Shown here: positions 1 through 40,000 of the stretch, one piece after another
How the letters are laid out: each line of letters begins with the position of its first letter
Numbering within the stretch: the first letter of the stretch is position 1
Source of the DNA: an uncultured Hyphomonadaceae bacterium
GTDB taxonomy: Bacteria; Pseudomonadota; Alphaproteobacteria; Caulobacterales; Hyphomonadaceae
Assembly (NCBI GenBank): GCA_964342455.1
Contig: CAYFGB010000010.1
Span: forward strand, 1 to 40,000
Direction: 5' to 3'
Length of the DNA stretch: 40,000 nucleotides
The notes under the pieces: model-generated
Databases searched by the model: none
Seen by the model: only the letters and a program-made list of their open reading frames with translations
Told to the model about the DNA's origin: nothing
Translations under genes and position numbers: made by a program

Positions 1-109
1 GCGCTGCGTCAGAGAGTTGATCAAGGGAAAAGCCCGGGCGTTTCGCCGTCGGACCGGAAGAAAAATACGGGCACGTCGGGCGTGCTGCCGGTTTGGTGAC
101 AGTCGTCAT
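1..109 (-). CDS. serC: phosphoserine aminotransferase, first 36 codons only (gene runs off the window start)
   Basis: Absent from the ORF track because it is truncated by the window edge. The minus-strand ATG is at 109-107, preceded by AGGAG (rc of 120-124). The translation is MTTVTKPAARPTCPYFSSGPTAKRPGFSLDQLSDAA. It carries the FSSGPxAKRPG(W/F)S N-terminal signature I associate with the short alphaproteobacterial SerC family. Confidence 0.55.
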   Translation of the reverse strand, partial: MTTVTKPAARPTCPYFSSGPTAKRPGFSLDQLSDAA

Positions 110-238
110 CTGTATTGTACTCCTATCCTTACAGATAGGCTGAGCGCCGTTGGGAGCGCCTGGCCCGCAGCCGCTATCTCACAGATCACTTAACAAAGCG
201 AGAGGGAAAATTGTGACATTTTGTAGAGGGGTAAAAGT

Positions 239-275
239 CCCTCTCCTTCCCAAGGAGAGGGATTTAGGGTGAGGT
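239..275. repeat. left inverted repeat flanking the DUF559 gene
   Basis: Hairpin CCCTCTCCTT-ccc-AAGGAGAGGG (239-261) followed by ATTTAGGGTGAGGT. The reverse complement of 623-657 aligns to it over most positions. Confidence 0.8.
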
Positions 276-281
276 TGAATC

Positions 282-623
282 ATGGTTCAATATCCGAAAT
301 CCAGAGCGCGAAAACTTCGCCGCGAACAGACGGCGGCCGAGAAGAAATCCTGGCAGGTCCTGCGTCAGTTTCGTCAATTTGGTTTTCCGATTCGTCGTCA
401 GCACCCGATAGATGGCATGGTCGTGGATTTTGCTTGTCCAAAAGCAAAACTGGTCATTGAAGTCGATGGCGGCATTCATAACTGGACTGAAGTCGCTTCA
501 AGAGATGAAGCGCGAGACAGCGCACTCAAAGAAGCTGGATGGCGTGTAATTCGTATCAGCAATGAGACGGCAACGGATGCTGATACGCTGTTTCGGACGG
601 TGTCGGAATTTCTTCGTTTATAA
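282..623 (+). CDS. DUF559 / Vsr-like endonuclease-domain protein
   Basis: 113-aa ORF. The layout RKLRREQTAAEKKSW..LR...FRRQHPI...VDF.C...KLVIEVDG..H.........D..R...L...GW.V.R is the typical DUF559 (restriction-endonuclease-like fold) pattern. Family assignment is from memory, not from a search. Confidence 0.8.
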   Translation: MVQYPKSRARKLRREQTAAEKKSWQVLRQFRQFGFPIRRQHPIDGMVVDFACPKAKLVIEVDGGIHNWTEVASRDEARDSALKEAGWRVIRISNETATDADTLFRTVSEFLRL

Positions 624-657
624 CCTCACCCCAACCCCCTCCTTGGAAAGGAGGGGG
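623..657. repeat. right inverted repeat flanking the DUF559 gene; its hairpin is the casposon target
   Basis: ACCTCACCCCAA followed by hairpin CCCCCTCCTT-gga-AAGGAGGGGG. This is the reverse-complement partner of 239-275. Confidence 0.8.
640..653. repeat. left copy of putative target-site duplication (TCCTTGGAAAGGAG)
   Basis: The 14-bp core is identical to 12923-12936. The perfect direct repeat extends to 19 bp (635-653 = 12918-12936) if the C-run is counted. Confidence 0.7.
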
Positions 658-664
658 GGGGGGG

Positions 665-691
665 AAATACTAAGGGAAAATCCATGTACCG
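665..691. repeat. left terminal inverted repeat
   Basis: AAATACTAAGGGAAAATCCATGTACCG. The reverse complement of 12888-12914 reads AAATACTAAGGGAAAATCCGTGTACCG. Weaker similarity (8/11) continues for 11 more bp inward. Confidence 0.9.
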
Positions 692-797
692 CTTAGGTTT
701 TGAATGAGGTGCGTGCCATTATGGCGGACATCACTTCAACCACTTTTGCGATACTTTATTCAAGTTTCGCTGACTGTGTCAGCGCCATAAAACGGGA

Positions 798-1109
798 TTA
801 CAACTCAGGCTCACCTTTCGACATTTCATAGCTCTCACGAAATTCTCTTTGAGCATTCTCAAGTCGGTTTTTCACATCATTGAAGCGCTCGACGATACTG
901 TCCCTGTCCAAGGGAGGGGGAGGAAGGTTACTCGGCGTCAACTCTGGAGCTGGTGGCCTCATCTCAAGTTGGCGCTCCAATTCCTCTTTCTCCATTTTAG
1001 TTGCGATGTCCGGCTCTCTGTCCCTGTTATCAGTCGCGATATCAGGAGCGGTCGCATCATTAAATGCTCCACCATCGCCAGAAAGTGCGTCACCAGAATG
1101 ATCAGACAT
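798..1109 (-). CDS. hypothetical acidic, proline-rich protein (last gene of cargo operon)
   Basis: 103-aa ORF. AAGGAG lies 7 nt upstream of the ATG at 1109, and the ORF starts 12 nt after the stop of the upstream ATPase gene. No motif recognised. Confidence 0.5.
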   Translation of the reverse strand: MSDHSGDALSGDGGAFNDATAPDIATDNRDREPDIATKMEKEELERQLEMRPPAPELTPSNLPPPPLDRDSIVERFNDVKNRLENAQREFRESYEMSKGEPEL

Positions 1110-1121
1110 GAGTTTTCTCCT

Positions 1122-2651
1122 TTAAGTTGACCAGCGTTCATCGCCATTCATGTCGTCGAAATGACGCAACCGGTCCTGAAATATTGAAAGCTCCCACCAC
1201 GGGCAGCGACTCGCTTTGATCAGCTTACATCCGCTGATCTCAATCAGCTGAGCGTCCCGTGGCATATTGAGAATATCTGCGACAGGTAAACGATCCACGG
1301 CCTGCTCTCCCCCAGACGCCGAAGCCGTCCGATTATCCGCACCCTCATTGTAATGTTGGCCGTAGCGAGTAATTTTCCCCGCTCGAGCACTCAAGCGCTT
1401 TGCGGTTTCGAGACTATCTACTGAAAGGTGTTGCACCATATCTGCACTTTCGAACAAATCCTTAGTGCCTTCTTTGCCATAGCGATCAACGAGAGACTGT
1501 TCAGTCTGGCTAAACAGCCAGAATGCCAGCCCCCGCTTACGATATTGCCGAACCCAAGTTGGTAGTGCGGTCTTTGGGAATTGAGCAACTTCATCGAAAA
1601 CGAACAACACCTTTTGCGGTCCGTCCACATCAGCCAGCTGGTCAACAATAGCCGTCATCTTGCGCGCTAAATCCGCACTATTGGCCTCCAGATCGACCTC
1701 TGGGCATTGGAGGTACAAGGTTGTGGGCTCTTTTTTCAGACGCGAAACATCAAACGGAGATTTTGCGGCATCTGCACCTAACAGCGTTCCGGGGGCATAC
1801 GGCGTAAAGGCTTTGCGCAGCTTTTCCATTTTCCAATATGCCTGCTTGGATGCGCCTGAGTTCAACTCATCTTGCATCAGAAGCAAATCTTCCATGATCG
1901 CGAGACCAATTTCCGATTGGCTGATATTGTTGACCATAGTTCCGATCATATCGCTGACGGGCTGCGACAAGAACGACCGCATGGAGCGCATGTTCATTAT
2001 CTCGGGAGCATATGCAGCGCCGTACTTCAAAACGGGCTCTGCATAATCCCTCGCGCCTTCTGCAACCCAAGGAGTATCGTTTTCTCCACGTGCATTTGAT
2101 TGAGGCACGAAAGTATGCGTGATATTACTGATATAACGACATGCCGTAACCATATCGCCGCGGGCAGCGCTACTCGTAATATGCGCAAGAGGGCAAATAC
2201 CAACGCTTTCGATACCGTAAGCCCCTGATGGGTTGTTCGCGACCACATTTTGCCCAAGCCAACTTGCGCGAAAATCTGCAGAAACCCGATAATTTTCATG
2301 ACCGATATCGATAACAACAAGGGAGGTATCGTTATCAATCCACCCCAGATTTGGCTGGATGACATCGCTCCCCTTACCAATTCCCGGCTTGCCAACGGTA
2401 ACCTTGCTAAAATGGCGTGGGTGAAAAAGCATACAGTCGTGGAGCTCATCGAACCCGATATAAGCGCCACCGTTCAATAGCCCTGCAGCACGATAGTCAT
2501 CGATATCCGCAAGCCCCCCACTATCGTGCATACCTGAAGTATGCCCCTGCTCTCGAAGTCTACGTTGCTGCAGGGCAACAAATTCCCGCACTTTTCGGTC
2601 CTGATATTCACGATGCTCTTTTATCCATTGGAGCGCATTACGAAGCTTCAT
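1122..2651 (-). CDS. TraG/VirD4-family type IV coupling protein-like ATPase (soluble domain only, no N-terminal TM segment)
   Basis: The Walker A region VGKPGIGKGSDVIQPNL matches the TraG/VirD4 pattern (..SGKG..V.PNLL). Walker B is LFVFDEVAQF. The downstream segment FWLFSQTEQSLVDRYGKEG....SVDSLETAKRLSARAG resembles the conserved Q..QL...YG / TA..LS..G region. The start ATG overlaps the upstream stop codon (ATGA at 2648-2651). Confidence 0.8.
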   Translation of the reverse strand: MKLRNALQWIKEHREYQDRKVREFVALQQRRLREQGHTSGMHDSGGLADIDDYRAAGLLNGGAYIGFDELHDCMLFHPRHFSKVTVGKPGIGKGSDVIQPNLGWIDNDTSLVVIDIGHENYRVSADFRASWLGQNVVANNPSGAYGIESVGICPLAHITSSAARGDMVTACRYISNITHTFVPQSNARGENDTPWVAEGARDYAEPVLKYGAAYAPEIMNMRSMRSFLSQPVSDMIGTMVNNISQSEIGLAIMEDLLLMQDELNSGASKQAYWKMEKLRKAFTPYAPGTLLGADAAKSPFDVSRLKKEPTTLYLQCPEVDLEANSADLARKMTAIVDQLADVDGPQKVLFVFDEVAQFPKTALPTWVRQYRKRGLAFWLFSQTEQSLVDRYGKEGTKDLFESADMVQHLSVDSLETAKRLSARAGKITRYGQHYNEGADNRTASASGGEQAVDRLPVADILNMPRDAQLIEISGCKLIKASRCPWWELSIFQDRLRHFDDMNGDERWST

Positions 2652-3139
2652 CGTTGTCCTCCATGGCGATCTGTTGAACGGCCAATTGGAATTCTATCGT
2701 CCGGCAATATCCTTTTCTTTGGCGTGACATTGATGAGTGGAGGACGTTTCACACGAGGCTGTTCAGCATTTGACCGGCCAGCTTCCTTTCCTCCTCGTCC
2801 GAGTTCCCGCAGTCCATCAATCCAGCTATGGTACTGGGGCCGACCTATGAAGGAGATTGTTGCCCACGTAACCGACCAACCGAAACCTGCGCAAAGGACC
2901 GTACCCACCCACGGCCATAGAATGGGCATCAGGTTAGGGCCAATAAGAGAACCGCTAACCAACCCAATGACCGGACCGAAGAACCACCCAAACAGCTTAA
3001 ATGGACTTGATATCATGCTGTCCATAGTCAGCGAAATGGCGAAGAATGTTCCGACCAAGATGGTAGGGAGAGCTGCGATACGCAGCCCCCACAAAACTGC
3101 ATCAGCAAAAGTGACACCTGAATTTACGTCGAATTCCAT
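2648..3139 (-). CDS. small polytopic membrane protein with basic C-terminal tail (possible detached TM anchor of the coupling protein)
   Basis: Three hydrophobic segments: LRIAALPTILVGTFFAISL, FGWFFGPVIGLVSGSLIG and MPILWPWVGTVLCAGFGWSVTWATISFIG. I prefer the ATG at 3139, with GGAG 7 nt upstream, over the GTG at 3145. There is a 4-nt overlap with the ATPase gene. Confidence 0.6.
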   Translation of the reverse strand: MEFDVNSGVTFADAVLWGLRIAALPTILVGTFFAISLTMDSMISSPFKLFGWFFGPVIGLVSGSLIGPNLMPILWPWVGTVLCAGFGWSVTWATISFIGRPQYHSWIDGLRELGRGGKEAGRSNAEQPRVKRPPLINVTPKKRILPDDRIPIGRSTDRHGGQR

Positions 3140-3151
3140 AATCACGCTCCG

Positions 3152-3832
3152 CTAAAAGAGGTTCTTGATGGAAATATCGTCTGGATGGACACCAGCAGCC
3201 ACGAAGTACGTCCGGTAAGCAGCCTCAAGATTATCCAACTGCCCGATGCTCATTGCGCCTTCATCAGAGACCGGAATCCCAAGGCCAACGAGCGATACAG
3301 AACACCCCTTCAGATACTCTCGCGCTGGTGTTGCGAACTGCTTTTCGCCACTCAGAACATCCATAAGGTTGGTCTCCCGTCCGGTTTCCAGCCCATCTGT
3401 CAGCAAAATGACGGTGCTACCCGGCGAACACTGGATAGGGGCCGTTTGCAGAGCAAAAAAGATCGAGGTTTCGGAGACGGTGAACTTCTCATTTGGAATG
3501 CCCGCAATATATTCGGCCACACCACCCGCGAGCTTGGACACACGGAGTTTCCGACCTGTTGTCCAAGATTTGGGATTGAGAATATCCCAATTCCGATCTC
3601 CGATGTGCTGGAGATAAATTGTATCACCAAGCAACGCACTGTTTGCCAAAAGGCTTGAAACCGACGCAGCTGCACGTTGCGCGTACGCTTCATTCTGCAC
3701 CAATGGAACACTTCCCGTCACATCAAGGAAGACGTAGTGGTTTGCCGGGGTCGAACGACGATCCGTCGCATTTGCCAAACCCGATGTAGCGAGTGCAAGA
3801 CCGAGGCAAAGCATCACAAAAATATTCTTCAT
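3152..3832 (-). CDS. secreted protein with VWA-like (MIDAS-variant) motifs
   Basis: Start set at MKNIFVMLCLGLALATSGLANA, a signal peptide, with an AAGGA RBS and 2 nt after the upstream stop codon (3837-3839). FLDVTGSV (DxTxS), ETSIFF and ILLTDGLET follow the order of VWA metal-site motifs. The fold assignment is tentative. Confidence 0.55.
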   Translation of the reverse strand: MKNIFVMLCLGLALATSGLANATDRRSTPANHYVFLDVTGSVPLVQNEAYAQRAAASVSSLLANSALLGDTIYLQHIGDRNWDILNPKSWTTGRKLRVSKLAGGVAEYIAGIPNEKFTVSETSIFFALQTAPIQCSPGSTVILLTDGLETGRETNLMDVLSGEKQFATPAREYLKGCSVSLVGLGIPVSDEGAMSIGQLDNLEAAYRTYFVAAGVHPDDISIKNLF

Positions 3833-3836
3833 AGTT

Positions 3837-4838
3837 TTAGTCCTTCTTATTGCTGTAAAGGTCGAGGGGATATGCGCCGTGCTCAGCAGCATGGGCCAAT
3901 GTCGGGCGATCCAATGCGCGAAACCGGCGACACAGATTTTCCAGAGCACTGAAGCTGACCGCTTTCAGTCCTTTGTCGGTTGGGAGTATGGCATCGCCTG
4001 TATCTGCCGCGAGGCACTTCTCAGCGAGCGCCTCCTCCAGAGCGCTTGCGAGTGGTTCAATGGCCTCCGAAACAACACTGCCCGTGTCGTCGAAACTCCA
4101 TTCTGGCAAAAGTTGCTCGCGGGCTGTCTGGAGATGATTGAGCTTGCTGGCCGTTTCTCGTGCTTCGCGCAAAACCGCACGTCCTTCAGCGAGTTTAGGC
4201 CAGTCCTCCCAAGCTCGCCGAGCGAGACCAAGCATCAACGAGATCATTGAAGACACCAGCGCGAAGCTTAACAGCGGAAAGCCGAACAAAGTCAGGCTAA
4301 ACCAGCCGGCTCCAATCTGAGCCGCCAATTCCGCAAGAGACTTATCGAACCATCCGTCACCCTCTTCTGGCGCTGTCGCCAGACCGAGACCAAGATCAGT
4401 CGGCTCATTTGCAGCGATCAATCCGTCCGCGATATATGGACCCAGACTTGCGGCGATAAGCCCGCCCAAACCCAGCAATGTCCCGATAACGAACAGCCGC
4501 ATAAGATTCGCGACAATAACCGAGGATTGTTTGTTGGCTTCATGCAGAAATGCATGCGCAGCAATGAAGGCAAAAAATGCAAGGCTGGCAGCGACGACCA
4601 TTCCGAGAGGATTGGATGAGTCATCAACGCCCAATACTGGCGGGAAAGCCGCTTCAAAGGCTGCTAAAATCAGTTTGGCATCCACCATAGTGACGCACGC
4701 AATTGCACCGCACAGAAAGAGGGCTGCTGCAGCTCTAACTGGAGCAAAGCGACCAGCCTTTTGGAGGTCGTATGCAAATTGCTCGATGCATGCCTGAGCG
4801 GCCAGAAGAATGGCTGGTTCTTTGGTGTTGAACTCCAT
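3837..4838 (-). CDS. polytopic membrane protein, function unknown
   Basis: 333-aa ORF with at least 4 hydrophobic helices and a C-terminal helical soluble region. The GGAGG RBS is embedded in the end of the upstream gene. Confidence 0.55.
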   Translation of the reverse strand: MEFNTKEPAILLAAQACIEQFAYDLQKAGRFAPVRAAAALFLCGAIACVTMVDAKLILAAFEAAFPPVLGVDDSSNPLGMVVAASLAFFAFIAAHAFLHEANKQSSVIVANLMRLFVIGTLLGLGGLIAASLGPYIADGLIAANEPTDLGLGLATAPEEGDGWFDKSLAELAAQIGAGWFSLTLFGFPLLSFALVSSMISLMLGLARRAWEDWPKLAEGRAVLREARETASKLNHLQTAREQLLPEWSFDDTGSVVSEAIEPLASALEEALAEKCLAADTGDAILPTDKGLKAVSFSALENLCRRFRALDRPTLAHAAEHGAYPLDLYSNKKD

Positions 4839-4840
4839 GG

Positions 4841-5209
4841 CTACACCTCCCGACCTGCGCGCGCACGCTCGCGGATACGGTCCAGAAAGCCTTTTTCAGG
4901 GTTCACCTGCGTCAATCCATAGAGCATACGGATGCGATGATGGGCGTCTTCGATCTCGGCATCGATTATAGCCACTTGATGCGCTCGCAGTCGGCGGGCC
5001 TCATCATGGAGGCGTGATATCAATCCCGCAGGCGGGATCGTCAGTTTTTCTACGCTGGCGGACAGCTTGTGTTTCAATGCCTCAAATTGCGAATTGTCTG
5101 CATCAATCGGTGCCCAAGCATTCTCTGCCGAACTCTTTTGTGCCGATGATGAATTCGTCTGAGCGAAATCCTCTTCAAACGAGCCAAACCCCTTCATGTC
5201 GTCGGGCAT
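4841..5209 (-). CDS. hypothetical protein (first gene of cargo operon)
   Basis: I prefer the ATG at 5209 (GGGGAG 8 nt upstream) over the GTG at 5218. The C-terminal half looks helical or coiled-coil. No motif recognised. Confidence 0.45.
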   Translation of the reverse strand: MPDDMKGFGSFEEDFAQTNSSSAQKSSAENAWAPIDADNSQFEALKHKLSASVEKLTIPPAGLISRLHDEARRLRAHQVAIIDAEIEDAHHRIRMLYGLTQVNPEKGFLDRIRERARAGREV

Positions 5210-5468
5210 AAGCCGCACTCCCCTGTTCGGGCCCGCGTCAAGCGGTCCGTTGTTGCCGTTTCAATGGGATAATTCCCAGTCACAAGAGAGGTGGGGATTG
5301 TCGAATCTTGGACGCACAAGCGGCCTGATCTGTCACTATCGGTATTACAGCCTGCCCAGTTACGTGAGCTGCGTAATGGGGCGATCCTTCTCCCGACAAA
5401 AGACGTTCATGACCTGCCTCACCTCTGAAAGCAGAGTGTGCACATCATTAGGTATCCTGTCAAGTTTT

Positions 5469-5494
5469 AGATATCCAATTGTATTTGGATATCT
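5469..5494. promoter_or_regulatory. inverted repeat AGATATCCAA-ttgtat-TTGGATATCT (candidate operator)
   Basis: Perfect 10-bp arms. A half-site AGATATCCAAA recurs at 6347-6357, upstream of the 261-aa gene. Confidence 0.45.
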
Positions 5495-6278
5495 AATTAT
5501 GGACTCGACCGGCTAGTTTTTGATTGGAAGGTGTTGGATTAATTCCGACTTCAGCCAGCAAGTCCTGAGGTACTTGATAGCCTTTGCGGATTGCTGCCAG
5601 AAAAAGCTCTCTGGTCATCCATTCGGTTCTGTTGCCGCCTGCTTCTCGGTCTGCAATTGAATTAAATAATTCGATGACTCGTGCATCAACTTTGAAAGAC
5701 AGGTTCTTTTTCCGTACATTTCGGTGATGTTCGGGAGGCAAGTCAGGACATGGAAGCTCCTGTCTCTTTCGCACTCTTCGCTGCGGCTTCTGGCTCTGCA
5801 AGCTATTAGTGATCTGATCGTACAATATTAAATGGTAATAATTTGAATCAATATCCCCCAATAAATTTACATACTTGTCGCTAATCGCAAGAAAGTCTTG
5901 AATATCGTAGAATTCTTCAGAGCGATAACTATCAATAGAATGCGCTAAATCTTGCATTATATCTGCTGATATTCTTTCAAGTGATTTAGTCTGCAAAACT
6001 AACGGCCAAATCTCATCCAAAATCACGGGAGGTTGTCGTCCCTGAATGAGTTCACCGGTTACGGTTTTTTGAAAGTCAGCAGGAATTCGCGACAAAACTT
6101 CGTCGGATAGTTGCCAAATATATGCTTGAAATTCTATTTTGGTGCGAAGCCGACGTTTTCGAAAACCTGAGCGGTCCACCTCTTCGAAACTTCTTTCAGC
6201 AATATCCAGATGTCGCTGATATCTGTCTTCGCCACTGATGGAATCCTCAGATTGAGTAAAGTCAGTTATATTGTCCAT
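5493..6278 (-). CDS. hypothetical protein with C-terminal ribbon-helix-helix-like segment
   Basis: 261-aa ORF with a GGAGAAG RBS and visibly AT-richer codon usage than its neighbours. KNLSFKVDARVIELFNSIADREAGGNRTEWMTRELFLAAIRKG has a strand-helix-helix layout like CopG/Arc-type repressors. The RHH call is tentative. Confidence 0.5.
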   Translation of the reverse strand: MDNITDFTQSEDSISGEDRYQRHLDIAERSFEEVDRSGFRKRRLRTKIEFQAYIWQLSDEVLSRIPADFQKTVTGELIQGRQPPVILDEIWPLVLQTKSLERISADIMQDLAHSIDSYRSEEFYDIQDFLAISDKYVNLLGDIDSNYYHLILYDQITNSLQSQKPQRRVRKRQELPCPDLPPEHHRNVRKKNLSFKVDARVIELFNSIADREAGGNRTEWMTRELFLAAIRKGYQVPQDLLAEVGINPTPSNQKLAGRVHN

Positions 6279-6346
6279 GATGTTGTGCTTCTCCAGTCCT
6301 GAAGCTTCGATTCGAGGCTTTAGTCAGCATATACACAATTATTAAT

Positions 6347-6357
6347 AGATATCCAAA
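6347..6357. promoter_or_regulatory. AGATATCCAAA half-site upstream of the 261-aa gene
   Basis: Same 10-mer as the arms of the 5469-5494 inverted repeat. It lies about 70 bp upstream of the start at 6278. Confidence 0.35.
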
Positions 6358-6619
6358 CGAGACTGTGTGCATAGGTGGTTTCACTCGTCTTTTAGGTGCA
6401 TGACAGCGCCGAAAGTAGCCACCGTTGATCTGGCTACATCAAGTTTAGTTCTTCAGTCGCGCTGAAAAGGCGCCGCGGATGCCTCAGGGGCTCCGCGGAC
6501 AATTGCTTGATGGTCATAGCTCTCAGTTGATCACATCAGCTGTCCGACGAGCGCGCTTTGATCTGCGCACCGGGTTCGCATCGCGCAAGATCGGCTTGGT
6601 GGTTTAATCAACTTCAACA

Positions 6620-6892
6620 CTATGCCGATTTATAAAAGCTGTCTGGCTTCTGTTCCTGTTTGGGCGGGGCATCCAGATGAACGGCAGCCCTCAGAAGAGC
6701 TTCCCTTTGATCGGGCCAAATTTTTTGCAATTCATTAAACGCGGCGAGGCGAGCTATTTGAATGTCTCTAGGGTTTCGAGGGCGTTTGGTCTTGTGGTCA
6801 TAGCTCTCGGTAAGTCTGAGCTGTTGTCTGACCAGCTCCCTTCCGTCTGCGTAGACCGGGCCATACGCATTGCTGCTATTCGATTTAGCCAT
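6620..6892 (-). CDS. hypothetical small protein
   Basis: I prefer the start MAKSNSS at 6892 (GGAGGGA RBS 6 nt upstream) over the ORF-track start at 6940. No motif recognised. Confidence 0.4.
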   Translation of the reverse strand: MAKSNSSNAYGPVYADGRELVRQQLRLTESYDHKTKRPRNPRDIQIARLAAFNELQKIWPDQREALLRAAVHLDAPPKQEQKPDSFYKSA

Positions 6893-6995
6893 ATCACTTC
6901 CCTCCGAAACTATGCGGACATATCCACTCCATTGCTGCACTTAGAAAAAAGTGCTCCTCGAAATCTCAATCGTCAAGGGAAAAAAGGCCGTGTTA

Positions 6996-7012
6996 AATAT
7001 CATAATGATATT
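6996..7012. promoter_or_regulatory. 17-bp palindrome AATATCATAATGATATT (candidate operator, copy 1)
   Basis: Perfect palindrome around a central base. Its reverse complement is identical to copy 2 at 7069-7085. Confidence 0.5.
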
Positions 7013-7068
7013 AATGGTGCAAATAAGGTGTAATATTCACTAACGTTTGACGCCCGTAAGTTCTTATA

Positions 7069-7085
7069 AATATCATTATGATATT
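7069..7085. promoter_or_regulatory. 17-bp palindrome AATATCATTATGATATT (candidate operator, copy 2)
   Basis: Same site as 6996-7012, with centres 73 bp apart. It lies in the spacer between the cas1 stop and the 90-aa gene. Confidence 0.5.
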
Positions 7086-7258
7086 TAATAACTTTCAATG
7101 GTCACGAAGGTGGAGTTTTCGGTAGGGGCTATATCTGTCAGATGAGGTGAGTATTGAGCGCTCAAATTCAGGCACGAAGCCTTAGATTGCGCAAGCAAAC
7201 TATGAGAGCTTATTCCCAGATATGTAAAAGAACCAACTCAATGGGTGGCAGCAGCTTG

Positions 7259-8314
7259 CTACAATTGGCCAGAACACAGACAGGCCCCAACTGATAAAAT
7301 GGCCGCCAGCTTCGCCGACAGCCTGCACATTCCATCTTGTCGGATGTAAAAGTCTTTCACTGTGAACCGTTCATTCAGTGCAAACTCCAACACAGCCTTA
7401 TCGACTTCAGGCCTATGTGGTTCAATGAGGTCCAACACATAGGAAGGGCGCTCTTCATAATTGCCATGAAAGATGCCGAAGTTCGGATCGTATCCGTGCG
7501 CCACCACGTCTAGTCGAATTTGAGATTCCAGAACCGCATAGCCATAGTTCAACATGGCATTGATGGGGTGATCCGCCTTTCGGTTACGCGCATTCTTACC
7601 TGCAATATTGGATGACCGTTTTGAATAGCTGAGCCATGGCGTTGGAACAGGATGTTGATTAATGCCCTTCCACCTCAACTCCAATCCGTTCCAGACATCG
7701 AAGTACCGTGCGGCAGCAACGCCTTCGATGCCCCGCAAGGCATCGACGCTGTCGGCTTCTCCATTTGCAATCTTGTGAAGGCCTTTCTCGGCCCAGATTT
7801 CCGCTTCGCGCCTCACCTCTGACGGCGGAAAAATTTCCCGTAATGTCACAAGGCTCGCTTCGAGCTTTCGTCTCACCAAAGCAGCACAAAAATCGAGACG
7901 TTTTTTCGGGTCATTTCGAATGGCAATTTGTTCCTGTAGTCTGACTGCGCAGATTGCGCCTTTTGATCCTCCGACAATGGCGCTGACTTTTCCCTTATAG
8001 GAGAGGTTCAAAAGCACCACGTCTTGAGCTTCCAGCCAGTCCAAAACAGCAAGCGTAATTGCGCCGGATGTTTCGATAAAAATGATGCGTTCTGGAATAG
8101 CCATTTCACCGGGATAAAACCGCCAGAACTTTTTCTCCTCGCTCGCATAGCTGCGCCCATTCTCAATTTCGAGTGCACCATTTCTGATGCGCAATTGGAC
8201 GCCATGTCCCGTCAAAATCAGTGGGTGCTTTCTTCGATGTCTGGCAAGCGTTTTAGGTTCCAGTTTTTCCGCTTTATTTTCCCAATACGCACAGCGCGAA
8301 TCCCAAGTGTCCAT
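7259..8314 (-). CDS. cas1: Cas1-family integrase (solo Cas1, casposase-like)
   Basis: 351 aa. The N-terminal beta domain is LILTGHGVQLRIRNGALEI...IIFIETSGAITLAVLDWLEAQDVVLLNL. The helical catalytic domain has LRGIEGVAAARYF (Glu), KADHPINAMLNYGYAVL (His) and GYDPNFGIFHG.....SYVLDLIEPHRPEVD (acidic residue). Order and spacing are typical of Cas1 (PF01867-type). Confidence 0.9.
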   Translation of the reverse strand: MDTWDSRCAYWENKAEKLEPKTLARHRRKHPLILTGHGVQLRIRNGALEIENGRSYASEEKKFWRFYPGEMAIPERIIFIETSGAITLAVLDWLEAQDVVLLNLSYKGKVSAIVGGSKGAICAVRLQEQIAIRNDPKKRLDFCAALVRRKLEASLVTLREIFPPSEVRREAEIWAEKGLHKIANGEADSVDALRGIEGVAAARYFDVWNGLELRWKGINQHPVPTPWLSYSKRSSNIAGKNARNRKADHPINAMLNYGYAVLESQIRLDVVAHGYDPNFGIFHGNYEERPSYVLDLIEPHRPEVDKAVLEFALNERFTVKDFYIRQDGMCRLSAKLAAILSVGACLCSGQL

Positions 8315-8571
8315 TTTCGACTCATTTTCTAGATGATTTATTCCTCAAGAAAATCATAGCAAAAATGTAGCCGAAAACTTAGAGAAAACGAGTTCCTTAT
8401 TGGAATAAAATGCACCAATAATTTATTTATGTTTTTTATGTCAAATTAATTCTCAGTATCTAATCTCAAAAAATGAACTCTATATTTACTGTATACATAC
8501 TATTGGCGCTAATTTTGCATGAATTTTCTCGGTAGTCCCGATACGGGACAGTTCAGAGATGAGTTTCGACC
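8315..8571. promoter_or_regulatory. AT-rich divergent control region between cas1 and the HTH-HNH-polB operon
   Basis: 257 bp, much more AT-rich than the surrounding DNA. It contains the inverted repeat ATGATTT-N11-AAATCAT (8333-8357) about 19 bp upstream of the cas1 start. It also contains hairpin GTCCCG-ata-CGGGAC (8535-8549) 22 bp upstream of the HTH gene start. No promoter hexamers are called. Confidence 0.5.
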
Positions 8572-9084
8572 ATGCCAAGGAAAACGAGTAAGAAGCGGTA
8601 TCGCTGGACGCGAAGCAAAGCGAATGAGCGCTTCGCTGCACTGCCAACGGAACGCAGGAGAGCCTATAGACTTGCTTTTCTGAGTGTGAAGAAAGGCGCG
8701 AGCATTACTAAAGCAGCTAGAGACTTTCACGTGGACCGTGAGAACCTCTCCTCATACGTCATAGCGAATTCACGGTTCAGGAGGAAGAAGGGTGGAAAGC
8801 TCAAAATCCTTCAGGATAAGCGTGTCGTGCCAAGAAGCGTTGTCACCACTGGCGGCTTGCTTCGACTCTCCATGAGTGCCGACCAAATCGAGAAAATCAG
8901 CGCACACAATCGCGATGTCGAACGCGAACGGCAGAACAAACAAGTTGGTGTTTTGGCGAAATGGGAAGGTGAGCAGGTCAGAGACACCGATGGTAATCGG
9001 TATGATTTGCTCTTTTCCAGAGAGGAATTGTTTGAAGTTCTACCGCCTAATGAAGCGCGGGATGACAATTACGACGAGGCGTAA
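8572..9084 (+). CDS. helix-turn-helix DNA-binding protein
   Basis: 170 aa. GASITKAARDFHVDRENLSSYV looks like a classical HTH. The gene ends 1 nt before the HNH gene start. Confidence 0.6.
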   Translation: MPRKTSKKRYRWTRSKANERFAALPTERRRAYRLAFLSVKKGASITKAARDFHVDRENLSSYVIANSRFRRKKGGKLKILQDKRVVPRSVVTTGGLLRLSMSADQIEKISAHNRDVERERQNKQVGVLAKWEGEQVRDTDGNRYDLLFSREELFEVLPPNEARDDNYDEA

Positions 9085-9085
9085 C

Positions 9086-9922
9086 ATGTCAGGGTTTCAA
9101 ACAGCAAAAGAAACGCACAAGCGCGCCACGCAGTCAGCACGGCGCGAACGCCAGCTTAAAATGCGGGGTCATGCTTGCTACATGTGCGGTGTTGAAGACC
9201 CCGAACTTCTGAAACTCGTCTATCTCGATGAGAAGAACATGTGGGACAAGTCGGAGGCTGTGCTGTGTCGTAACCACCGCCAGCTTCTTACCGTTTATCA
9301 AAACGCGGAAAAACTGCCTCAAGGGTTCCGACCCAACAGCAATGTAACCGTTTTCGATGCGCTATACATGGAAGCCAGCTTCGCTGACATGAACCGCCAA
9401 TCCTCCCTCAATAATCATAAGCAGTTTGCTGCTGAACATGTTGACCAAACGCTTCAACTTTCAAATCTGATTGAAGACCATTCGATACTCAAAAAGCGCC
9501 TGAAGAAGGCGATGAAGAAAGACCCATTTGGAACTCACGCAGATTGTTATTGTGCGATTTGCCATGAAGTGAGGCCAATGGTTCTGGAAGCTCATCATGT
9601 GGACAGGGAGGGGCTATCCGAGCGAGCCATTATTCTCTGTCATAACCATCATGACCTTGTCTCAATTGAGCAAAGATATCACCCCGACAAAGACGCGCTC
9701 CTATCGCTTGCGGATGACTATCGCGATTTTGTTGCTCAACGCCTTGGGATGGATGTTCTCGAAAAATTAGCTGCAATGCAGAAAGAGGCGACATCCAAAG
9801 TTCTATTCGATGATGCCATTCTGATGGCAAAAATTCACCAACTCGCAAATTCGCCGGATGCCGAGCTATCTGCAGAAGAATTTGAGGAAATGCTGGTTCC
9901 GGGTGTGGTAAAATGGAGCTGA
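9086..9922 (+). CDS. HNH endonuclease-domain protein (two Cys/His modules)
   Basis: Start moved to MSGFQT at 9086, because the ORF-track extension 8876-9085 overlaps the HTH gene. Module 1 is CYMCG...LCRNHRQL. Module 2 is CAICHEV..LEAHHVD......LCHNHHDLV. The stop overlaps the polB ATG by 10 nt. Confidence 0.75.
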   Translation: MSGFQTAKETHKRATQSARRERQLKMRGHACYMCGVEDPELLKLVYLDEKNMWDKSEAVLCRNHRQLLTVYQNAEKLPQGFRPNSNVTVFDALYMEASFADMNRQSSLNNHKQFAAEHVDQTLQLSNLIEDHSILKKRLKKAMKKDPFGTHADCYCAICHEVRPMVLEAHHVDREGLSERAIILCHNHHDLVSIEQRYHPDKDALLSLADDYRDFVAQRLGMDVLEKLAAMQKEATSKVLFDDAILMAKIHQLANSPDAELSAEEFEEMLVPGVVKWS

Positions 9923-12867
9923 AGCTTCGCGCCTTCGTAACACCTGAGAAAGGATTTAAGGGCTCGCGGCGAAAGCCATTTCCCAGACATCGCAGTGGAC
10001 GGACACTAACTTTCGATTGCGAAACACGCACAGACGCATCACAGCGTTTGCGGTTCGGAGCATATCGCATTGATGACGAGCCAGATGAGAATGGTGAAAC
10101 ACTCGTCTCCGAGGGCTTGTTTTACGATGAAGGCGGACTGGAAGACGGTGAGCTCGAAACACTGAAAGAGTATGCCCATTCTGAAGGTTTGCCGATTCTC
10201 AGCTATCAAGAATTCAGTGAAGAGATATTGCTCAGCCAATGTTACGAGCTGTCAGGCACAATAATCGGCTTCAACCTACCATTCGATTTGTCGCGCCTAG
10301 CCGTCAATGCATCCCCTTCCCGTAGATACAAGAACGATGACCGTTTTGAGAACGGCATTACGCTTCATCTTTTGCCCAATCAAAAGTATCGCGGAAAAGT
10401 TCGCGTTGGTCATGTAAACGCCAATCGGTCACATCTCTCATTCTACAAGGAGTTTGACTCCTACTATTTCGGCAACTTCATCGACGTGAAGACGCTCGGC
10501 ACTTCGTTGTTGTCCGGCACGTCCAGCCTTGCATCGGTTGCGAAGGCACTCGGAGTTTCGCATGAAAAAATGGAGACAGACGAGCACGGCAAGACGCTCA
10601 CGCGGGATTATATCGAATACGCCCGAAACGATGTGACCTGCACGTGGGAGTGCTATTGCGAACTGCTCACGCGACTAGGCACCCATGCGTTTGACGATTT
10701 AGACGATATGCAGGTCAACAGCGAAGCAAGCATAGGAAAAGCGTATCTTCGAGACTTCGGCATTCTGCCTTGGCGACAAGTCCAACCGAATTTTCCGCCT
10801 GAAATCACCGGCAAGATTATGAGTAGCTATTTCGGCGGTCGGACAGAAGTTCGTATTCGCCGGGACATCCGCGAAGTGTTCTATGCAGATTTCCTGTCCA
10901 TGTACCCAACGGTAAATGCGCTCATGGGGTTGTGGAAGTTCGTCATTGCGGAAGGCGTGGACTATGACGAGAGCGAAGACGCGAAATCTTGGACGACGGA
11001 GTTTCTTGAAAACGTCACCGGGGGAGATTTTCAATGCCAAGAGATTTGGCGAGACCTGCCGACGCTGGTTCAAGTTAAGCCTGATGATGACGTCCTTCCC
11101 ATTCGGGCTGATTTCGCAGATTCAGGCACAACCAATATCGGCATTAATCACCTGACATCTGACGCGCCGCTTTGGTTCACGCTCGCCGATTGCGTCGTGT
11201 CCAAACTGTTGACGGGCAAAACTCCGAAAGTTGAACGCGCAATTCGGTTCAGCCCAAAGTTACCTCAACATGGCCTGAAAACGAAAACACTACTGGGTCA
11301 AACGGACGGCGTGATTGACCCCTATAGTGACGACTTTTTCAAACGATTGATTGAAGAGCGCGCCAAACTGAAGGCGGCGAAGAACTCAGCGGCAGGTGAA
11401 GAAAAAGCCCGTCTGAAAATTGCAGAGAAAACCGTCAAGATTATTGCTAATGCGGCAAGCTACGGGCTCTTCATTGAGTTGAACCCGAAAGACTATCCAG
11501 AACCTCAAAGCGCTATTCGTTATGGGTTTGAGGTTGAGCCGCACGCGTTCGAAACCAAGACACTTGAGATACCCGGAGAGTATTTCCACCCACTTTTGGC
11601 AACCTGCATAACAGGTGCGGCTAGGCTCATGCTGGCGCTGGCTGAATGGCGCGCTGCGCAGCACAAAATAAACTGGACGTTCTGTGACACAGACGGACTG
11701 GCACTCGCAAAGCCAGACCATATGGAAAGAGCGGATTTTCTCACCAAATGTCGTGATGTTCTCGATTGGTTTAAACCGCTCAATCCATATGACGGGCAAG
11801 CTGGAATTTCTGTCCTTGAGCCCGAGGAAGAGAACTTCCACCCTGATTACGAAGTTGAAAAATCCAATCCTGATTGGACGCAGCTCCAACCTCTTTATTG
11901 CTATGCTGTTTCAGCGAAACGCTATGTCCTGTTCAACGAAATTGATGGCGACATCAATATCAGAAAATCTTCAGCTCACGGACTTGGCTATTGGGCGACA
12001 CCCTTTGGGGAGTTTGATGAAACTGCTGGTGAGTGGGAATGGCGCTTGGCACTTTGGGAGCACATCATCAAAGCTGCCAGAGAAGACAAAGATGATGAAA
12101 TCGACCTCTCGAAAGACGACCGCTTCAATCTAGCTGCAGCCGGACAATCAACCATTACGCGTTGGGATCAATTCCAATGGTATGCCCGATACAATGCGCA
12201 ACAAGCCACAGGCCATGGCCCGATTGATGATTATCGAAACGGTATTCAGCCGTTCAATTTCTTCCTTCGATTTCTGAACAAAGCTCATGACCGTGTTGAT
12301 GACACGAATCCAGATGTCGAAATCTGGCGTGCAATTGTTGGCCGGGAGCCAAAGCTTGCAGCGCCGTTCGATAAAGACTTGGGAACTGCAGCCTCACAAC
12401 TTTTCGACATTGAAGCCCAAACGAACGACGCGACAGAGGCGATTGATTTTTCGCCTTGGCTTCGGTCCTTCAGCGATAGGTTTTCCGACTATAATCTCCA
12501 TCGCGAAAACAAGTTCGCCGATTGTCAGGTCCACACAAAAGGACTTCTTCAGAGAAGGCACGTTCAAGCGAGCGGATTTGCGCACATCGGTAAGGAAAGC
12601 CATGATTGGGACGAAACACTTGTCCCGTGGGCCAATGAAAGCGGCGGAATTAGTTTCGGAACGTCCAATCTCGACACAGCATCAAAGCGGGACATCATCT
12701 TGAACGCATTGAGCAAAGGAACGTGCAGCTCAAATCAGCTTGTTCGGATGACGGGCGTTTCCAAAACCACGATGAGCCACTTGAAGCAGGGCAAACCTAT
12801 TCCACTGTCCAGCCTAGCGAAACTCCATGACGCGGTGATGTCGTTGCTGCACGCCGAAACGGTCTAG
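9913..12867 (+). CDS. polB: family B DNA polymerase with 3'-5' exonuclease domain and C-terminal HTH
   Basis: ExoI is FDCET (D at 10015). ExoII is GFNLPFDLSRL (N at 10273). ExoIII is YARNDV (Y at 10618). Motif A is YADFLSMYPT (D at 10888). Motif B is KIIANAASYGLF (11437-11472). Motif C is FCDTDGLAL (DTD at 11687-11695). A KxY motif, SAKRYVL, is also present. The C-terminal segment NQLVRMTGVSKTTMSHLKQGKPIPLSSL looks like an XRE-type HTH. Confidence 0.9.
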   Translation: MELKLRAFVTPEKGFKGSRRKPFPRHRSGRTLTFDCETRTDASQRLRFGAYRIDDEPDENGETLVSEGLFYDEGGLEDGELETLKEYAHSEGLPILSYQEFSEEILLSQCYELSGTIIGFNLPFDLSRLAVNASPSRRYKNDDRFENGITLHLLPNQKYRGKVRVGHVNANRSHLSFYKEFDSYYFGNFIDVKTLGTSLLSGTSSLASVAKALGVSHEKMETDEHGKTLTRDYIEYARNDVTCTWECYCELLTRLGTHAFDDLDDMQVNSEASIGKAYLRDFGILPWRQVQPNFPPEITGKIMSSYFGGRTEVRIRRDIREVFYADFLSMYPTVNALMGLWKFVIAEGVDYDESEDAKSWTTEFLENVTGGDFQCQEIWRDLPTLVQVKPDDDVLPIRADFADSGTTNIGINHLTSDAPLWFTLADCVVSKLLTGKTPKVERAIRFSPKLPQHGLKTKTLLGQTDGVIDPYSDDFFKRLIEERAKLKAAKNSAAGEEKARLKIAEKTVKIIANAASYGLFIELNPKDYPEPQSAIRYGFEVEPHAFETKTLEIPGEYFHPLLATCITGAARLMLALAEWRAAQHKINWTFCDTDGLALAKPDHMERADFLTKCRDVLDWFKPLNPYDGQAGISVLEPEEENFHPDYEVEKSNPDWTQLQPLYCYAVSAKRYVLFNEIDGDINIRKSSAHGLGYWATPFGEFDETAGEWEWRLALWEHIIKAAREDKDDEIDLSKDDRFNLAAAGQSTITRWDQFQWYARYNAQQATGHGPIDDYRNGIQPFNFFLRFLNKAHDRVDDTNPDVEIWRAIVGREPKLAAPFDKDLGTAASQLFDIEAQTNDATEAIDFSPWLRSFSDRFSDYNLHRENKFADCQVHTKGLLQRRHVQASGFAHIGKESHDWDETLVPWANESGGISFGTSNLDTASKRDIILNALSKGTCSSNQLVRMTGVSKTTMSHLKQGKPIPLSSLAKLHDAVMSLLHAETV

Positions 12868-12887
12868 CTTTCTAGCCAACACCCAAC

Positions 12888-12914
12888 CGGTACACGGATT
12901 TTCCCTTAGTATTT
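12888..12914. repeat. right terminal inverted repeat
   Basis: CGGTACACGGATTTTCCCTTAGTATTT, the reverse complement of 665-691 with one mismatch. It begins 20 nt after the polB stop. Confidence 0.9.
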
Positions 12915-12922
12915 ACCCCCCC

Positions 12923-12936
12923 TCCTTGGAAAGGAG
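12923..12936. repeat. right copy of putative target-site duplication (TCCTTGGAAAGGAG)
   Basis: Identical to 640-653. It sits inside a third copy of the host hairpin (12916-12943) that lacks the ACCTCACCCC part of the DUF559 flank. Confidence 0.7.
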
Positions 12937-12958
12937 AGGGAGGCGCTGAACTTTAACG

Positions 12959-13204
12959 TCAATCCTCTTCACCCAACGCCGCAAGTTTCGCCTGAACGCG
13001 GCCCCGGTTTTTCGTTGCGATAGCAACATATTGGCTAGCGCCCGCCGCTTCAAAAACCTCAAGCGCCGCGTCAGTACACGCAATCGAGCGCTGATAATTG
13101 TCTCTTTGGTTCTCGCCCTTGTCGCCCATCGTTTCGTAAAGTACTGCCAGATTTGCCTGCGCCGTGCCTGAAACTATCCCGCTCCTGCCGTTTTCATGCC
13201 GCAT
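12959..13204 (-). CDS. small TPR-like protein or fragment
   Basis: 81-aa ORF. ANLAVLYETMGDKGENQRDNYQRSIACTDAALEVFEAAGASQYV resembles the terminal repeats of TPR proteins. It may be a remnant. Confidence 0.35.
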   Translation of the reverse strand: MRHENGRSGIVSGTAQANLAVLYETMGDKGENQRDNYQRSIACTDAALEVFEAAGASQYVAIATKNRGRVQAKLAALGEED

Positions 13205-13302
13205 CAGTGGGGCATGTGTTTTGCGCGTGCAAATGAGTAGGCATTTGCGATGAATGCCGTTAGGACGTTAAGGATGACTGATATGACAACGCCCCGGGGG
13301 AA

Positions 13303-13821
13303 TTGATGGAAGCGGTCAGCGACGACAAAGGCTCAATCTACGAACAATTGGTGCGGTTCACCCGGACGCACGCCCCACCACAGACAGCCACGCGGCGAAG
13401 CCGGGTCCGGCCCGCCAGCCGTATGGAAATGTATATTGCGGCGGGAATGCTGGCGCTGCCCATCATACTGATCATTCTGAACGGTCTGATCGCGGGCGAT
13501 TCCTTTATTGGTGACATTCTGAATTTTGGCCTGATGGGCGTTTTTCTGGTCGGCATTGTCTACGCCCTGTCCGTGGCCGGATCGATGATCCTGTCGAAAC
13601 GCGGCAGTCCGCCTGCCGTCAAATGGGTCGCCGCTGTCGTGCTGGAACAGGATACGCGGTTCGATGAGGGCATTCCGGTCGATTATGTTGTGCTCGAGCT
13701 TGAAGACGGAAGGCGGGTGACCCTGAAAACGGATAGCGATACCTCCGACAGGGCTCAGATGGGTACGATTGGCTGGGCCAATATCGAAAAGTCCACACTC
13801 GTCCGTTTCGTGGCTGAGTGA
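13303..13821 (+). CDS. membrane protein, function unknown
   Basis: 172 aa with two hydrophobic helices followed by a soluble C-terminal domain. Its stop overlaps the GTG of the next ORF. The antisense ORF 13333-13836 is judged a shadow ORF. Confidence 0.5.
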   Translation: MMEAVSDDKGSIYEQLVRFTRTHAPPQTATRRSRVRPASRMEMYIAAGMLALPIILIILNGLIAGDSFIGDILNFGLMGVFLVGIVYALSVAGSMILSKRGSPPAVKWVAAVVLEQDTRFDEGIPVDYVVLELEDGRRVTLKTDSDTSDRAQMGTIGWANIEKSTLVRFVAE

Positions 13822-13826
13822 GCGGT

Positions 13827-14492
13827 ATGAGAACACGGGTCAAAGTCTGCTGTATTTCGTCAGAGGATGAAGCGCGCCATGCGATCCGCGCCGGCGTTGA
13901 TGCTGTGGGTCTCGTCGGTCGCATGCCGTCTGGCCCAGGCCCGATTTCCGACAAGAAAATCGCCGAGATTGCCCGCGCCATTCCGCCAGCCGTCAGCTGT
14001 TTTCTGCTGACCTCGGAAACCACGGCGTCCGGCATTGCCGAGCATTTGCTGCGGACGGGCGTTTCCACCATTCAGCTGGTTCAGCATCTCTCGATCGCGG
14101 AAACCATGGCGCTCGACCGGGTGCTGCTGTCAACGCGGCGTGTGCAGGTCATCCACATGGAAGACGAAAGCGCGCTCGATCTGATCGATAAGTATGAGCC
14201 CTATGTGCATGCCTTCCTGCTCGACTCCGGGCGTCCGTCGGCTGACACACCGGAACTGGGCGGTACGGGCCGCACACATGACTGGGAATTATCGCGCCGG
14301 TTTGTCGAGAAATCGAAAAAGCCCGTTTTCCTGGCCGGTGGGCTGACCCCGGAAAACATTCAGGACGCGATTCTCAAGGTCCGGCCATTTGGTGTGGATG
14401 TCTGTACAGGCGTGCGAAATCAGGGCCATCTGGACCCGAAACGCCTCGAAGCCTTCATGAGCGCGGTGCGGATGGCGGACCGGCATCGCTAG
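13827..14492 (+). CDS. trpF: phosphoribosylanthranilate isomerase-like protein
   Basis: RVKVCCISSEDEA (compare KICGIT), ELGGTGRTHDW, VFLAGGLTPENI and FGVDVCTGV follow TrpF (PRAI) motif order. The start could be the GTG at 13818 or the ATG at 13827. Confidence 0.7.
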   Translation: MRTRVKVCCISSEDEARHAIRAGVDAVGLVGRMPSGPGPISDKKIAEIARAIPPAVSCFLLTSETTASGIAEHLLRTGVSTIQLVQHLSIAETMALDRVLLSTRRVQVIHMEDESALDLIDKYEPYVHAFLLDSGRPSADTPELGGTGRTHDWELSRRFVEKSKKPVFLAGGLTPENIQDAILKVRPFGVDVCTGVRNQGHLDPKRLEAFMSAVRMADRHR

Positions 14493-14501
14493 CCTGTCCG
14501 G

Positions 14502-15437
14502 TCAGATGCCTGCCCGATCCAGTAGCCGCTTGAACGCGGCCCAGAATTGTTCGCGAATGTCATCTGTTTCCATCAGGATCTCGTGACGGGAGTGTTCAAT
14601 GAAGATCCGCTCCACATTTGTCAGATGTCGTGAGACGCGATGATGGCTGTCATTATCCACCAGGGCTTCCTCGCCCGCTGTCGCGATCATCACCGGGCAG
14701 GTGACATGCTCCAGCGCACCGGGTTTGGCAAACCGGTCAATCACATCAAGCGAAGCCGAAAGCCAGTTCCATGTGATGGGGCCGAGTTCCAGTTGAGGTG
14801 AGGCCTCAATCAGCTGTTCGTTGATCTCCCAGCGCTCGCGGCTATGCGTGACGAAGTTTTCCTCGAATGTGGTTCGCGGGGTCGGCTTGACGGCAAACAT
14901 ATTCCCCCGTCCAAGCGTGCGCATGGCCCAGGCAAGGTATTTCATGCCCATGAACCGGTCCTTCAGCCCCCACATGGGCGCAGAAAATGCGGCGGCTTCC
15001 ACCTTCACCATTTGCTGCGTGATAGCCGCCAGCGCAATCGCTCCGCCCATGGAATGGGCCAGCGCGACGTGAGGCCTTGGAAGCGTTTCGTTTTGTTCGT
15101 CCAGCGCCTTGCTCAACGCATTCATGAAGGTCGAGAAATTGTCGATATGGCCTTTCAGGGCATCTGGCAGCAGCCTGTCTGACAGGCCCTGGCCTGGCCA
15201 GTCCAGAATGAGGACAGCAAAGCCCATATCCTGCAATTCGCGCCCGACCTCGAAATATTTCTCAATATATTCCGTGCGTCCCGGACAGACGATAACGGTG
15301 CCGCGCGCTGCTTTGCCTGCAATGCCTGGCGCAACACACATACGGAGACGTCGGCCCTTGGCGCCGCGCAGCCATCTGACCTGCGCGCCAACGGGTGGTG
15401 GGTTGCCCTCAATTTCTACGAAATGATCTGAGGACAA
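14502..15437 (-). CDS. alpha/beta hydrolase (lysophospholipase-like)
   Basis: 311 aa with the nucleophile elbow AHSMGG and an HG-type oxyanion region (VIVCPGRTEY). Confidence 0.75.
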   Translation of the reverse strand: MSSDHFVEIEGNPPPVGAQVRWLRGAKGRRLRMCVAPGIAGKAARGTVIVCPGRTEYIEKYFEVGRELQDMGFAVLILDWPGQGLSDRLLPDALKGHIDNFSTFMNALSKALDEQNETLPRPHVALAHSMGGAIALAAITQQMVKVEAAAFSAPMWGLKDRFMGMKYLAWAMRTLGRGNMFAVKPTPRTTFEENFVTHSRERWEINEQLIEASPQLELGPITWNWLSASLDVIDRFAKPGALEHVTCPVMIATAGEEALVDNDSHHRVSRHLTNVERIFIEHSRHEILMETDDIREQFWAAFKRLLDRAGI

Positions 15438-15454
15438 ATGTCCACCTCTTGAAT

Positions 15455-15757
15455 TTATTTGAGTTTCGACAGGATGCTCTGAAGTTGCATGACAACAGAC
15501 ATGTCGCCTTCGACCTTCAGTTTACCCTGCATAAAGGCCATTGTGGGGTCCAGCTCGCCCTTGGCCAGTTTCTTGAAGTCTTCCCAGGCGACGCGGATTG
15601 TCGCGTCCGACGGCGCGTCAGCGTCATTATTGGCGATGTTCTTCGCGCCATCGAGAAAGAGCGTTCCGAAGTCACCGAAATCGAATTTTACGGTCTTGTC
15701 AAAGTCCGATCCGGAAAGGGCTGCCTGCGCCTGCGCAGTGAGTTCGGCCAGATCCAT
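15455..15757 (-). CDS. SCP2 sterol-binding-domain protein
   Basis: Start set at MDLAELTA (GGGAGA RBS). The C-terminal DPTMAFMQGKLKVEGDMSVVMQLQSIL is the typical SCP2 ending. Confidence 0.75.
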   Translation of the reverse strand: MDLAELTAQAQAALSGSDFDKTVKFDFGDFGTLFLDGAKNIANNDADAPSDATIRVAWEDFKKLAKGELDPTMAFMQGKLKVEGDMSVVMQLQSILSKLK

Positions 15758-15895
15758 CTTGCTGTCTCCCTTGACGAATTTTCGAAACTCTATGGACGGC
15801 TCGCATGGCGAAAGCAAGTCACCCTGCGTCAATAAGAAAAAACACTGTTCATCGGAAAATGTCTCGATAGTCTGCTATCCTCAAGGGAGGCCCGA

Positions 15896-17443
15896 ATGAG
15901 CTGGAAATCGCACATAGACGAGTTACGCACGCGACAGAGACTTGCTGAAAAAATGGGGGGTGAGGAGCCTGTTGCGCGTCAGAGGTCCCGCGGCAAGCTG
16001 ACGGTGAGAGAGCGCGTTGCTTTTCTGGCCGATCCAGGAAGCTTTCAGGAGATTGGCAAGATTGCGGGCCGCGCCACATATAGTGCCGATGAGGAGATGG
16101 AAGATTTCCTGCCGGGCAATATGGTGGTTGGTCGGGGTCGCGTCGGTGGCCGAAGCTGTGTGATTATTGGCGATGATTTCACGGTTCGCGGCGGGGCGGC
16201 GGATGCCACAATCCGGGGGAAATTCCTGATCGCCGAGCAGATGGCCGGTGAATACCGTATGCCGCTGGTTCGCCTTGTTGATGGAACGGGCGGCGGCGGT
16301 TCGGTGAAGATGTTTGAAAAGGACCCCCGTACCTATATTCCCGAAACGCCCGGCTGGGATCATGTCGTGGAGAACATGTCCGAAGTGCCGGTGGTTTCAC
16401 TTGCGCTCGGGCCGTGCGCCGGTCTGGGCGCGGGGCGCGTCGGCGCGTCTCATTATTCGGTGATGGTCAAGGAGATGTCCCAGGTGTTTGTCGCCGGGCC
16501 ACCGGTTGCGCGCGCCATTGGCGAGGACGTGACCAAGGAAGAGCTGGGCGGCTGGAACATCCAGGCCAAGAATGGCACTGTGGATGAAGCGGTTGAGACC
16601 GAGGCCGAAGCGTTCGGAAAGGTCAGGCAGTTTCTCTCCTATCTGCCTTCCTCCGTGCACGAACGAGCTGAGCGCACGGCGCCGACGGACGATCCGAACC
16701 GCCGTGAAGAAAGCCTCATCGAGATTGTGCCCACGGATGGGAAAACACCTTATATGCCGCGCAAGATCATCAATGCCTGTGTGGATCGTGACAGCTTCTT
16801 CGAGATCGGGCGCTATTGGGGCAAATCGCTTGTCACCGGCTTTGCGCGGATTGATGGCTTTCCGGTCGGTATTATGGCGGGCGATCCGTTCTTTCTGGAT
16901 GGCGCATGGACGGCCGACACGTGTGACAAGGTTACCCGGCATGTCGATCTCTGTGATCTGTTCCATTTGCCGATCATTCATTTCGTTGACTGCCCGGGCT
17001 TTGCCGTCGGCGTGAAGCACGAAACCGCAGGTGTGACCCGGCGCGGCGTTCGGGCCATGTCAGCGGTTTATCAGGCCAATGTGCCCACCTGCGCCGTGGT
17101 GATCCGTAAGGCCTATGGCCTGGCCGGCTCGGCAATGATGAACCCGTCGAAAACCAAATGGCGGTATTGCTGGCCTTCGGGTGACTGGGGCTCTCTGCCC
17201 ATGGCTGGGGGTATCGAAGCGGCCTATCGCAAGGAACTGGCTGAGGCCGAAAACCCGGACGAGCTTCTGGCGCAGCTCTATAAGAAGTTTGACGCCATCA
17301 AATCACCCTTCCGGACGGCTGAAGCCTTCCTGGCAGAGGACATTATCGATCCGAGAGACACGCGGCCTCTGCTTGTCGACTTTGTGCATCATGCAGACCG
17401 GGTGATTGATGCAGGTCGCAAACCAAAAGGGTATCGGCCGTAA
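15896..17443 (+). CDS. acyl-CoA carboxylase carboxyltransferase (beta) subunit
   Basis: 515 aa. It has the N-terminal GKLTVRERVAFLADPGSFQEIG, then DFTVRGGA, and a second CoA-carboxyltransferase half (GFPVGIMAGDP...). Substrate specificity cannot be determined. Confidence 0.85.
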   Translation: MSWKSHIDELRTRQRLAEKMGGEEPVARQRSRGKLTVRERVAFLADPGSFQEIGKIAGRATYSADEEMEDFLPGNMVVGRGRVGGRSCVIIGDDFTVRGGAADATIRGKFLIAEQMAGEYRMPLVRLVDGTGGGGSVKMFEKDPRTYIPETPGWDHVVENMSEVPVVSLALGPCAGLGAGRVGASHYSVMVKEMSQVFVAGPPVARAIGEDVTKEELGGWNIQAKNGTVDEAVETEAEAFGKVRQFLSYLPSSVHERAERTAPTDDPNRREESLIEIVPTDGKTPYMPRKIINACVDRDSFFEIGRYWGKSLVTGFARIDGFPVGIMAGDPFFLDGAWTADTCDKVTRHVDLCDLFHLPIIHFVDCPGFAVGVKHETAGVTRRGVRAMSAVYQANVPTCAVVIRKAYGLAGSAMMNPSKTKWRYCWPSGDWGSLPMAGGIEAAYRKELAEAENPDELLAQLYKKFDAIKSPFRTAEAFLAEDIIDPRDTRPLLVDFVHHADRVIDAGRKPKGYRP

Positions 17444-17546
17444 AATATCTCGCGGCGGCTTCTATCTGTTCGCAAATCCCGGTTTACTGCCGTCAGGACG
17501 GCTGTGCCGGGGTGGTGCGGCCTGATCAGAGAGTGATGTATCGGGT

Positions 17547-18188
17547 TTGGAAAAGCTTGAGCGACAGATCAGAAACAAGCGGGCCGAGGCTCGCGAGGCG
17601 CTGAAACGACAAGAGGTCGAGAAGTTTCAGCGCCGGTCTGACATGTCTGAAGCGGATGTAGACTGGTTCATTGAAACAGAACTCGAGCCGGCCCGCGTCG
17701 TGAACAAGCTTGGCAATCTCGACACCAATGAAATGCGAATTCATGTGCCGGATACGTGTCACTGCACCTGGGGGTTTGAGGGTAAGTCTGAGTTTGCGGC
17801 GCTTCACCCACGAATCCAGCAGCATCTGAAGTCCATCCGATCCGGCAATCTGACGTTCGAAGTGCTGAACTATCGAAACCTTGTCGAAACACAGATCATG
17901 TTCAACGGCCAGTCCATTACCAAATTCAAGGATGAGCCCAGTTCGGTTATCATTGCCTGCTTCGGCCGACATCCTTATCGGTATGTTCCAAACATCCCCG
18001 TCGGGGCCATGTCGGGTCTCGTTGCGGCCATGATCGCCGCGCCGTTGATGATTTTCTGGTTCAACATGCCCCAGCCCCTGTTTCTGGGGTTGCTGGTGCT
18101 CGTGTTTGGCGGGGTGGCCTGGGGCGCCGCACGTCTGACGCGGTACAGGCTCAAACAGATACAATATGCCCGGGGCGGGCGAAGCTGA
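17547..18188 (+). CDS. hypothetical protein with two C-terminal TM helices
   Basis: 213 aa. It is chosen over the antisense ORF 17526-18164 because its sequence is more protein-like (charged N-terminal helix, TM hairpin). Confidence 0.45.
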   Translation: MEKLERQIRNKRAEAREALKRQEVEKFQRRSDMSEADVDWFIETELEPARVVNKLGNLDTNEMRIHVPDTCHCTWGFEGKSEFAALHPRIQQHLKSIRSGNLTFEVLNYRNLVETQIMFNGQSITKFKDEPSSVIIACFGRHPYRYVPNIPVGAMSGLVAAMIAAPLMIFWFNMPQPLFLGLLVLVFGGVAWGAARLTRYRLKQIQYARGGRS

Positions 18189-18227
18189 CCCCGGCCCAAC
18201 GCACTGCGTCAGGTCGGGGCCGAGAGA

Positions 18228-19184
18228 CTATTCTTCGGTTTCAGCAGGCTCAGCGGCGTCTGTTTCCAGCGGCTTCATGAATTTCAGCGTCATGCGGTCG
18301 CTCTCACCGATTTCGGCATATTTTTCTGCATCAAATCCTTCCGGGGCATTGCCCTCCCGATCAGCCGTGCGACTGTTGGGCGGCAGCGTCCAGACGCCGA
18401 ACGGGTGATCAGCGGTGTCATCCGGATTGGCGTTGATCTCTGAAGATTCAATAAACTCAAAACCAGCCTCGGTCGCCAGCTGCTTGACAAAGTCCTCATG
18501 CACATAGCCGGACATGCCTTGTGGGTCCTGATTGTCAGACGATGGCAGGCGGTGCTCGACGACCCCAAGTATGCCGCCTGGCTTGAGGGCGTCATACATC
18601 TCGGCGAAAGCCAGATCAGCATAGCCACCACCCATCCAGTTATGCACATTCCTGAAGGTCAGAACGGCGTCGGCCTTCATATCGTCAGGTATGGAAAGGC
18701 CGTCCTTGCTGAGTGAGCCGACAATGACATCGCCATAAACACCGGGCTTTTCAACAAAATTGGCCTGGAAGTTGTCATAGCCGCGTTGAGCATATTCACT
18801 GGTTTCCGGATCGAAACCGGCGGCAATGTAAGTCCCCTCACCCTTGAGGTAGGGGGCCAGGATATTGGTGTACCAGCCGCCGCCCGGCCAGATTTCCACA
18901 ACAGTGTCCGTTGGTTCAATTTCAAAGAACTCCAGCGTCTGGACCGGATGACGATGAACATCCCGGGCACGGTCCTGCTCTGACCGCCAGTCACCGTCAA
19001 CGGCTGCTTCCAGCGGATCTGCTGCCGGGTCTGGTGCGGTCGACGTTTCGGTTTCCATGCCGGATTGTGTCGTTTCTTCCGGCGAGGTCACTTCGGGCGT
19101 TGCGGGCTCGCTTGCGTCATTGCCACATGCGGCCAGTGTCAAAAGCAGCGTGCTTACACCGGCAAGAAGATAAGTTCTGGTCAT
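18228..19184 (-). CDS. lipoprotein, class I SAM-dependent methyltransferase-like
   Basis: Start set at MTRTYLLAGVSTLLLTLAACG (lipobox LAAC). VVEIWPGGGWYT and LKPGGILGVVEH resemble methyltransferase motifs I and post-II. Confidence 0.65.
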   Translation of the reverse strand: MTRTYLLAGVSTLLLTLAACGNDASEPATPEVTSPEETTQSGMETETSTAPDPAADPLEAAVDGDWRSEQDRARDVHRHPVQTLEFFEIEPTDTVVEIWPGGGWYTNILAPYLKGEGTYIAAGFDPETSEYAQRGYDNFQANFVEKPGVYGDVIVGSLSKDGLSIPDDMKADAVLTFRNVHNWMGGGYADLAFAEMYDALKPGGILGVVEHRLPSSDNQDPQGMSGYVHEDFVKQLATEAGFEFIESSEINANPDDTADHPFGVWTLPPNSRTADREGNAPEGFDAEKYAEIGESDRMTLKFMKPLETDAAEPAETEE

Positions 19185-19379
19185 TGTCTGTTTCCCCGAT
19201 CCTGTTGGTACCTGTTGCAACAAGGCATAAGAGGGAGGTTGGTTCCCTGATCCTGCTGCCTTCACTCAGGGTCAACATGCCTCACTTCCCCGTGAAAGCA
19301 ATGCCCACCCGGACACAGTTTCTTGAGGGCCTGCTTTGAGCCGCCCGTCAGCGAGCGGTTTGGGGTGCAAACATTTTCT

Positions 19380-19408
19380 CTTGAACGCCTGTTTTATGCT
19401 CCCATATT
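19380..19408 (+). promoter_or_regulatory. candidate sigma-32 (RpoH) heat-shock promoter
   Basis: CTTGAA (19380-19385), a 15-nt spacer, then CCCATATT (19401-19408), against the consensus CTTGAA-N(13-17)-CCCCATnT. It lies about 120 nt upstream of the hsp20 start. Confidence 0.55.
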
Positions 19409-19500
19409 TCTGGTGTCGGAACGCCGAATTCGGGTTCTGACACCGGGTGAGCCAGATTTGGGCGCCCATTGAAAACCAGTGCGGGGGCACCCGTACGACA

Positions 19501-19523
19501 TTTGTTGCTTTTGAAAGGACAAA
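19501..19523 (+). promoter_or_regulatory. candidate ROSE-like RNA thermometer hairpin occluding the hsp20 ribosome-binding site
   Basis: In TTTGTTGCTTTTGAAAGGACAAA, TTTGT pairs with ACAAA and CTTT pairs with AAAG, leaving unpaired bases opposite the SD AAGGA. It contains the UUGCU element typical of ROSE and ends 2 nt before the ATG at 19526. Confidence 0.4.
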
Positions 19524-19525
19524 CC

Positions 19526-20005
19526 ATGCAAACGATTGATCTGACCCCTATCTATCGCACAATGGTCGGCTTCGACCGCGTCGCAAACATGATCGACGCC
19601 GCGTCACGACTCGATGGATCTCAGGGCTACCCCCCTTACAATATTGAAAAGACGGGCGATAACGACTTCCGGATAGAGCTTGCGGTCGCTGGTTTCAGTG
19701 AAGACACGCTGGATATCGAATCCAAGGAAGGTGTTCTGACCGTCACCGGCAAGACTGCCGAAACCGAAAATGGTGAGAAGCGCGAATTCCTGCATCGCGG
19801 GATTGCTGAGCGCAGCTTCATTCGCCGGTTCCAGCTTGCTGATCACGTGGTGGTCAAAGGCGCTGAGCTTCAGAACGGTCTTCTTCGGATTGAACTGCAA
19901 CGCCAGCTTCCAGAAGCCATGAAGCCACGGAAAATCGCGATTGGCGCTCAGGCAGCCACCACAGACTCGCCGAAAGTGATTGAAGGCAGCAAAAACGTGG
20001 CCTGA
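19526..20005 (+). CDS. Hsp20/alpha-crystallin family small heat-shock protein
   Basis: Start set at MQTIDLTP. YPPYNIEKTGDNDFRIELAVAGF...LTV.G........FLHRGIA.R.F.R.F.LAD.V.V.GA.L.NGLL.I.L is the IbpA/Hsp20 pattern. Confidence 0.9.
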   Translation: MQTIDLTPIYRTMVGFDRVANMIDAASRLDGSQGYPPYNIEKTGDNDFRIELAVAGFSEDTLDIESKEGVLTVTGKTAETENGEKREFLHRGIAERSFIRRFQLADHVVVKGAELQNGLLRIELQRQLPEAMKPRKIAIGAQAATTDSPKVIEGSKNVA

Positions 20006-20045
20006 CATCCGGCCTGATTGTTGACCTCATTACCCCATGAGCGAA

Positions 20046-20075
20046 AACGGCGCACCGAAAGGCGCGCCGTTTTTG
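20046..20075. terminator. rho-independent terminator between convergent genes
   Basis: Stem AACGGCGC / GCGCCGTT with a 10-nt loop, followed by a T-run. Confidence 0.65.
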
Positions 20076-20134
20076 TATGTCTAAATAGTTTGCAGGAAGA
20101 TCAGTCGTCTGACGAAGGCGCAGCTGCGGTATCG

Positions 20135-21331
20135 TCAGACGACTGATCGTTCTGCCTGATCGGACCCATTGTCCGTCTTTGGCTTTCTCGGCTTGCGATT
20201 GCGACGACGCGAAGACGATCTGGAACGGGAAGACGATTTTTTCTCGTTTTCACCTTCAGCCTCTGGCGAGTCGGAAGATGTCTCTTCAGATACCGACTCT
20301 TCGCTTGTTTCGGCTTGCTGCGGCGTTTTCGTGCCGACGTCAAACACTTCACCAAGTCCCGCATCATCCAGGAAGGACTCAACGGCCTCAGCATTTTGCG
20401 CTTCGGCAAAGACCGTTTTCAGATTGGCAAAGTTGCGTGCGGAGTGGTGCTGAACGCTTTGTTTGTATTCTTCACCGTCAATCTCGACGGTCACTGTCTT
20501 GCGCTTGGCGGCGATTGACGCGTCATTGGCCAAAGACCAGGCGACATAGGTTTCAGCGACTTCGTCGCGGATCAGCGGCAGAAGCGTCTCGGAAACCTGT
20601 TCGAACGTTTCAAACGGTGCGCCGGGACGTGGATCTTCCATGAATTCGCACCAGGCAGACACGAAAGGCGCAGTCTCGCGGATCAGTGTTGCGGGCTCAT
20701 CATCCATCATCAACTGGATCAGCTGTCCGGCCAGAGCAAAGTCAGCAAGGCTCGGATGGCCACCAAACAGGAACAGATGATGTTCCAGATGCGCATTCAA
20801 AAGGGTGAGGAAGCGCTGGAAGGATTTCTCGACAAGCTGGCCGTTTTTCTTGTTGAGGCCGATGACCTTCAACCGTCCGGTCATGCTTTTGGCGACGGAC
20901 TTTTCGATTCCGGCTCTGTCTTCGACCTCGAAGCCGTCGAAAATGCATTCGACCTGACGCTTCGCAGAGGCCTTCGCGGCGGCCGTTCCCGACCAGCGGT
21001 AATGGAACATCGCCTTGTTCAGCCATTCATCGGCATAGGCTTCAAGGAGGCTGGCGATCAGCCGACATGCCGCATCGTCGGGCGTGGCAGTTGGCTGGTT
21101 TCTGGTCGATTCAATCCGGTTCAGGATCAGGCTGGTATCATGCGAAATACCGCCATTCGGCGACACAAGCATGGGAAGTGCATCGCTTTTTGACAGCGTG
21201 CGAAATTCCTCATCTCGGCCGAAAGTCTTCGGAACCCAGTCAAACGGCAGCTTCTTGTAGCGAAGATAGCTACGAACCTTGGTTGAGAAGGGTGATGTTT
21301 CGAGCCCGAAAAGTCGGTAAGAGGCGCCCAT
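20135..21331 (-). CDS. glutathione S-transferase-family protein with charged disordered C-terminal tail
   Basis: 398 aa. It has an N-terminal thioredoxin-like GST domain (YRLFGLETSPFSTKVRSYLRYKKLPF) and a helical GST_C-like middle. The last ~65 aa are Ser/Glu-rich and then Arg/Lys-rich. Confidence 0.7.
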   Translation of the reverse strand: MGASYRLFGLETSPFSTKVRSYLRYKKLPFDWVPKTFGRDEEFRTLSKSDALPMLVSPNGGISHDTSLILNRIESTRNQPTATPDDAACRLIASLLEAYADEWLNKAMFHYRWSGTAAAKASAKRQVECIFDGFEVEDRAGIEKSVAKSMTGRLKVIGLNKKNGQLVEKSFQRFLTLLNAHLEHHLFLFGGHPSLADFALAGQLIQLMMDDEPATLIRETAPFVSAWCEFMEDPRPGAPFETFEQVSETLLPLIRDEVAETYVAWSLANDASIAAKRKTVTVEIDGEEYKQSVQHHSARNFANLKTVFAEAQNAEAVESFLDDAGLGEVFDVGTKTPQQAETSEESVSEETSSDSPEAEGENEKKSSSRSRSSSRRRNRKPRKPKTDNGSDQAERSVV

Positions 21332-21442
21332 TATTATACAGCTCCGGTTTGGTGGCTTGGCTTACGCGTGGTTTGCCAATGGTTCAAGCCGGAAAACGGA
21401 ATGTGATGGATTGCGTGGCCGTCAGGACACAAGAGCGGCAGA

Positions 21443-21718
21443 TCAGTCCGTGCTTTTCAGGATGCGCTTTGTCGATGCCGGATACTTTTTCAGCAGGGCA
21501 TCCGGTCGAATAGGGCGGGGAGAAAAATTGCCGCCGCAATTGGGGCACACACCCTTCAGATCTTTGTCGACACATGACTGGCAGAATGTGCACTCAAAAG
21601 TACAGATCATCGCGTCTTGCGCATCGGGCGGTAAATCCCGATCACAGTGCTCACAATTGGGTCTGAGCTCCAGCAATGATCCACATCCTTCTCTCACTCT
21701 GGCATCTGCGCCATACAT
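21443..21718 (-). CDS. DUF1272 zinc-ribbon protein
   Basis: LELRPNCEHCDRDLPPDAQDAMICTFECTFCQSCV...CPNCGGNFSPRPIRP matches my memory of DUF1272. The start codon is uncertain. Confidence 0.7.
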   Translation of the reverse strand: MYGADARVREGCGSLLELRPNCEHCDRDLPPDAQDAMICTFECTFCQSCVDKDLKGVCPNCGGNFSPRPIRPDALLKKYPASTKRILKSTD

Positions 21719-21734
21719 TCTACAACGAGGCAGT

Positions 21735-22361
21735 TCAGTTTTCCAGTAACGTCATTTCCTCGCGCCGTGCACGGCTGACGGAGGGCCGGGAGAGATAGCG
21801 CTCCAGAAAATCAGTCAGGGCAGGATAAGGCTCAAGCGATATCTCGAGATGTCGAAAGAGGCCGAGCGCCCAGCCCAGATACATATCCGCGATCGTGAAA
21901 TCTGAACCGACCAGATACCCGGTCTCCTTGATGGCCAGTTCCAGATACTCCAGCTTTTCAGGCGCCTGAGCGCGAGCAAACGCTTTGGCCTCTTGCGGCG
22001 GATGAGGTGCAACAAGAAACCAGATTATGCCTTTGTGAAGGTCGCTGGCAATGTAACTCAGCCATGATTGCATCTGATATCGTTCATATGTTCCGGCGGG
22101 TGGTGCGAGTTTTGTTTCCGGAGCGCTATCGGCAATAAACTCGAGTATCGCAATTCCATCCATCAGCCGTCTTCCATCGTTCAGTTCCATAGCAGGGACG
22201 GTGCCGCGCGGGTTGACGCATCGGTAATCCGAGCCGTCTTCTAGCCTCTTTCGAAAGATATCCGTTTGCGAGAAATCTGCGGAAATTCCGGCCTCGTAAA
22301 GGGCAGCGCGAGACGCCATAGAGCAGGCGAACGGTGCAAAATAGAGGCGCATCTTCTTCAC
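21735..22361 (-). CDS. glutathione S-transferase
   Basis: 208 aa with the canonical GST N-terminal (MRLYFAPFACSMASR) and C-terminal domains. It is divergent from the TetR gene. Confidence 0.8.
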   Translation of the reverse strand: MKKMRLYFAPFACSMASRAALYEAGISADFSQTDIFRKRLEDGSDYRCVNPRGTVPAMELNDGRRLMDGIAILEFIADSAPETKLAPPAGTYERYQMQSWLSYIASDLHKGIIWFLVAPHPPQEAKAFARAQAPEKLEYLELAIKETGYLVGSDFTIADMYLGWALGLFRHLEISLEPYPALTDFLERYLSRPSVSRARREEMTLLEN

Positions 22362-22368
22362 TTTCTTT

Positions 22369-22384
22369 ATGTACTGATCAGTAT
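22369..22384. promoter_or_regulatory. palindromic operator ATGTACTGATCAGTAT (candidate TetR site 1)
   Basis: Contains the perfect 12-bp palindrome TACTGATCAGTA. It lies in the 69-bp GST/TetR divergent intergenic region. Confidence 0.55.
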
Positions 22385-22416
22385 ATTATATGGCTAATGT
22401 CATTCTTGCAATAATT

Positions 22417-22432
22417 ATGTACCAATCAGTAT
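22417..22432. promoter_or_regulatory. operator-like repeat ATGTACCAATCAGTAT (candidate TetR site 2)
   Basis: 14/16 identical to site 1. It overlaps the tetR start codon. Confidence 0.5.
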
Positions 22433-23057
22433 GAAAAAAAGTGAAAAGCGCGTGCCCGGCCGACCAAGGGCGTTCGACAAGGCAAGTGCCCTTGAGGCAG
22501 CAATTGAGGTGTTCTGGACGGCGGGGTTTGCGAATGCATCTCTGGACGACCTGACCTTCGCGATGAAAATTTCGAGGCCAAGCCTGTATTCTGCGTTTGG
22601 CGACAAAGAAGCGCTCTTTAACAGCTGTGCCGAGGTCTATGGTGATCGTGTCATTGCCCGAGTGAAGACGGTGATTGACAATGCCGATACGGGCAGAGAC
22701 GCGCTCTCAAGAATTTATGGCGGTGCAATTGAGATGTACACAAAACCCGCACCTGTGCCGCGTGGCTGCCTGTTTGCGGCGTCACTTTTGTCCGATGTTG
22801 CTGTCGCGCCACCCTTGAAAGATGCTGTCACCCAGCAATTGTTCAGGCTGGAAGGCGCAATGAGGGACTTGTTTGAGCGGTTCCCGCCGCCCGGCACGTT
22901 CCCGGCAAGAGCCGCGAGACTGGGCTATAATACGCTGTACGGCCTGGCCTGCCGGGCACGACTCGGCATTCCGGCTGCGGTATTGCAGGAAGACGCCGAG
23001 ACCTTCGTGACTTTAATATATCCGGGTGCGGAGCAATTGTCGCCCAGGCTAAACTAG
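22431..23057 (+). CDS. TetR/AcrR-family transcriptional regulator
   Basis: The N-terminal HTH is GRPRAFDKASALEAAIEVFWTAGFANASLDDLTFAMKISRPSLYSAFGDKEALF. Confidence 0.85.
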   Translation: MKKSEKRVPGRPRAFDKASALEAAIEVFWTAGFANASLDDLTFAMKISRPSLYSAFGDKEALFNSCAEVYGDRVIARVKTVIDNADTGRDALSRIYGGAIEMYTKPAPVPRGCLFAASLLSDVAVAPPLKDAVTQQLFRLEGAMRDLFERFPPPGTFPARAARLGYNTLYGLACRARLGIPAAVLQEDAETFVTLIYPGAEQLSPRLN

Positions 23058-23503
23058 CCGGCTTTATGGGCGGCGAAAAAGTCCTGATACAATGGAGAGG
23101 CAGCCTCACGTTTCAAGCCAATCAGCACCGAGACGCCAGCCGAGCGGAGCACGTCAAATCCGCCTGCGCCTTTCGGGTGTTCATCGGCAATGGCGCAAAC
23201 CAGGCGATTGACACCGGCCTTGATCAGCCGTGTTGAGCAGGCATCTTCCCCGGTTGAGCGTTCGCGGCAGGGTTCCAGAGTGACATAGGCGGTCGCGCCC
23301 GAGGCCAGATCGCCTGCCATATCGAGCGCAATCTGTTCAGCATGAGGCCGGCCGCCAGGTGCCGTGACGCCTTCGCCAACAATGCGTCCGTACACGTCCA
23401 CGATGACACATCCGACCGATGGGTTGTCACCTGTCAGGCCGTAATTGAGCCGGGCCAGGTCAAGCGCCCGGCCCATAAAGCGAAGATCCGCCCGACGGCT
23501 CAT
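23054..23503 (-). CDS. RibD-type cytidine/deoxycytidylate deaminase-domain protein
   Basis: 149 aa. NPSVGCVIV, HAE and LEPC....AC are zinc-deaminase motifs, as in the RibD N-terminal domain. No reductase domain is present. There is an ATGA overlap with gpmA. Confidence 0.7.
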   Translation of the reverse strand: MSRRADLRFMGRALDLARLNYGLTGDNPSVGCVIVDVYGRIVGEGVTAPGGRPHAEQIALDMAGDLASGATAYVTLEPCRERSTGEDACSTRLIKAGVNRLVCAIADEHPKGAGGFDVLRSAGVSVLIGLKREAASPLYQDFFAAHKAG

Positions 23504-24216
23504 GATTTTATTGGCGGCAATTCCTTGGCGCGGCTTTCGTCGAGATACCGCGCAGAAACCGGTGTCATGTCAAAGTCGAGCTCAATGAGGAGCGGATTGC
23601 CGGTTGGGATTTCGACGCCGACAATATCGTCATTGCTGACATCAAAGATGTGCTTGACGATGGCGCGCAGAGAGTTGCCATGCGCTGCGATGATGGTGTT
23701 ACGGCCATCCTTGAGGACGGGCTCGATTGTCTTGCTCCAGTAAGGCAGAACGCGATCGAGCGTCAGTTTCAGGCTCTCTGTTGCCGGAACAGTGATGCCA
23801 GCATAACGCGGATCTTTTGACAGATCGAATTCGGAATCAGATTCCATAGCCGGTGGCGGAATATCAAATGACCGACGCCAGATCTTCACCTGATCTTCGC
23901 CATGCTTTTCAGCCGTCTCTGCCTTGTTGAGGCCGGTCAGCCCACCATAATGGCGTTCATTCAGGTGCCAGTCCTTCACGGTTGGCAGCCAGCAGCGGTC
24001 CATGGCGTGCAAAGCCAGCCAGAGTGTACGGATGGCGCGGGTCTGAACGCTGGTAAAACACTGATTGAACTCTATGCCGCTCTTTGCCAGCAGTTCGCCC
24101 GAATGGGTTGCTTCGGCTTCGCCTTTTTCGGTCAGCTGCACGTCCCACCAACCCGTAAAACGGTTCTGCAGGTTCCACTCGCTCTGTCCATGACGCATCA
24201 ATGCCAGTACGGCCAT
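23500..24216 (-). CDS. gpmA: 2,3-bisphosphoglycerate-dependent phosphoglycerate mutase
   Basis: LMRHGQSEWNLQNRFTGWWDV..L...G, ERHYG and AAHGNSLRA are histidine-phosphatase dPGM signatures. Confidence 0.9.
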   Translation of the reverse strand: MAVLALMRHGQSEWNLQNRFTGWWDVQLTEKGEAEATHSGELLAKSGIEFNQCFTSVQTRAIRTLWLALHAMDRCWLPTVKDWHLNERHYGGLTGLNKAETAEKHGEDQVKIWRRSFDIPPPAMESDSEFDLSKDPRYAGITVPATESLKLTLDRVLPYWSKTIEPVLKDGRNTIIAAHGNSLRAIVKHIFDVSNDDIVGVEIPTGNPLLIELDFDMTPVSARYLDESRAKELPPIKS

Positions 24217-24290
24217 GTGCCCCTCTCCATCTTCGAAACTGCGAAGCGCTTAGCGGGAAAGTTCTGGAAGGTCGAGACCGGTGGGGCGGT

Positions 24291-24785
24291 TCAGGCGAAA
24301 AGATTGTCGATTTCAGACTGAGAGACCCCTGAATCATCGGAAAGGAGATCGGATTGGGCATCTTCCGCTCCGCTACCAACAATCAGAGCGTTCAATCCGG
24401 CAATGTCGTCATAAAGCGGCTTGCCAAGTGTTCCGGACTGTTCGACATCGCCCGCGCACAACAGCGATTGTATGCGGAGAATCTTGTCATCCAGTTCGGT
24501 GCACAGCAGTTCAAAGCGTGAAGTGACGGTTGGGCTCGCATGATGGTAGGCCTCGATCGCCAGTTCACGGTCTCGAAAGCCCGAATGCTTGAAATGGTCG
24601 ATATAGCTCATTGGCTGCCAGTCCAGAATGTCCTCGGCAACTTCCGGATCCATGGTGAGAAGGTCGATCAGCATGGCCACTTCGTTGTAATGGTTCAGAA
24701 AGTCCGTCGCCAGATAGGTGGCGGGACTGATATTCGCCGCGCGCAAGGTTTCGGGCGTTACTGAGAAGGTCGCTGCTGTCGACAT
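24291..24785 (-). CDS. hypothetical protein
   Basis: 164-aa ORF with coding-like composition. No motif recognised. Confidence 0.45.
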   Translation of the reverse strand: MSTAATFSVTPETLRAANISPATYLATDFLNHYNEVAMLIDLLTMDPEVAEDILDWQPMSYIDHFKHSGFRDRELAIEAYHHASPTVTSRFELLCTELDDKILRIQSLLCAGDVEQSGTLGKPLYDDIAGLNALIVGSGAEDAQSDLLSDDSGVSQSEIDNLFA

Positions 24786-24902
24786 GGTATCAGGAAAGAC
24801 ACAAATTCGTTCAGTTCAGCTTAACAGGACAAAATCTCACTTCTCGCCTTGCATCTGCCGCTTTCACGTTTCAGAAGACAATCGAAGAGGTATCCGAACG
24901 CC

Positions 24903-25598
24903 ATGAAAGACTATATTTTCTATCCTCTGGCGCTTTGCCTGGCGCTTGCCGTCATTGCTGCTGCGGCTTTGCCCGGGCGCGACCGTCTGGGTTGTGGTTC
25001 GGTGTCCGGGGCGGGTACGGATTACAAGCTGGTTGAGGTCGACGGTGATGATCTTTGCCGCATGAATGCAGGCGGGCAGGCGACTATCAAACGTCTGACG
25101 CGTAATGGCGAGATTGAAGCCATCCGCGTTTCCTCCAAGGTCGGAGAACTTGGTGATCGGGCTGACCGAAATCCGCATTTCCCACTCGCAGCTGATCTTG
25201 AGAAGTATTTCGCGGGCAAGCGCATTCACATAACGATCACGGCCAGGTCTTCTGAGGATTGGGGCGCTTCAGCGTTTGAAGCCAATTACAGCGCTGGCAG
25301 GGAGGGAAGTTCGGACTGGCAGACATTCCGGCTGACCCCGAATTATCGTGACTATAGTTTTACCTGGGATGTACCGCCGCGTATCGTGCAGGAGCTCACC
25401 CTGGATTATCTGGCGATCCGCCCGGTGGTTCCGGATAAACAGCGCGCTGTCGATATCCGGTCTGTGGTGCTGAAAGTCGTCGGCAGAAGCGCGGAAATAC
25501 GGGAACGCCTGAGCGACGAACCCGTTCAAAACACGCAGGCTGACGAAAACGCGCCTGAAGACAATACGCCCACCAGTGAAGAGCCTGCGGCTGAGTAA
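24903..25598 (+). CDS. membrane-anchored hypothetical protein
   Basis: Start set at MKDYIFYPLALCLALAVIAAAAL, an N-terminal TM or signal anchor. The C-terminal tail is acidic and low-complexity. Confidence 0.5.
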   Translation: MKDYIFYPLALCLALAVIAAAALPGRDRLGCGSVSGAGTDYKLVEVDGDDLCRMNAGGQATIKRLTRNGEIEAIRVSSKVGELGDRADRNPHFPLAADLEKYFAGKRIHITITARSSEDWGASAFEANYSAGREGSSDWQTFRLTPNYRDYSFTWDVPPRIVQELTLDYLAIRPVVPDKQRAVDIRSVVLKVVGRSAEIRERLSDEPVQNTQADENAPEDNTPTSEEPAAE

Positions 25599-25621
25599 TT
25601 TGTTTAAGAGGGGATATGAAC

Positions 25622-27139
25622 ATGCTTCCAACACCACGTGCTGATATCGCGCCAAACACGGCAGAGTTCGAAACCATTCCTCTGGTCAAGCCAACGGGCT
25701 TTCGTGAATATGATGCACGCTGGTGGTTTGGCGTTCCCGGCCATGAAAAACCACCTGAGCTCAACCTGCTGGGTGTGCAGGCGCTGGGGCAGGGCATGGG
25801 GACTGTGTTTCACGAGAAATGGGTGGCCCCCAAAGTCGTGGTTGGCCATGATTTCCGGCACTATTCGCAATCCATCAAATACGCGCTGATGACCGGGCTC
25901 GCCCAGGCCGGGTGTCAGGTGCTCGATATCGGTCTGGCGCTCTCGCCCATGACCTATTTCGCGCAATTCTCGCTTGAGGCCGGATGCTGCGCCATGGTCA
26001 CGGCCAGCCACAATGAGAATGGCTGGTGTGGTGTGAAGATGGGGTATGACGCTCCTCTGACCTTCGGCCCGGACGAAATGTCCAAACTGAAAGAAATCGT
26101 TCTTGAAGGTAAGCCGATCCTGCGTGGTGGCGGCTCCATTACCCGTGTCGACAATATGCGCGAAGTCTATCTTCAAAACGTCACCAAGGATGTAAAAATC
26201 AACCGGCCTCTGAAGGTCGTGGCGGCCTGCGGGAATGGGACAGCAGGTGCGTTTGCGCCGGATGCGCTGCGCGCGATGGGTGTGGACGTTATTGAGCTTG
26301 ATTGCGAACTGGATTTCACTTTCCCGAAATACAACGCGAACCCGGAAGACGCGAAAATGCTTCATGCAATGGCCGATGCCGTGAAAGAGCATGGCGCGGA
26401 TGTGGCGCTGGGTTTCGATGGGGATGGAGACCGCTGCGGCGTTGTCGATAACACCGGTGAAGAGATCTTTGCCGACAAGATCGGCCTCATGCTGGCACGT
26501 GATCTTTCGAAAGAATATCCGGGCTCAAAATTTGTGGTCGATGTCAAATCAACCGGCCTCTACAAGACCGACCCGGTGCTCCAGGAAAACGGCTCTGAGG
26601 TCGACTATTTCAAGACGGGCCATTCCTATATCAAGCGACGCACGACAGAGCTTGAGGCCCTCGCCGGTTTCGAAAAGTCGGGTCACTTCTTCTTCCGACC
26701 ACCGATTGGACTTGGCTATGATGATGGCCTGGTAGCTGCGGCGGCTGTACTTCAGATGCTGGATCGGAACCCGGACAAATCCCTTTCCGATCTTCATGCT
26801 GAACTTGGTGAGGCTTACACCTCCATGACCATGTCGCCGCATTGCGATGACGAAACGAAATATGGCGTGGTTGATGAGGTAACGGCTGAATATGAGAGCC
26901 TGAAGGGGACTAAAATTCTGGGCCGCGAGGTCACAGAGGTGAATACGGTCAACGGTGCCCGTGTTACGCTTGAGGATGGTTCCTGGGTGCTGGTACGCGC
27001 GTCTTCCAACAAGCCGGAGCTCGTAGTGGTCGTCGAGAGCATGGTCTCAAAGGACGACATGAAGGCGCTCTTCCACGAGGAAGTAAAACCGCGTCTCGCG
27101 AAATGGACCCAGGTTGGCGCCTACAACCAGGAAGTCTGA
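25622..27139 (+). CDS. phosphomannomutase/phosphoglucomutase (alpha-D-phosphohexomutase family)
   Basis: Active-site loop TASHNENGW, metal-binding loop GFDGDGDRCGVVD, sugar-binding GFEKSGH, and a C-terminal RASSNKPE phosphate-binding loop. The start may instead be at 25616. Confidence 0.88.
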   Translation: MLPTPRADIAPNTAEFETIPLVKPTGFREYDARWWFGVPGHEKPPELNLLGVQALGQGMGTVFHEKWVAPKVVVGHDFRHYSQSIKYALMTGLAQAGCQVLDIGLALSPMTYFAQFSLEAGCCAMVTASHNENGWCGVKMGYDAPLTFGPDEMSKLKEIVLEGKPILRGGGSITRVDNMREVYLQNVTKDVKINRPLKVVAACGNGTAGAFAPDALRAMGVDVIELDCELDFTFPKYNANPEDAKMLHAMADAVKEHGADVALGFDGDGDRCGVVDNTGEEIFADKIGLMLARDLSKEYPGSKFVVDVKSTGLYKTDPVLQENGSEVDYFKTGHSYIKRRTTELEALAGFEKSGHFFFRPPIGLGYDDGLVAAAAVLQMLDRNPDKSLSDLHAELGEAYTSMTMSPHCDDETKYGVVDEVTAEYESLKGTKILGREVTEVNTVNGARVTLEDGSWVLVRASSNKPELVVVVESMVSKDDMKALFHEEVKPRLAKWTQVGAYNQEV

Positions 27140-27172
27140 GGCGGCACCAGAGAATTTCTCTGATATTGAAAA

Positions 27173-27202
27173 GGGGAGCGCAGACCGCGCTCCCCTTTTT
27201 TT
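27173..27202. terminator. rho-independent terminator (bidirectional position)
   Basis: GGGGAGCGC-agacc-GCGCTCCCC followed by T7. It lies between convergent genes. Confidence 0.8.
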
Positions 27203-27237
27203 GTTGTGGCCGAGCTTCGGGACAATCGAACGGGTTA

Positions 27238-28035
27238 TTACATCCGGCCCCAGTCGCCGTTCTCGTCCTCCGTCAGCAGGGTGAAACTGCCCGGCGCGAT
27301 GCCGATGGGTTCCTGCCCTAGCTGGAAGAACCAGGAGAACCCGTCTCTGATCAGCCAGAAATTGGTCTCATCCTGGTTAAGCCCGTAAGGGCCACAGGCC
27401 GCTCGAGGGCCGTCATTCGGGTCATGCGCATCGGCCTCGGCAGGATCGTCGACAACCAGCGCGCCGGTCGGCCAGCCAGGGATACCCGCCTGTACCACGG
27501 TGCATTCTTCGGCTGCGTCTTTATCCTCCATCGCTTCGCGTGCGCGGAACTGAATATTGGCGAACACATCGTCCGGATTGACCGAGAAAACCTTCACAAT
27601 CGGGGTGTCCAGATCTCCCATATCCGGGCCGTAGGGCGAAGACGCGAGATAAATATGCGCGGCCTGAGCACCGGCCGAAAACTCCAGGCTGGCCTTGTTC
27701 TCTCCGCAGACCACGCCCTGATACAAAAGAATATCCGTCGCGAACGGTATTTCCATCACCTCCCATGCACAGGTTTCCCCGGTCATGTCGTTATAGAATT
27801 CGAGTTCCTCATCGATGACGGGCTCGTCGATGAAATTGATCGCGCGTCCCTCACAAATGCCGGACAATTCAAGGACGTCACCTTCATCAGCACACTGAGA
27901 TACTGACGTGTCCTGAGCGGTGGCCTGTTCTTCACCCTGGACCTCGCTTACAGCTGGTGCAGGCTCCGTTGGCTCATTGCCGCAGGACGCGATGAGTGTG
28001 AGTGCTGCGACCGGCAGCAGAAATGGTATCTTCAT
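27238..28035 (-). CDS. lipoprotein, function unknown
   Basis: MKIPFLLPVAALTLIASCGNE has a lipobox. The mature part is acidic. No motif recognised. Confidence 0.55.
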   Translation of the reverse strand: MKIPFLLPVAALTLIASCGNEPTEPAPAVSEVQGEEQATAQDTSVSQCADEGDVLELSGICEGRAINFIDEPVIDEELEFYNDMTGETCAWEVMEIPFATDILLYQGVVCGENKASLEFSAGAQAAHIYLASSPYGPDMGDLDTPIVKVFSVNPDDVFANIQFRAREAMEDKDAAEECTVVQAGIPGWPTGALVVDDPAEADAHDPNDGPRAACGPYGLNQDETNFWLIRDGFSWFFQLGQEPIGIAPGSFTLLTEDENGDWGRM

Positions 28036-28215
28036 GATAACCCCCGTGAAAGCCGCCCCTCGCGGCTATTATGCCAGTTTACACCAATACCATCTGCTCT
28101 GAAAATGCGCTGATGCATGAAATTTGCAGTCAGGCTTCAATGGAAGTGAGAAACCTCTTTGCGCAACCTGAAAACACGATAATAAGGAAAAGTGGATAAA
28201 TTTCTGGGGACCATC

Positions 28216-28797
28216 ATGAAAGTCAAATTTGCAATCGCAGCCCTTGGCGCGACCGTTCTTGGTGCAGGCTCGGCGCAAGCCGGTCTGGTGGAAGAAGCCC
28301 GGCTGGGTGTTACGGCACACAATATCTGCGTCATCGACTGTAAGAATGCCGACATTGAAGAAGGTCCGAACGTCAGTGCTGAGCTTGTTTTCGCTTCCCC
28401 GGATTTTCTGAGCTGGGCCTTCAGTCCGCGGCCATACCTCAATACGTCGATCAATACGTCCGGTGCGACCAGCTTTGTGTCCGGTGGCCTGCAATGGGAA
28501 TTCAACTTCACCGATCGGCTCTCATTTGCGCCAGGCCTTGGCTACACCGTGCACAATGGGGAAACCAACAATCCATATGCGAACGGTACACCCGAAGCTG
28601 CCGAGTTCGCAGCCGAGCACGTACTTCTTGGCTCTGAGGATCTGTTCCGTACGTCTTTTGCACTGCACTACCAGATGACTGAGCGCGTTGGTGTCGAGGC
28701 GCTCTATGAGCACTATTCACACGGCCAGATTCTCGGTGACGGTCGCAATCAGGGCATGGACAATCTGGGTCTCCGGTTCAGCTACACATTCGATTAA
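28216..28797 (+). CDS. outer-membrane acyloxyacyl hydrolase (PagL-like lipid A deacylase family)
   Basis: Start set at MKVKFAIAALGATVLGAGSAQA, a signal peptide. It has a beta-barrel-like alternation and the C-terminal YEHYSHGQILG....NQGMDNLGLRFSYTF with a terminal aromatic residue. Confidence 0.65.
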   Translation: MKVKFAIAALGATVLGAGSAQAGLVEEARLGVTAHNICVIDCKNADIEEGPNVSAELVFASPDFLSWAFSPRPYLNTSINTSGATSFVSGGLQWEFNFTDRLSFAPGLGYTVHNGETNNPYANGTPEAAEFAAEHVLLGSEDLFRTSFALHYQMTERVGVEALYEHYSHGQILGDGRNQGMDNLGLRFSYTFD

Positions 28798-28822
28798 GCT
28801 GCAGGGTAAATCCTGAAACAAT

Positions 28823-28853
28823 AAGGGCTCTGGTCTTTGTGATCAGAGCCCTT
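28823..28853 (+). terminator. hairpin downstream of the PagL-like gene
   Basis: AAGGGCTCTGGTC-tttgt-GATCAGAGCCCTT with one G-T pair. The T-tract is weak. Confidence 0.45.
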
Positions 28854-28865
28854 ATTGTTCGTATC

Positions 28866-29267
28866 ATGGCCCAAGTGTCAGACGAGCCAGCCCAAAGGCA
28901 TCAAGACAAAACCGTTATTCTTTATGACGGCGAATGCCCCTTCTGTGTGTCCTATGTCCGGTTTGCCCGACTGAGAGATGCTCTGGGCAAGATCGAGCTT
29001 CTGGACGCGCGCGGACACCCAGAGATGGTGGAGAACTATGCTGCTCGTGGTTTCCCGATTGATGATGGCATGATCGTCGATACGGGGGAGGAGGTTTACT
29101 TTGGCGGCGATGCGGTCTGGGCGATCAACGCTCTTGTCGGGCGGAACCCGCTGCTCAGACTTATGAGCGGTCGCGCCTTTCTCAGATTTGTCTATCCAGT
29201 CTTGCGCGGAGGGCGGAATCTCGTGACCCGCCTGCGTGGCAAACCGCCAATTCAGCCAGAGACCTAG
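28866..29267 (+). CDS. DCC-family thiol-disulfide oxidoreductase (DUF393)
   Basis: Start set at MAQVSDEP. The VILYDGECPFCVSYVRF motif is present. Confidence 0.7.
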   Translation: MAQVSDEPAQRHQDKTVILYDGECPFCVSYVRFARLRDALGKIELLDARGHPEMVENYAARGFPIDDGMIVDTGEEVYFGGDAVWAINALVGRNPLLRLMSGRAFLRFVYPVLRGGRNLVTRLRGKPPIQPET

Positions 29268-29270
29268 CGC

Positions 29271-29570
29271 TCATCGCGCCGTCTGTTTCATCACATCCTG
29301 CCAGTCTTCATGCCGTTCGATCTGTTGCCGAACGAACCAGCATTCAGGAATGATAGTCTTATTCTCCGCTCGGGCGTCTTCGACAGCCCGTTCGACCAGT
29401 TTCGTACCAATGCCCCGGCCACCAAGTTGTCTGGGCACGATTGTGTGGTCCGTCAGGCGCCCATTCTCGCCGAGATCCTGATAGGTCAGATAGGCTTCAA
29501 GCCCCTCGACCTGGATCACATAGCGACCGCCTGACGGTTTCGCTTCTCTGGTTATTGAAATATCGGTCAT
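29271..29570 (-). CDS. small GNAT-family N-acetyltransferase (YjdJ-like)
   Basis: 99 aa. [36 protein letters not shown] is the acetyl-CoA-binding Q/RxxGxG motif followed by the conserved C.F ending. Confidence 0.7.
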
Positions 29571-29807
29571 GCCGTTCTCCTGGGTGAAGTCTATATAAGA
29601 TCAATCCGGCGCGCTCGCGACTTGTTCCCCGAAAACCTCTGCTTTCGGGCCAGCCAGCGCGCCGATTGCGCTGGACGAGCCGTGCGTGGTGGTAAAAAAA
29701 TGCTGGACGATGGCGTCTGGTATGTGTTTTCCGCATGCGCGCCGCGACGGACCCTTGCATTTTTTGTTCAAACACGGTCCTGTCCCGGCTTCAGTGTGGA
29801 GAATGGA

Positions 29808-31106
29808 ATGACAGGTGTTGTTGTCGTCGGCGCCCAATGGGGCGACGAGGGAAAAGGCAAGATTGTCGACTGGCTGAGCCATCGTGCAGACGTAATCGTT
29901 CGGTTCCAGGGCGGGCACAATGCCGGCCATACGCTTGTCATTGATGGCAAGGTCTTCAAACTAAATCTTCTTCCTTCCGGTGTTGTGCGTGGCGGCAAGC
30001 TTTCCGTGATCGGCAATGGGGTCGTGGTGGATCCATGGCAATTGATCAACGAAGTCGCAGGCATGGCCGAACAGGGCGTGCAGCTGGGTCCGGATGATCT
30101 TCTTCTGGCCGACAATGCCTGTCTGATCCTGCCATGGCACAAGGATATCGATGCGGCGCGCGAGGCTCAGGCTGGCGGCGCGCAGATCGGCACCACCAAG
30201 CGCGGGATTGGTCCGGCTTATGAAGACAAGGTCGGACGCCGCGCTGTTCGCGTTGCCGACCTCGCCGACGAAGCTGCGCTGGATATGAAACTTGAACGTC
30301 TGATCGCGCACCATGAGCCTTTGCGCAAAGGTCTGGATCTGCCGCCACCAGATGCTGCCGAACTGAAGCGGCAACTTCTCGAGATCGCTGATGAAGTGCT
30401 GAAATATGCCGGTCCGGCATGGCAGCGCCTTGATGCGGCTTACAAACTTGGACGCCGCATTCTGTTTGAAGGCGCGCAGGGTGTCATGCTGGATGTCGAT
30501 CACGGCACCTATCCGTTTGTCACCTCCTCCAATGTTGTTTCCGGGCAGGCTGCGGCCGGTTCCGGGCTCGGACCGCGCTCAGTCAATTATGTGCTGGGTC
30601 TGGCAAAGGCCTACACAACGCGGGTCGGTGCCGGTCCGTTTCCAACAGAGCTGACCGATGACATTGGCGAAACGCTGGGGCGCGTCGGGCATGAGTTTGG
30701 CGTGAACACCGGCCGGAAACGCCGGTGCGGCTGGTTCGACTCTGTGATGGTGCGTCAGGCATGTGCGGTTTCGGGCGTCGATGGCCTGGCCATCACCAAG
30801 CTCGATGTTCTGGACGGGTTCGACGAAATCAAGATCTGTGTGGCCTACAAACTCGGCGACAAAGTACTTGACCGTCTGCCAGCCACTGCCGCCGAACAGG
30901 CCGCAGTTGAGCCGATCTATGAAACCATGAAGGGCTGGTCGGGCAGCACCAAAGGCGCACGCGACTGGGACCAGCTGCCGGGCGAGGCAGTCAAATACAT
31001 CAGACGGCTCGAAGAACTCGTCGGAACACCGGCAGCCCTTGTGTCGACGTCACCAGAACGCGAAGACGTGATCCTCCGGCGCGACCCGTTTGGCCGTGTC
31101 ATGTAG
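29808..31106 (+). CDS. purA: adenylosuccinate synthase
   Basis: Start set at [21 protein letters not shown], the canonical PurA N-terminus. [21 protein letters not shown] and [12 protein letters not shown] are present. The ORF-track extension 29622-29807 is rejected. Confidence 0.95.
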
Positions 31107-31121
31107 ACTGGATCACACCCC

Positions 31122-31550
31122 ATGACACTGACGTATCCGATCGCAGCAAACGGGGAAGAGGCGCTTACCGCGCCGAAAGGTCTGGCACGGACAAAATCTG
31201 GCGCCAGACGGGAAATTGGCCAGGCGGTTGAGTTTGAAACCGAATGGCTGCGTCCGAACCCGCAACAGGCCGAGGACTGGCAGGCTGCCGTTCTCACGGC
31301 TGTCTCATATGGGGCCGCGCAGGTTTATGAGGCGGAAAAAGGCGGCTCGATCATCGCCATCAGTTTCTGGAAACTGGTGGAAGAGCCAGCGCCCGTTCCA
31401 GCGAGACCGAAAGCCGGGGAAAGCAAAGAACCCAGAAACGACCACGCTGATGACCTTTATTTCCGGCGCGGACGAACGCGTCAAAACCGCAAGCCAGCGG
31501 TCGATCCGAACCAGATGGATCTTTTCGGCGGCAGTTCGTCGGACGACTGA
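31122..31550 (+). CDS. hypothetical protein
   Basis: 142-aa ORF starting 15 nt after purA. No motif recognised. Confidence 0.45.
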   Translation: MTLTYPIAANGEEALTAPKGLARTKSGARREIGQAVEFETEWLRPNPQQAEDWQAAVLTAVSYGAAQVYEAEKGGSIIAISFWKLVEEPAPVPARPKAGESKEPRNDHADDLYFRRGRTRQNRKPAVDPNQMDLFGGSSSDD

Positions 31551-31673
31551 CAAAAATTCATCTTCCGGGATGCGCGTTGACGAGAATGTGACAGAGGGAC
31601 ATGACACCGGGCGGGAAAGGTTTTAACTGGGCCTGCTGTATTCCATGCCGCTCGGCACAAGGCTTTTTCGCGT

Positions 31674-33158
31674 ATGACTTCCTTCTTTTCAGGCCGTTTT
31701 CATTTTCAGGATAGTGAACCAGCGCCCGAGAGCGGCCAGGTAGACGCAGAGACCGCAACAACTGATGCTGCTTCGGAGGCTGCTTCTGCTGCAAACACAC
31801 CCGACCCATCGGCCCAGACGCCAGTATCAGAACAGACACTTCTGACAGAGCGCGCGCAGGCCCTGTTCAATGACGGGGTTGAGTGGGTCCGGACGCATCT
31901 GCTGACACCGGAAAACCTGATCGCCATCGGCGTGCAGATCGGTACCATCATGCTGGCGATCTTCATCGGTCGCCTGCTCGCGCCCCGGGTTCGCCGCGGC
32001 ATTGATTTCGGTATTTCGAAGCTGCCTGATATTCTGGCCGAGAAGGTCAGGCAGGTTGCGCCGCTCGTTCTGGATCACGGATTGCGACCAGCCTTGTGGA
32101 TTGGCTGTCTGTGGATCGGCCAGACCATTCTGGCTGGCATGGGGCAACCGCATTATCTGGTGCGGATCGCGGCCAGCCTTGCCACCGCCTGGCTCCTCAT
32201 CAAGCTGGTCACGCAATTCCTGCCGGAAGACCTGCGCAAGACGGTTGCCTGGTTTGCCTGGTCACTAGCCATTCTGAATGCTTTTGGCGTGCTGGATGAT
32301 GTCTGGCGGATCGTGAACTCCCGCGGCATTGCATTTGGCGACGCACAGATCACGGTTGAGTTTGTTCTGCGGGCTATCATCATGGCAGCCGTTTTCATCT
32401 TCGCTGCGCAATGGCTTTCAAGACGCCTGAAAGCGCGGGTGGAAACACTTCCAAAGGTCGAGCCATCCCTGCGCATTCTCATGTCGAATGCCATTCAGAT
32501 CGGCCTCTTCATCGCCGCTGCCTTTCTCACGCTTGCCAGTCTGGATGTGCCGCTCAGTGGTCTTGCTGTGTTCGGTGGCGCGTTGGGTGTTGGCCTTGGC
32601 TTCGGCATGCAGCAGATCGTGGCCAACTTCATCTCCGGCGTCATCCTGCTGACCGACCGATCCATCAAACCGCACGATGTGATCGAGGTGGATGAAACCT
32701 ATGGCGAGGTGAAGTCACTTGGTCTGCGGTATGCCTCCGTCATCACGCGCGATGGCAAGGAGCACCTGATCCCGAACGAGCAATTGGTGACCAATAAAGT
32801 GGTCAATTGGAGTTATTCGGACAATCTGGTGCGTATCAAGCGCCGTTTTCTGGTGGAGTATGAGAGTGATCTCCGGCTGGCCGCCCGCCTGGCGGTGGAA
32901 GCGGCAAGCGAACAGCCGCGCGTTGAAAGCGAGCCCGCGCCAAAATGCCTGTTGATGGAATTCACCGAAAGTGCCGTTGAAATGGAGGCACGCTTCTGGA
33001 TCCGCGACCCGCAGAACGGCATCAACAATATCGGGTCTGATGTAATGTTTGCCATGTGGGACAAGTTCAAGGAACACGGTATCGATCTGCCACTTGGTCA
33101 GGACGAAATCCGCATTCTTGGCGATTCAGAACTCAAGGTTCGGCTGGCCAAGGATTAA
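31674..33158 (+). CDS. mechanosensitive ion channel (MscS family) protein
   Basis: Multiple TM helices, then the pore-helix and beta-domain signature GVGLGFGMQQIVANFISGVILLTDRSIKPHDVIEV. Confidence 0.85.
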   Translation: MTSFFSGRFHFQDSEPAPESGQVDAETATTDAASEAASAANTPDPSAQTPVSEQTLLTERAQALFNDGVEWVRTHLLTPENLIAIGVQIGTIMLAIFIGRLLAPRVRRGIDFGISKLPDILAEKVRQVAPLVLDHGLRPALWIGCLWIGQTILAGMGQPHYLVRIAASLATAWLLIKLVTQFLPEDLRKTVAWFAWSLAILNAFGVLDDVWRIVNSRGIAFGDAQITVEFVLRAIIMAAVFIFAAQWLSRRLKARVETLPKVEPSLRILMSNAIQIGLFIAAAFLTLASLDVPLSGLAVFGGALGVGLGFGMQQIVANFISGVILLTDRSIKPHDVIEVDETYGEVKSLGLRYASVITRDGKEHLIPNEQLVTNKVVNWSYSDNLVRIKRRFLVEYESDLRLAARLAVEAASEQPRVESEPAPKCLLMEFTESAVEMEARFWIRDPQNGINNIGSDVMFAMWDKFKEHGIDLPLGQDEIRILGDSELKVRLAKD

Positions 33159-33161
33159 GGC

Positions 33162-34235
33162 TCAGGCAGGCTTTACCGCCAGTACATGGCCATCAGAGCG
33201 TAAGAGCCTGGTCCGCGTGTCGCCCGGCCAGGCGCGAAAATCACACAGCATGTTTGCGGCTGAGTAGGCGGTATCCCGATCCCAGAGAACAGCTGGTTCA
33301 TATCGAAGCCAGCAAATCGGTGCGTCGTCCATCGCCGCGCGTCCATAATGTTCAATCAGAGCCGTCATGCGCTGCCGTGTTTCAATGGGCGGGTACTGAA
33401 AGAAGACCGAATGGAACACAACGGTCGTCACGCCATCCGGTCGCGCGGCCAGCTCTCTTTCCAGCCAGTCTGCTGCGTCAGCCTTTTCAACATGGGTGCC
33501 GCGCGAGATGGCAATGTCGGCAGCAGCGTCGAAACGGGCCAGACGCTCTGGCTGATCCGCCCAGATATAGCTTTTCGTGGTGAGCCGCGTGACAGGGTCG
33601 CTCAGGTCCAGCGGGTTCTGGTCACACGCCTTCCGCGCGTGAATGACAAGTGGGGCGGAAAGGTCGGGCTCCGGACCCTCCCATTGGGTTGTCACTTTCA
33701 TGGGAGAGGCCGGGTCGCCCCATTGCCAGGACCCGGCATCGTAATGGAAGGCATCAAAATTCTGATTGAGGCCCGCACTCGCCCCCAGCTCCAGAAGGTG
33801 GATCGGACGATCGAATTGTCCGGCTATAGTCTTCAGCCCAGTCAGAAGCATGAAGGCGCGGCGGGTTTCATTGGTTTGCGGCGGCGATTGAATGAACGCT
33901 CTGGTCCATTCTGTGTTGCCCGACAGAAAATCGCGGGCGGCGGGCCACAGCGTTTTAAGCGACCAGTCCGTATCGCCGCTGGGGTAGGCGTCGGCCAGAG
34001 CGTCACTCATCCCGGACAGCCTGGCGAAGTGAAGCGCTGCGGTCAGGCGCAGTCCCAGCGCGTCGGCCCGTGGGTTGGTTGGCCAGTCGCCAATCAGCGT
34101 TTCGATAATGCCGCCATCCCTTAGATCGTCTTTCATGGCCAATAGCAGCTCTGCCGTCAGCGGTGAGCCCAGCTGGGTGCACCAGCCAGCCTGTTCTTCG
34201 AAATGTTCGCTAAGCGTTGGTGGCGGCATGATCAA
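33162..34235 (-). CDS. DUF2332-domain protein
   Basis: 357 aa. The N-terminal HFEEQAGWCTQLGSPLTAELL and the overall layout match my memory of DUF2332. This is not verified. Confidence 0.6.
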   Translation of the reverse strand: MIMPPPTLSEHFEEQAGWCTQLGSPLTAELLLAMKDDLRDGGIIETLIGDWPTNPRADALGLRLTAALHFARLSGMSDALADAYPSGDTDWSLKTLWPAARDFLSGNTEWTRAFIQSPPQTNETRRAFMLLTGLKTIAGQFDRPIHLLELGASAGLNQNFDAFHYDAGSWQWGDPASPMKVTTQWEGPEPDLSAPLVIHARKACDQNPLDLSDPVTRLTTKSYIWADQPERLARFDAAADIAISRGTHVEKADAADWLERELAARPDGVTTVVFHSVFFQYPPIETRQRMTALIEHYGRAAMDDAPICWLRYEPAVLWDRDTAYSAANMLCDFRAWPGDTRTRLLRSDGHVLAVKPA

Positions 34236-34322
34236 ACGTCCCGATCAGAGATGAATGTCATGGATTTAGCACAGGGCCTGAAATTGCGCATGTGAGTTTC
34301 GGCGCCTTTGTCCATGGCGGGC

Positions 34323-36014
34323 TCAGGCCGCTTCAATCGATCTCAGATACGTGTCGATTGTCGTTTTAATAAAATGGCTTTGCTTGGCGAGATCATTGGC
34401 GGTCATGGTGACCTGACTGGAAGACGACGCGGTTTGCTGTGACACGAGTTCGAGCGCGGCAACCGATTCGCCGACCTGAGTTGTGCCGGTGGCCGCTTCC
34501 TGAACACTGCGATTGATTTCCTGAATGGTGGCGACCTGTTCTTCGGCTGTGGCGGCGACACTTGTGGTGAGCTCACTGACATTGCCAACAACACGTGTGA
34601 TCTCATCGACTGAGCTTAGAACGCCTTTTGTGGCACCTTTCACCTGCTGGATTTGCGCTGTGACCCGCGCGGTCGCCTGTTCTGTCTGTTCGGCCAGCGC
34701 TTTGACTTCGCTGGCAACGACGTTGAACCCCTTTCCGGCTTCACCCGCCCGAACGGCCTCAATTGTGGCGTTCAGCGCCAGAAGCTTTGTCTGCGCGGCA
34801 ATGGCCATGATCAAATTCACCACGTCATCAATCTCGACAGCGGCCTCTTCCAGGCATTTCAGATTGCTGATGGCAGCTTCTGTGCGCGAATTCGCGGAAC
34901 TTGCCATGCTGGCGCTTTCGCACATCTGACGCGCAACATCCGCTGACGTGGTTGAAAGTTCCTCTGATGCGGCGGCGATGGTCTGGACGTTTGAGGATGT
35001 CTGGGTGGAGACGGCCGAGACGCTACCCGACTGCCTTTCGGTTTCAACGGCATTCTCGGTCATATGGCCAGCTGTCGCCTGCATTTCTGTGGCCGCTGAT
35101 GAAAGGCTGGAAATGGCTTCGGCAACCGATAGTTCGAACTGGTGCGTCAGTTCCTTTACATGTGCGGCACGTTTCATTTTTTCCTCAGCGTCGAGCTCTT
35201 GCTGATGGATCATTTCAAGCTGTTTTCGCGTGTTTGCCACGAAAATTCCAAGCGCGGTGTTCAGCTCGCCAATTTCATCTTTCCGGCCCGATTGATCGAT
35301 CTCAACCTCCAGATCGTTCTCCGACACACGGCGGAGGCTTTCGACCACTCTGGCGAGTGGAAGGGCGATCTGGTGACGCGCTAGATACAGCGCCGTTGCG
35401 AAGCCGATCGCGATGCTGATCACAGCAAGCACGATCATCAGAATTTCGACGAACCGGGTTGTCGCGTGGGCGGCCTTAGCGATTTCGTGGGCCTTGTGAT
35501 TAACTTCCTCTAAATATGCATCGATGGCGGTGTTCAGCGCTTTCAGGGCCGGTTCAGTCGCCTCGATGGACTTTACGATCTCACGTTGCTCGCTGGACGT
35601 CTCGTACTGCGCGCGTGACGCGAGGGCGACGGTCTTCTCGACAGAAGCTGTGTAGGTTTCGAATTTCGCCTCGATATCCTTTAAAAGCGGTTTATCATCG
35701 TCGGATGACAGATCGTTCAACGTTTTTAATGTCGCCGAGAAATGCTGCTGGCTATCCGCAATCTGAGGTCTCGCTTTTGTCACATACTCAGGATTGGCCG
35801 TCAGGTGATACTCGGTCCGGTTTATCTCCAGGGAGTCAATTTCCAGCCGTTCAGCTTCCTTGATCTCGTCGGCGGCAACTTCGATTTTTTGCGCCGCATG
35901 ATCCATCATTTGCAGACCCGTAATGCCGCCTGCTGCCATAACGAGAATAGCGCCAGCCAGAATGGCGCTGAGCAGATTGAGTTTGGTTGAAATCTTTAAA
36001 TCAGAAATGGACAT
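34323..36014 (-). CDS. methyl-accepting chemotaxis protein
   Basis: It has an N-terminal TM, a periplasmic helical domain, a second TM, a HAMP region, and a signalling domain with the hairpin [40 protein letters not shown]. Start candidates are 36014, 36026 and 36032. Confidence 0.9.
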
Positions 36015-36213
36015 GAAGAATCCCATCAACACTTGATAGATTCAATCTGCGCCCGGCAAATTAACAAAAATCTTATTTTCCGAAAGGTTTTCTAGCGGAG
36101 GACCCAAAAAACAGAGAGAAGCGCAAATCAAACCAGTAAACTGTTCAGGGCGATATTATAAGTATGTCTATATGTCCTTGAGGTATGGTGTCGTGAACCG
36201 GCGAGTGAAATAA

Positions 36214-36247
36214 AAAGGCCTTCGAGACTGACGTCTCAAAGGCCTTT
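36214..36247 (-). terminator. rho-independent terminator downstream of the thiolase gene
   Basis: AAAGGCCTTCGAGAC-tgac-GTCTCAAAGGCCTTT with one mismatch. There are A-runs and T-runs on both sides. Confidence 0.7.
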
Positions 36248-36273
36248 AATTTAAACTCAATTGAAGTTCGCTG

Positions 36274-37455
36274 TTATGCGCGTTCGAGACACATGGCGAT
36301 GCCTTCACCGCCACCAATGCAAAGCGATGCCACGCCTTTTTTCTTGTCCTGGGCTTCCATAGCCGCGAGCAGGGTGACGATGACGCGTGCACCGGAAGCG
36401 CCGATCGGGTGTCCAAGAGCGCAAGCGCCGCCGTTGACGTTCAGAGCGTCGTGCGAAATGCCCATTTCCTTCATGGCGATCATTGGAACCACGGCGAAGG
36501 CCTCGTTCACTTCCCAAAGATCAACTTCATCCTTGGACCAGCCGGCTTTTTCGAGCGCTTTCTGCATGGCAGGGACGGGCGCTGTCGTGAAGAATTCCGG
36601 CTCGTGCGCGTGTGACGCTGATGAGACGATTTTCGCAATCACCTTCAGGCCACGCTTTTCAGCTTCGGACTGTTTCATCAGGACGAGCGCTGCGGCACCA
36701 TCGGAAATCGCTGATGCGTTGGCCGCTGTCACCGTGCCGTCCTTGTTGAAGGCCGGACGCAGGGTCGGGATCTTGTCCGGGCGGGCTGAGCGTGGAAGCT
36801 CATCGGTATCGACAGTGACTTCGCCCTTACGGGTCTTCAGGACAACCGGCGCGATTTCGCGCTTGAAACGGCCATGTTCGGTCGCGTCCTGAGCGCGGCG
36901 GAGCGTTTCCAGTGCATAGGCGTCCTGCGCTTCGCGTGTGAACTGGTATTTTTCGGCAATCATGTCAGCGAATTTGCCCATCGGCTCATTCGCATAGGCG
37001 TCCTCAAGACCATCCTGGGCCATGTGGTCCTTGATCTCGCCATGGCCGTATTTGTGGCCCTTGCGCATGGAGATCATGTGCGGCGCGTTTGTCATGCTTT
37101 CCATACCGCCAGCGACAACGATTTCGGCCTGACCAGACAGAATGGATGCTGAGCCCATGACGGCGGCCTGCATACCAGACCCGCACATTTTGTTGATTGT
37201 GGTGGACTCGGCGTGTTTGCCGATTTCGCCCTTGATGGCTGCCTGCCGTGCCGGGGCCTGGCCCTGGCCACCCGGGAGGCAATTGCCCATGATGACTTCC
37301 TGAATGTCTTCGCCTGAAAGTCCTGCTTCTTTCATGGCGGCCTGGATCGCATGTGCGCCGAGTTCATTTGCTGACATGTCTGCCAGTTCACCCAGCAGGC
37401 CACCCATTGGTGTACGTGCCATCCCGACGATTACGACTGGATCTTCTGTGCTCAT
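36274..37455 (-). CDS. acetyl-CoA C-acetyltransferase (thiolase II)
   Basis: NKMCGSGMQA (active Cys), GGMESM, NVNGGACALGHPIGASGAR and LCIGGGEGIA are thiolase signatures. Confidence 0.93.
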   Translation of the reverse strand: MSTEDPVVIVGMARTPMGGLLGELADMSANELGAHAIQAAMKEAGLSGEDIQEVIMGNCLPGGQGQAPARQAAIKGEIGKHAESTTINKMCGSGMQAAVMGSASILSGQAEIVVAGGMESMTNAPHMISMRKGHKYGHGEIKDHMAQDGLEDAYANEPMGKFADMIAEKYQFTREAQDAYALETLRRAQDATEHGRFKREIAPVVLKTRKGEVTVDTDELPRSARPDKIPTLRPAFNKDGTVTAANASAISDGAAALVLMKQSEAEKRGLKVIAKIVSSASHAHEPEFFTTAPVPAMQKALEKAGWSKDEVDLWEVNEAFAVVPMIAMKEMGISHDALNVNGGACALGHPIGASGARVIVTLLAAMEAQDKKKGVASLCIGGGEGIAMCLERA

Positions 37456-37554
37456 TATCGTGTCCTCCTCGCAACACCTGTTTTCTTGTGCGAGGAGTTT
37501 TGGCGAATAAATGGCCGCTACGTCAAGGCGTATTTTTTTGCACCTGCGAAATGA

Positions 37555-38604
37555 TCAGTCTGCCATCAGCGCTTCAACCATGCCTGGCTTGAAGTGCTCG
37601 ACCTCAAGATCATAAATGCCCAGCGAGGTGGCATAATCCCAGTAACACCAGCCAAAGCCGACCTCTTCCGCTGTTTTTCTGACCTTTTCTGTCCATTCCG
37701 CGCGTTGTTGATCGGGGACTTTTACATACACCCCAAACTCGCCGAGCAGCATGGGCATGCCTACCTTGTCGCGCCAGTGCGCTGCATCAGAGAAGTCACG
37801 AACCATGCGTTTCCGGTCGTCCTGACTGCCCCAGGTCTGACCCATTTCGATTTCCTTGTGGGCCCAGGGGGCCCCCTGATGGGTGAACTCAAACGGGCTG
37901 TAATAATGGAAGGTCACCATCGCCTTTTCATCGAAGGGTGGATTGGTGCTGGTCAGACCTTCGAGCGTGCCCCAATGGCCGCCGCCCAGCACCACCCAGC
38001 GATCCGGATTGACGGCGCGGACCTTTTCCAGAAGCACGCGGTTCATTTCGTTTACCCGCGCGGCCGTCATGGAGGTGTGCGGTTCGTTCAGGAACTCGAA
38101 CATCACCGCATCGGGTGTGTCCTTGTAACGATCAATGATCTGGTCCCACATCTCATAAAGACGCGGCAGATGCGTTTCTGCATCTTCGCTGATTTCTTCG
38201 TAATGGTGGACGTTGATAATGACTTTGAGGTCGTTTCGAAGCGCTTGTTCAACAACCTCATCAATGCGCTTGAAGATGTATCGGCGCACGGTGAAGGGTG
38301 GTTTGTTTTTTGTGTGCTCGGACCAGCGGATTGGAATGCGAACACTGTCAAAACCGGCGTTTTTCAGCCGCTTAAAGTCCGCTTCACGGATCGAATAGCC
38401 CCAGTCACCTTCTTCCGGTGCTTCAAGCGCGCCGCCCATATTGATGCATTTTCCGATCGGCGGTGCCGGGATCCGGCTCGCATCCCGCTCAACATTGGCA
38501 AACTGACTGAAACTGCCACCCTGTTTCGACCAGGAGGTATAGAACATGGCACCGCTCAGCCCGATTACGCCGCACAGTGCGAGAAAAAATAGTAAGCGCC
38601 CCAT
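37555..38604 (-). CDS. glycoside hydrolase family 5 (endoglucanase-like), membrane-anchored or secreted
   Basis: Start set at MGRLLFFLALCGVIGLSGAMF (CAGGAG RBS). It has the acid/base motif FEFLNEP and the nucleophile motif LLGEFG. The antisense ORF 37594-38592 is rejected. Confidence 0.8.
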   Translation of the reverse strand: MGRLLFFLALCGVIGLSGAMFYTSWSKQGGSFSQFANVERDASRIPAPPIGKCINMGGALEAPEEGDWGYSIREADFKRLKNAGFDSVRIPIRWSEHTKNKPPFTVRRYIFKRIDEVVEQALRNDLKVIINVHHYEEISEDAETHLPRLYEMWDQIIDRYKDTPDAVMFEFLNEPHTSMTAARVNEMNRVLLEKVRAVNPDRWVVLGGGHWGTLEGLTSTNPPFDEKAMVTFHYYSPFEFTHQGAPWAHKEIEMGQTWGSQDDRKRMVRDFSDAAHWRDKVGMPMLLGEFGVYVKVPDQQRAEWTEKVRKTAEEVGFGWCYWDYATSLGIYDLEVEHFKPGMVEALMAD

Positions 38605-38856
38605 GATCACCAGCTCCTGAAGAAACATTCTGCTCGTTAGCAAAGAGAACAAGCAAGCTTTGTGCCAGTCTTTAAGGGCTGAAACTGTGTCAGAAAATCT
38701 GTAATGGGCGGATATCAGGCGCCGGCTTCTTGCCTGAATCTGCGCCTTCCCCTGCGCTGCAATCTCTATTGCAACGCAAAATGGAAGTCGCTCTCACATC
38801 CAAAAAAGAGACCGCCAAAGTCGGCGGTCGAGGGGAGTGAGATGAATAATCAGATA

Positions 38857-39156
38857 TCAGTTCAGAGAGGCGTTACAGGTCTCAAGCTCTTCTTCAGTTA
38901 GACCGCCTTCGGGGGAGGTAAAGGCCGTAACGGCACCGATTTCTTCAACAACCTTCTTGCAAAGGCGTACAGTGACTGTGCTGCGGTTCAGATCTGCCTG
39001 ACAGGTATCGCCCTCACAAATCCAGATCGCATCATAAGCCGTGATGCGTTCTCTTTCTGCTTTTGGCGTTTCAAGTGTCGCCGTAAACGGGGTGCTCGCA
39101 AAAGCAGGTGCGGCAATCATTGTTGACAGGATTGCTGTAGATACAAATCGAAGCAT
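38857..39156 (-). CDS. small secreted cysteine-containing protein
   Basis: Signal peptide MLRFVSTAILSTMIAAPAFA and four Cys in the mature part. No motif recognised. Confidence 0.5.
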   Translation of the reverse strand: MLRFVSTAILSTMIAAPAFASTPFTATLETPKAERERITAYDAIWICEGDTCQADLNRSTVTVRLCKKVVEEIGAVTAFTSPEGGLTEEELETCNASLN

Positions 39157-39369
39157 GAACTTTTCTTCCCTGGTTTAAAACACTTTTGGAACTGGCAATA
39201 AATTACAATGAATAATCTGTCCACCATTTAGTGAACATCGTTCTCTTTATTTGTGCATTTGCGAATGTGTGGGGTGACAATCTCACGCAATTGTTACCGT
39301 CACGAAAGGACTAGGCTGACCCAACGTCGCTCCGATTATAAAACCGAATAATTAACTTGGGAGGTAAGT

Positions 39370-40000
39370 ATGGATTTCAAAATCCCAGCAGAAATCGAAG
39401 ACTATCTGCACGAACTCGATCAGTTCATTGAGGCAGAAATTGCACCCCTGCAGGCGCAGGATGACAATGAGCGCTTCTTTGACCATCGGCGTGAATGGGC
39501 TCGTACAGACTTTGAAAATGGCGGTCTGCCGCGTCCGGAATGGGAAGAACTGCTCGGCGAAGCGCGTAAGCGTGCCGACGCTGCGGGTCATTTGCGCTAC
39601 GCCCTGCCGTCAGAGTTTGGTGGCAAGGACGGCACCAATCTTGGCATGGCCATCATCCGTGAGCACCTCGCAAAAAAAGGCCTCGGGCTTTTCAACGATC
39701 TGCAGAACGAGCACTCGATTGTCGGTAACTTCCCGCAAATCCTGATGCTGCGCGATTTTGCACGTCCCGACCAGAAACATCTTATCCAGGACGCGCTGGA
39801 CGGCAAATTCAAGGCCTGTTTTGGTCTGACCGAGCCTGATCACGGCTCTGACGCCACGCACATGGAAACCAAGGCTGTACGCCAGACGCGTGACGGCAAG
39901 CCTGGCTGGCTGATCAATGGCGAAAAAATGTGGACCACGGGCACACATGTCGCCTCACACATCATGACCTTCTGCCGGACTTCAGGCGAAGATGGTGCGG
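39370..40000 (+). CDS. acyl-CoA dehydrogenase-family protein, N-terminal 210 codons (runs off the window end)
   Basis: Absent from the ORF track because it is open-ended. GGGAGG lies 6 nt upstream of the ATG at 39370. The translation starts MDFKIPAEIEDYLHELDQFIEAEIAPL and continues ...FGLTEPDHGSDATHMETKA....GWLINGEKMWTTG, the typical ACAD N-terminal and middle-domain signature. Confidence 0.85.
   Translation, partial: MDFKIPAEIEDYLHELDQFIEAEIAPLQAQDDNERFFDHRREWARTDFENGGLPRPEWEELLGEARKRADAAGHLRYALPSEFGGKDGTNLGMAIIREHLAKKGLGLFNDLQNEHSIVGNFPQILMLRDFARPDQKHLIQDALDGKFKACFGLTEPDHGSDATHMETKAVRQTRDGKPGWLINGEKMWTTGTHVASHIMTFCRTSGEDGA

Follow-up and report, generated by a model that had tools for sequence, protein, structure and literature searches.

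A probable family 3 casposon carrying a VirD4-like ATPase operon in a chromosome from an uncultured marine alphaproteobacterium

Genes and boundaries of the element

We analyzed a 40-kb stretch of chromosomal DNA (hereafter, the window) from an uncultured marine alphaproteobacterium, in which positions 654-12922 (12,269 bp) are bounded by terminal inverted repeats (TIRs) and a target site duplication (TSD). The conserved core consists, in this order, of the left TIR, cas1, a divergent operon of HTH, double HNH and polB-HTH genes, and the right TIR, and is accompanied by 6.6 kb of replaceable cargo (about 695-7315). The features are listed below.

640-653, no strand: left TSD copy, which forms the loop plus inner stem of the host hairpin that comes after the DUF559 stop codon; identical to the 14-mer at 12923-12936
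654-702, plus: left TIR, a run of 11 G (654-664) followed by AAATACTAAGGGAAAATCCATGTACCG
798-1109, minus: acidic Pro-rich ORF, 103 aa, last in the cargo operon; no family matches
1122-2651, minus: ATPase of 509 aa in the VirD4/TraG superfamily (type IV coupling protein-like), soluble and very divergent
2648-3139, minus: small polytopic membrane protein, 163 aa
3152-3832, minus: exported protein (signal-peptide- or lipoprotein-like) that probably has a von Willebrand factor A (vWA) fold
3837-4838, minus: polytopic membrane protein, 333 aa, with about 4-5 TM helices and a helical C-terminal domain; no family matches
4841-5209, minus: predicted coiled-coil protein, 122 aa, first gene of a tight six-gene operon
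5493-6278, minus: mostly alpha-helical protein, 261 aa (orf261); no family matches
6279-7258, no strand: AT-richer stretch of about 1 kb without a convincing gene, part of the variable cargo
7259-8314, minus: casposase, a solo Cas1 of 351 aa to which neither an HTH nor a Zn domain is fused; E197, H283 and E298 are catalytic
8315-8571, no strand: intergenic region from which cas1 and the HTH-HNH-polB operon diverge, with promoters presumed from the gene layout
8572-9084, plus: core HTH protein, 170 aa (GASITKAARDFHVDRENLSSYV), homologue of a conserved ~190-aa family 3 core gene
9086-9922, plus: tandemly duplicated zinc-ribbon HNH protein, 278 aa
9913-12867, plus: family-B DNA polymerase (PolB), 984 aa, with a 3'-5' exonuclease domain and a C-terminal HTH (aa 926-973)
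12877-12922, minus: right TIR, ending ...CCTTAGTATTTA-C7 at 12922
12923-12936, no strand: right TSD copy; AGGGAGG directly after it is the host hairpin's original 3' arm

Both TIRs are initiated by poly-G, and the 27-bp TIR cores described in an earlier note on this DNA (665-691 and 12888-12914, 26/27 identical) were read directly from the sequence and extended by a repeat finder to 49-nt arms (654-702 and 12877-12925, 88% complementary). Across the 40 kb there are exactly two occurrences of the 19-nt TIR core, where chance predicts 0. The repeat finder also recovered the directly repeated host sequence that the note had reported: the maximal flanking direct repeat is 19 bp (CCCCCTCCTTGGAAAGGAG), 5 bases of which could also be assigned to the terminal C-run of the right TIR. 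Parsed without that ambiguity, the TSD is a perfect 14 bp, TCCTTGGAAAGGAG, at 640-653 and 12923-12936, a length fixed by a close relative (locus L089) in which two element ends abut over exactly 14 nt; the element therefore spans 654-12922, matching the note's coordinates to the base. Homology to L089 at the left end is confined to 651-694, and at the cargo side of the core, homology to relatives ends at 7316.

Flanked by a DUF559 gene and a small convergent gene, the insertion is downstream of serC and upstream of trpF; it is the DUF559 gene (282-623), and not serC as had been proposed, that forms the immediate left neighbor, and a serC leader RNA is present at 118-170 on the minus strand. 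The predicted target is CCCCCTCCTTGGAAAGGAGAGGGAGG. The DNA fold of the target hairpin (-6.7 kcal/mol, z=-1.0) is not exceptional by itself. The perfect TSD, the intact genes and a GC content of about 0.50 compared with about 0.57 in the flank make the suggested recent discrete insertion plausible. However, no empty site was found by two metagenome scans or among the 6-7 public contigs with the same flanking proteins, all of which carry the element at the same place, so that recent insertion and mobility of this copy are unproven.

Casposase and the HTH-HNH-PolB operon

Casposons are transposons that insert themselves by means of a Cas1 enzyme and have their own DNA polymerase aboard. The protein encoded at 7259-8314, labeled 'CRISPR-associated endonuclease Cas1' in databases, matched Pfam PF01867 at 124 bits, as the earlier note had predicted, and the generic model TIGR00287 at 110 bits (cutoff 71.7), and the CRISPR-subtype-specific NCBIfam Cas1 models all scored far below their cutoffs. 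Residues E197, H283 and E298 are invariant in 32 homologues and align to E162, H232 and E247 of the Methanosarcina mazei casposase, to which overall identity is only about 20-25% over the aligned region. The protein is 42% identical (E=6e-93) to the published family 3 casposase of HenMar-C1 and 28% identical to the Cas1 of StrAlb-C1; its best genome relative, from a Hyphomonas MAG, shows 53% identity. The best PDB match is the M. mazei casposase 6OPM (63.9 vs 48.1 bits with the single sequence), on which the family profile scored 153.9 bits compared with 98.4 on the best CRISPR Cas1. Judged by its sequence, this Cas1 is closest to casposases, not to CRISPR Cas1. Our searches of the 40-kb window for cas2, cas4, CRISPR-like repeats and other recombinases found none, in agreement with the earlier note, and the solo Cas1 stands as the only candidate integrase.

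For PolB, the suggested profile check gave a split result: the Pfam score of 24.8 bits falls 1 bit under the gathering cutoff of 25.8, but a PHROG DNA polymerase profile matched with E=3e-13, and motifs Exo I-III, A, B, C and KxY are all invariant in 18 homologues (D35/E37; N121/F124/D125; Y236/D240; D326/S329/Y331/P332; K509/N513/Y517/G518; D592/T593/D594; K669/R670/Y671). Matches to solved PolBs were weak profile hits only.

Direct family searches with the HTH and HNH proteins alone yielded no significant matches, and both assignments, which the note had made, are supported by the family profiles and motifs of the equivalent genes in relatives. The HTH protein matched a profile of 33 positional orthologues (hmmsearch E=1.6e-17) and is the counterpart of the HenMar-C1 'HTH' gene F550_08000. 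The HNH protein matched a 125-aa family profile twice (E=7e-7 and 8e-13), with an intact C-terminal module (CAIC...AHHV...CHNHH) and an N-terminal module from which the His-His pair has been lost. The consensus of this family is CxxCG..LELHH..CRNCHR, 13/32 members have Pfam HNH matches, and a PDB profile search with the family retrieved the HNH domains of IscB and McrA. A 1-nt gap and then a 10-nt overlap separate the three genes, as expected of the tight operon noted earlier; the divergent arrangement with cas1 is conserved in about 35 related loci, and the intergenic region presumably holds the promoters of both units.

Cargo

The inventory in the note had missed the cargo operon at 798-6278, which includes the VirD4/TraG-like ATPase. 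VirD4/TraG-family domains cover aa 84-496 of this ATPase (PF02534, 1.3e-21; PF12696, 5.8e-17; also PF10412), with Walker A (GKPGIGKG) and Walker B (VLFVFDE) motifs, but it scores at most 53 bits against NCBIfam TraG/VirD4 models with cutoffs of 443-728, and only 2 relatives were found in 5.8 billion proteins. No N-terminal transmembrane segment was predicted in the ATPase. The stop of the gene for the 163-aa membrane protein overlaps the ATPase start by 4 nt, and this protein may therefore act as the membrane anchor of the ATPase in trans. The exported protein combines an N-terminal hydrophobic segment with a MIDAS-like DVTGS...TDG motif, and its low-confidence AF2 model (pLDDT 55) has almost exclusively vWA proteins as PDB fold matches (best E=3e-4). 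The model of orf261 (pLDDT 38, unusable) has an all-alpha topology with a C-terminal beta-alpha-alpha element, possibly a ribbon-helix-helix motif. The stretch at 6279-7258 contains a 57-nt imperfect direct repeat (6511-6567 and 6795-6851), two copies of a 23-nt palindrome (6993-7015 and 7066-7088), and promoter-like sites clustered at 7005-7105.

The trio comprising the ATPase, the 163-aa membrane protein (homologue at the same position, E=6e-9) and the exported protein (E=9e-20) is also found in L094, a non-casposon island with no recognizable conjugative context. The ATPase is present in 0/80 related casposon loci and therefore behaves as ordinary swappable cargo. The operon of vWA-like exported protein, membrane proteins and VirD4-like ATPase is portable passenger DNA and not part of the transposition machinery.

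Family-wide signatures of transposition

We compared the window with a set of 80 related loci from GTDB species representatives. Cas1-PolB pairs are present in about 50 of these 80, which is at odds with the note's description of a small bacterial branch, and among the loci that are at least 35% identical and have sufficient flanking sequence, Cas1 and PolB sit next to each other in divergent orientation in 35/37, with small HTH and HNH genes between them, as in HenMar-C1. In a TIR/TSD search that demanded a 14/14 direct repeat, ends could be placed for only about half of the loci. There are 21 delimited elements of 8.6-14.9 kb (window plus 20 related loci), all with GGGG-TATAG-type TIRs and 14/14 flanking repeats. 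Register analysis across them indicated a 14-15-bp TSD, the value measured for archaeal casposases. Insertion sites are GC-rich hairpins, with a median perfect stem of 8 bp compared with 3 bp in controls and perfect stems of at least 7 bp at 12/21 sites compared with 1.2% of controls (binomial p about 2e-18). This family-level statistic, drawn from the window and about 20 relatives, shows that short GC-rich hairpins are the insertion targets.

In L089 and a second locus, L092, cores 88-91% identical to that of the window element carry entirely unrelated cargo, and tandem head-to-tail junctions with one common 14-nt spacer occur in L089, L017, L021, L033 and L058. Different cargo on near-identical cores, together with tandem arrays, imply recent activity of this lineage.

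Relationship to known systems

The closest known elements are the alphaproteobacterial family 3 casposons HenMar-C1, HenMar-C2, HypCY54-C1 and CitBat-C1 (Krupovic et al. 2014, 2016). The window element shares with the HenMar-C1 group the solo Cas1 without fused domains, the divergent HTH, HNH(ZBD) and PolB operon, a TIR layout of C-rich hairpin followed by GGGG-ATAAGGGAAA, intergenic insertion, and an alphaproteobacterial, Hyphomonadaceae-like host. It differs from HenMar-C1 in size (12.3 vs 16.3 kb), in cargo (VirD4-like ATPase operon vs Cas4-helicase, methylase and kinase), in having one small HTH gene instead of two, in the tandem duplication within the HNH gene, in the terminal G-run expanded to 7-11, and in a clear 14-bp TSD, the reported values for HenMar-C1 being a 37-bp TIR and a 1-bp TSD. 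NitAL212-C1 (Nitrosomonas sp. AL212, family 3) likewise has a 14-bp TSD, a PolB with C-terminal HTH, and HNH and HTH core genes, and its TIR starts GGGGTATG, but its Cas1 is fused to a Zn-finger and HTH, its cargo differs and its host is betaproteobacterial.

The experimentally characterized family 2 casposases of M. mazei and Aciduliprofundum boonei (PDB 6OPM) have the same Cas1-fold integrase with an E/H/E active site, and their elements share an HNH, HTH and PolB core, 14-15-bp TSDs, tandem arrays with one common TSD, and TIR 3' ends (...ATATCCC and ...ATACCCC) whose terminal C's are contacted by the enzyme; A. boonei also recognizes a palindromic target (T-psi-C arm). Unlike the window element, these casposons have archaeal hosts, tRNA 3'-end targets and an essential fused C-terminal HTH. 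Pipolins and Polintons also combine a family-B polymerase with variable cargo, but neither uses Cas1: pipolins rely on tyrosine recombinases, with direct repeats at tRNA genes, and Polintons on an RVE integrase; family searches found no recombinase of either type in the window.

The sequence-level features that define a casposon were all found on testing, namely the Cas1 triad, the family-B polymerase, TIRs and a 14-bp TSD, with cas2, CRISPR and other recombinases absent from the window; they support the earlier note's reading, and none of the observations named beforehand as incompatible with it was made. We put the probability that 654-12922 is an intact family 3 (bacterial) casposon at about 0.92. 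The implied novelty does not hold, as bacterial family 3 casposons, including those of the alphaproteobacteria Henriciella, Hyphomonas and Citromicrobium, were described in 2014 and 2016 (PMC4046053, PMC4779613); the element is a new member of a known family.

Proposed mechanism

On the model of the homologous casposases of M. mazei and A. boonei, a Cas1 tetramer would bind both 3' ends (...TTTACCCCCCC-3'), and their 3'-OH groups would attack a C-rich...G-rich palindromic target on both strands, at positions 14 bp apart, with the TSD arising by subsequent gap repair and the element replicated or repaired by its own PolB. Integration by the M. mazei casposase requires its fused HTH domain; because the window Cas1 has none, the separate HTH protein and the C-terminal HTH of PolB, singly or together, probably provide target or end recognition in trans, and the HNH protein probably aids end cutting or processing. 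As the TIR begins with a G-run, a complete hairpin would be rebuilt at the left junction upon insertion, with one kept at the right, so that hairpins that are possibly terminators for the two flanking genes would remain.

Alternative interpretations

An appreciable, though clearly minority, chance attaches to a casposon by descent that is now a fixed, immobile resident, either as an inactive relic or retained because of its cargo. The occupied site in every public contig, the unequal terminal G/C runs (11 vs 7), the TIR core mismatch and the degenerate N-terminal HNH module fit such a history, whereas the full-length core ORFs with intact catalytic residues, the perfect TSD, the GC content still unlike that of the host, and the apparent recent activity of the lineage argue for the intact casposon.

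A hybrid, mobilizable casposon, in which the VirD4-like operon, perhaps with orf261, couples DNA to a resident type IV secretion system, is rather improbable. The intact Walker motifs and the translationally coupled membrane partner just upstream are as such a role would have it, and VirD4, TraG and TrwB offer the obvious comparison, but the cargo ATPase, unlike these, lacks the N-terminal transmembrane domain, falls far below all equivalog cutoffs and is accompanied by the vWA-like exported protein and membrane proteins instead of a relaxase or T4SS. Family searches detected no relaxase, VirB4 or other T4SS component in the element, and the extreme divergence of the ATPase, the context of the L094 trio and its absence from related casposons also weigh against coupling.

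It is very unlikely that the element is a Cas1-encoding provirus, tectivirus or Toil-like, whose capsid protein has diverged strongly and whose ATPase is a packaging enzyme of the FtsK/HerA type. Yutin et al. (2018) did reclassify one 'family 3 casposon', StrAlb-C1, which like the Streptomyces Toil-like proviruses has Cas1, PolB and TIRs in a bacterial chromosome, and the cargo here includes an FtsK/HerA-superfamily ATPase and several membrane proteins without assigned function. Those elements, now counted among the viruses, however, encode a double jelly-roll capsid protein, and among the cargo ORFs we found no capsid candidate by PHROG search (no match for any ORF), topology, fold models or PDB fold matches, the unassigned ones being membrane, coiled-coil, all-alpha or vWA-like, with none beta-rich or jelly-roll-like. 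The matches of the ATPase are to coupling proteins, along almost the entire sequence, and not to packaging enzymes, and the trio containing it recurs in a non-casposon island; the Cas1 is nearer to that of capsid-less HenMar-C1 than to StrAlb-C1, and among 2.9 million viral contigs its family is all but missing.

A remnant CRISPR-Cas adaptation module adjoining an unrelated polymerase gene, for which the database label and the generic Cas1 matches speak, is effectively refuted by the lack of cas2, cas4 or an array, the exact TIR and TSD boundaries, the conserved PolB linkage, the low subtype-model scores and the casposase as best structural relative.

Implications

For the casposon, then, the swapped cargo, tandem junctions and GC contrast are signs of mobility. 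What makes the VirD4/TraG-like ATPase operon stand out is that, according to Krupovic et al. (2016), conjugation-related functions were not encoded by any known casposon and the transfer route of casposons was unknown; were it to couple DNA to a secretion system, such an element would have a route between cells.

Structure and coding content of the element

The evidence supports the identification of the element as a complete casposon of family 3, the family of bacterial casposons, in which the integrase (casposase) is a Cas1 protein. Its features and immediate surroundings are as follows.

118–170, minus strand: serC leader RNA (RF00517, 43 bits in Rfam)
238–276 and 622–660: inverted, hairpin-containing repeats of ~38 nt
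282–623: DUF559 gene
640–653 and 12923–12936: target-site duplication (TSD)
654–12922: casposon, with terminal runs G11 (654–664) and C7 (12916–12922)
665–691 and 12888–12914: cores of the terminal inverted repeats (TIRs)
about 695–7315: cargo
7259–8314, minus strand: cas1, 351 aa
8572–9084: predicted HTH gene, 170 aa
9086–9922: predicted HNH gene, 278 aa
9913–12867: polB

In the window sequence, the left end reads ...ATAACCTCACCCCAACCCCC / TCCTTGGAAAGGAG / G11-AAATACTAAGGGAAAATCCATGTACCG... and the right end ...CGGTACACGGATTTTCCCTTAGTATTTA-C7 / TCCTTGGAAAGGAG / AGGGAGGCGCTGA..., with slashes marking the borders of the duplicated target; the 3' ends of the element are ...TAGTATTTACCCCCCC-3'. 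The TIR cores are identical at 26 of 27 positions, the arms identified by a repeat finder reach 49 nt (88% complementary), and the 40 kb contains exactly two copies of a 19-nt core that never appears in 100 shuffles. The TSD, TCCTTGGAAAGGAG, is perfect over 14 bp. Its length is ambiguous in the window because five of the maximum of 19 bp that the repeat finder assigns to the flanking direct repeat are C's indistinguishable from the terminal C-run of the right TIR. This ambiguity is settled by L089, a contig carrying a close relative, where two ends abut as ...TATTTA-C10 / TCCACCGTAGCAGA / G11-TAAATAC... with an unambiguous spacer of exactly 14 nt; a 14-bp TSD in turn delimits an element of 12,269 bp. 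The 27-bp TIRs, the directly repeated host sequence and the element coordinates proposed in the earlier note are thus all upheld. The terminal homopolymers themselves vary, with 11 and 7 residues in the window, 12 and 6 in L052 (a Sphingopyxis casposon), and 10 and 11 at the L089 junction versus ~4 in most relatives, which suggests slippage, untemplated end repair or homopolymer assembly error.

Cas1 matches PF01867 with 124 bits and the generic TIGR00287 model with 110 bits (cutoff 71.7), and falls far under the cutoffs of all CRISPR-subtype-specific Cas1 models. Residues E197, H283 and E298, invariant across 32 homologues, align with the active-site residues E162, H232 and E247 of the Methanosarcina mazei casposase when the 17-residue tag offset in the chain of the solved structure (6OPM) is allowed for. 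This structure, confirmed in the literature as that of a casposase, is the closest one to our Cas1, both when the single sequence is searched (63.9 bits vs 48.1 for the best CRISPR Cas1) and when the family profile is used (153.9 vs 98.4 bits). Identity to the casposase of HenMar-C1, a published member of family 3, is 42% (E=6e-93), and to the Cas1 of the Streptomyces element StrAlb-C1 28%. Integration of TIR ends by Cas1 in vitro has been shown only for three archaeal casposases. We found no cas2, cas4 or other cas genes among the window ORFs and no array-like repeats or Rfam CRISPR match in the 40 kb; cas genes and CRISPR arrays are likewise absent from a further ~3 kb to the left (in L001 and L003, which extend the locus). 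Nor is there a tyrosine, serine or DDE recombinase in the 40 kb. The Cas1 is accordingly the solo protein that the earlier note described, with no CRISPR partner and no competing recombinase in the element, and its catalytic residues are intact.

In the profile check envisaged for PolB, the protein fell just short of the Pfam gathering threshold, by 1 bit (PF03175, 24.8 vs 25.8), and matched a DNA polymerase family in PHROGs (E=3e-13). Given that a phmmer search of the PDB returned no match and that the family profile matched archaeal family-B polymerases there only weakly, the identity of PolB rests on motifs that can be read in the window sequence and do not vary among 18 homologues: Exo I (FDCET), Exo II (NLPFD), Exo III (YxxxD), motif A (DFLSMYP), motif B (KxxxNxxYG), motif C (DTD) and KxY (KRY). 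PolB shares 34–51% identity with the PolBs encoded beside related Cas1 genes and contains a C-terminal HTH (aa 926–973), in agreement with the family 2 PolBs and the NitAL212-C1 PolB, for which such a domain has been described (Krupovic et al.).

Searched alone, the 170-aa and 278-aa ORFs gave nothing significant in Pfam (E≤10) or by phmmer against the PDB, and a word-index homologue search returned near-identical proteins only. Because direct detection of HTH and HNH domains was unsuccessful, we identified both ORFs through positional orthologues from related loci. In most relatives, the interval from cas1 to polB contains ORFs of ~225, ~190 and ~125 aa, mirroring the HTH, HTH and HNH-ZBD genes of HenMar-C1. 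The 170-aa ORF matches the profile of the 190-aa family (E=2e-17) and contains a typical HTH stretch. The 125-aa family, with the consensus CxxCG...LELHH...CRNCHR, is a putative HNH family, as weakly supported by Pfam HNH matches in 13 of 32 members and by profile matches to the HNH domains of IscB and McrA in the PDB. The 278-aa ORF matches this profile twice (E=7e-7 and 8e-13), indicating a tandem duplication of the CxxC...HH...CxNxH module in which the catalytic His-His is missing from the N-terminal copy and the C-terminal copy is intact; the same duplication is present in the related locus L009, and some 31 relatives have a single 125-aa module. The HTH–HNH–PolB operon read from the window is therefore correct on this family-level evidence.

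Insertion locus and mobility

An identical sequence to the window is present in a 260-kb scaffold from Tara Oceans, and several other marine assemblies carry this insertion too. The GC content of the element is ~0.50, against ~0.57 in the flanks. The left flank had been assigned to serC, which is right for the neighborhood but not for the adjoining gene: the immediate neighbour is the DUF559 gene, whereas the serC leader lies farther left, with serC starting at or just past the window edge. In the longer source scaffold (L001, L003), the leader is followed by a 387-aa gene and serA. The right flank contains trpF and other housekeeping genes, as noted earlier, in the order small convergent ORF, 171-aa ORF, trpF, hydrolase, accD-like gene and further housekeeping genes. 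DUF559 proteins have a Vsr-like endonuclease fold. The inverted repeats bracketing the DUF559 gene, each a unit of the form AACCTCACCC...CCCTCTCC-loop-GGAGAGGG, look like a REP-like or cassette structure, and the casposon sits in the right-hand copy.

The predicted empty site is ACCTCACCCCAACCCCCTCCTTGGAAAGGAGAGGGAGGCG. Exact-protein look-ups of both flanking genes yielded filled sites only, a scan of JGI metagenomes with a 28-mer specific for the junction gave 0 matches, and a tolerant scan with the right-flank protein recovered no relatives. We consider it unlikely that the window carries a fixed, inactive copy; the support for mobility is indirect and comes from relatives that show cargo turnover on nearly identical cores, along with tandem arrays. 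Contigs encoding Cas1 and PolB ~90% identical to those of the window share 88–91% nucleotide identity over 7316–12925 as well as the ~44-nt left TIR, but the sequence between that TIR and 7316 is unrelated. The L089 cargo (6192–12216 of that contig) comprises Asn-synthase-like and transglutaminase-core-like genes beside a 55-aa ORF, a 2OG-Fe oxygenase and a DUF2332 gene, and resembles a lasso-peptide-type biosynthetic cluster as judged from precomputed Pfam labels; contig L092 has other cargo genes. The breakpoint at ~7316, where homology to contigs L089–L093 ends, falls within cas1, 57 nt from its 3' end and at a hairpin resembling a terminator (7301–7323, minus strand), so that cargo replacement breaks within the last ~19 codons of cas1. 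The Cas1 C-termini differ accordingly, with protein lengths of 351, 353 and 357 aa.

Back-to-back ends separated by a single TSD-length spacer occur in L089 (junctions at 406–480 and 12178–12250) and in four other related loci (L017, ~5263–5282; L021, ~3819–3836; L033, ~3299–3317; L058, ~14077–14095). These junctions indicate tandem head-to-tail arrays in several alphaproteobacterial genomes, an arrangement described earlier for Methanosarcina. For L089, we also considered an excised circle and rejected it in favor of a tandem array, given that the first 52 nt diverge from the repeat unit and that similar junctions lie inside long chromosomal contigs (L021, L033 and L058).

Relationship to other Cas1-encoding elements

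Pairwise and profile scores would place the Cas1 with those of HenMar-C1 and NitAL212-C1, apart from families 1, 2 and 4 and from CRISPR Cas1. Its relatives include loci from Henriciella, Hyphomonas, Nitrosomonas and Sphingomonadales, and conserved HNH and HTH genes adjoin polB, as in family 3. The casposon interpretation of the earlier note is thus borne out by the Cas1 triad, the PolB motifs, the TIRs and 14-bp TSD, and the absence of cas2, CRISPR array and other recombinases. The element was not found in the searchable casposon literature. The ends of HenMar-C1 were published as a 37-bp TIR with a 1-bp TSD (PMC4046053); in this 'TIR', a C-rich hairpin precedes GGGGATAAGGGAAA, an arrangement shared with the window element (PMC4046053, Fig. 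S2). We examined whether HenMar-C1 could be reinterpreted as an insertion into a hairpin with a 14-bp TSD, but the published sequences do not support this, since the loop at the right end (GCATC) fits the inverted-repeat expectation with 1 mismatch and the direct-repeat expectation with 3.

A Cas1-encoding, tectivirus-like provirus has a precedent in StrAlb-C1 but finds no support here. The cargo has no PHROG match, no double jelly-roll major capsid protein candidate or other beta-rich or jelly-roll candidate occurs among the element ORFs, and 2.9 million viral contigs contain next to no members of this Cas1 family. The ORFs left without an assignment encode membrane, alpha-helical or vWA-like proteins, although these models are of low confidence and a very divergent capsid protein is conceivable. 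Membership in an integrative conjugative or mobilizable element (ICE/IME) is disfavored in that no element ORF matches a relaxase or a VirB4 or other type IV secretion family in Pfam, NCBIfam or PHROGs. A remnant of CRISPR-Cas adaptation genes is excluded by the TIR/TSD borders, the conserved Cas1–PolB linkage, the lack of cas2 and arrays in the 40 kb, and the low subtype-model scores.

Distribution and target sites of the family

Scanning one genome per GTDB species yielded 113 Cas1 relatives, from which 80 loci were kept. Nearly all come from Alphaproteobacteria (Hyphomonadaceae, Sphingomonadales, Rhodospirillaceae, Caulobacterales and Hyphomicrobiales), with a few from Nitrosomonas, Gammaproteobacteria, Verrucomicrobiota and Actinomycetota. 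PolB is encoded divergently upstream of Cas1 in ~50 of the 80 loci, and in 35 of the 37 with at least 35% identity and enough flank. Two Cas1 genes with full flanks, L038 (10001–11023) and L043 (10001–10963), belong to this family (38% identity) and have no PolB detected nearby; they may derive from complete elements by decay or lack of PolB. A DUF559 gene directly follows cas1 in L038. The only substantial match to the Cas1 family in a viral collection is at the end of a 7.7-kb contig (L095, IMG/VR UViG 3300012268_000167; 35% identity over 308 aa).

Together with the window, 20 related loci could be delimited, giving 21 elements of 8.6–14.9 kb, each with a perfect 14/14 flanking repeat. A TIR search limited to 900 nt beyond PolB mostly failed because relatives have cargo on both sides; searching whole flanks with the 14/14 repeat required was effective, with ends found in only about half of the loci. 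The TIRs start with GGGG(G)TATAGTGAT... or GGGGATAAGG.... When alignments are anchored at the TIR's first non-G base, the remaining G's total 8–9 in 12 of 17 resolvable cases, which corresponds to ends of the form GGGG-TATAG and a TSD of 14–15 bp, the range measured for archaeal casposases. The 3' ends, ...ATACCCC-3', are similar to that of M. mazei, ...TATATCCC-3', where the enzyme contacts the terminal C's.

The duplicated targets have a C-rich 5' side and a G-rich 3' side and lie within GC-rich hairpins. The loop does not switch orientation between the two ends, so the targets are true direct repeats outside the TIR. The perfect stem at insertion sites has a median length of 8 bp, compared to 3 bp at positions drawn at random from the same loci, and stems of at least 7 bp are found at 12 of 21 sites versus 1.2% of controls (binomial p about 2e-18; Mann-Whitney p about 7e-10). 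This statistic replaced whole-window folding energy, which proved too blunt (median z=-1.3); the target hairpin of the window is unremarkable in isolation. At several target hairpins, flanking runs of A and T recall bidirectional intrinsic terminators, as in L041 (AAAAGGCCCGGT-gcaaat-ACCGGGCCTTTT). The two Sphingopyxis casposons, L044 and L052, share one target hairpin, ACCCCGGACTTGATCCGGGGT, reflecting either a single inherited insertion or reuse of the same site. On the targets of bacterial casposons, the searchable literature says only that these were 'inserted within intergenic regions'; a precedent for palindromic targets is the T-psi-C arm used in A. boonei. Family 3 casposases may be hairpin- or terminator-specific integrases.

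A portable cargo operon with a VirD4-like ATPase

The cargo, absent from the earlier note, includes a six-gene operon with intergenic distances of 2, 4, 12, -4 and 12 nt.

Genes of the cargo operon, in order
1: coiled-coil protein, 122 aa
2: polytopic membrane protein, 333 aa
3: exported protein with MIDAS-like motifs, 226 aa
4: small membrane protein, 163 aa
5: soluble VirD4/TraG-like ATPase, 509 aa
6: acidic protein, 103 aa

The ATPase matches PF02534 (1e-21) and PF12696 (6e-17) but is very divergent, with a best NCBIfam score of 53 bits against cutoffs of 443–728, no sequence match in the PDB and only two relatives among 5.8 billion proteins; it has no TM domain, the alignment beginning after the usual TM region. 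The predicted structure of the exported protein, a low-confidence model (pLDDT 55), matches almost only vWA domains. Upstream of the operon is a gene for a 261-aa helical protein with a possible C-terminal RHH domain; its structure model was unusable (pLDDT 38). The vWA-like, small membrane and ATPase trio recurs, with 31–44% identity and without Cas1 or PolB, in a JGI metagenome contig (L094, 8880–11560), beside a tyrosine-integrase fragment, an MmeI-type restriction-modification system and Fic genes. Its presence in this unrelated island and in none of the 80 related casposon loci identifies the trio as portable cargo. PADLOC detected no defense system in the cargo.

Between the cargo genes and cas1 is a gene-poor stretch of ~1 kb (6279–7258), which could be a regulatory region or an origin. 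It contains a 57-nt imperfect direct repeat (6511–6567 and 6795–6851) and two copies of the palindrome TAAATATCAT(A/T)ATGATATT (6993–7015 and 7066–7088), overlapped by promoter-like hexamers.

No casposon has been known to encode conjugation-related functions, and the route of casposon transfer is unclear (Krupovic et al. 2016, PMC4779613). We can only speculate, and regard it as rather improbable, that the operon, with its split, soluble coupling ATPase, a membrane partner and the exported vWA-like protein, and with the possible RHH protein as a DNA binder, hands the element DNA to a resident type IV secretion system, providing a route of horizontal transfer; if so, this would be the first casposon seen with a conjugation-type function. 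Hairpin specificity of the casposase is better supported than such a transfer role and is independent of it.

Implications for casposon biology

The CRISPR adaptation machinery is proposed to descend from casposons. This category of elements is already known, and the copy described here is a new member; being intact and cleanly delimited, with a Cas1 free of fused domains and a defined 14-bp target and ends, it offers a tractable bacterial model. What the analysis adds beyond this copy is the hairpin and 14-bp target rule, the alphaproteobacterial breadth of the family, the cargo turnover and tandem arrays, and the VirD4-like cargo. The bacterial casposon family is far more widespread among Alphaproteobacteria than the literature implies. 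The swapping of cargo on ~90%-identical cores and the VirD4-like ATPase bear on gene transport and cell-to-cell movement of casposons. A testable rule is that members of the family insert into palindromic, GC-rich hairpins that often resemble terminators, and that the G-run of the element restores the hairpin. This targeting parallels the integration by Cas1–Cas2 at palindromic CRISPR repeats, and the duplicated 14-bp C...G palindromic target resembles a short proto-CRISPR repeat.

What the first reader, a model, noticed from the sequence alone, without database searches (positions are those of the whole stretch)
635..691. 27-bp terminal inverted repeats abutting a G/C homopolymer, with ambiguous element boundary
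The left end reads G(12) then AAATACTAAGGGAAAATCCATGTACCG. The right end, reverse-complemented, reads G(7) T then AAATACTAAGGGAAAATCCGTGTACCG. The unambiguous TIR is 27 bp. If the homopolymers are element-borne, the TIR is about 35-38 bp and the flanking perfect direct repeat is exactly the 14-bp TCCTTGGAAAGGAG. That length matches the 14-15-bp duplications reported for casposase integration. If the homopolymers are host-derived, the duplication is about 19-30 bp and imperfect.
Basis: seen in the sequence. Interest (0 to 1): 0.75.

Follow-up and report, generated by a model that had tools for sequence, protein, structure and literature searches.

The report
Ends of a bacterial casposon
The repeats are the two ends of a 12.3-kb self-replicating transposon that uses a Cas1 enzyme to insert (a bacterial "casposon"); comparison with 34 relatives shows that the G/C runs belong to the element, that insertion copied 14 bp of host DNA, and that this family usually lands in the middle of host DNA hairpins.

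Summary
Window 654-12922 is a ~12.3-kb family-3-type bacterial casposon in a marine alphaproteobacterial (TARA) scaffold. It carries a solo Cas1, a family-B DNA polymerase, an HNH-like ORF and unrelated cargo that includes a TraG/VirD4-like ATPase.

The inverted repeat is real: 26/27 in the core and about 46-49 nt at 88%. The 14-bp direct repeat is exact.

Three lines of evidence show that the homopolymers are element-borne.
- Across 35 complete relatives, the TIR always starts with a G run, and 14 bp is the one duplication length that fits nearly all of them. It is exactly 14 where the flanks have no G/C runs.
- A sister element with 91% nucleotide identity and a different central 14-mer has the same long runs plus T: C10 | 14 nt | G11-T.
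- Four of five head-to-tail TIR-TIR junctions have exactly 14 nt between the runs.

Corrections:
- The G12 run shares one G with the 14-mer.
- Other assemblies read the left end as G10-11 followed by T.
- The register of the 14-mer is ambiguous by 1 nt.

The duplicated sequence is the core of a host REP-like hairpin at the 3' end of a DUF559 gene. About 70% of family members sit on the axis of such hairpins.

The element is a new member of a known kind. I did not find the hairpin preference described in the literature I could search.

The parts
239..276 (.). Solo host REP-like unit: hairpin CCCTCTCCTT-CCC-AAGGAGAGGG (239-261) plus tail ATTTAGGGTGAGGTT. It shows what an uninterrupted copy of the target repeat looks like.
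   Evidence: D2/D3, I3, I10; DNA fold -11.6 kcal/mol, z -2.8
282..623 (+). Host DUF559 endonuclease-domain gene (113 aa), flanked by the two REP-like units in inverted orientation.
   Evidence: PF04480 E 1e-28; I10
622..639 (.). Tail (AACCTCACCCCAA) and outer left arm (CCCCC) of the second REP-like unit. This is host DNA left of the insertion.
640..653 (.). Left copy of the 14-bp target-site duplication TCCTTGGAAAGGAG. An equally possible register is 639-652, CTCCTTGGAAAGGA. The maximal perfect repeat is 635-653.
654..702 (+). Left TIR, on the TraG side. It consists of G11 (a run of 12 together with G653; G10-11+T in other assemblies), the core AAATACTAAGGGAAAATCCATGTACCG (665-691), and weaker similarity out to 702.
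798..6278 (-). Cargo module. ORFs: 798-1109 (103 aa), 1122-2651 (TraG/VirD4-like coupling ATPase, 509 aa), 2648-3145, 3152-3949, 3837-4838, 4841-5218 and 5493-6278 (no family hits). This module is absent from the sister element L111.
7259..8314 (-). Casposase: solo Cas1, 351 aa. The catalytic Glu/His/Asp columns are invariant in the family alignment. There is no Cas2 or CRISPR array in the window.
8572..9084 (+). Conserved 170-aa core ORF of unknown function, present in L008, L011 and L111.
9086..9922 (+). Conserved 278-aa core ORF with two CxxC...HNH-like motifs. It is a weak match to HNH endonuclease.
   Evidence: (phrog_1271 E 3e-3)
9913..12867 (+). Family-B DNA polymerase, 984 aa. Motifs: ExoI FDCET, motif A DFLSMYP, motif C FCDTDG. 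It has a C-terminal HTH.
   Evidence: (phrog_1907 E 3e-13)
12877..12922 (-). Right TIR, on the PolB side. Read on the - strand: G7 (12916-12922), T (12915), then the core AAATACTAAGGGAAAATCCGTGTACCG (12888-12914), with weaker similarity to 12877.
12923..12936 (.). Right copy of the 14-bp target-site duplication. The alternative register is 12922-12935. The maximal repeat is 12918-12936.
12937..12943 (.). AGGGAGG: outer right arm of the interrupted host hairpin. This is host DNA right of the insertion.
   Evidence: (I3)

Best explanation
Window 654-12922 is an integrated bacterial casposon of the family-3 type, about 12.27 kb long.

Mechanism (inferred from the family and from published casposase biochemistry). 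The element-encoded Cas1 (casposase) joined the 3'-OH of each TIR end to the two strands of the target, 14 bp apart. Gap repair then duplicated those 14 bp.

What travels with the element (shown by comparison). The G/C homopolymers and the following T are the outermost bases of the TIRs. The family-wide terminal signature is G3-5. This lineage has expanded it to about 7-12 G, and the length is unstable.

The target (shown). The element landed on the axis of a GC-rich palindromic hairpin. This hairpin belongs to a host REP-like repeat that closes a DUF559 gene cassette. Because the target is palindromic, C-rich on one arm and G-rich on the other, it merges with the G-run termini.

Target preference (inferred). 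The casposase docks with two-fold symmetry on palindromic targets. About 70% of 35 family members sit on such hairpins, with the duplication centred on the loop. The duplication regenerates a target, which explains the head-to-tail arrays seen in relatives.
For: Element identity:
- Cas1 PF01867 E 8e-36 and TIGR00287 above its cutoff.
- The closest solved structure is the M. mazei casposase 6OPM.
- PolB motifs are present.
- There is no tRNA, CRISPR or tandem repeat in the window.
- GC is about 0.49 inside the element against about 0.56 outside.

Relatives:
- At least 586 related loci exist in GTDB species genomes, mostly Alphaproteobacteria. They include the published family-3 host Hyphomonas sp. 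CY54-11-8 (L078).

Duplication length of 14 bp:
- 14 bp is feasible in 31/35 elements by automatic trimming and in 22 of the 23 elements checked with hand-defined TIR cores (L026 and L083 become feasible there).
- 13 bp is feasible in 27, 15 bp in 26 and 19 bp in 8.
- The repeat is exactly 14 in L059 (AACGAGAACAAAAA) and at most 14 in L011, L034, L044, L075 and L085.
- The published NitAL212-C1 has a 14-nt DR and a TIR starting GGGG.
- In vitro, A. boonei casposase gives 14-15 bp.

Runs travel with the element:
- Every family TIR starts with G3 or more.
- Sister element L111 is 90.9% identical over 5.6 kb of core, with different cargo. Its junction reads C10 | TCCACCGTAGCAGA (14 nt) | G11 T AAATAC.
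- TIR-TIR junctions in L023, L027 and L071 also have exactly 14 nt between the runs.
- Contig L114 starts at TAAATACTAAG.

The hairpin is host target, not TIR:
- Asymmetric loops are repeated directly, not invertedly.
- The TTGGGGTGAGG tail lies on one side only.
- A solo copy sits at 239-276.
- 25/35 reconstructed targets have a hairpin of at least 8 pairs, and in 24 the axis lies within about 3.5 nt of the repeat centre. 20/35 reach P<0.05 against host control windows.
Against: - No empty site and no second copy of this exact element at another site were found. The 14-bp call for this copy therefore rests on family inference.
- With a typical G4-5 terminus, the PolB-side junction would imply a 16-17-bp duplication. 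The maximal perfect repeat is 19 bp.
- The two G runs are unequal (7 vs 10-12). This requires post-insertion or lineage-specific slippage, or assembly error in homopolymers.
- One family member (L078) needs at least 15 bp under the run-trimming rule, and L034 gives unequal runs (4/2) at 14 bp.
- The reconstructed target hairpin has one C·A mismatch and is not significantly more stable than shuffles (z -0.8).
- No family-3 casposase has been studied biochemically, according to the 2021 and 2023 papers read.
Confidence: 0.85

Rival explanations
1. The homopolymers are host-derived. The target was a hairpin with long C/G arms, and insertion duplicated 19-30 bp imperfectly. The TIR would then start at (T)AAATAC.
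For: The perfect direct repeat can be extended to 19 bp, CCCCCTCCTTGGAAAGGAG. The target arms are C- and G-rich, so some run bases could be target-derived.
Against: - The outer host flanks are caaCCCCC and AGGGAGG, not long homopolymers. The solo REP copy reads CCCTCTCC/GGAGAGGG.
- The TraG-side run of 10-12 cannot come from a CCCTCTCC arm.
- L111 has the same long runs around an unrelated 14-mer.
- 19 bp is feasible in only 8/35 relatives, and six relatives cap the repeat at 14.
- Elements in targets without G/C runs still start GGG(G) (L059, L044, L075).
Confidence: 0.07
2. The palindrome (hairpin) is part of the element's TIR and the true duplication is very short. This follows the published annotation of HenMar-C1, which has a 37-nt palindrome-containing TIR and a 1-nt DR.
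For: A directly duplicated palindrome also scores as an inverted repeat (I2, several loci). Krupovic 2014 Fig. S2 lists HenMar-C1 TIRs as CCCCCTCTCCCG[G/C]ATCGGGAGGGGATAAGGG. In that case the two loops differ by 1 nt when read as inverted repeats, and by more when read as direct repeats.
Against: - In the window and in at least 12 relatives, the non-palindromic loop is repeated in direct orientation. Examples are GGA, ATCA, TTTGG, TCTC, ATCGA, GCAAATA and GAAT.
- The REP tail is on one side only.
- The hairpin sequence differs between closely related elements while the TIR is conserved.
- Solo hairpins occur without any casposon (239-276).
- Some family members have no hairpin at all yet keep a 14-bp DR (L059, L044, L075).
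Confidence: 0.04
3. It is a Tn3-family (or other DDE) transposon. A ~38-bp inverted repeat that starts GGGG, plus a ~1000-aa ORF ending next to one IR, resembles Tn3.
For: The IR length of 35-38 bp, the GGGG start and a 984-aa ORF ending 20 bp from the right IR.
Against: - The 984-aa protein is a family-B DNA polymerase with Exo and Pol motifs and a PHROG DNA polymerase match. It has no DDE transposase or resolvase hit.
- The 5-bp flanks are not duplicated (GGGGG vs CCCTC).
- Cas1 is present and conserved with the TIRs across the family.
Confidence: 0.01
4. The direct repeat is not made by insertion. Instead, the element sits between two pre-existing REP copies, or the flanks were homogenised by recombination.
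For: REP-like units are repeated in this genome: a third, diverged copy lies 400 bp away.
Against: - The two flanking half-units complement each other into a single REP unit, with the tail only on the left and the outer arm only on the right.
- The same TIR-adjacent repeat of about 14 bp recurs in 35 elements with unrelated sequences, including non-repetitive targets.
Confidence: 0.03

Closest known systems
Family 3 (bacterial) casposons: NitAL212-C1, HenMar-C1, Hyphomonas sp. CY54-11-8, Citromicrobium (Krupovic et al. 2014, 2016; PMC4046053, PMC4779613)
   Same: - A solo Cas1, a PolB and an HNH-like gene.
- TIRs of ~35 nt that begin with G4.
- Intergenic insertion.
- A 14-nt DR in NitAL212-C1.
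- An alphaproteobacterial host.
- Cas1 is 35-41% identical to the Hyphomonas/Henriciella/Novosphingobium copies.
   Different: - Only 50-54% Cas1 identity even to the nearest metagenomic relatives outside its own 90% cluster.
- A different TIR core (AAATACTAAGGG...CGTGTACCG rather than TATAGTGAT).
- G runs expanded to 7-12.
- Cargo that includes a TraG/VirD4-like ATPase.
- The literature I read describes family-3 targets only as 'intergenic'. Here the target is a REP-like hairpin.
Family 2 casposons AciBoo-C1 (A. boonei) and MetMaz-C1 (M. mazei), the biochemically studied casposases
   Same: - A 14-15-bp duplication set by a fixed distance between active sites.
- Only a few terminal TIR nucleotides are needed.
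- A palindromic element (the tRNA TψC arm) lies in the A. boonei target.
- Tandem re-insertion into the regenerated target.
- The best PDB match of this Cas1 is 6OPM.
   Different: - Archaeal hosts.
- tRNA 3'-end targets with an upstream leader-like motif.
- The casposase carries a C-terminal HTH. Here the HTH is on the PolB.
- Cas1 similarity is remote (E 1e-16).
CRISPR adaptation by Cas1-Cas2
   Same: Both use a Cas1-fold integrase. Both make staggered attacks on two strands that duplicate a frequently palindromic repeat, and repeated use builds arrays.
   Different: This locus has no Cas2, no leader and no array. A 12-kb element is inserted instead of a ~32-bp spacer. The duplicated unit is 14 bp rather than 28-37 bp.
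REP/hairpin-targeting insertion sequences, such as IS1397/ISKpn1 and IS110-family elements that insert into REP units (from my own knowledge; an IS110 example appears in the list)
   Same: Preferential insertion into the loop or stem of intergenic palindromic repeats. This is a safe-harbour strategy.
   Different: The recombinases are unrelated (DDE or DEDD). Those elements are small and have no polymerase.
Tn3-family transposons
   Same: Inverted repeats of ~38 bp that start GGGG, and a ~1000-aa ORF adjacent to one end.
   Different: There is no DDE transposase or resolvase and no 5-bp duplication. The large ORF is a PolB.

Membership tests
Casposon (superfamily) | Cas1-family integrase not associated with Cas2 or a CRISPR array | tested here: met
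   PF01867 E 8e-36 and TIGR00287 at 110 bits against a cutoff of 71.7. No tandem repeats were found in 40 kb. No Cas2 was found among the Pfam-scanned element ORFs. The invariant Glu/His/Asp columns are E197, H283 and D295.
Casposon (superfamily) | Family-B DNA polymerase inside the element | tested here: met
   The 984-aa ORF has FDCET, DFLSMYP and FCDTDG motifs. It matches PHROG DNA polymerase at E 3e-13. The Pfam PF03175 hit scores 24.8 bits, just below the 25.8 cutoff. There is no PDB sequence hit.
Casposon (superfamily) | Terminal inverted repeats bounding the element | tested here: met
   The core matches 26/27 and the arms are 46-49 nt at 88%.
Casposon (superfamily) | Target-site duplication of about 14-15 bp | tested here: met
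   14 bp is the only length that fits nearly all of 35 relatives. Four TIR-TIR junctions have 14 nt between the runs. For this copy, 14 bp is inferred; the bounds from the sequence alone are 13-19 bp.
Family 3 casposons | Cas1 falls in the bacterial family-3 clade | tested here: inconclusive
   The best named relatives are Hyphomonas, Henriciella and Novosphingobium (35-53% identity, E down to 2e-117). They include the published family-3 host Hyphomonas sp. CY54-11-8 (L078). Similarity to the family-2 casposase is far weaker (E 1e-16). No phylogenetic tree was built.
Family 3 casposons | [quoted passage not shown] | tested here: inconclusive
   The 278-aa core ORF has two CxxC...H-N-H-like motifs and a weak PHROG HNH hit at E 3e-3. 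It has no Pfam or NCBIfam hit.
Family 3 casposons | RNA-primed (not protein-primed) type of PolB | not tested
   The only weak Pfam hit is to DNA_pol_B_2, the protein-primed or organellar type, and it is below the cutoff. No phylogeny or structure was made.
Active, mobile casposon | Demonstrated integration or excision (empty site, or copies at several sites) | tested here: not met
   All 7 contigs carrying the flanking genes have the element at the same site. No empty site was found in JGI metagenomes. The 13 hits to the TIR 19-mer are chance matches. Indirect signs of recent activity are intact ORFs, a perfect DR and a 91%-identical sister element elsewhere (L111).
Tn3-family transposon | DDE transposase TnpA and a 5-bp duplication | tested here: not met
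   There is no transposase hit. The 5-bp flanks differ.

The most novel reading that the evidence does not exclude
Bacterial (family-3-type) casposases preferentially integrate on the symmetry axis of GC-rich palindromic hairpins, which are REP-like repeats and terminator-like stems. They duplicate a palindromic 14-bp core.

The conserved G-run at each TIR tip then rebuilds a stem at both junctions and regenerates a target. Repeated insertion therefore gives head-to-tail arrays of the form 'palindromic repeat - insert - palindromic repeat'.

This would be a natural and widespread analogue of CRISPR repeat duplication, with at least 586 loci. It would also mean that the palindromic 'TIR' published for HenMar-C1 is really duplicated target.

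A further possibility, unresolved here, is that the TIR-14 nt-TIR junction in the terminally redundant contig L111 is the circular excision intermediate. That intermediate was postulated but not detected for MetMaz-C1.
Probability: 0.55. Interest if true: 0.6.

Novelty: new member of a known kind. Interest (0 to 1): 0.5.

Why it matters
Casposons are the proposed ancestors of the CRISPR adaptation module. According to the 2021 and 2023 papers I read, biochemical data exist only for archaeal casposases, and bacterial (family 3) targets are described only as 'intergenic'.

This locus and its 34 relatives give:
- a clean rule for family-3 ends: a G-run tip and a 14-bp duplication;
- a target preference for palindromic hairpins centred on the duplication, which resembles the palindromic CRISPR repeat and can be tested directly in vitro;
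- a likely correction to a published TIR annotation (HenMar-C1);
- evidence that these elements are far more common in Alphaproteobacteria than the handful described.

For annotation, the result shows that homopolymer and palindrome overlap can make casposon boundaries and TSD lengths appear variable (1-27 nt in the 2014 survey) when the underlying stagger may be constant.

Tried and rejected
- Empty site by exact-protein look-ups of the flanking genes (DUF559, the 81-aa ORF). All contigs carry the element.
- Empty site through homologues of the 171-aa neighbour. Only 51-54%-identical sister taxa exist. L096 keeps synteny (serC leader, then the 173-aa gene) but lacks the DUF559 cassette, the REP hairpins and the casposon altogether. 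It is therefore not an empty site for the casposon.
- Empty-site DNA pattern in JGI metagenomes: 0 hits.
- TIR 19-mer in IMG/VR: 0 hits.
- TIR 19-mer in JGI metagenomes: 13 hits, all chance matches without a G run or GTGTACCG.
- Cas1 profile in IMG/VR: 4 weak loci, not informative.
- Tn3-like reading: rejected on protein content.
- tRNA target: none in the window.
- Orientation specificity relative to the REP tail: considered and dropped. The tail is on the non-PolB side in the window, L008, L011, L025 and L034, but on the other side in L072 and L073.
- Cargo function: no Pfam, NCBIfam, PHROG or PADLOC hits apart from the T4CP-like ATPase.
- DUF559 as a general neighbour of the target: not seen in L008.

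Full report
**1. The observation.**
The left end of the window reads ...AACCTCACCCCAA CCCCC TCCTTGGAAAGGAG G11 AAATACTAAGGGAAAATCCATGTACCG.... The right end reads ...CGGTACACGGATTTTCCCTTAGTATTT A C7 TCCTTGGAAAGGAG AGGGAGG....

- The 27-nt core occurs only at 665-691 (+) and 12888-12914 (-). It has one A/G mismatch, and none are expected by chance.
- The arms extend to 46-49 nt at 88-89% identity.
- The 14-mer is exact at 640-653 and 12923-12936. The perfect repeat can be extended to 19 bp, at 635-653 / 12918-12936.
- The homopolymer is 12 G (653-664), but its first G is the last base of the 14-mer.
- Independent assemblies of the same insertion read the left end as G10T (L001, L003), G11T (L004, L005) or G12 (window, L002).
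- The right end is G7T in every assembly that covers it: the window, L001, L002, L006 and L007. The T therefore belongs to both ends, and the left run is unstable or hard to assemble.

**2. What the element is.**
Between the repeats lie the following genes.

- A solo Cas1 at 7259-8314 (-). It matches PF01867 at E 8e-36 and TIGR00287 above its cutoff. The best solved relative is the M. mazei casposase 6OPM.
- A 984-aa family-B DNA polymerase at 9913-12867 (+). It carries ExoI FDCET, motif A DFLSMYP and motif C FCDTDG, with a C-terminal HTH. It matches PHROG DNA polymerase at E 3e-13.
- A 278-aa ORF with two HNH-like zinc motifs.
- A conserved 170-aa ORF.
- A cargo block at 798-6278 (-). Its only recognisable product is a TraG/VirD4-like coupling ATPase.

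There is no CRISPR array, no tRNA and no Cas2 in the window. GC is about 0.49 inside the element and about 0.56 outside. This is a casposon. The source is a TARA Oceans marine scaffold.

The nearest Cas1 outside its own 90% cluster is only 50-54% identical. Named relatives at 35-53% identity are Hyphomonas, Henriciella, Novosphingobium and other Alphaproteobacteria. They include Hyphomonas sp. CY54-11-8, a published family-3 host. A profile scan of one genome per GTDB species found at least 586 related loci.

**3. Which bases travel with the element.**
I collected 35 complete elements: the window, L008, L011 and 32 genome loci. For each I listed every duplication length compatible with the junctions when G or C run bases may belong to either the TIR or the target.

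| Duplication length | Elements in which it is feasible (of 35) |
|---|---|
| 13 bp | 27 |
| 14 bp | 31 |
| 15 bp | 26 |
| 16 bp | 21 |
| 19 bp | 8 |

- The table gives automatic trimming. In the earlier check of 23 elements with hand-defined TIR cores, 14 bp was feasible in 22, including L026 and L083.
- The repeat is exactly 14 where the target has no G/C at its edges (L059, AACGAGAACAAAAA).
- It is at most 14 in L011, L034, L044, L075 and L085.
- It is at least 14 in L027, L071 and L073.
- At 14 bp the TIR tips are G3-G5 in most elements. All family TIRs begin with a G run even though the rest of the TIR varies: TATAGTGAT, ATAAAGC, AAATAC, TGTTGC, TAATACG.

A sister element gives independent support. 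L111 has a Cas1 within the same 90% cluster, 90.9% nucleotide identity over the 5.6-kb core, and completely different cargo. Its junction reads TIR-R A C10 | TCCACCGTAGCAGA | G11 T AAATACTAAGG. That is the same long runs plus T around an unrelated 14-mer.

Head-to-tail TIR-TIR junctions in L023, L027 and L071 likewise have exactly 14 nt between the C and G runs. L083 has 13, which is ambiguous. The published NitAL212-C1 has a 14-nt DR and a TIR starting GGGG. A. boonei casposase makes 14-15-bp duplications in vitro through a fixed 'yardstick'.

Conclusion: the homopolymers and the T are the tips of the TIRs, and the duplication is 14 bp.
- The TIRs are then about 35 bp (PolB side) and about 38 bp (TraG side) to the end of the strict core.
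- The register is ambiguous by one base: TCCTTGGAAAGGAG with G7/G11, or CTCCTTGGAAAGGA with G6/G12.
- A 15-bp duplication cannot be excluded for this single copy.

**4. What the target is.**
The duplicated 14-mer is the core of a palindrome. The reconstructed empty site reads AACCTCACCCCAA-CCCCCTCCTT-GGA-AAGGAGAGGG-AGG.
- This is the mirror image of a solo unit 400 bp away (239-276: CCCTCTCCTT-CCC-AAGGAGAGGG-ATTTAGGGTGAGG).
- The two units flank a DUF559 gene as inverted repeats.
- The hairpin is therefore host DNA, not TIR. Its loop is repeated directly, its tail lies on one side only, and a copy exists without a casposon.

The three nearest complete relatives (L008, L011, L016) are also inserted in CCCTCTCCC..GGGAGAGGG hairpins with different loops.

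Across the family:
- 25 of 35 reconstructed targets have a hairpin of at least 8 pairs with at most one mismatch.
- In 24 of these the axis lies within about 3.5 nt of the repeat centre.
- 20 of 35 exceed 95% of control windows from the same host DNA.
- The targets are either REP-like units (CCCTCTCC...GGAGAGGG + TAGGGTGAGGG) or terminator-like stems (AAAAGGCC...GGCCTTTT).
- About 30% are not hairpins (for example L059, L044, L075), so this is a preference and not a requirement.
- Where the position is unambiguous, the 14 bp are centred on the axis: 7/7 in L034, L073 and L085, and within ±1 in L011 and L027.
- In the window the loop has an odd length. A 14-mer can therefore only be placed 6+1+7 or 7+1+6, which are exactly the two possible registers.

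**5. Mechanism.**

Shown:
- the element's identity;
- the TIRs;
- the 14-bp repeat;
- the host origin of the hairpin;
- the family-wide G-run tips.

Inferred from published casposase biochemistry:
- Cas1 joins the 3'-OH of both ends, 14 bp apart, on a target that it engages with two-fold symmetry.
- Gap filling duplicates the 14 bp.

Inferred from the anatomy:
- The target arms are C-rich and G-rich, and the TIR tips are G runs. The junctions therefore fuse into long homopolymers, which then slip. This explains G7 against G10-12, the variation between assemblies, and a similar expansion in L077.
- The G-run tip rebuilds a stem at each junction. The left junction folds at -16.8 kcal/mol, z -3.2.
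- The duplicated core regenerates a target. This explains the tandem or remnant TIRs next to L023, L027, L071, L083 and L111.

**6. Comparison with what is known.**
The element fits the casposon definition on all four structural criteria, and by similarity it fits family 3. The HNH gene and the PolB type are only weakly tested or untested, and no tree was built.
- Krupovic et al. (2014) already noted that TIRs and TSDs often overlap.
- That survey listed HenMar-C1 with a 37-nt palindrome-containing TIR and a 1-nt DR.
- The HenMar-like relatives L020 and L073 show that the palindrome occupies the position of the duplicated host hairpin. The published annotation is therefore probably a misassignment. 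I could not retrieve the H. marina locus, and its two printed loops fit an inverted reading slightly better. This point stays open.
- The papers I could search describe family-3 targets only as 'intergenic'. Neither those papers nor two further searches turned up a hairpin or REP preference for bacterial casposons.

**7. Verdict.**
- The element is a new member of a known kind.
- The added value is threefold: the family-wide rule (G-run tip plus 14-bp stagger), the hairpin-centred target preference, and the scale of the family.
- What is missing is an empty site or an integration assay for this particular element.

Noticed in passing
L111 (TARA_SAMEA6042536 scaffold_4820) 1-13005; junctions at 427 and 12199: This contig carries a 91%-identical sister casposon and is terminally redundant. 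Positions 56-1233 are identical to 11828-13005 (period 11,772 bp), with a TIR-R / C10 / 14 nt / G11-T / TIR-L junction. It is either a head-to-tail tandem array or a circular form carrying one copy of the target. The latter is the intermediate postulated but not detected for MetMaz-C1 (PMC10359463). The first 55 nt do not fit a perfect circle.
   Followed up: partly
L111 7182-11946: The sister element's cargo looks like a lasso-peptide gene cluster. It has an Asn-synthase-like protein (528 aa), a Transglut_core3 protein (192 aa) and a 55-aa candidate precursor (MKNFVAKALQLFGYQVKKEALIKGPGYGAHGDYQNQMWYN). A second variant at the contig start has the same leader but a different C-terminus. The window's element carries entirely different cargo.
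   Followed up: no
window 1122-2651 (-) and 798-6278: A TraG/VirD4-like type IV coupling ATPase sits inside a casposon, followed by five ORFs with no hit in Pfam, NCBIfam, PHROGs or PADLOC. Its function is unknown; mobilisation, DNA translocation or defence are possibilities.
   Followed up: partly
window 118-170 (-): An Rfam serC leader (RF00517, 43.1 bits) lies upstream of the host serC-serA operon, which continues left of the window. The sister taxon L096 has this leader followed directly by the 173-aa gene. Relative to L096, the DUF559 cassette, both REP hairpins, the 81-aa ORF region and the casposon are all extra DNA.
   Followed up: partly
window 239-641: The DUF559 endonuclease-domain gene is bracketed by inverted REP-like units (hairpin plus GGGTGAGG tail). 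It looks like a small mobile cassette in its own right, and the casposon used its terminal hairpin as a landing site.
   Followed up: no
L023 5256, L027 3812, L071 14663, L083 14070: In four chromosomal relatives, a second TIR (from a neighbouring element or a remnant) abuts the casposon across a single 13-14-nt segment. Tandem insertion into the regenerated target therefore seems common in this bacterial family.
   Followed up: partly
window 9913-12867 (+), residues 938-973: In this clade the helix-turn-helix domain is at the C-terminus of the PolB (HTH_26, E 2e-4) rather than on the casposase as in family 2. It may be the TIR- or target-binding module.
   Followed up: no
L009 1480-1720: A contig with the same Cas1 as L008 (P0002) has the PolB gene abutting an AP-endonuclease gene, with no recognisable TIR between them. 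It may be a decayed or rearranged copy.
   Followed up: no

Follow-up and report, generated by a model that had tools for sequence, protein, structure and literature searches.

A predicted VirD4/TraG-family coupling protein operon carried within a bacterial casposon

Mobilizable plasmids encoding their own coupling protein (T4CP) are recognised (PMC7434980), and in surface-ocean bacteria the TARA mobilome survey reports a predominance of mobilizable and incomplete sets of conjugation genes (PMC11104534). T4CPs that lack a TMD and are paired with small membrane partners form a recognised class as well, the partner being thought to provide the anchor (PMC7434980). The published cargo of casposons, which are self-replicating transposons, comprises helicases, methyltransferases, a kinase, nucleases and small DNA-binding proteins; nothing in it relates to conjugation, and HNH is typical of families 2 and 3 (PMC4046053).

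The window analysed here is a stretch of 40,000 nt from an uncultured Hyphomonadaceae bacterium. It contains a 12.3-kb casposon carrying Cas1 and PolB, with the following features:

640-653 and 12923-12936: left and right copies of an exact 14-bp TSD, TCCTTGGAAAGGAG
654-702: left TIR, 49 nt, 88% complementary to 12877-12925
12877-12925: right TIR, 49 nt, 88% complementary to 654-702
5493-6278, minus strand: w261, an ORF lying between cas1 and the operon described below, 274 nt upstream of the latter
7259-8314, minus strand: Cas1-family casposase (Pfam Cas_Cas1, E = 7.8e-36)
9086-9922, plus strand: basic protein of 278 aa with a weak likeness to HNH (PHROG HNH endonuclease families, E = 0.003-0.04 only)
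9913-12867, plus strand: 984-aa family-B DNA polymerase-like protein (PF03175 and a C-terminal HTH)

The PolB-like ORF matched the protein-primed family PF03175 with an E value of 1.3e-5 and 24.8 bits, just under the cut-off of 25.8, and had HTH_26/HTH_5 at aa 926-973; no match to it was found among PDB sequences. A 90%-identical copy of the casposon Cas1 was present on another contig. The ORF w261 had a GC3 of 0.374 and gave nothing significant in the family search. The element and family 3 casposons (HenMar-C1 and NitAL212-C1) have in common Cas1, an HNH-like gene, PolB, TIRs and a 14-bp TSD, as well as an intergenic insertion site in a bacterial genome; this likeness is one of gene content, ends and insertion site.

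Inside the casposon, six tightly packed ORFs, all on the minus strand, occupy positions 798-5209. In the order of transcription they are:

4841-5209, minus strand: w122, soluble protein of 122 aa, first gene of the operon (ORF and RBS)
3837-4838, minus strand: w333, polytopic inner-membrane protein (4 predicted TM helices)
3152-3832, minus strand: w226, secreted (periplasmic) VWA-like protein of 226 aa (signal peptide, MIDAS motif)
2648-3139, minus strand: w163, small membrane protein (2-3 predicted TM helices)
1122-2651, minus strand: w509, TM-less VirD4/TraG-family T4CP ATPase (Pfam matches)
798-1109, minus strand: w103, small acidic Pro-rich protein, last gene of the operon (ORF and RBS)

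The starts used are also those of the gene calling for the source contig, and all six ORFs are intact. Four of the junctions are gaps, of 2, 4, 12 and 12 nt, and at the fifth w163 and w509 overlap by 4 nt; a GGAG-type RBS lies 6-10 nt 5′ of every start codon. Four of the six proteins lacked a match to any curated family. The six-gene minus-strand layout, with its junctions and RBSs, and the TM, signal-peptide and composition predictions agree with the preliminary description of this DNA, which had also regarded the operon as casposon cargo; TIRs, exact TSD, Cas1 and PolB-like ORF do enclose it.

Pfam searches matched w509, above the gathering cut-offs, to T4SS-DNA_transf (E = 1.3e-21, 77.5 bits, cut-off 20.1), TraG-D_C (5.8e-17) and TrwB_AAD_bind (2.9e-7). 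Walker A (GKPGIGKG, residues 87-94) and Walker B (FVFDE, residues 350-354) are conserved, and the profile of its clade aligned both motifs with those of Cagbeta 8DOL (3.7e-19) and TrwB 1E9R (1.3e-8). TM prediction gave no helix for w509, nor for most of the approximately 45 nearest representatives of its family. Judged from sequence, w509 is a genuine VirD4/TraG-family T4CP, though a highly divergent one, with intact nucleotide-binding motifs; the ATPase had been assigned to this family from the first. It had also been called an orphan, and within the window this holds for relaxase, VirB4 and pilin. Pfam searches of the large ORFs in the window turned up neither a relaxase nor a T4SS gene, and a six-frame search of the element with two relaxases from related loci gave no relaxase; nor did the casposon, the window as a whole or its visible flanks show any relaxase, oriT or T4SS.

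The w163 protein has a basic C-terminal tail behind its TM helices, and its family was found in 7 loci. The gene lies directly upstream of the ATPase gene, with a 4-nt overlap, in the window and in loci L001, L005, L008 and L009; in L006 it is still upstream, at a distance of 11 nt, and in L007 it is displaced. It is translationally coupled to w509, and the pair is conserved. Because w163 is kept beside the ATPase in the relatives, the pair was read as a split T4CP. Since no homology could be detected between the w163 family and the N-terminal TM domains of fused T4CPs, w163 and w509 look like a split T4CP by position and coupling only. The combination had at first been left unmatched to any described system; it nevertheless belongs to the class, already described, of T4CPs without a TMD that stand next to a small membrane partner (PMC7434980).

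For w226, an N-terminal signal peptide was predicted and a MIDAS pattern was recognised (D37-x-T-x-S41, T122 and D146-G147), the residues of which are invariant among four homologs (named homolog loci, L001, L005 and L011); two Cys are conserved as well. Foldseek searches with a low-confidence model returned nearly all VWA domains as top matches (6pyo, E = 2.6e-4; factor B; CMG2; VWF-A1), and with the invariant MIDAS residues this supports the term VWA-like, on which Pfam is silent, giving no VWA match. The protein had no match among 72,556 plasmids, and the literature search brought up nothing on what a periplasmic VWA protein might do beside a T4CP. This MIDAS-bearing protein is part of the same conserved block as w163 and w509.

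The remaining three proteins, w333, w122 and w103, had no demonstrable homologs. TM helices of w333 are predicted at 34, 80, 115 and 177, followed by a long helical C-terminal part; the counterpart in L011 is likewise of 333 aa, with helices at 33, 80, 114 and 176, and hhalign between the two (E = 0.011) establishes no sequence homology. The AF2 model of w333 was all-helical and unreliable (pLDDT 52, pTM 0.31). No family match to w122 was found in Pfam, NCBIfam, PADLOC or PHROGs, and the 107-aa gene of L011 corresponds to it by position alone (hhalign E = 0.039). w103 contains 25 D/E versus 13 K/R and 11 prolines, matches no family and is not conserved among the relatives, which also carry 1-2 small genes downstream of the ATPase.

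The w509 clade is metagenomic, with about 50 TM-less T4CP representatives. Ten of its genomic contexts, which are metagenomic contigs and often incomplete, were surveyed for T4SS genes within ±10 kb. A relaxase, of the MobA/MobL or PF03432 type, was present in five (L008, L011-13, the P0012 contig, L015 and L016), in three of which Rep (RPA) and ParA lay beside it; VirB4 or other T4SS genes were detected in none of the ten. A relaxase without VirB4 or T4SS is the pattern typical of mobilizable elements. In L011, a MobA/MobL plasmid that carries a w226 homolog, gene order and sizes (107-333-231-219-517) match those of the operon, and a rough NJ tree of the ATPases, without support values, placed the window ATPase apart from TM-bearing T4CPs and as sister to a group containing MobA/MobL plasmids. 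We therefore consider that the operon is probably the T4CP module of a mobilizable, non-self-transmissible plasmid or island type, carried as bacterial casposon cargo. The preliminary description would have seen it as speaking against its own reading if the operon were part of a well-known plasmid Dtr block in other genomes; by the relaxase in half of the contexts and by L011 this is largely so, the block itself not being a well-known one.

Three of these relatives, L008, L011 and the P0012 contig, are plasmids of about 12-24 kb holding relaxase, block, Rep and Par, and no MPF-like genes were found on them. Such plasmids, together with the envelope proteins that are always part of the block, could be taken to mean that T4CP, w163, w333 and the VWA protein move DNA across the envelope by themselves without VirB4; in actinomycetes a single FtsK-like ATPase is reported to be enough for transfer (PMC3429521). 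This is highly improbable, as an outer-membrane channel and a VirB4 homolog are absent, the casposon copy is without a relaxase, and mobilizable plasmids as a rule have just this make-up, a relaxase and a T4CP without MPF (PMC7434980).

Defence or addiction genes (MmeI, CBASS, SIR2 with SMC-like, Fic and TA pairs) also occur in the related loci. They would suit a module directed against other elements, either by entry exclusion or fertility inhibition, such as the occupation or blocking of a co-resident T4SS, or as the membrane-tethered FtsK/HerA-superfamily anti-phage system suggested earlier; the periplasmic and membrane partners, otherwise unexplained, would fit too, and plasmid proteins targeting rival coupling proteins are known (PMC5696584). 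We regard this as quite improbable, since none of the six proteins matched PADLOC and the adjoining defence genes vary by locus, as ordinary plasmid or island cargo would. What regularly accompanies the clade is relaxase, Rep and ParA, and the relatives are not linked specifically to defence islands; the HerA-like proposal found no support.

The closest relatives, L001 and L005, have the w226-w163-ATPase core at 31-44% ATPase identity and lack Cas1 and PolB, which indicates that the block is a portable module. No relaxase was seen in the visible DNA of the window, L001 or L005, so this subclade might operate without one. It could instead be that a plasmid or island fragment recombined into the casposon, lost its relaxase and is now functionless, yet undecayed. 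Related elements do have the relaxase missing here, casposon cargo is varied (PMC4046053), and the 90% cluster of the window ATPase is a singleton, whereas Cas1 and PolB have sister copies on other contigs. Such an inert passenger is nonetheless unlikely: the six ORFs are intact, tightly coupled and provided with RBSs, catalytic and MIDAS residues are conserved, and the recurrence of the relaxase-less arrangement in L001 and L005 argues for selection on the block itself.

A coupling operon in a casposon hints at a route for casposon movement between cells, and it had been proposed that the element hijacks a resident T4SS. In general form this is plausible, because such T4CPs do so on mobilizable plasmids. 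The further part of the proposal, that a protein-capped linear intermediate is presented, is unsupported: the PF03175 match is sub-threshold, and no terminal protein, relaxase or oriT was found. If the T4CP did take a casposon protein-DNA intermediate to a resident T4SS, with Cas1, PolB or a terminal protein, for instance, on the DNA, the casposon would be a relaxase-less mobilizable element. The operon lies inside the TIRs with ORFs and motifs intact, and in GC3 (0.52) it is close to the casposon core (0.51) and not to the host (0.64), so it is not obviously a recent addition; helper T4SSs are indeed used by the T4CPs of mobilizable elements (PMC7434980), and casposon distribution is patchy, with cell-to-cell spread unexplained (PMC4046053). 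Against this, covalent DNA attachment is known for no casposon protein, no other T4CP-bearing casposon was found in the literature, the ATPase does not share the sister copies of Cas1 and PolB, and the presence of the module in L001 and L005 without these genes indicates that it is not adapted to casposons. Mobilisation specific to the casposon is thus unlikely.

For the favoured reading, a T4CP module of mobilizable type, the following mechanism can be envisaged. w163 would anchor w509 at the inner membrane, giving a split T4CP like pIP501 TraJ/TraI, and the hexameric motor would dock on a conjugative T4SS that a co-resident plasmid or ICE provides in trans, and would feed it a protein-DNA substrate. 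For this docking, w333 and w226 may form an envelope platform. With no detectable relaxase or oriT, the casposon-borne module is most likely cargo that was captured and is still intact as a block, and it would need its substrate to be supplied in trans.

Compared with canonical T4CPs (Cagbeta 8DOL, TrwB 1E9R and IncP/Ti TraG), w509 has in common the nucleotide-binding domain, Walker A/B and TraG-D_C, and its Walker A, like that of VirD4 and TraG, is of the GKG type; with plasmid TraG proteins it shares only 23-27% identity. Unlike canonical VirD4, TraG and TrwB, it has no N-terminal TMD and is not beside VirB/Trb genes. In pIP501 TraJ/TraI, too, the gene of a TMD-less VirD4/TraG-family ATPase lies directly 3′ of that of a small multi-TM protein, and R27 TraG with its multi-TM neighbour TraJ of ~200 aa may be compared; the likeness of w163 to TraI and TraJ is one of gene position and membrane topology. 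The pIP501 and R27 pairs sit in complete conjugative T4SS operons, whereas w163/w509 has no T4SS in cis and adds a periplasmic VWA-like protein and a 4-TM protein; the pIP501 host is Gram-positive, and w163/w509 occurs in a proteobacterial-type marine MAG. Compared with mobilizable elements of the pRSMS3 type, the casposon copy is without relaxase or oriT. The pRSMS3 T4CP has its own TM helices, unlike the w509 clade, and shows no more than 28% identity to the clade member that served as query, and the periplasmic partner is VWA-like in the casposon operon versus SIMPL in pRSMS3. A periplasmic protein gene does lie just upstream of the T4CP in pRSMS3, too. pRSMS3-type elements have a T4CP, lack MPF and need a helper T4SS, likewise the relatives of the operon, and L008, L011 and the P0012 contig share their Rep-ParA-relaxase-T4CP layout.

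The six open reading frames spanning 798-5209 were re-derived together with their ribosome-binding sites and hydropathy profiles, and the preliminary description of a six-gene operon on the minus strand, including its protein features, was found to be accurate. The encoded proteins are designated by their length in amino acids, w509 being the ATPase.

Genes of the operon (all start codons as in the source-contig gene calls)
4841-5209, minus strand: w122, ORF
3837-4838, minus strand: w333, ORF with 4 transmembrane (TM) helices by hydropathy
3152-3832, minus strand: w226, ORF with a signal peptide
2648-3139, minus strand: w163, ORF with 2-3 TM helices by hydropathy
1122-2651, minus strand: w509, ORF with no TM helix by hydropathy
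798-1109, minus strand: w103, ORF for an acidic, proline-rich protein

Adjacent genes were separated by gaps of 2, 4, 12, and 12 nt or, at the w163/w509 junction, joined by a 4-nt overlap, and a GGAG-type Shine-Dalgarno sequence was present upstream of all six starts. Promoter and terminator scans gave scores no better than those of shuffled sequence.

Pfam matches of w509 were T4SS-DNA_transf (PF02534; E 1.3e-21, 77.5 bits with a cut-off of 20.1), TraG-D_C (PF12696; E 5.8e-17, 62.2 bits, cut-off 22), and TrwB_AAD_bind (PF10412; E 2.9e-7, 30.2 bits, cut-off 20.5), and the NCBIfam TraG and VirD4 models were matched far below their equivalog cut-offs. The closest proteins encoded by 72,556 plasmids were TraG-type type IV coupling proteins (T4CPs), with just 23-27% identity over w509 residues ~40-500. 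Walker A (G87-K-P-G-I-G-K93-G) is of the GKG type usual in VirD4 and TraG; it and Walker B (F-V-F-D353-E354) were kept in the nearest relatives of w509, and K93 and E354 were invariant in 19 members of the clade formed by its close TM-less relatives. The clade profile matched Cagbeta/VirD4 (8DOL, E 3.7e-19) and TrwB (1E9R, E 1.3e-8) with both Walker motifs in register. Since the motifs are intact in these alignments, no loss of catalytic residues is seen, and the earlier claim of a T4CP-like ATPase stands. Judged by its sequence, w509 belongs to the VirD4/TraG/TrwB family of coupling proteins. Most T4CPs have an N-terminal TM domain (TMD); a hydropathy scan revealed no hydrophobic segment in w509, which places it in the recognised subclass of T4CPs lacking a TMD (PMC7434980).

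When 1.84 billion representatives were searched exhaustively with a profile, 4960 relatives of w509 were found at E <= 0.001 but just 50 at E <= 1e-30; the latter were mostly 500-530 aa long, with alignments starting near the N-terminus. The N-terminal TM helix was absent by hydropathy from nearly all of the ~45 best relatives, and a few members of 630-690 aa had three TM helices. In a neighbor-joining tree, which is rough and carries no support values, w509 clustered with P0002 (metagenomic locus L001), P0005, and P0006 (locus L005); the sister group held the ATPases of L006, L007, L008, L009, and the P0012 contig, and TM-bearing T4CPs were placed elsewhere. Few clade members were recovered by word-indexed homolog search, even from a 19-sequence profile, and profile scans of genome, metagenome, and viral contigs with two alignments yielded no ATPase relatives. 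The clade comprises previously undescribed TM-less T4CPs of bacteria that are uncultured and for the most part marine. A small membrane partner is conserved among its members, and part of the clade has a periplasmic VWA-like protein in addition.

The membrane partner, the w163 family, was detectable in seven loci. In five of these (the window, L001, L005, L008, and L009) its gene lies immediately upstream of the ATPase gene with the same 4-nt overlap; in L006 it lies 11 nt upstream, and in L007 it is displaced. In a gene-fusion test of the split-T4CP arrangement, the w163-family HMM had no match in the N-termini of TM-bearing clade members.

Members of the w226 family were found in the window, L001, L005, and L011; word-indexed homolog search with w226 returned only itself. 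In the four homologs D37, S41, T122, and D146-G147 of w226 are invariant, corresponding to the MIDAS pattern D-x-[ST]-x-S ... T ... TDG, which begins as D37-V-T-G-S41 in w226 and D-D-S-R-S in the L001 homolog. The family also has two conserved cysteines, and a Cys occupies a lipobox-like position in 3 of the 4 homologs. The single-sequence AlphaFold (AF2) model of w226 was weak (pLDDT 54.6, pTM 0.57), but its beta-alpha-beta order is compatible with VWA, and nearly all of its Foldseek matches in PDB were VWA domains at TM-scores of 0.3-0.5 (CLCA1 with E 2.6e-4, factor B, CMG2, VWF-A1, and integrin I domains). Because w226 had no Pfam VWA match and no match in the PDB profile search, its VWA-like nature is supported but not proven.

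The other three proteins, w333, w122, and w103, matched no family in Pfam, NCBIfam, PADLOC, or PHROGs. In hhalign comparisons of positional equivalents, w333 with proteins of L001, L005, and L011, w122 with its counterparts, and w103 with the products of downstream small genes, none was significant. The single-sequence structure model of w333 was unusable (pLDDT 52, pTM 0.31).

Ten genomic contexts of the clade were gathered from the contigs of exhaustive-search matches. A relaxase was encoded in five of them, and VirB4 in none; no other recognisable gene of a type IV secretion system (T4SS) was present in any of the ten, and the unassigned proteins of L007, L008, and L011 gave no match to a T4SS family in Pfam or NCBIfam. 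Loci L011-L013 proved to be one plasmid of ~24 kb, represented by 22 contigs, with genes for an RPA-type Rep, ParA, ParDE, and a MobA/MobL relaxase-helicase in addition to a five-gene operon. The products of this operon in L011 (107-333-231-219-517 aa) parallel those in the window (122-333-226-163-509 aa), and the TM helices of the two 333-aa proteins lie at positions 33, 80, 114, and 176 in L011 and 34, 80, 115, and 177 in w333, with sequence similarity that is not significant. Two small plasmids, L008 and the P0012 contig, encode Rep, ParA, MobA/MobL, and the T4CP, and PF03432 relaxases are encoded on L015 and L016. The closest relatives, L001 (44% identity) and L005 (31%), have the w226-w163-ATPase core, next to which lie genes for small tyrosine recombinases, Fic proteins, toxin-antitoxin pairs, ParA, and an MmeI-type enzyme; Cas1, PolB, and relaxase genes were absent from the visible DNA of both. 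These contexts show that the clade is associated with genes for relaxase, Rep, and Par, VirB4 being absent throughout, and that the block is portable between types of element.

Several other genes accompany the T4CP module. Short tyrosine recombinases of ~190-210 aa, mutually ~40% identical, are encoded in L001 (3466-4035), L005 (8210-8836), and L008 (14563-15150). A family of ~70-86-aa proteins with a conserved KPTH...IGAAW...G motif occurs near the module in five loci and not in the casposon; a suspected likeness to DUF736 was dropped, as Pfam gave no match.

Genes of the KPTH...IGAAW...G family
L001: 3009-3230 and 11613-11873
L005: 7783-7992
L007: 9246-9476
L009: 4175-4438
L011: 16691-16894

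Fic-domain genes are found with the module in four loci (L001, 1084-2607; L005, 14305-14907; L007, 8093-8806; L011, 1774-2466); in two cases a small partner is encoded upstream, and identity between the L007 and L011 copies is 65%. The L001 operon also holds a gene for a small ankyrin-repeat protein (7210-7536). Fic and ankyrin domains are common in T4SS effectors, but plasmids also carry Fic genes as ordinary cargo. Defence genes are carried by relaxase-bearing plasmids of the clade, namely a CD-NTase and a patatin (CBASS) at 1-1497 of L011 and SIR2 with an SMC-like ATPase at 2375-7112 of L015. In L006 (1-8011), the chromosomal surroundings of the island include trpF (PRAI) and a carboxyltransferase gene, gene types that also occur at 13818-17443 of the window beside the casposon.

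The element enclosing the operon is by its make-up a bacterial casposon (PMC4046053), with Cas1, terminal inverted repeats (TIRs), and a target site duplication (TSD) present and a weak PolB match.

Features of the casposon
654-702 and 12877-12925: TIRs, 49 nt each, 88% complementary
640-653 and 12923-12936: TSD, exact 14-bp direct repeat TCCTTGGAAAGGAG outside the TIRs
7259-8314: Cas1 gene, Pfam E 7.8e-36
9086-9922: weakly HNH-like gene
9913-12867: PolB-like gene, 984 aa with a C-terminal HTH, PF03175 at 24.8 bits, just below the cut-off of 25.8

In the PolB-like protein HTH_26/HTH_5 was located at aa 926-973, the sub-threshold hit to PF03175, a protein-primed family, was the sole polymerase match, and a PDB sequence search gave no match. 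The coding GC3 was 0.52 for the operon, 0.51 for the casposon core, and 0.64 for host genes, indicating an operon of non-host origin that is compositionally like the rest of the casposon. The remaining genes of the window are housekeeping genes (trpF, carboxyltransferase, purA, PGM, MscS, MCP, and thiolase), and an identical region is carried by TARA Oceans metagenome scaffolds.

Upstream of the operon, the casposon gene for w261 (5493-6278) has a GC3 of 0.374, far under the ~0.51 of other casposon parts, and may be a separate, more recent acquisition; its product matched no family, and an RHH-like C-terminus suspected by eye had no Pfam support. A DUF559/Vsr-like endonuclease gene (282-623, Pfam E 1.1e-28) is flanked by two near-identical G/C-rich palindromic hairpins, at 238-261 and 635-657. 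As the 14-bp TSD lies inside the downstream hairpin, the casposon inserted into a terminator-like palindrome beside this gene. The terminal homopolymers are unequal, the left TIR starting with 13 G (654-666) and the right end having just 7 C (12919-12925). Between a 106-aa ORF and the cas1 3′ end, an AT-rich 23-nt inverted repeat (6993-7015/7066-7088) is 96% complementary with 50-nt spacing, and several sigma-70-like matches overlap it.

No relaxase or T4SS (VirB4) gene was found to accompany w509, whether inside the casposon, elsewhere in the window, or in its flanks. Scans with Pfam and NCBIfam gave no relaxase family match, a six-frame search of window positions 1-13500 with the L008 and L011 relaxases was empty, and nothing in the window matched the Pfam or NCBIfam families of a self-transmissible mating-pair formation system (VirB4-family ATPase, mating-pore proteins). 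With the operon inside the casposon and neither relaxase nor T4SS in the window, it was rightly regarded as orphan T4CP cargo and not as a conjugation system. A HerA-like anti-phage module had been proposed as well; the six operon proteins matched 0 PADLOC families at E <= 0.1, and for this reason the defence reading, which has no positive evidence, was rejected.

The most likely reading of the operon is a split-T4CP coupling module that stems from mobilizable plasmids and islands and is carried as casposon cargo. It includes a TMD-less ATPase of the T4CP family, a conserved membrane partner coupled to it, and a conserved VWA-like periplasmic partner. By inference, w163 would anchor w509 in the membrane, the module would dock on a helper T4SS, w226 and w333 might take part in this step, and a putative substrate would be handed over.

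Casposons are the presumed transposon ancestors of CRISPR adaptation, and we know of no established route by which they pass between cells. An intact coupling-protein module in a casposon offers a concrete, testable one, mobilisation by a helper T4SS. The casposon might enter such a system through its own split T4CP and with no canonical relaxase, a DNA-bound casposon protein (Cas1, PolB, or an unrecognised partner) serving as the secretion substrate. If so, casposons would be conjugatively mobilizable transposons and their patchy spread would be explained. We consider this form of entry, the most exciting of the readings, very unlikely given the evidence at present; the casposon itself as T4CP substrate is unsupported. 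No paper reporting a conjugation gene in a casposon was found by literature search. Other contigs also encode members of the >=90% clusters of Cas1 and PolB: P0167 (Cas1, confirmed at 90% identity) and P0172 (PolB) lie on an ENA contig of 13,005 bp, and P0166 and P0176 on a Logan contig of 7,550 bp; the 90% cluster of the ATPase is the window sequence alone. This hints that sister casposons may differ in cargo, the operon perhaps being missing from them. Cas1 scans of genome and viral contigs gave no sister casposon. If the module is inert cargo, the finding is a mere curiosity of casposon cargo content.

The claim that the gene combination matches no described system was too strong, as a TMD-less T4CP with a small membrane protein is recognised (PMC7434980). 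In pIP501 (TraJ/TraI) and, similarly, in R27 (TraG with TraJ), a TMD-less T4CP works together with a small membrane protein whose gene is adjacent, and some mobilizable plasmids, e.g. CloDF13, have their own T4CP (PMC7434980). As in pIP501, the gene for a small membrane protein adjoins that of the TMD-less ATPase in the window, an arrangement kept in several relatives. In pRSMS3, a MOBQ plasmid typed as mobilizable, the layout is analogous, a gene for a periplasmic protein lying upstream of that for the T4CP; the plasmid differs in that its T4CP has TM helices of its own and no w163-like partner, and was rejected as a close analogue of the operon on these grounds. Surface-ocean mobilomes are dominated by mobilizable and incomplete conjugation gene sets (TARA survey, PMC11104534). 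Members of the clade occur on small relaxase-bearing plasmids and islands with no T4SS. The clade makes the split-T4CP class wider than Gram-positive and IncH systems and adds to it envelope partners, with a putative role in docking to a foreign T4SS. Relative to the known systems, the novelty lies in the envelope partners and the carrier of a split TMD-less T4CP, and the link to a casposon is itself new.

Follow-up and report, generated by a model that had tools for sequence, protein, structure and literature searches.

What does a solo cas1 gene do outside a CRISPR locus? The question is raised by positions 7259–8314 of the window, by which we mean the whole 40,000-nucleotide stretch of uncultured Hyphomonadaceae DNA analysed here. 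The first-pass annotation had proposed a CRISPR-independent, active Cas1 in a mobile element near polB, as a casposase would be, and the analysis supports this proposal. At a probability of about 0.88, the product of the cas1 ORF is the casposase of a family 3 casposon (654–12922) that looks intact; the element, a presumably self-replicating transposon of an already known kind, is inserted between two convergent host genes of a marine alphaproteobacterium.

The Cas1 protein

7259..8314, (-): cas1, casposase of 351 aa; catalytic E197, H283 and E298 (plus D295 and N252); without an HTH or zinc-finger extension

The cas1 gene runs from ATG to stop without interruption. Residues 34–335 match Pfam Cas_Cas1 (PF01867; E 7.8e-36, 124 bits against a cut-off of 22.3), and the generic cas1 equivalog TIGR00287 is also recognised (E 1e-31, 110 bits against 71.7), whereas all eight subtype-specific models stay below their cut-offs (e.g. 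77 bits against 385 for I-C and 82 against 120 for II). The AlphaFold model (pLDDT 89.6, pTM 0.86) consists of an N-terminal beta domain (strands within residues 32–114), which the first-pass annotation had recognised, and a helical catalytic domain. A Foldseek search with this model gives a probability of 1.00 to many Cas1 and casposase structures. The best fold match is the casposase 6OPM (E 9e-19, TM 0.73), which outranks every CRISPR Cas1 structure, and the same M. mazei casposase is the best solved-structure match by sequence (1.1e-16).

The catalytic triad of the M. mazei casposase, E162/H232/E247 (PMC6977970; the 6OPM chain numbering is +17 relative to these positions), aligns with E197 of GIEG, H283 of GIFHG and E298 of LIEP. 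The catalytic Glu, His and acidic residue had earlier been assigned to GIEG, DHPINAMLNYGY and LDLIEPHRP, in this order. The three motifs are indeed so placed and ordered (residues 195–198, 248–259 and 294–302), but the catalytic His belongs to GIFHG and not to DHPINAMLNYGY, whose H249 pairs with a Met in 6OPM. E197, H283, D295 and E298 are invariant across 43 homologs. Judged by its sequence, the protein is a genuine Cas1 with intact catalytic residues and apparently active, in agreement with its earlier description as active-looking and not decayed.

The casposase-type C-terminal HTH, for which the first-pass annotation had suggested looking, is absent. The model has a single helix (334–348) beyond the catalytic domain, the alignment to 6OPM ends at chain residue 298 of 431, and the protein ends at residue 351; HTH-bearing casposases run about 80–110 residues past this end. 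The missing HTH is no argument against a casposase, since HenMar-C1, StrAlb-C1 and the family 1 casposases are known to lack it (PMC4046053, PMC8464041).

Core genes beside cas1

8315..8571, no strand: AT-rich divergent intergenic region, 257 bp, 31.5% GC, between cas1 and the g170-g278-polB operon
8572..9084, (+): g170, small conserved core protein with same-position orthologs in the related loci L006 and L087–L089 (34–36% identical)
9086..9922, (+): g278, conserved core protein with HNH-like Cys/His motifs
9913..12867, (+): family-B DNA polymerase (PolB), 984 aa, with a C-terminal HTH (~926–973); PF03175 1.3e-5, HTH_26 2e-4

An AT-rich divergent promoter region had been placed between cas1 and polB. 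The intergenic region is AT-rich as described, but g170 and g278, which head the polB operon, also intervene. A simple sigma-70 scan of 8315–8571 found no promoter-like site, so the divergent promoter stays presumptive. The g170 product is probably an HTH DNA-binding protein, as weakly suggested by the sub-threshold HTH_psq match (E 0.13) of three of five orthologs. At the level of motifs, g278 probably encodes an HNH endonuclease: CxxC..CxNH and CxCxxC..HHVDRE..LCxNHH are invariant among its orthologs, and there are sub-threshold matches to five HNH PHROGs (E 0.003–0.09) and to the RecA_dep_nuc and AI2M HNH families (E 0.06–0.36). Only four near-identical sequences were found as homologs of g278, its structure model has a pLDDT of 42.6, and a profile search of solved structures returned nothing meaningful.

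PolB matches a PHROG DNA polymerase family (3e-13) and keeps Exo I, motifs A and C, a motif B-like stretch and KxY; a comparison with solved structures gave no match. A family 3 casposon would be expected to have a polymerase of the PolB3-like (RNA-primed) type, branching from the PolBs of family 2 casposons; the matches of the PolB here to PF03175 and to the PHROG polymerases are weak.

Ends and insertion site

640..653, no strand: left TSD copy TCCTTGGAAAGGAG, 14 bp, within an exact direct repeat of 19 bp (635–653)
654..702, (+): left TIR, G11 then AAATACTAAGGGAAAATCCATGTACCGC...; 49-nt arms, 88% complementary to 12877–12925
12877..12922 (12925 in the 49-nt arm alignment), (-): right TIR, ending ...CCCTTAGTATTTA then C7
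12923..12936, no strand: right TSD copy TCCTTGGAAAGGAG; the exact repeat begins at 12918

The casposon extends over 654–12922 (~12.27 kb) and has a GC content of 0.495, against 0.56 outside it. None of its ~12 ORFs is interrupted. The cas1 gene reads leftward, and its midpoint (7786) lies not far from the centre of the element (6788), which bears out its earlier placement roughly mid-element. The terminal CCC-3' of the element is also seen in the TIRs published for families 2 and 3 and is shared by the M. mazei transposon end used in the crystal, TATATCCC (PMC6977970).

The TSD is read as 14 bp because 14 nt separate the C-run from the G-run both in the window and at the junction of a sister element described below, and because the smallest maximal TSD among the relatives is 14. 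The two copies still agree at all 19 nt, a sign that the insertion is fairly recent. As in most relatives, the target is a GC-rich hairpin, and the terminal G-runs of the element restore a hairpin at each junction. The hairpin of the reconstructed target site, CCAACCCCCTCCTTGGAAAGGAGAGGGAGG, is only moderately stable (z = -1.5 as RNA and -0.44 as DNA), which counts against the preferred reading. The insertion is intergenic, between a convergent DUF559 gene and the g81 ORF; elsewhere in the window, the serC leader is of the alphaproteobacterial type.

An empty site was sought through the flanking gene, and all seven contigs with the exact DUF559 protein also carry the casposon. Neither the DNA pattern of an empty site nor a further copy of the casposon TIR was matched in the metagenome contig collection (0 matches each). 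The Cas1 family has no match on plasmids at E < 1e-20, and nothing points to carriage by plasmids.

Cargo

798..1109, (-): g103, 103 aa, gene call on the matching Tara scaffold
1122..2651, (-): VirD4/TraG-like (type IV coupling protein-like) ATPase, 509 aa; PF02534 1.3e-21, PF12696 5.8e-17
2648..3139, (-): g163, small protein with two TM-like segments, overlapping the start of the ATPase gene
3152..3832, (-): g226, predicted to be secreted (N-terminal hydrophobic leader); its counterpart in the L086 module is 31% identical (E 4e-20)
3837..4838, (-): g333, four hydrophobic TM-like segments in a hydrophobicity scan
4841..5209, (-): g122, gene call
5493..6278, (-): g261, gene call with sub-threshold matches only
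6993..7088, no strand: palindrome pair ATATCAT[A/T]ATGATAT, 73 bp apart (inverted repeat I6, 23 nt, 96% complementary)

Cargo that can be exchanged fills the left half of the element; here it consists of the VirD4-like ATPase and membrane proteins. The ATPase has no TM-like segment, and g163, which is 37% identical (E 5e-9) to its counterpart in L086, may be its split-off membrane anchor. A conjugative casposon was considered on account of this coupling protein gene and is unsupported: the ATPase is only ~25% identical to plasmid VirD4 proteins, and the other genes of the element have no Pfam match to a relaxase or another type IV secretion protein. The VirD4-like module also occurs outside casposons, beside restriction and Fic genes. 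No family match was found for g103, g226, g333 and g122 in Pfam, PHROG and PADLOC, and the absence of any PADLOC match in the cargo speaks against a known defence system.

The palindrome pair lies at the border of cargo and core. Promoter-like sites at 7047–7076 (+), 7105–7078 (-) and 7034–7005 (-) have hexamers that overlap it, and the arrangement looks like an operator pair.

Relatives of the element

The Cas1–PolB core is found in at least 240 species-level genomes, mostly of Alphaproteobacteria, with Hyphomonas, Henriciella and Citromicrobium among the hosts. PolB adjoins Cas1 in 66 of 80 related loci, and most of the others end early on the PolB side. About 30 relatives have TIRs that enclose 7.5–19 kb, and the ends of ~25 elements are resolved to the base pair; well-bounded examples are L019, L025, L079 and L076, the last from Ruegeria atlantica. 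Termini of the GGGGTATAG type are found at the ends of relatives, and a GG(G)GTATAG-type terminus is present in 21 of 24 bounded ones; the combination of a G-run, ATAAAGCTAAG and GTGTACCG recurs in the closest relatives L006, L087 and L091. The maximal TSD is at least 14 bp long in 23 of 25 elements. Most relatives are inserted in GC-rich, terminator-like hairpins, the core of which is the duplicated target, and cargo, defence genes included, is exchanged freely among them.

The sister element L091 has a 91%-identical core, different cargo and a TIR-14 nt-TIR junction. It is an 11.77-kb self-overlapping contig without host flanks and assembles as a circle or a tandem array. Its contig ends are 99.9% identical, which rules out three different tandem casposons and means that one unit wraps on itself. 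The core and the junction together support recent activity in the lineage.

Assignment to family 3 and comparison with known systems

The element unites cas1 with a family-B polymerase gene, has TIRs with a flanking TSD, and resides in a bacterial host at an intergenic site, as family 3 casposons do. The closest published casposase is that of HenMar-C1 (family 3; 42.5% identity, E 6e-92, 268 bits), followed by NitAL212-C1 (131 bits) and AceAut-C1 (114 bits); identity to the family 2 and family 1 casposases is 25% and 22.5%, respectively. In a neighbour-joining tree, a quick distance tree without support values, the protein is nested in family 3 and groups with HenMar-C1, and neither of the two has a fused HTH or zinc finger.

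Alphaproteobacterial casposons of family 3 have been described in Henriciella marina (HenMar-C1), Hyphomonas sp. CY54-11-8 and Citromicrobium bathyomarinum (PMC4046053, PMC4779613). The window element shares with them the long PolB, the TIRs, the intergenic insertion and the alphaproteobacterial host, and putative counterparts of their HNH-type and HTH-type genes lie next to its PolB. The layout of the ends is also alike: in HenMar-C1 the hairpin precedes GGGGATAAGGG, and here it precedes a G-run and (T)AAATACTAAGGG. In the published description of HenMar-C1, the hairpin is part of a 37-nt TIR and the TSD is 1 nt long. The two hairpins of HenMar-C1 do fit each other better as inverted repeats, whereas the hairpin copies of the window element are exact direct repeats and are therefore read as TSD. 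HenMar-C1 is larger (16.3 kb against 12.3 kb) and carries a Cas4-helicase fusion, which is absent here, where the cargo is the VirD4-like ATPase with membrane proteins. Another relative, L073, was considered as a carrier of this fusion and rejected, its large ORF being a SMEK-NACHT NTPase.

MetMaz-C1 (family 2), the source of 6OPM, provides the best structural match and has the same triad positions, a 14-bp TSD and transposon 3' ends that finish in CCC (GGGATATAGG TIR); its tandem insertion into a regenerated target is known (PMC6977970, PMC10359463). Unlike the window element, it is archaeal and targets a 5'-CGCA motif at tRNA-Leu or an intergenic site, not a GC-rich hairpin, and its casposase, only 25% identical, has an essential C-terminal HTH of ~100 residues that the window Cas1 lacks. 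The casposase of Ca. Nitrosopumilus koreensis (family 1) is likewise minimal and HTH-less (347 aa against 351), and it integrates site-specifically and is active in vitro (PMC8464041). It differs in its low identity (22.5%), protein-primed PolB, thaumarchaeal host and 13-bp TSD in the EF-2 gene.

CRISPR Cas1 (type I-C, 8D3P; Synechocystis, 7CR6) has the same two-domain fold and catalytic residues, and both kinds of enzyme duplicate an often palindromic target upon integration. The window Cas1 differs in having no Cas2 partner, array or effector genes and in matching CRISPR Cas1 less well than casposases by structure and sequence; the duplication is 14 bp instead of 25–50 bp.

Alternative explanations

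The protein could be a trans-acting adaptation enzyme for a CRISPR–Cas locus elsewhere in the genome, with polB nearby by coincidence. In favour of this, the generic TIGR00287 cut-off is reached, and the CRISPR search covers the 40-kb window. Within these 40 kb, however, there are no CRISPR-like repeats and no cas2 or other cas gene, and the flanks consist of housekeeping genes, in keeping with the earlier description of a solo Cas1 without CRISPR context. The gene is enclosed by TIRs with a TSD, its conserved neighbour among the relatives is PolB and not cas2, every subtype-specific Cas1 cut-off is missed, and the nearest relatives by structure and by sequence are casposases. We regard this explanation as close to refuted.

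The element could also be a fixed, immobile relic, in which Cas1 is conserved in sequence although the copy no longer transposes, or in which Cas1 has been co-opted for another role. A relic would account for the single insertion context shared by every public contig with the flanking gene, for the lack of an empty site or a second copy in the metagenome contig collection and for the imperfect (88%) TIRs. The missing HTH points the same way, since the M. mazei enzyme needs its own for activity (PMC6977970), but the HTH-less family 1 enzyme is active in vitro (PMC8464041). A relic also sits poorly with the uninterrupted ORFs, with the intact catalytic residues of both Cas1 and PolB, with TSD copies that are still the same over 19 nt, and with a 91%-identical sister element that has other cargo and a circle- or tandem-type junction. 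On balance a relic is improbable, though distinctly less so than a CRISPR enzyme acting in trans, and an intact casposon is the preferred reading.

Proposed mechanism and target choice

By homology with the characterised casposases, Cas1 oligomers would bind both ends of the transposon, whose 3' strands end in a C-run. The 3'-OH groups would then attack the two target strands 14 bp apart, using the E197/H283/E298 metal site, and gap repair would produce the 14-bp duplication TCCTTGGAAAGGAG. The co-transcribed polymerase, together with the HNH-like and HTH-like proteins, presumably copies and processes the element. As the casposase is a minimal form without an HTH, recognition of target and ends may be intrinsic to it or provided in trans by g170 or the HTH of PolB.

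A tentative extension, which we consider possible and somewhat less probable than its negation, is that the family 3 casposases of Alphaproteobacteria are hairpin-directed integrases that choose GC-rich, terminator-like palindromes and duplicate the 14-bp hairpin core, and that L091 is a circular excision product with one TSD copy. Such a product was predicted for MetMaz-C1 and never detected (PMC10359463). The G-runs at the start of the transposon ends would give each junction a restored hairpin, open to renewed targeting. If so, repeat-element-repeat arrays with the palindromic TSD as the repeat would be expected, and they would be a natural analogue of the step by which CRISPR repeats are proposed to have arisen. 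The description of HenMar-C1, with its long TIR and single-nucleotide TSD, would also have to be revisited for most of the clade.

Significance

The CRISPR adaptation machinery is proposed to descend from casposons. To our knowledge, casposon biochemistry has so far been confined to archaeal enzymes of families 1 and 2, and a search of the accessible literature found no characterised bacterial family 3 casposase. The window element offers a compact, HTH-less bacterial casposase together with clear transposon ends and a target that is defined at 14 bp. The comparative set (at least 240 genomes and ~25 resolved elements) outweighs this single copy in importance. It shows that these elements carry defence systems and other cargo between Alphaproteobacteria, and it suggests a rule of target choice that can be tested, namely GC-rich hairpins, in parallel to the palindromic repeats that Cas1–Cas2 duplicates.

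Casposase gene and core of the element

The Cas1 gene reads without interruption from ATG to stop and encodes 351 residues. It matches Pfam Cas_Cas1 over residues 34–335 (E 7.8e-36) and the generic cas1 equivalog TIGR00287 with 110 bits against a cut-off of 71.7, so that the solo Cas1 reported by the first-pass annotation is real. The protein scores far below the cut-off of every subtype-specific CRISPR Cas1 model. The gene map combines gene calls made on an identical Tara Oceans scaffold with our own annotation:

703–7258: cargo block, left part of the element; a VirD4/TraG-like ATPase (PF02534, 1.3e-21) without membrane helices, and membrane or secreted proteins and others without a family match
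7259–8314, minus strand: cas1, conserved core, right part of the element
after cas1: intergenic region of 257 bp, 31.5% GC
8572–9084, plus strand: g170, conserved core
9086–9922, plus strand: g278, conserved core
9913–12867, plus strand: polB, conserved core

PolB carries Exo I, motifs A and C, a motif B-like stretch and KxY, and also a C-terminal HTH, which has been noted in family 2 casposons as well (PMC4046053). The orthologs of g278 share invariant CxxC..CxNH and CxCxxC..HHVDRE..LCxNHH motifs and give several HNH matches, all sub-threshold; judged by its sequence, g278 is probably an HNH nuclease. g170 is probably an HTH protein, for which the evidence is weak. At the border of cargo and core, the palindrome ATATCAT[A/T]ATGATAT occurs twice (6993–7015 and 7066–7088), 73 bp apart; both copies overlap promoter-like hexamers on both strands and look like a repressor operator pair.

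The locus has no CRISPR context within the window, as originally described: there are no CRISPR-like repeats in the 40 kb, the small proteins of the element match neither Cas2 nor other Cas models, and the flanks of the casposon encode housekeeping functions.

Fold and catalytic residues of Cas1

The AlphaFold2 model, built with 43 homologs, has a pLDDT of 89.6 and a pTM of 0.86. It displays the expected N-terminal β domain (strands in residues 32–114) followed by a helical domain. Its closest fold is that of the Methanosarcina mazei casposase (PDB id: 6OPM; Foldseek E 9e-19, TM 0.73), ahead of a type I-C Cas1 (1.8e-14), and the same casposase is the top solved-structure match by sequence (E 1.1e-16, the runner-up having 7e-12).

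The catalytic residues of the M. mazei enzyme are E162, H232 and E247 (PMC6977970); the numbering of the deposited 6OPM chain is shifted by 17 residues relative to the published one. In the sequence alignment they correspond to E197 (GIEG), H283 (GIFHG) and E298 (LIEP). The first-pass annotation had thus placed both acidic residues correctly, in GIEG and LDLIEPHRP, and had taken the wrong histidine, that of DHPINAMLNYGY. This residue, H249, pairs with a Met in 6OPM and lies three positions ahead of the conserved N252; both H249 and N252 are conserved in at least 90% of the 43 homologs. E197, H283, D295 and E298 are invariant across all 43. Because E197, H283 and E298 map to the catalytic residues of 6OPM and are invariant, the enzyme appears active rather than decayed, as far as sequence can indicate; the earlier claim of activity is upheld on slightly different residues.

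A casposase-type C-terminal HTH, which the first-pass annotation had proposed looking for, is absent. The aligned part of 6OPM ends at chain residue 298 of 431, and beyond the catalytic domain the model holds a single helix (residues 334–348) before the protein ends at residue 351. Certain homologs are extended by N-terminal zinc fingers or by long C-terminal stretches; the Cas1 described here is the minimal form. The Cas1 proteins of the published casposons HenMar-C1 and StrAlb-C1 are likewise minimal and lack the HTH (PMC4046053). Family 1 casposases work without it (PMC8464041); the M. mazei casposase loses activity when its HTH is removed (PMC6977970). At its N terminus, outside the Pfam Cas1 range, the protein has a helix of some 30 residues (1–30; 8225–8314), whose W4, R7 and W11 do not vary among the 30 closest homologs. 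This helix might stand in for the missing HTH by aiding oligomerisation or the binding of DNA.

Family placement and distribution

Comparison with the aligned Cas1 proteins in the supplement to the casposon-defining paper gave the following matches.

Table. Similarity of the Cas1 to casposases of published families
HenMar-C1: family 3; 42.5% identity; E 6e-92
NitAL212-C1: family 3; 29% identity; 131 bits
AceAut-C1: family 3; 31% identity; 114 bits
M. mazei: family 2; 25% identity; E 2.9e-19
N. koreensis: family 1; 22.5% identity; E 4.8e-14

In a neighbour-joining tree the protein falls within family 3, next to HenMar-C1. Recorded family 3 hosts include Henriciella, Hyphomonas and Citromicrobium (PMC4779613), genera that are also among the relatives retrieved here. 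On this evidence the element adds a member to the known family 3, and the original interpretation is supported, with the corrections given here. With one genome per species scanned, the relatives amount to at least 240 loci, nearly all in Alphaproteobacteria, and an exhaustive profile search gives 155 clusters (50% identity, E ≤1e-30). In 66 of 80 loci a PolB homolog is encoded on the strand opposite to Cas1, about 2 kb upstream of it; most of those without a PolB match end early on the PolB side. The exact four-gene core is common to the four closest relatives.

Ends of the element

The element is bounded by inverted repeats of 49 nt (654–702 and 12877–12925) that are 88% complementary. The left end reads ...CCAA CCCCC TCCTTGGAAAGGAG G11 AAATACTAAGGGAAAATCCATGTACCGC... 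and the right end ...CCGGTACACGGATTTTCCCTTAGTATTTA C7 TCCTTGGAAAGGAG AGGGAGGCGCTG..., and the exact direct repeat is at most 19 nt long (635–653 and 12918–12936). The exact boundary is ambiguous because the element terminates in a G-run. A target-site duplication (TSD) of 14 bp (640–653 and 12923–12936), which makes the element 12,269 bp long (654–12922), is favoured on three grounds: the spacing from C-run to G-run is exactly 14 nt both here and in the junction of a close relative, the smallest maximal TSD in well-bounded relatives is 14, and the M. mazei TSD is also 14 bp (PMC4779613, PMC6977970). The GC content is 0.495 in the element versus 0.56 in 27 kb of flanks.

Just outside the left end, a gene for a DUF559 (Vsr-like) endonuclease (282–623) stands between two similar hairpins (238–264 and 635–657) with CTCCTT..AAGGAG arms, the downstream one being the casposon target. 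The motif occurs three times in the window against 0.02 expected, and DUF559 homologs are found near the casposon in two related loci (L040 and L052) too. Farther out, a serC leader RNA (118–170, minus strand; Rfam RF00517, 43 bits, E 2e-6) upstream of a serine-pathway gene cluster fits an alphaproteobacterial host.

Target sites across the family

Inverted repeats enclose 7.5–19 kb in about 30 relatives. The terminus is GG(G)GTATAG in 21 of the 24 resolved to the base pair, resembling the published repeats of MetMaz-C1 (GGGATATAGG), MetArv-C1 (GGGGATAATG) and NitAL212-C1 (GGGGTATGTT) and the TATATCCC-3' end in the M. mazei casposase crystal (PMC6977970). The terminus takes a variant form in the window element and its closest relatives, where a G-run is followed by (T)AAATACTAAG or ATAAAGCTAAG and, about 25 nt inward, by GTGTACCG.

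The maximal TSD is at least 14 nt in 23 of 25 elements, the present one included, and 17 of the 25 empty sites, as reconstructed, are more stably folded than their shuffles (z ≤−2). Several targets are textbook intrinsic terminators, e.g. AAAAGGCCCCGGCTTTCGCTGGGGCCTTTT in the related locus L076; the hairpin of the window itself is only moderately stable (z = −1.5 as RNA, −0.44 as DNA). In 15 elements the exact TSD itself contains a stem of at least 4 bp. The loop is asymmetric in every one of them and has the same direct orientation at both ends, which makes the hairpin a duplicated host target instead of a piece of the inverted repeat. The outer stem, with an A-tract on one side and a T-tract on the other, occurs a single time.

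HenMar-C1 was published with a 37-nt inverted repeat, made up of a hairpin and GGGGATAAGGG, and a TSD of 1 nt (PMC4046053 supplement). Its hairpins differ by one mismatch as inverted repeats versus three as direct repeats, unlike most relatives, in which the equivalent hairpin is a direct repeat. Reading the hairpin as a TSD thus may not hold for all members of the family. Three relatives (L050, L069 and L077) have T-rich, non-palindromic duplications of 14–15 bp, which overlap GTTC-N7-GTTC or GAAC-N7-GAAC direct repeats and may represent a second target type. These repeats resemble the alphaproteobacterial LexA (SOS) box. None of the papers that could be searched links casposons to terminator or hairpin targets.

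Cargo

The cargo genes of the window are all missing from the related loci L006–L085. The sole close relatives of the VirD4-like ATPase are two metagenomic proteins. In the locus of one of them, L086, homologs of the ATPase and of the cargo ORFs g226 and g163 keep the same order, adjoin MmeI and Fic genes and lie outside any casposon. As a sign of conjugation the ATPase is poor evidence, with about 25% identity to plasmid VirD4 proteins.

The shared module (1122–4838 here, 7630–11560 in L086) comprises four proteins: one with four TM-like segments, one predicted to be secreted, one with two TM-like segments, and the TM-less ATPase. Identities are 44% for the ATPase, 31% for g226 and 37% for g163. 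Found both in a casposon and in a non-casposon island, the module is portable, and its small TM protein may be the detached membrane anchor of the ATPase.

Defence-type cargo sits within the terminal inverted repeats of three related casposons:

L089, 11151–15106: Zorya-like operon (ZorA-like, OmpA and HNH) with YfbU
L073, 3369–5551 and 11117–15565: SMEK-NACHT STAND NTPase, TIR-domain protein and radical-SAM/SPASM enzyme
L087, 1613–3475: NERD-UvrD helicase

A close relative closed on itself

Neither an empty site nor a second copy of the element was found among contigs with the flanking DUF559 gene and metagenome contigs. Recent activity in the lineage is suggested by a related contig from a different Tara sample, L091 (Tara SAMEA6042536 scaffold_4820, 1–13005). 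Its core is 91% identical to 7316–12925, and its left terminal repeat matches. Apart from this repeat, only the core is homologous, a stretch that begins within cas1, 57 nt from its 3' end, and extends to the right repeat; the cargo is wholly replaced (703–7315 here, 6145–12177 in L091). Roughly the final 19 residues of Cas1 differ (351 versus 357 residues in all). The L091 cargo encodes Asn_synthase-like and Transglut_core3 proteins and a 55-residue ORF, resembling a lasso-peptide cluster.

The ends of L091 (51–1233 and 11824–13005) are 99.9% identical over 1,183 nt, so the contig represents one 11,773-bp unit closed on itself. Its junctions (401–500 and 12178–12268) run from terminal repeat to terminal repeat, ...GTATTTA C10 TCCACCGTAGCAGA G11 TAAATAC..., without host flank. 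L091 is a circle or a tandem array joined head to tail, and the assembly is compatible with both. For MetMaz-C1, a circular intermediate with one TSD was proposed and not detected, and tandem insertion was observed (PMC10359463). The casposase itself, as one more member of a known family, is of moderate interest; what most deserves pursuit is the pattern of targets across the family and contig L091, be it circle or tandem array.

Follow-up and report, generated by a model that had tools for sequence, protein, structure and literature searches.

Organization of the casposon

The window analysed here, a 40,000-nucleotide stretch from an uncultured Hyphomonadaceae bacterium, contains a casposon, a Cas1-driven self-replicating transposon residing in a bacterial chromosome, which spans positions 654-12921 (12.3 kb). 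Its TIRs are about 49 nt long (49 nt at 88% as detected, with arms from 654 and 12877). The left TIR (654-702, forward strand) consists of a G-run, then AAATACTAAGGG and then an inner box, TCCATGTACCG, at 681-691, and the right TIR (12877-12921, reverse strand), which is conserved in the closest relative, locus L080, carries its inner box, TCCGTGTACCG, at 12888-12898. A 15-bp TSD, CTCCTTGGAAAGGAG, can be read from the sequence at 639-653 and again at 12922-12936, the left copy being part of the intergenic GC-rich hairpin into which the casposon is inserted.

The casposase gene cas1 (7259-8314, reverse strand) encodes 351 residues without extra domains, of which residues 34-335 match Pfam Cas_Cas1 (E=7.8e-36). 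It lies 1.6 kb upstream of polB and is divergent from an operon formed by orf170, an HNH-like gene and polB. The casposon identity of the element had been missed by the first-pass annotation. The product of orf170 (8572-9084, forward strand) is a small conserved core protein in whose translation an HTH-like stretch, TKAARDFHVDRENLSSY, can be read and which gives a weak hhalign match (E=0.055) to the second HTH of those PolBs that have two; its counterparts are a syntenic 173-aa gene in L080 and a 36% tblastn match in locus L001. The next gene (9086-9922, forward strand), whose start was placed after a 278-aa gene in L080, encodes a putative HNH-like nuclease of 278 residues, so assigned by synteny with published casposon cores (PMC4046053), and two CxxC...H-N-H type motifs can be read from its translation. 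Neither this product nor that of orf170 has a match in Pfam, NCBIfam or PADLOC. The 3' end of the HNH-like gene is overlapped by 10 nt by the start of polB (9913-12867, forward strand), which begins with ATG and encodes 984 residues. The core from cas1 to polB aligns with L080 in a stretch of 91% DNA identity. The AT-rich region between cas1 and orf170 (257 nt, 8315-8571) is 89% conserved with L080 and contains palindromes that are conserved too, among them GTCCCGATACGGGAC (8535-8549); the corresponding region of L080 has an 18-nt inverted repeat.

That polB is element-encoded and ends close to the TIR had been claimed before, and both points stand, but the gap is 9 nt rather than 20 nt: the last base of the stop codon is 12867, and the right TIR can be traced inward as far as 12877. 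This closeness is incidental and is not kept in relatives: polB stops 1.3-6.8 kb from the right TIR in the 13 with defined TIRs.

Placement among family-3 casposons

The PolB encoded here shares 41% identity over 92% of its length with the PolB P0024 (E=5.8e-202). In Henriciella marina DSM 19595 the neighbours of P0024 are Cas1, a methylase and an SF1 helicase, and published family-3 casposons are known from this strain (PMC4046053, PMC4779613). On this similarity we place the element among the family-3 (bacterial) casposons. With HenMar-C1 and HenMar-C2 of that strain (Krupovic et al. 2014, 2016) it shares a divergently transcribed Cas1 without extra domains, the genes for a small HTH-like protein, an HNH-like protein and PolB, TIRs with a TSD of about 15 bp, and an intergenic site in an alphaproteobacterial-type chromosome. 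Its cargo, in contrast, comprises a distant TraG/VirD4-like ATPase and uncharacterised membrane and other proteins, whereas that of HenMar includes a methylase, a helicase and a lanthipeptide synthetase. The polB of the present element, unlike that of HenMar, abuts the right TIR.

Relatives of the polymerase are present in 403 species genomes, whereas searches of phage records, PLSDB plasmids and IMG/VR found none. The 79 related loci lie in bacterial genomes, mostly of Alphaproteobacteria, and 72 of them have Cas1 2-4 kb upstream of polB, the same position as here (31-53% tblastn identity to the present Cas1). In six of the seven loci without an adjacent Cas1, the sequence upstream extends for less than 1.5 kb; the seventh, L063, has 8.7 kb upstream and gives no Cas1 match.

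An intact family B DNA polymerase

With more than 3211 homologues and a best E-value of 0, polB is not a chance ORF. All seven exonuclease and polymerase motifs named in the first-pass annotation were found, and they hold in an alignment of 112 family sequences, in which their catalytic residues are invariant or nearly invariant (at least 90%). The 3'-5' exonuclease motifs (10012-10632) comprise ExoI FDCET (residues 34-38, with D35 and E37 nearly invariant), ExoII NLPFD (residues 121-125, with N121, L122 and D125 invariant) and ExoIII YARND (residues 236-240, with Y236 and D240 invariant). Motif A, DFLSMYPT (residues 326-333, 10888-10911), has D326, F327, S329, M330 and Y331 invariant and pairs with the archaeal DFRSLYPS in an hmmsearch against PDB. 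Motif B, KIIANAASYG (residues 509-518, 11437-11466), lies in the fingers and has K509, Y517 and G518 invariant. Motif C, FCDTDG (residues 590-595, 11680-11697), keeps both catalytic aspartates, C591 to D594 being invariant, and reads CDTDG where the family consensus is CDTDS. In the KxY motif, KRY (residues 669-671, 11917-11925), K669 to Y671 are invariant.

The AlphaFold model of the full protein has a mean pLDDT of 90.6 and a pTM of 0.90, and Foldseek relates it with probability 1.00 and E-values around 1e-13 to the phi29, Tgo/9N/KOD, pol alpha and ASFV polymerases. Taken together, motifs and model indicate that the ORF encodes an intact casposon polymerase of family B, predicted to be replicative and to proofread. 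The CDTD signature of motif C and the casposon origin agree with the published description of the PolB_CDTDS cluster (PMC7544198), and it is on these grounds that we assign the protein to it. The archaeal family-2 casposon PolBs of Aciduliprofundum boonei and Methanosarcina, also of the PolB_CDTDS type (Kazlauskas et al. 2020), share the CDTD[S/G] motif C and a setting with HNH and HTH genes.

A C-terminal XRE-type HTH

An XRE-type HTH domain makes up the last ~65 residues (922-983, 12676-12861) and is connected with the polymerase body by a linker at residues ~900-920 in which model confidence is lower. The first-pass annotation had suspected such a domain at about 12720-12840, which falls inside these bounds, and profile, AlphaFold and Foldseek analyses all support it. 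Pfam HTH_26 matches residues 938-973 with E=2e-4 and 22.0 bits, which is exactly the gathering score, and a profile of this segment, built from 32 family members, finds XRE and LacI-type domains in PDB (E=1.7e-5 and 3.3e-5). AlphaFold predicts four helices (922-934, 940-947, 951-958 and 965-983), with a pLDDT of 84-93 over residues 920-960 in the full model and of about 90 in a separate model of the tail. The best Foldseek matches are HipB, HigA, C.Esp1396I, SinR and the N-terminal domain of MuB (rmsd ~2 Å over 51-59 columns), and the top 50 are mostly XRE-family domains, at rmsd 1.8-2.2 Å and probabilities up to 1.00; the small size of the domain keeps their E-values weak (0.18-1). Prediction and profiles concur, and we regard the C-terminal HTH as genuine.

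Other family members match HTH_19, HTH_3, HTH_26 and HTH_31, with E-values down to 3.5e-8; part of these matches comes from a second HTH in those members. One or two C-terminal HTHs are present in all 112 aligned family members, and tail lengths are bimodal, at either ~85-90 or ~145 residues. The earlier view that an HTH is not a standard part of PolBs is thus correct for PolBs generally, among which it is unusual, but not for the casposon PolB family, in which it is standard. A fused C-terminal HTH was reported earlier for family-2 casposon PolBs (Krupovic et al. 2014, PMC4046053), so the present polB is a further case of a known fusion, the bacterial and archaeal HTHs being likened here by their presence. 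In family 2 a similar HTH is also found on the casposase, whereas the Cas1 encoded here has none.

What the HTH may recognise

The TIRs of the family are bipartite, and their conserved inner box is a candidate target of the HTH. In the window, the exact inner box occurs only in the two TIRs. Across elements, the box TGACCA(C/T)A goes with two-HTH tails (12/12) and the box TGTACCG with one-HTH tails (3/3), a pairing at the level of clades that shared ancestry could also explain. Loci L002 and L039 also encode the HTH module as a separate protein, next to the opposite TIR. Proteins of the orf170 type, which are HTH-like themselves, could bind the inner box instead. The palindromes at 6993-7088, proposed at first as EMSA targets, are absent from L080, which shares the core, and therefore belong to a variable cargo module.

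The best explanation as a whole, to which we give a probability of about 0.6, is that polB encodes a family-3 casposon polymerase that is tethered through its HTH and starts at the element ends. Once Cas1 had joined the 3' ends of the casposon to a staggered target, or once the element had been excised, the polymerase would copy it. The flexibly linked HTH probably keeps the polymerase on casposon DNA, and its most plausible site is the conserved subterminal TIR box, here TCC[A/G]TGTACCG, so that synthesis would begin at the element ends. A literature search turned up no biochemical work on a PolB from family-2 or family-3 casposons.

It is possible, if unlikely, that the HTH serves as a transcriptional autoregulator that keeps expression of the casposon core in check by binding operators in the AT-rich promoter region between the divergent cas1 and orf170. 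Repression is the typical role of XRE-type domains, fold and profile searches with this HTH led to repressors and antitoxins (HipB, HigA, C-proteins, SinR, LacI), and the region in question is well conserved and holds the palindromes described above. However, with one HTH per 984-aa monomer there is no obvious dimer to read a palindrome, and regulation could be left to separate HTH proteins such as orf170. Moreover, such a repressor-polymerase fusion would have to recur in thousands of homologues, often with tandem HTHs, which recruitment explains more easily.

We are similarly doubtful that the HTH serves assembly or protein-protein contacts, rather than reading sequence, and docks the polymerase on the Cas1 transpososome or on an HNH complex. 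There is a parallel in the casposase of M. mazei, a family-2 enzyme: its HTH lacks order in the crystal and in isolation gave no detectable DNA binding, yet integration requires it (PMC6977970). In family 2 the HTH of Cas1 resembles that of PolB (Krupovic 2014, PMC4046053), and since Cas1 here has no HTH of its own, the polymerase could supply it. However, within a clade the region of the recognition helix is conserved (GVSKTT; DPSNLRR), and it co-varies with the TIR inner box, as expected of a DNA reader, and the XRE fold is overwhelmingly DNA-binding.

Architecture and priming

RNA/DNA-primed PolBs are defined by an N-terminal domain ahead of the exonuclease, as known from the structures of Tgo, RB69 and Pol II. 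PolB, unlike these, has no such domain: ExoI lies at residue 35, whereas E. coli Pol II has it at residue 156 and phi29, as annotated, at residue 9, and residues 1-30 form two short strands in the AlphaFold model. The position of ExoI also bears out the earlier conclusion that no terminal protein is fused to the N-terminus.

The first-pass annotation had pointed to TPR1 and TPR2 insertions as diagnostic of protein-primed PolBs, and insertions do occur at both positions. An alpha/beta insertion of ~100-120 residues (residues ~349-470, 10957-11322), seen in motif spacing and in the model, lies between motif A and the fingers at the TPR1 position, motifs A and B being 183 residues apart here, compared with 134 in phi29 and 74 in E. 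coli Pol II. Directly after motif B, at the TPR2 position, a long beta-hairpin (residues 521-554, 11473-11574) has modelled strands at 523-537 and 544-554 and appears as a 31-residue insertion (residues 521-551) in the hhalign comparison with Pol II. The likeness to TPR1 and TPR2 is one of position in the model; hhalign against phi29 aligned only the region from ExoIII to motif A, at low probability. In phi29, TPR2 provides clamp-independent processivity and strand displacement, and by analogy the hairpin after motif B probably gives the casposon polymerase the same abilities.

In its compactness without an N-terminal domain, its insertions, its best viral fold matches and its residence on an element with TIRs, PolB resembles the protein-primed polymerases of phi29, PRD1 and other tectiviruses, His1 and the family-1 casposons. 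The top viral structural neighbours, namely His1 (E=4e-17), Tectiviridae (6e-17), WheeHeim, GA-1 and ABV2, are all protein-primed, and Pfam DNA_pol_B_2, a model of the protein-primed type, matches 18 of 23 family members. The casposon PolB differs from the protein-primed enzymes in having ~300 extra residues past KxY, the HTH included, and in its fingers, which are nearest to those of archaeal RNA-primed PolBs. In PDB the family profile reaches significance only with the fingers of archaeal PolBs (E=1.4e-4 for Deep Vent and 9e-4 for Tgo), hhalign aligns Pol II over motifs B to C (E=1.9e-4), and in fold and profile comparisons archaeal RNA-primed PolBs score as well as protein-primed ones. Terminal proteins diverge fast, so the lack of a recognisable homologue among the upstream genes, which match no known family in Pfam, NCBIfam or PADLOC, does not prove that one is absent. 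The first-pass annotation had left the priming mode undecided, in agreement with the pPolB-like architecture, which is compatible with either protein or nucleic-acid priming.

Under the favoured reading of a polymerase tethered at the element ends, the primer would most likely be an existing 3'-OH, either an integration nick at the target or a host-made primer, and not a terminal protein. Protein priming, in which the HNH-like protein, orf170 or another casposon protein would act as terminal protein on an excised linear element, would suit the pPolB-like architecture, the viral neighbours, the TIRs and the habit of terminal proteins to be encoded immediately upstream of polB (PMC4046053), but it is quite improbable given that the upstream HNH and HTH proteins are conserved in casposons with other roles proposed, that no terminal-protein homologue is recognised, that the archaeal RNA-primed scores are equally good, that the family-2 and family-3 casposon PolBs are classed as PolB3-like, RNA-primed and served by host primase (PMC4046053), and that a related contig has its TIRs joined head-to-tail, with no free ends.

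A bolder scenario, which we put forward tentatively, is that the family-2 and family-3 casposon polymerases (PolB_CDTDS) form a distinct pPolB-like, strand-displacing class whose HTH or HTHs read the TIR inner box and which is primed by the 3'-OH of Cas1 integration. If so, this would be target-primed replicative transposition by an element-encoded polymerase, not the work of an ordinary host-primed "archaeal-type" PolB.

The piPolB of pipolins is likewise a PolB with insertions at the TPR positions on a self-synthesizing bacterial mobile element. It is recognised by a threonine in place of the first aspartate of motif C (TTD) and by KTRG replacing KxY (PMC5695915). The polymerase described here has CDTDG and not TTDG, with both aspartates kept, and KRY and not KTRG, so that it shows neither mark of a piPolB, and its element has Cas1 and TIRs instead of a tyrosine integrase and att repeats.

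A polymerase gene in a family-3 casposon

The polB gene (9913-12867, +; 984 amino acids) encodes the polymerase of a casposon that had not been described before and that belongs to the known family 3. The element that carries it encodes Cas1 (7259-8314, -; Pfam E=7.8e-36), which the first-pass annotation had overlooked, possesses inverted repeats of about 49 nt with arms from 654 and 12877 (terminal inverted repeats, TIRs, 654-702 and 12877-12921), is flanked by the 15-bp direct repeat CTCCTTGGAAAGGAG (639-653 and 12922-12936) and has a lower G+C content (0.46-0.51) than most of the sequence on its right (0.55-0.60). Together, these features identify it as a casposon of about 12.3 kb, located in an intergenic GC-rich hairpin. 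In its core, cas1 is encoded on one strand, while orf170 (8572-9084, +; small HTH-like protein), an HNH-like gene (9086-9922, +) and polB lie on the opposite strand, the first 10 nt of polB being shared with the end of the HNH-like gene. The CRISPR adaptation machinery has been proposed to descend from casposons, and the window supplies one more bacterial casposon, clean and apparently intact, with defined ends.

GC-rich hairpins ending in a G-run occur at or beside insertions, both here (635-664 and 12916-12943) and in two related loci (L022, 4818-4859; L010, 6056-6076), which suggests that casposons prefer a REP-like or terminator-like palindrome as target. A third similar hairpin (238-261) resides in the host flank, 400 nt off.

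The polymerase shares 41% identity (E=5.8e-202) with a PolB from Henriciella marina DSM 19595 whose neighbours are Cas1, a methylase and an SF1 helicase; HenMar-C1 and C2, the published family-3 casposons, come from this strain (PMC4046053, PMC4779613). The polymerase family is large: more than 3211 homologues are found at E<=1e-3, among them one 91% identical on a Tara Oceans contig (L080) and many others about 40% identical with full-length coverage, and when one genome per species was scanned, relatives appeared in 403 species genomes, mainly of Alphaproteobacteria. Among the 79 loci kept for comparison, Cas1 is encoded 2-4 kb upstream of polB in 72; in six of the remaining loci the upstream sequence is shorter than 1.5 kb, and the seventh (L063) gave no Cas1 match despite 8.7 kb. 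A phage, plasmid or viral origin was rejected because no relative was found in phage records (INPHARED), PLSDB plasmids or IMG/VR.

Polymerase motifs and the mode of priming

The full set of exonuclease and polymerase motifs read in the first-pass annotation holds up, every named motif aligning in family alignments of 23 and of 112 sequences. Invariant or nearly so in these are D35 and E37 of ExoI, N121 and D125 of ExoII, Y236 and D240 of ExoIII, the catalytic residues of motif A (D326-T333), K509, Y517 and G518 of motif B, C591-D594 of motif C and K669-Y671 of KxY. A phmmer search of the PDB returned no match, and the AlphaFold model derived from the alignment of 112 sequences (mean pLDDT 90.6, pTM 0.90) matches solved PolBs with a probability of 1.00. 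Motif C reads CDTDG, the family consensus being CDTDS, and this assigns the enzyme to the PolB_CDTDS cluster described by Kazlauskas et al. 2020 (PMC7544198), to which the A. boonei casposon enzyme belongs and which has links to the protein-primed group as well as to the main group of PolBs. A pipolin polymerase was rejected since CDTDG and KRY are present rather than TTDG and KTRG, and a pipolin since the element carries Cas1 and TIRs where a pipolin would have a tyrosine integrase.

How such a polymerase is primed had been left open in the first-pass annotation, which proposed a profile and structure comparison for TPR1 and TPR2, the insertions of protein-primed PolBs. The outcome is mixed, with sequence pointing to the fingers of archaeal PolBs and architecture to protein-primed PolBs. 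On the one side, the only significant matches of the family profile in the PDB are archaeal PolB fingers (Deep Vent, E=1.4e-4), in keeping with the published label of these enzymes, 'PolB3-like, RNA-primed' (PMC4046053). On the other side, ExoI does begin at residue 35, as had been read, compared with residue 156 in E. coli Pol II, so that the enzyme is without the N-terminal domain. Motifs A and B are 183 amino acids apart, versus 74 in Pol II and 134 in phi29, which implies an alpha/beta insertion of about 100 amino acids at the TPR1 position, and alignment with Pol II (hhalign) reveals a 31-residue insertion directly after motif B, where TPR2 would lie, which the model folds into a long beta-hairpin. 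The hhalign comparison with phi29 aligned the ExoIII-to-motif-A region alone, at a probability of 0.8%, and is uninformative on TPR homology. In a Pfam scan of 23 family members the protein-primed model DNA_pol_B_2 matches 18 and DNA_pol_B 14, all weakly, and the best two matches among predicted viral structures are protein-primed (His1 virus, E=4e-17; tectivirus, E=6e-17). Thus, the architecture looks like that of a protein-primed PolB, which is hard to square with the textbook 'RNA-primed' label. Annotation of the casposon revealed no candidate for a terminal protein, and no biochemical work on PolBs of family-2 or family-3 casposons was found in the literature.

The C-terminal HTH and the element ends

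The C-terminal HTH described in the first-pass annotation is real: Pfam HTH_26 matches exactly at its gathering score, and profile and model lend further support. A tail profile of 32 members finds XRE and LacI-type HTH domains in the PDB (E=1.7e-5 and 3.3e-5), and the tail modelled separately forms four helices (pLDDT about 90) that in Foldseek resemble mainly XRE-family domains at an rmsd of about 2 A (HipB, HigA, C.Esp1396I, SinR, P2 C and the MuB N-terminal domain), with weak E-values because the domain is small. The HTH had been thought non-standard for a replicative PolB, but within this family it is present in all 112 aligned members. Tail lengths are bimodal, with about 85-90 amino acids for one HTH, as here, versus about 145 for two. 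Nor is the fusion itself new. Krupovic et al. 2014 (PMC4046053) already reported it for family-2 casposon PolBs, as a 2023 review restates, and since family-3 PolBs branch from within family 2 in the same study, this polymerase carries its family's usual C-terminal HTH rather than a novel fusion.

Where could such a domain act? When all ORFs of the related loci were searched with hmmsearch, the module was confined to PolB and a few small proteins that stand alone, and in no case was it on Cas1. Two of these small proteins (L002, 629-982, -; L039, 238-714, -) consist of two PolB-type HTH repeats and are encoded beside the TIR opposite polB, which fits a module acting at element ends; the L002 gene lies inside an inverted 176-nt copy of the 3' end of polB (783-958 versus 12788-12963).

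Family-3 TIRs are bipartite, with a conserved terminal box (a G-run and TATAGTGATAG or similar) that about 20 variable nt separate from an inner box, likewise conserved. In 12 elements (L008, L010, L011, L012, L017, L022, L025, L035, L062, L064, L071 and L076) the TIRs read GGGGGGTATAGTGA(T/A)AG, then about 20 variable nt, then the inner box TGACCA(C/T)A, and in all 12 the polymerase has two HTHs, the second with a conserved DPSNL motif. In the window, L080 and L001 the outer part of the TIR is a G-run and then (A/T)A(A/T)A, the inner box is (C/T)(A/G/T)TGTACCG, and all three polymerases have one HTH, with GVSKTT. The exact 11-mer TCC[A/G]TGTACCG occurs in the window in the two TIRs only. Such tracking of box type with HTH type is the pattern that a TIR-reading HTH would be expected to leave, as a clade-level association only; shared ancestry, however, explains it equally well, as do separate HTH proteins of the orf170 type.

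It is possible, at a probability of roughly one in four, that the family-2 and family-3 casposon polymerases are strand-displacing enzymes akin to protein-primed PolBs whose HTH docks on the conserved subterminal TIR box and which perform target-primed replication. The comparison yields concrete, testable targets in this box, in the hairpin at the TPR2 position and in the architecture akin to protein-primed PolBs. That the HTH instead serves as an autoregulator of the casposon core seems unlikely to us, though the AT-rich divergent region between cas1 and orf170 (8315-8571), which is 89% conserved with L080, has conserved palindromes of its own, for example GTCCCGATACGGGAC (8535-8549) just upstream of orf170. 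A role of the HTH as a protein-docking module, which we likewise consider improbable, has a parallel in the related HTH of family-2 casposases: its deletion abolishes integration, although no binding of DNA was seen with the domain in isolation (PMC6977970).

The palindromes proposed as HTH targets in the first-pass annotation, two copies of the near-perfect palindrome AAATATCATnATGATATTT (6993-7015 and 7066-7088) that separate cas1 from the first cargo gene at a spacing of 73 nt, were rejected as a core target: both fall outside the conserved core, L080 becoming similar only from 7316 onwards, and this closest relative, whose cargo differs, lacks them. More plausibly, they are operators of the cargo operon.

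The distance from polB to the right TIR, put at 20 nt, is 9 nt from stop codon to inner edge. Such closeness, here due to all cargo lying on the other side, was rejected as a family rule. Of 61 loci scanned, only L037, a minimal 6.2-kb casposon with its TIR 2 nt past the stop, showed an inverted-repeat arm no more than 200 nt from the end of polB, and in 13 relatives with TIRs definable by their G-run signature the right end lies 1.3-6.8 kb downstream of the stop.

Cargo

The minus-strand cargo operon (ORFs 798-6940) encodes uncharacterised, apparently hydrophobic proteins and a 509-aa TraG/VirD4-like type IV coupling-protein ATPase (1122-2651, -; Pfam T4SS-DNA_transf E=1e-21, TraG-D_C E=6e-17) that is only about 24% identical to plasmid TraG and far under the NCBIfam cut-offs. 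None of the 79 related loci has this gene, and no casposon known in 2016 encoded anything able to mediate intercellular transfer (Krupovic 2016, PMC4779613). PADLOC found no defence-system match in the cargo.

The L080 contig has no host flank. At 735-830 and 12507-12602 it reads right TIR, the 16 bp CTCTGCTACGGTGGAG and left TIR, and nt 1-1178 are identical to 11773-12950, so that the element was assembled as a circle of about 11.8 kb or a head-to-tail tandem. Peptide natural-product genes recur among casposon cargo: lasso-peptide-like genes (Asn_synthase and Transglut_core3) in L080 (1258-3415), and a RamC/LanC-type lanthipeptide synthetase in the H. marina casposon region (L083, 13616-16177).

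Follow-up and report, generated by a model that had tools for sequence, protein, structure and literature searches.

Casposons have been proposed as the source from which the CRISPR adaptation machinery evolved. To our knowledge, work on their choice of target has been limited to archaeal families, whose sites are the ends of tRNA or aEF-2 genes. Target-site duplications (TSDs) of 13 to 15 bp are known for other casposases, which depend on the terminal 5 nt of the inverted-repeat termini (TIRs) (PMC6614799, PMC8464041, PMC9939771). For bacterial family 3, targets have been described only as "intergenic" (PMC6614799; PMC4779613, "Integration Target Sites"). Two described elements, HenMar-C1 of Henriciella marina (NZ_AQXT01000002, 1654265-1670522) and NitAL212-C1 (Krupovic et al. 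2014, 2016), resemble the element studied here: each has a PolB, TIRs, and a Cas1 with no HTH fused to it, and each is intergenic in an alphaproteobacterium. In NitAL212-C1, the TIR begins with GGGGTAT and the direct repeat is 14 nt long. The terminus of HenMar-C1, CCCCCTCTCCCGGATCGGGAGGGG-ATAAGGGAAAGCA, has been annotated as a TIR with a 1-nt direct repeat (Krupovic et al. 2014, PMC4046053) and is very like the terminus of our element: the same kind of hairpin is followed by ATAAGGGAAA in HenMar-C1 and by ..AAATACTAAGGGAAAA in ours. The palindrome of HenMar-C1 is thus counted as TIR in the literature, whereas the hairpin at our locus is shown below to be host target DNA.

The window, that is, the whole 40-kb (40,000-nt) stretch of DNA analysed here, carries a casposon of 12.3 kb (654-12922) that encodes Cas1 and PolB. 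Its G+C content is 46-51%, compared with 55-59% in the DNA to its right. The casposase, a Cas1 homolog of 351 aa without a fused HTH (7259..8314, negative strand), matched Pfam Cas_Cas1 above the cut-off (7.8e-36) and NCBIfam TIGR00287 with 110 bits (cut-off, 71.7). By BLASTP against reference casposases taken from the supplement of PMC4046053, it was 42% identical to the casposase of HenMar-C1, 29% to that of NitAL212-C1, 28% to that of StrAlb-C1, and 25% to a family 1 casposase. Judged by these pairwise identities only, with no tree, the element is a new member of bacterial casposon family 3. The family B DNA polymerase (984 aa; 9913..12867, positive strand) has a C-terminal HTH, the only one among the casposon proteins. 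Its match to Pfam DNA_pol_B_2 (E = 1.3e-5; 24.8 bits) was slightly under the curated cut-off of 25.8 bits; PolB homologs, 36-52% identical, adjoin Cas1 in 45 related loci. The initial annotation had taken the element for a casposon, an identity upheld by this Cas1, by the PolB common to the 45 loci, and by TIRs of 49 nt.

Beside the PolB gene, and part of the same module, is a conserved ORF of 278 aa (9086..9922, positive strand) with two CxxC...HH motifs. Homologs were present in L009 and in the closest Cas1 relatives (L112-L115), and no match was found in Pfam or NCBIfam; from the motifs in its translation alone, it is possibly an HNH nuclease. Family 3 elements are expected to carry genes for an HNH endonuclease and an HTH protein; the casposon shows these motifs and the HTH at the C terminus of PolB. 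The cargo includes a VirD4/TraG-type type IV secretion coupling protein (1122..2651, negative strand; Pfam T4SS-DNA_transf, 1.3e-21, and TraG-D_C, 5.8e-17; also matched in NCBIfam), for which no counterpart was found in 84 related loci, whereas HenMar-C1 carries a Cas4-helicase fusion, a methyltransferase, and a kinase. A repeat search detected no CRISPR-like array in the 40-kb window, no Cas2 or other Cas domain was found among the casposon ORFs, and no tRNA was found at the target or elsewhere in the window. The only Rfam match in the window was a serC leader (118-170). A tblastn search of PLSDB plasmids with Cas1 gave no match. The Cas1 relatives belong almost entirely to Alphaproteobacteria. 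The flanking trpF product shares 78% identity with a protein of a Ponticaulis sp., and TARA Oceans assemblies are the source of the contigs, with ERR868484 and ERR868368 among the runs in which the element occurs; on the trpF similarity and this provenance, we assign the host to the marine alphaproteobacteria near Ponticaulis.

An inverted-repeat search placed the TIRs at 654-702 and 12877-12925, with 88% complementarity over 49 nt. The left TIR (654..702, positive strand) is a poly-G tract followed by AAATACTAAGGGAAAATCCATGTACCG. Its G run spans 653-664, and the tract is 10, 11, or 12 nt long across independent assemblies, most of which have G(n)-T-AAATAC at the left end, as in the right TIR. 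The right TIR (12877..12922, positive strand) ends with ...GGATTTTCCCTTAGTATTTA and seven cytosines (C7; 12916-12922). The 3' ends of the element terminate in a C run, ...TATTTACCCCCCC-3'. A metagenome scan with a 19-mer of the TIR returned 13 matches, none of which was preceded by a G run, and these were rejected as chance matches rather than casposon ends.

Each TIR abuts one copy of a short hairpin. The left hairpin, CCCCCTCCTT-GGA-AAGGAGGGGG, occupies 635-657, and the right one, CCCCCTCCTT-GGA-AAGGAGAGGG, occupies 12918-12940 and has 9 of 10 stem pairs. The duplication that we observed extends through the loop: 635-653 and 12918-12936 are identical at 19 of 19 positions, and the longer segments 635-660 and 12918-12943 at 24 of 26. 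The left target copy (635..653, positive strand) is thus a perfect 19-nt direct repeat, CCCCCTCCTTGGAAAGGAG, with the core TCCTTGGAAAGGA at 640-652; in the right target copy (12918..12943, positive strand) the core lies at 12923-12935, and the host 3' arm of the original hairpin, AAGGAGAGGGAGG, extends to 12943. The hairpin axis coincides with the centre of the core (offset, 0.0). A search of the 40 kb with a 17-nt motif gave 4 matches, against 0.13 expected, and no shuffle gave 4. The initial annotation had placed this duplicated hairpin at 12888-12943. The hairpin does lie within that range, but about 35 nt of the range are right TIR, and the host duplication starts no earlier than 12918. 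It had also claimed that the right copy lacks the host segment adjoining the left one, which is the case: directly before the right hairpin is casposon sequence (..CCCTTAGTATTTA and C7; 12877-12922) and not ACCTCACCCC. We consider it likely that the casposon duplicated its target site about the centre of this hairpin.

The first host gene to the right of the element (81 aa, with a weak TPR match; 12959..13204, negative strand) has its 3' end facing the hairpin, so that the target sat between two convergent genes. Folded as single-stranded DNA, the left junction gave -11.5 kcal/mol (z, -2.9) and the right junction gave -7.1 kcal/mol. The reconstructed pre-insertion site gave only -6.5 kcal/mol and was barely more stable than shuffled sequence (z, -1.0), which implies that the original hairpin was imperfect. 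No rho-independent terminator was called at 100-900 of the window, and the reconstructed site has no T run, which rules out such a terminator as the identity of the window's hairpin.

The other convergent gene encodes a DUF559 protein with a Vsr-like endonuclease fold (113 aa; 282..623, positive strand; Pfam PF04480, E = 1.1e-28; NCBIfam PRK09767). It is bracketed by an inverted repeat of ~39 nt, the outer part of which is the hairpin. The left inverted repeat of this cassette (238..276, positive strand), a paralog of the target that is intact and unoccupied, comprises a hairpin at 238-262 (TCCCTCTCCTT-CCC-AAGGAGAGGGA), then TTTA, then GGGTGAGGTT (267-276), and folds at -11.6 kcal/mol (z, -3.6). 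The proximal part of the right inverted repeat, AACCTCACCCC-AA (622..634, positive strand), is host DNA and overlaps the DUF559 stop codon (621-623); together with the hairpin, it is mirrored by the TTTA-GGGTGAGGTT that follows the hairpin at 238-262. The reverse complement of 232-276 aligns with 622-660, the two having AACCTCACCC in common and then the hairpin. When the left and right flanks of the element were joined, the product, AACCTCACCCCAA-CCCCCTCCTTGGAAAGGAGAGGGA, aligned to this paralog better than either junction did, with the whole 3' arm AAGGAGAGGGA included. The reconstruction predicts AACCTCACCCCAACCCCCTCCTTGGAAAGGAGAGGGAGGCGCTG as the empty site.

DUF559 genes without a casposon are bracketed by the same module, too. 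Such genes in Azospirillum, Sinorhizobium, Sphingomonas, and Sphingobium have the same hairpin and GGGTGAGG(G) as inverted repeats; the module can be written as CCTCACCCnAA or CCTCACCC(n)AA plus CCCTCTCC-loop-GGAGAGGG. The inverted repeats are 43-45 nt long in Sinorhizobium sp., the flank in Azospirillum lipoferum reads CCCTCACCCCAACCCCTCTCCCGCAAGGGGAGAGGGG, and the bracketing of these two is also seen in A. brasilense, Sphingomonas parapaucimobilis, and Sphingobium sp. The hairpin family of the window is thus found in other genera, and DUF559 genes look like small cassettes with hairpin-containing inverted-repeat borders, wedged into operons. The initial annotation had described the hairpin as the distal part of the right DUF559 inverted repeat, and the casposon-free genes agree with that description. 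Its further label, REP-like, holds for the form, a short imperfect intergenic palindrome; high copy number has not been shown, and the 40 kb contain two independent copies of the hairpin, both on the DUF559 cassette.

The hairpin could instead be a palindrome-containing TIR of the casposon itself, with a very short or absent TSD and a secondary likeness to the DUF559 flank. The HenMar-C1 TIR has been listed in this way, as CCCCCTCTCCCGGATCGGGAGGGGATAAGGGAAAGCA with a 1-nt direct repeat, and internal palindromes were noted in some casposon TIRs (Krupovic et al. 2014, PMC4046053). Moreover, the inverted match in the window can be extended through the stem, and the HenMar-C1 ends as printed in the supplement fit inverted better than direct repeats in the loop. 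Against this, the left hairpin is continuous with AACCTCACCCC-AA, in a module that flanks casposon-free DUF559 genes, and the copies are direct through the asymmetric GGA loop, which a TIR would invert. In related elements, the repeat includes neither the outer stem nor the A/T tracts; the element stands between the two outer-stem halves and between the two tracts, and near-identical TIRs are found with unrelated hairpins. We therefore regard a TIR origin of the hairpin as very unlikely. Since the module brackets casposon-free genes, the copies run direct through the loop, and the joined flanks match the intact paralog best, the hairpin is, on these comparisons, host DNA and not element DNA.

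It is also conceivable that the two hairpins are separate repeat copies that existed beforehand, with the casposon merely between them and the apparent TSD a coincidence. Casposon-free pairs do exist, around DUF559 genes and around spacers of 46-51 nt (in L112 and L115). However, these natural pairs are inverted, 50-420 bp apart, and have GGTGAGG/CCTCACC on the inner side, whereas the copies in the window are direct, identical over 19 nt, and 12.3 kb apart, each touching a TIR end. Similarity to the duplicated hairpins is just 75-83% for the independent third copy (238-262), and over 15 other genomes show the arrangement with hairpins of other sequence. We give a pre-existing pair almost no credence. 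The initial annotation had inferred a duplication generated by insertion and named tandem hairpin pairs without insertions as what would make it coincidental; the pairs found are not of that kind, and the direct copies, with their loop included and a TIR beside each, and the match of the joined flanks to the paralog at 232-276, favor insertion.

We evaluated how widely this arrangement recurs among relatives. A profile built from 25 Cas1 homologs yielded 80 loci in species-representative genomes, and the closest Cas1 relatives, L112-L115, were retrieved separately from this set. Pre-insertion sites were rebuilt from host flanks only, for 23 elements with both ends. All elements with identifiable ends had termini of G(4-9) followed by TATAGT(T/G)AT, ATAAGG, or ATAAAG, and in the window by (T)AAATAC, with C(4-9) at the opposite, 3' end. 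The minimum free energy of 50-nt windows was dropped as a statistic because GC-rich host DNA folds well anyway; the test used instead was for a stem centred on the duplication. Seventeen of the 23 rebuilt sites contained a hairpin of at least 7 Watson-Crick pairs, and for 15 of these 17 the hairpin axis was observed no more than 1.5 nt from the centre of the duplicated core. Among the first 19 elements, an equally good centred hairpin was found at no more than 0.6% of the element's own host-flank positions for 11, and at no more than 2.1% for 12, with a Fisher combined p of ~1e-19. A clear centred hairpin was missing from 6 of the 23 (L015, L018, L028, L029, L031, and L050), where it was weak or off-centre. 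Two Novosphingobium genomes, L015 and L020, have the common core TCCGGCGGGCAA(A) next to a hairpin, and from such cores some lineages may read sequence more than shape.

The hairpins used were of several kinds. Five targets (L037, L040, L044, L045, and L053) resembled bidirectional terminators, with an A tract, a stem, and a T tract. In these loci, the halves of the outer stem and the A/T tracts are split by an element of 9-17 kb, an arrangement that only insertion into a pre-existing hairpin explains. Eight targets, including that of the window, were REP-like of the CCCTCTCC..GGAGAGGG type (the others being L009, L013, L019, L030, L043, L112, and L115), and three (L042, L049, and L063) were of the TCCCGCCTTCGCGGGAATGAC type, of which L063 also has an intact copy 60 nt away from its element. 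Elements with the common TIR GGGGGTATAGTTATCTCC occupy unrelated hairpins. In L016, L031, L052, L019, and L050, a second TIR end abuts the same hairpin. The shared hairpin of L016 is arranged as ACTATACCCCC-TCTCCCGGGAGGGA-GGGGGTATAGT, and that of L031 has a different element on each side, of which the upstream element includes a PolB fragment. The initial annotation had suggested that a structured intergenic hairpin would be a different type of target, and this type is indeed beyond the "intergenic" of the literature (PMC6614799, PMC4779613).

All targets were intergenic, and many were at gene 3' ends. Such a distribution could arise without any hairpin specificity, if insertions survived only at harmless sites such as terminators and REPs and were thus selected rather than targeted; the literature, too, gives only "intergenic" for family 3 (PMC4779613). 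Selection of this kind does not predict that the centre of the duplication should be at most 1.5 nt from the hairpin axis at 15 of 17 sites, nor does it predict a CCC...GGG frame or the reuse of a hairpin by a second TIR end. Were 5% of intergenic positions to qualify, the binomial probability of 15 in 23 would be ~1e-14. Survival bias alone does not explain the centring, and we find it improbable as the account of these sites. Targeting of the hairpin remains our preferred explanation.

Proximity to a DUF559 gene does not account for target choice in general. By tblastn among ~85 related loci, only L030 and L035 carry the gene, which rules out DUF559 adjacency as a general target determinant. 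The gene lies beside an element end only in L035, where the end, with the hairpin CCCTCCCTGCGGGAGAGGG after it, is ~130 nt upstream of the gene. In L030, the DUF559 gene is 5.5 kb away, and its flanking repeat family is that of the L030 casposon target.

The two closest relatives, L112 and L115, have Cas1 proteins 50-51% identical to that of the window and the TIR GGGGG(G)ATAAAGC. Their target is CCCCTCTCCC-loop-GGGAGAGGGG, directly followed by TTG(A/G)GGTGAGGG; beyond this are 46-51 nt, then CCCTCATCCCC and a second hairpin. The resulting composite inverted repeat is that of the window's cassette without the DUF559 gene, and in the window, L112, and L115 it is located at the cargo end of the element, distal to PolB. 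The motif of 622-634 also adjoins the target hairpin in L112, L115, and L118. In the window, AACCTCACCCC-AA may be a leader-like flank of the target. An orienting role for CCTCACC in this subclade is inferred, and a leader-like action of the motif, with CCTCACCCCAA as the candidate, is only a lead (n = 3).

As the initial annotation had recognized, TSD and TIR cannot be separated from one copy, and comparison across the family was needed to separate them. Host flanks beyond the duplicated segment usually retained 3-5 C to its left and 3-5 G to its right, which makes CCC-N13-GGG the target frame on both strands; the CCCCC-3' ends of the element were observed to copy the stem and mimic this frame. 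Since the G or C run at a junction adds any duplicated G or C to the run of the TIR, the left run, the right run, and the core together equal the TSD plus twice the TIR run. For 22 of the 23 elements, the G run, C run, and core summed to 22-25 nt, with a mode of 23, irrespective of how the nucleotides are divided. A single host C or G beside the core in L043, L112, L019, and L031 requires a TIR run of at least 4, which, given the sum of 22-25, leaves a TSD of 13-15 bp. This exact length is inferred from sequence comparison. The real TSD in the window is probably also 13-15 bp, with the core TCCTTGGAAAGGA, and not 26; the apparent repeat of 19-26 nt arises because the five C of the stem come from C7 on the right and its G arm comes from the G tract on the left. 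The window is the sole outlier of the sum rule (30-32), with a left G tract of 10-12. We read this poly-G as an unstable, expanded homopolymer. A longer TSD, of ~22-26 nt, in which the two A/G differences were acquired afterwards is not excluded.

An uninterrupted copy of the site was sought in three ways. Exact look-up of Cas1 and of the DUF559, 81-aa, and 171-aa flank proteins gave no empty site: every informative contig has the casposon. Sister species identified via trpF homologs (80-85% identity) had neither DUF559 nor the 81-aa gene between serC and trpF. This interval contained differing genes in them (a PMT_2 gene, a two-component system, and others), so that no clean empty site exists there. 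A metagenome scan for the predicted empty site, TAACCTCACCCCAA-N15-40-GCGCTGAACTTTAAC, gave 0 matches. The comparison of orthologous loci that the initial annotation had proposed was thus made and yielded other genes at the position rather than an empty site.

There is no biochemistry for any family 3 casposase, and the steps of the following mechanism are inferred by analogy with the casposases of A. boonei, M. mazei, and N. koreensis and with Cas1-Cas2 (PMC6614799, PMC8464041, PMC9939771). Before insertion, the locus would have had one imperfect hairpin, CCCCCTCCTT-GGA-AAGGAGAGGGAGG, between the convergent DUF559 and 81-aa genes. A casposase multimer would bind the two-fold symmetric CCC-N13-GGG site, and the two CCCCC-3'OH ends of the element would attack opposite target strands ~13-15 bp apart, symmetrically about the hairpin axis. 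Repair of the gaps would then duplicate the loop and inner stem, that is, the core TCCTTGGAAAGGA. The hairpin at the left junction consists of the host 5' arm, the core, and the G run of the TIR, and that at the right junction of the C run of the TIR, the core, and the host 3' arm. Because the element has G-run and C-run termini and the target is CCC-N13-GGG, a full hairpin is rebuilt at each junction, which would leave a usable target on both sides. The chemistry would be that of ordinary casposon integration; what is new is a palindrome-centred, self-regenerating target, proposed here with no empty site and no biochemistry.

How the hairpin is recognized is less certain. Reading of CCC-N13-GGG in duplex DNA with a fixed ruler is inferred, and we put the chances that recognition is of this kind, by sequence and ruler, rather than of a hairpin that is extruded or single-stranded, at about even. 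In the structure-specific case, the casposase or a partner (e.g., the 278-aa ORF) would recognize a cruciform extruded from the duplex or a hairpin in single-stranded DNA, such as that of the lagging strand. Stems do vary greatly in sequence, from terminators to REPs, while hairpin geometry is conserved, and the M. mazei casposase takes single-stranded substrates (PMC9939771, summarising Hickman et al. 2020). On the other hand, the CCC/GGG frame and the subclade-specific stems (CCCTCTCC-type, in the ATAAAG/ATAAGG TIR group) suggest reading of sequence, the hairpin is weak or absent in L015, L028, and L029, and several stems, including the original one of the window, are imperfect. Structure-specific targeting thus appears unlikely, although it remains a real possibility.

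More tentatively, and with somewhat less than even confidence, we propose that family 3 casposases are palindrome-specific integrases that cut symmetrically inside a CCC-N13-GGG hairpin and regenerate the target on both sides, giving rise to element-palindrome-element arrays such as those of L016, L031, and L052. If this is true, these elements would be a living model for the descent of palindromic CRISPR repeats from a duplicated casposon target and not from TIRs. The subclade of the window would then prefer the hairpins of a widespread DUF559-associated repeat, itself perhaps mobile. A preference for hairpin centres with duplication of the core would be the closest natural parallel yet to the action of Cas1-Cas2 on palindromic CRISPR repeats. 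In practical terms, CCC-N13-GGG and a TIR ending in CCCCC-3' constitute a short, fully specified substrate for the first biochemistry of a bacterial casposase. Published family 3 termini, e.g., those of HenMar-C1, would need rereading, and the G-run terminus rule would make element boundaries findable in genome annotation. A full-text literature search found no description of hairpin targets of casposons, but its coverage was incomplete, and an earlier description is possible.

Small intergenic hairpins serve several unrelated elements as safe recurrent sites: IS1397 and ISKpn1 insert at REP/BIME sequences, IS110/IS621-type elements at REPs, and class C group II introns after terminators, and integrons use attC. 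The enzymes concerned (DDE, DEDD, reverse transcriptase, and tyrosine recombinase) are not related to Cas1. We know of none among these elements that gives a hairpin-centred, Cas1-made duplication of 13-15 bp.

The archaeal casposons are closer in mechanism. The family 2 element of Aciduliprofundum boonei uses the 3' end of a tRNA-Pro gene, and the family 1 element of "Ca. Nitrosopumilus koreensis" uses the 3' end of the aEF-2 gene. Like the element of the window, they show site-specific, Cas1-mediated integration with a 13-15 bp TSD and a need for the last ~5 nt of the TIR; a leader-like upstream determinant, tandem insertions, and a palindromic target segment (the T-psi-C arm) are further likenesses (PMC5137440, PMC6614799, PMC8464041, PMC9939771). 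Their targets, however, are single conserved genes, whereas the family of the window uses many intergenic hairpins, with a CCC-N13-GGG frame, a hairpin-centred TSD, and TIRs that mimic the stem.

CRISPR Cas1-Cas2 belongs to a homologous enzyme family and makes staggered attacks at the borders of an often palindromic repeat, which is duplicated, with a leader that sets polarity (PMC6614799). That system has a Cas2, an array, and a leader, none of which is known for the element of the window. Whereas CRISPR adaptation inserts a ~30-bp spacer and duplicates a repeat of 24-47 bp, the family described here inserts a 12-kb self-replicating element and would duplicate 13-15 bp at the centre of a hairpin.

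The DUF559 cassette, a DUF559 gene (window 282-623) with its flanking inverted repeats, is placed just upstream of a serC leader on the negative strand (Rfam RF00517; window 118-170; 43 bits), downstream of which the serC-serA genes extend past the left end of the window. Comparison of window ~225-13300 with the corresponding loci of sister species whose trpF identity is 80-85% (L089, L092, L095, and L097) revealed a variable hotspot, which spans the interval from the serC promoter region to the genes for a 169/171-aa protein and trpF. In the sister species, this interval is occupied by genes for a PMT_2 glycosyltransferase or a two-component system, among others, in place of the DUF559 gene, the casposon, and the 81-aa gene.

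DUF559 genes themselves resemble small cassettes in their behavior, with inverted repeats of 25-45 nt on both sides in the window (238-657) as well as in comparison loci L116-L121; the repeat is composed of a CCCTCTCC..GGAGAGGG hairpin and (C)TAGGGTGAGGG. In Sphingomonas parapaucimobilis, DUF559 units are wedged between the genes of operons, namely, sufB/sufC and those for the pntA/pntB-type transhydrogenase subunits. Doublets of the DUF559-type repeat that contain no gene, with an interior of 46-51 nt, were found in L112 (14040-14190) and L115 (15340-15453). Together, the bracketing repeats, the operon insertions, and the gene-less doublets suggest that the DUF559 unit is mobile and that the doublets are its MITE-like derivatives.

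In two Novosphingobium genomes, the casposon targets have the same core, TCCGGCGGGCAA(A) (L015, 2630-2670; L020, 5240-5280), which adjoins the hairpin GCAAAGGGAC-TCG-TCCCTTTGC and is not located on the hairpin itself. Since the outer flanks of this common core differ between the two loci, the two casposons appear to have inserted independently into a repeated sequence beside a hairpin.

Paired casposon TIR ends were found back to back in L016 (5250-5300), L031 (3285-3330), L052 (14065-14110), L019 (3800-3840), and L050 (640-690). They are separated only by a C-run, 13-14 nt, and a G-run, that is, by one hairpin common to both ends. The L031 pair comprises ends of two distinct elements. No Cas1 or PolB was found within 7 kb beyond the second end in L016, L052, L019, and L050; thus, this end may be part of a non-autonomous element or, alternatively, a solo TIR.

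At the left end of the window casposon, the poly-G tract (window 653-664) is 10, 11, or 12 nt long across independent assemblies of the same casposon (L001, L002, L006, L007, and L008), and the base preceding AAATAC is G in the window and T in most assemblies. The C7 tract at the right end does not vary among these assemblies. The variation of the left tract reflects either its propensity for slippage or difficulties in sequencing or assembly.

Two repeats, both possible regulatory or replication-related sites, lie within the casposon downstream of cas1. One is an AT-rich inverted repeat of 23 nt (6993-7015 and 7066-7088), the arms of which are 96% complementary and 50 nt apart; the other is a direct repeat of 57 nt (6511-6567 and 6795-6851; 72% identity, 284 nt apart). 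Host DNA carries a near-perfect 64-nt palindrome (20092-20155; 32-nt arms, 84% complementary, no spacer), located at the start of a 398-aa ORF on the negative strand.

The TIR of HenMar-C1, the family-3 casposon of Henriciella marina, was published as 37 nt long with a direct repeat of 1 nt (PMC4046053, Additional file 1, Fig. S2). The published TIR starts with the same type of hairpin as the host target of the window casposon, and its direct repeat may therefore have been under-called. However, the loops as printed (GGATC and GCATC) are more consistent with an inverted than with a direct repeat, leaving the matter unresolved.

The cargo of the window casposon includes a VirD4/TraG-type coupling protein of type IV secretion (1122-2651, negative strand; Pfam T4SS-DNA_transf, 1.3e-21; TraG-D_C, 5.8e-17), homologs of which were found in none of 84 related loci. 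Conjugation-related functions were encoded by no casposon known to the 2016 casposon survey (PMC4779613); given its coupling protein, the window casposon could exploit a conjugative system as a hitch-hiker.
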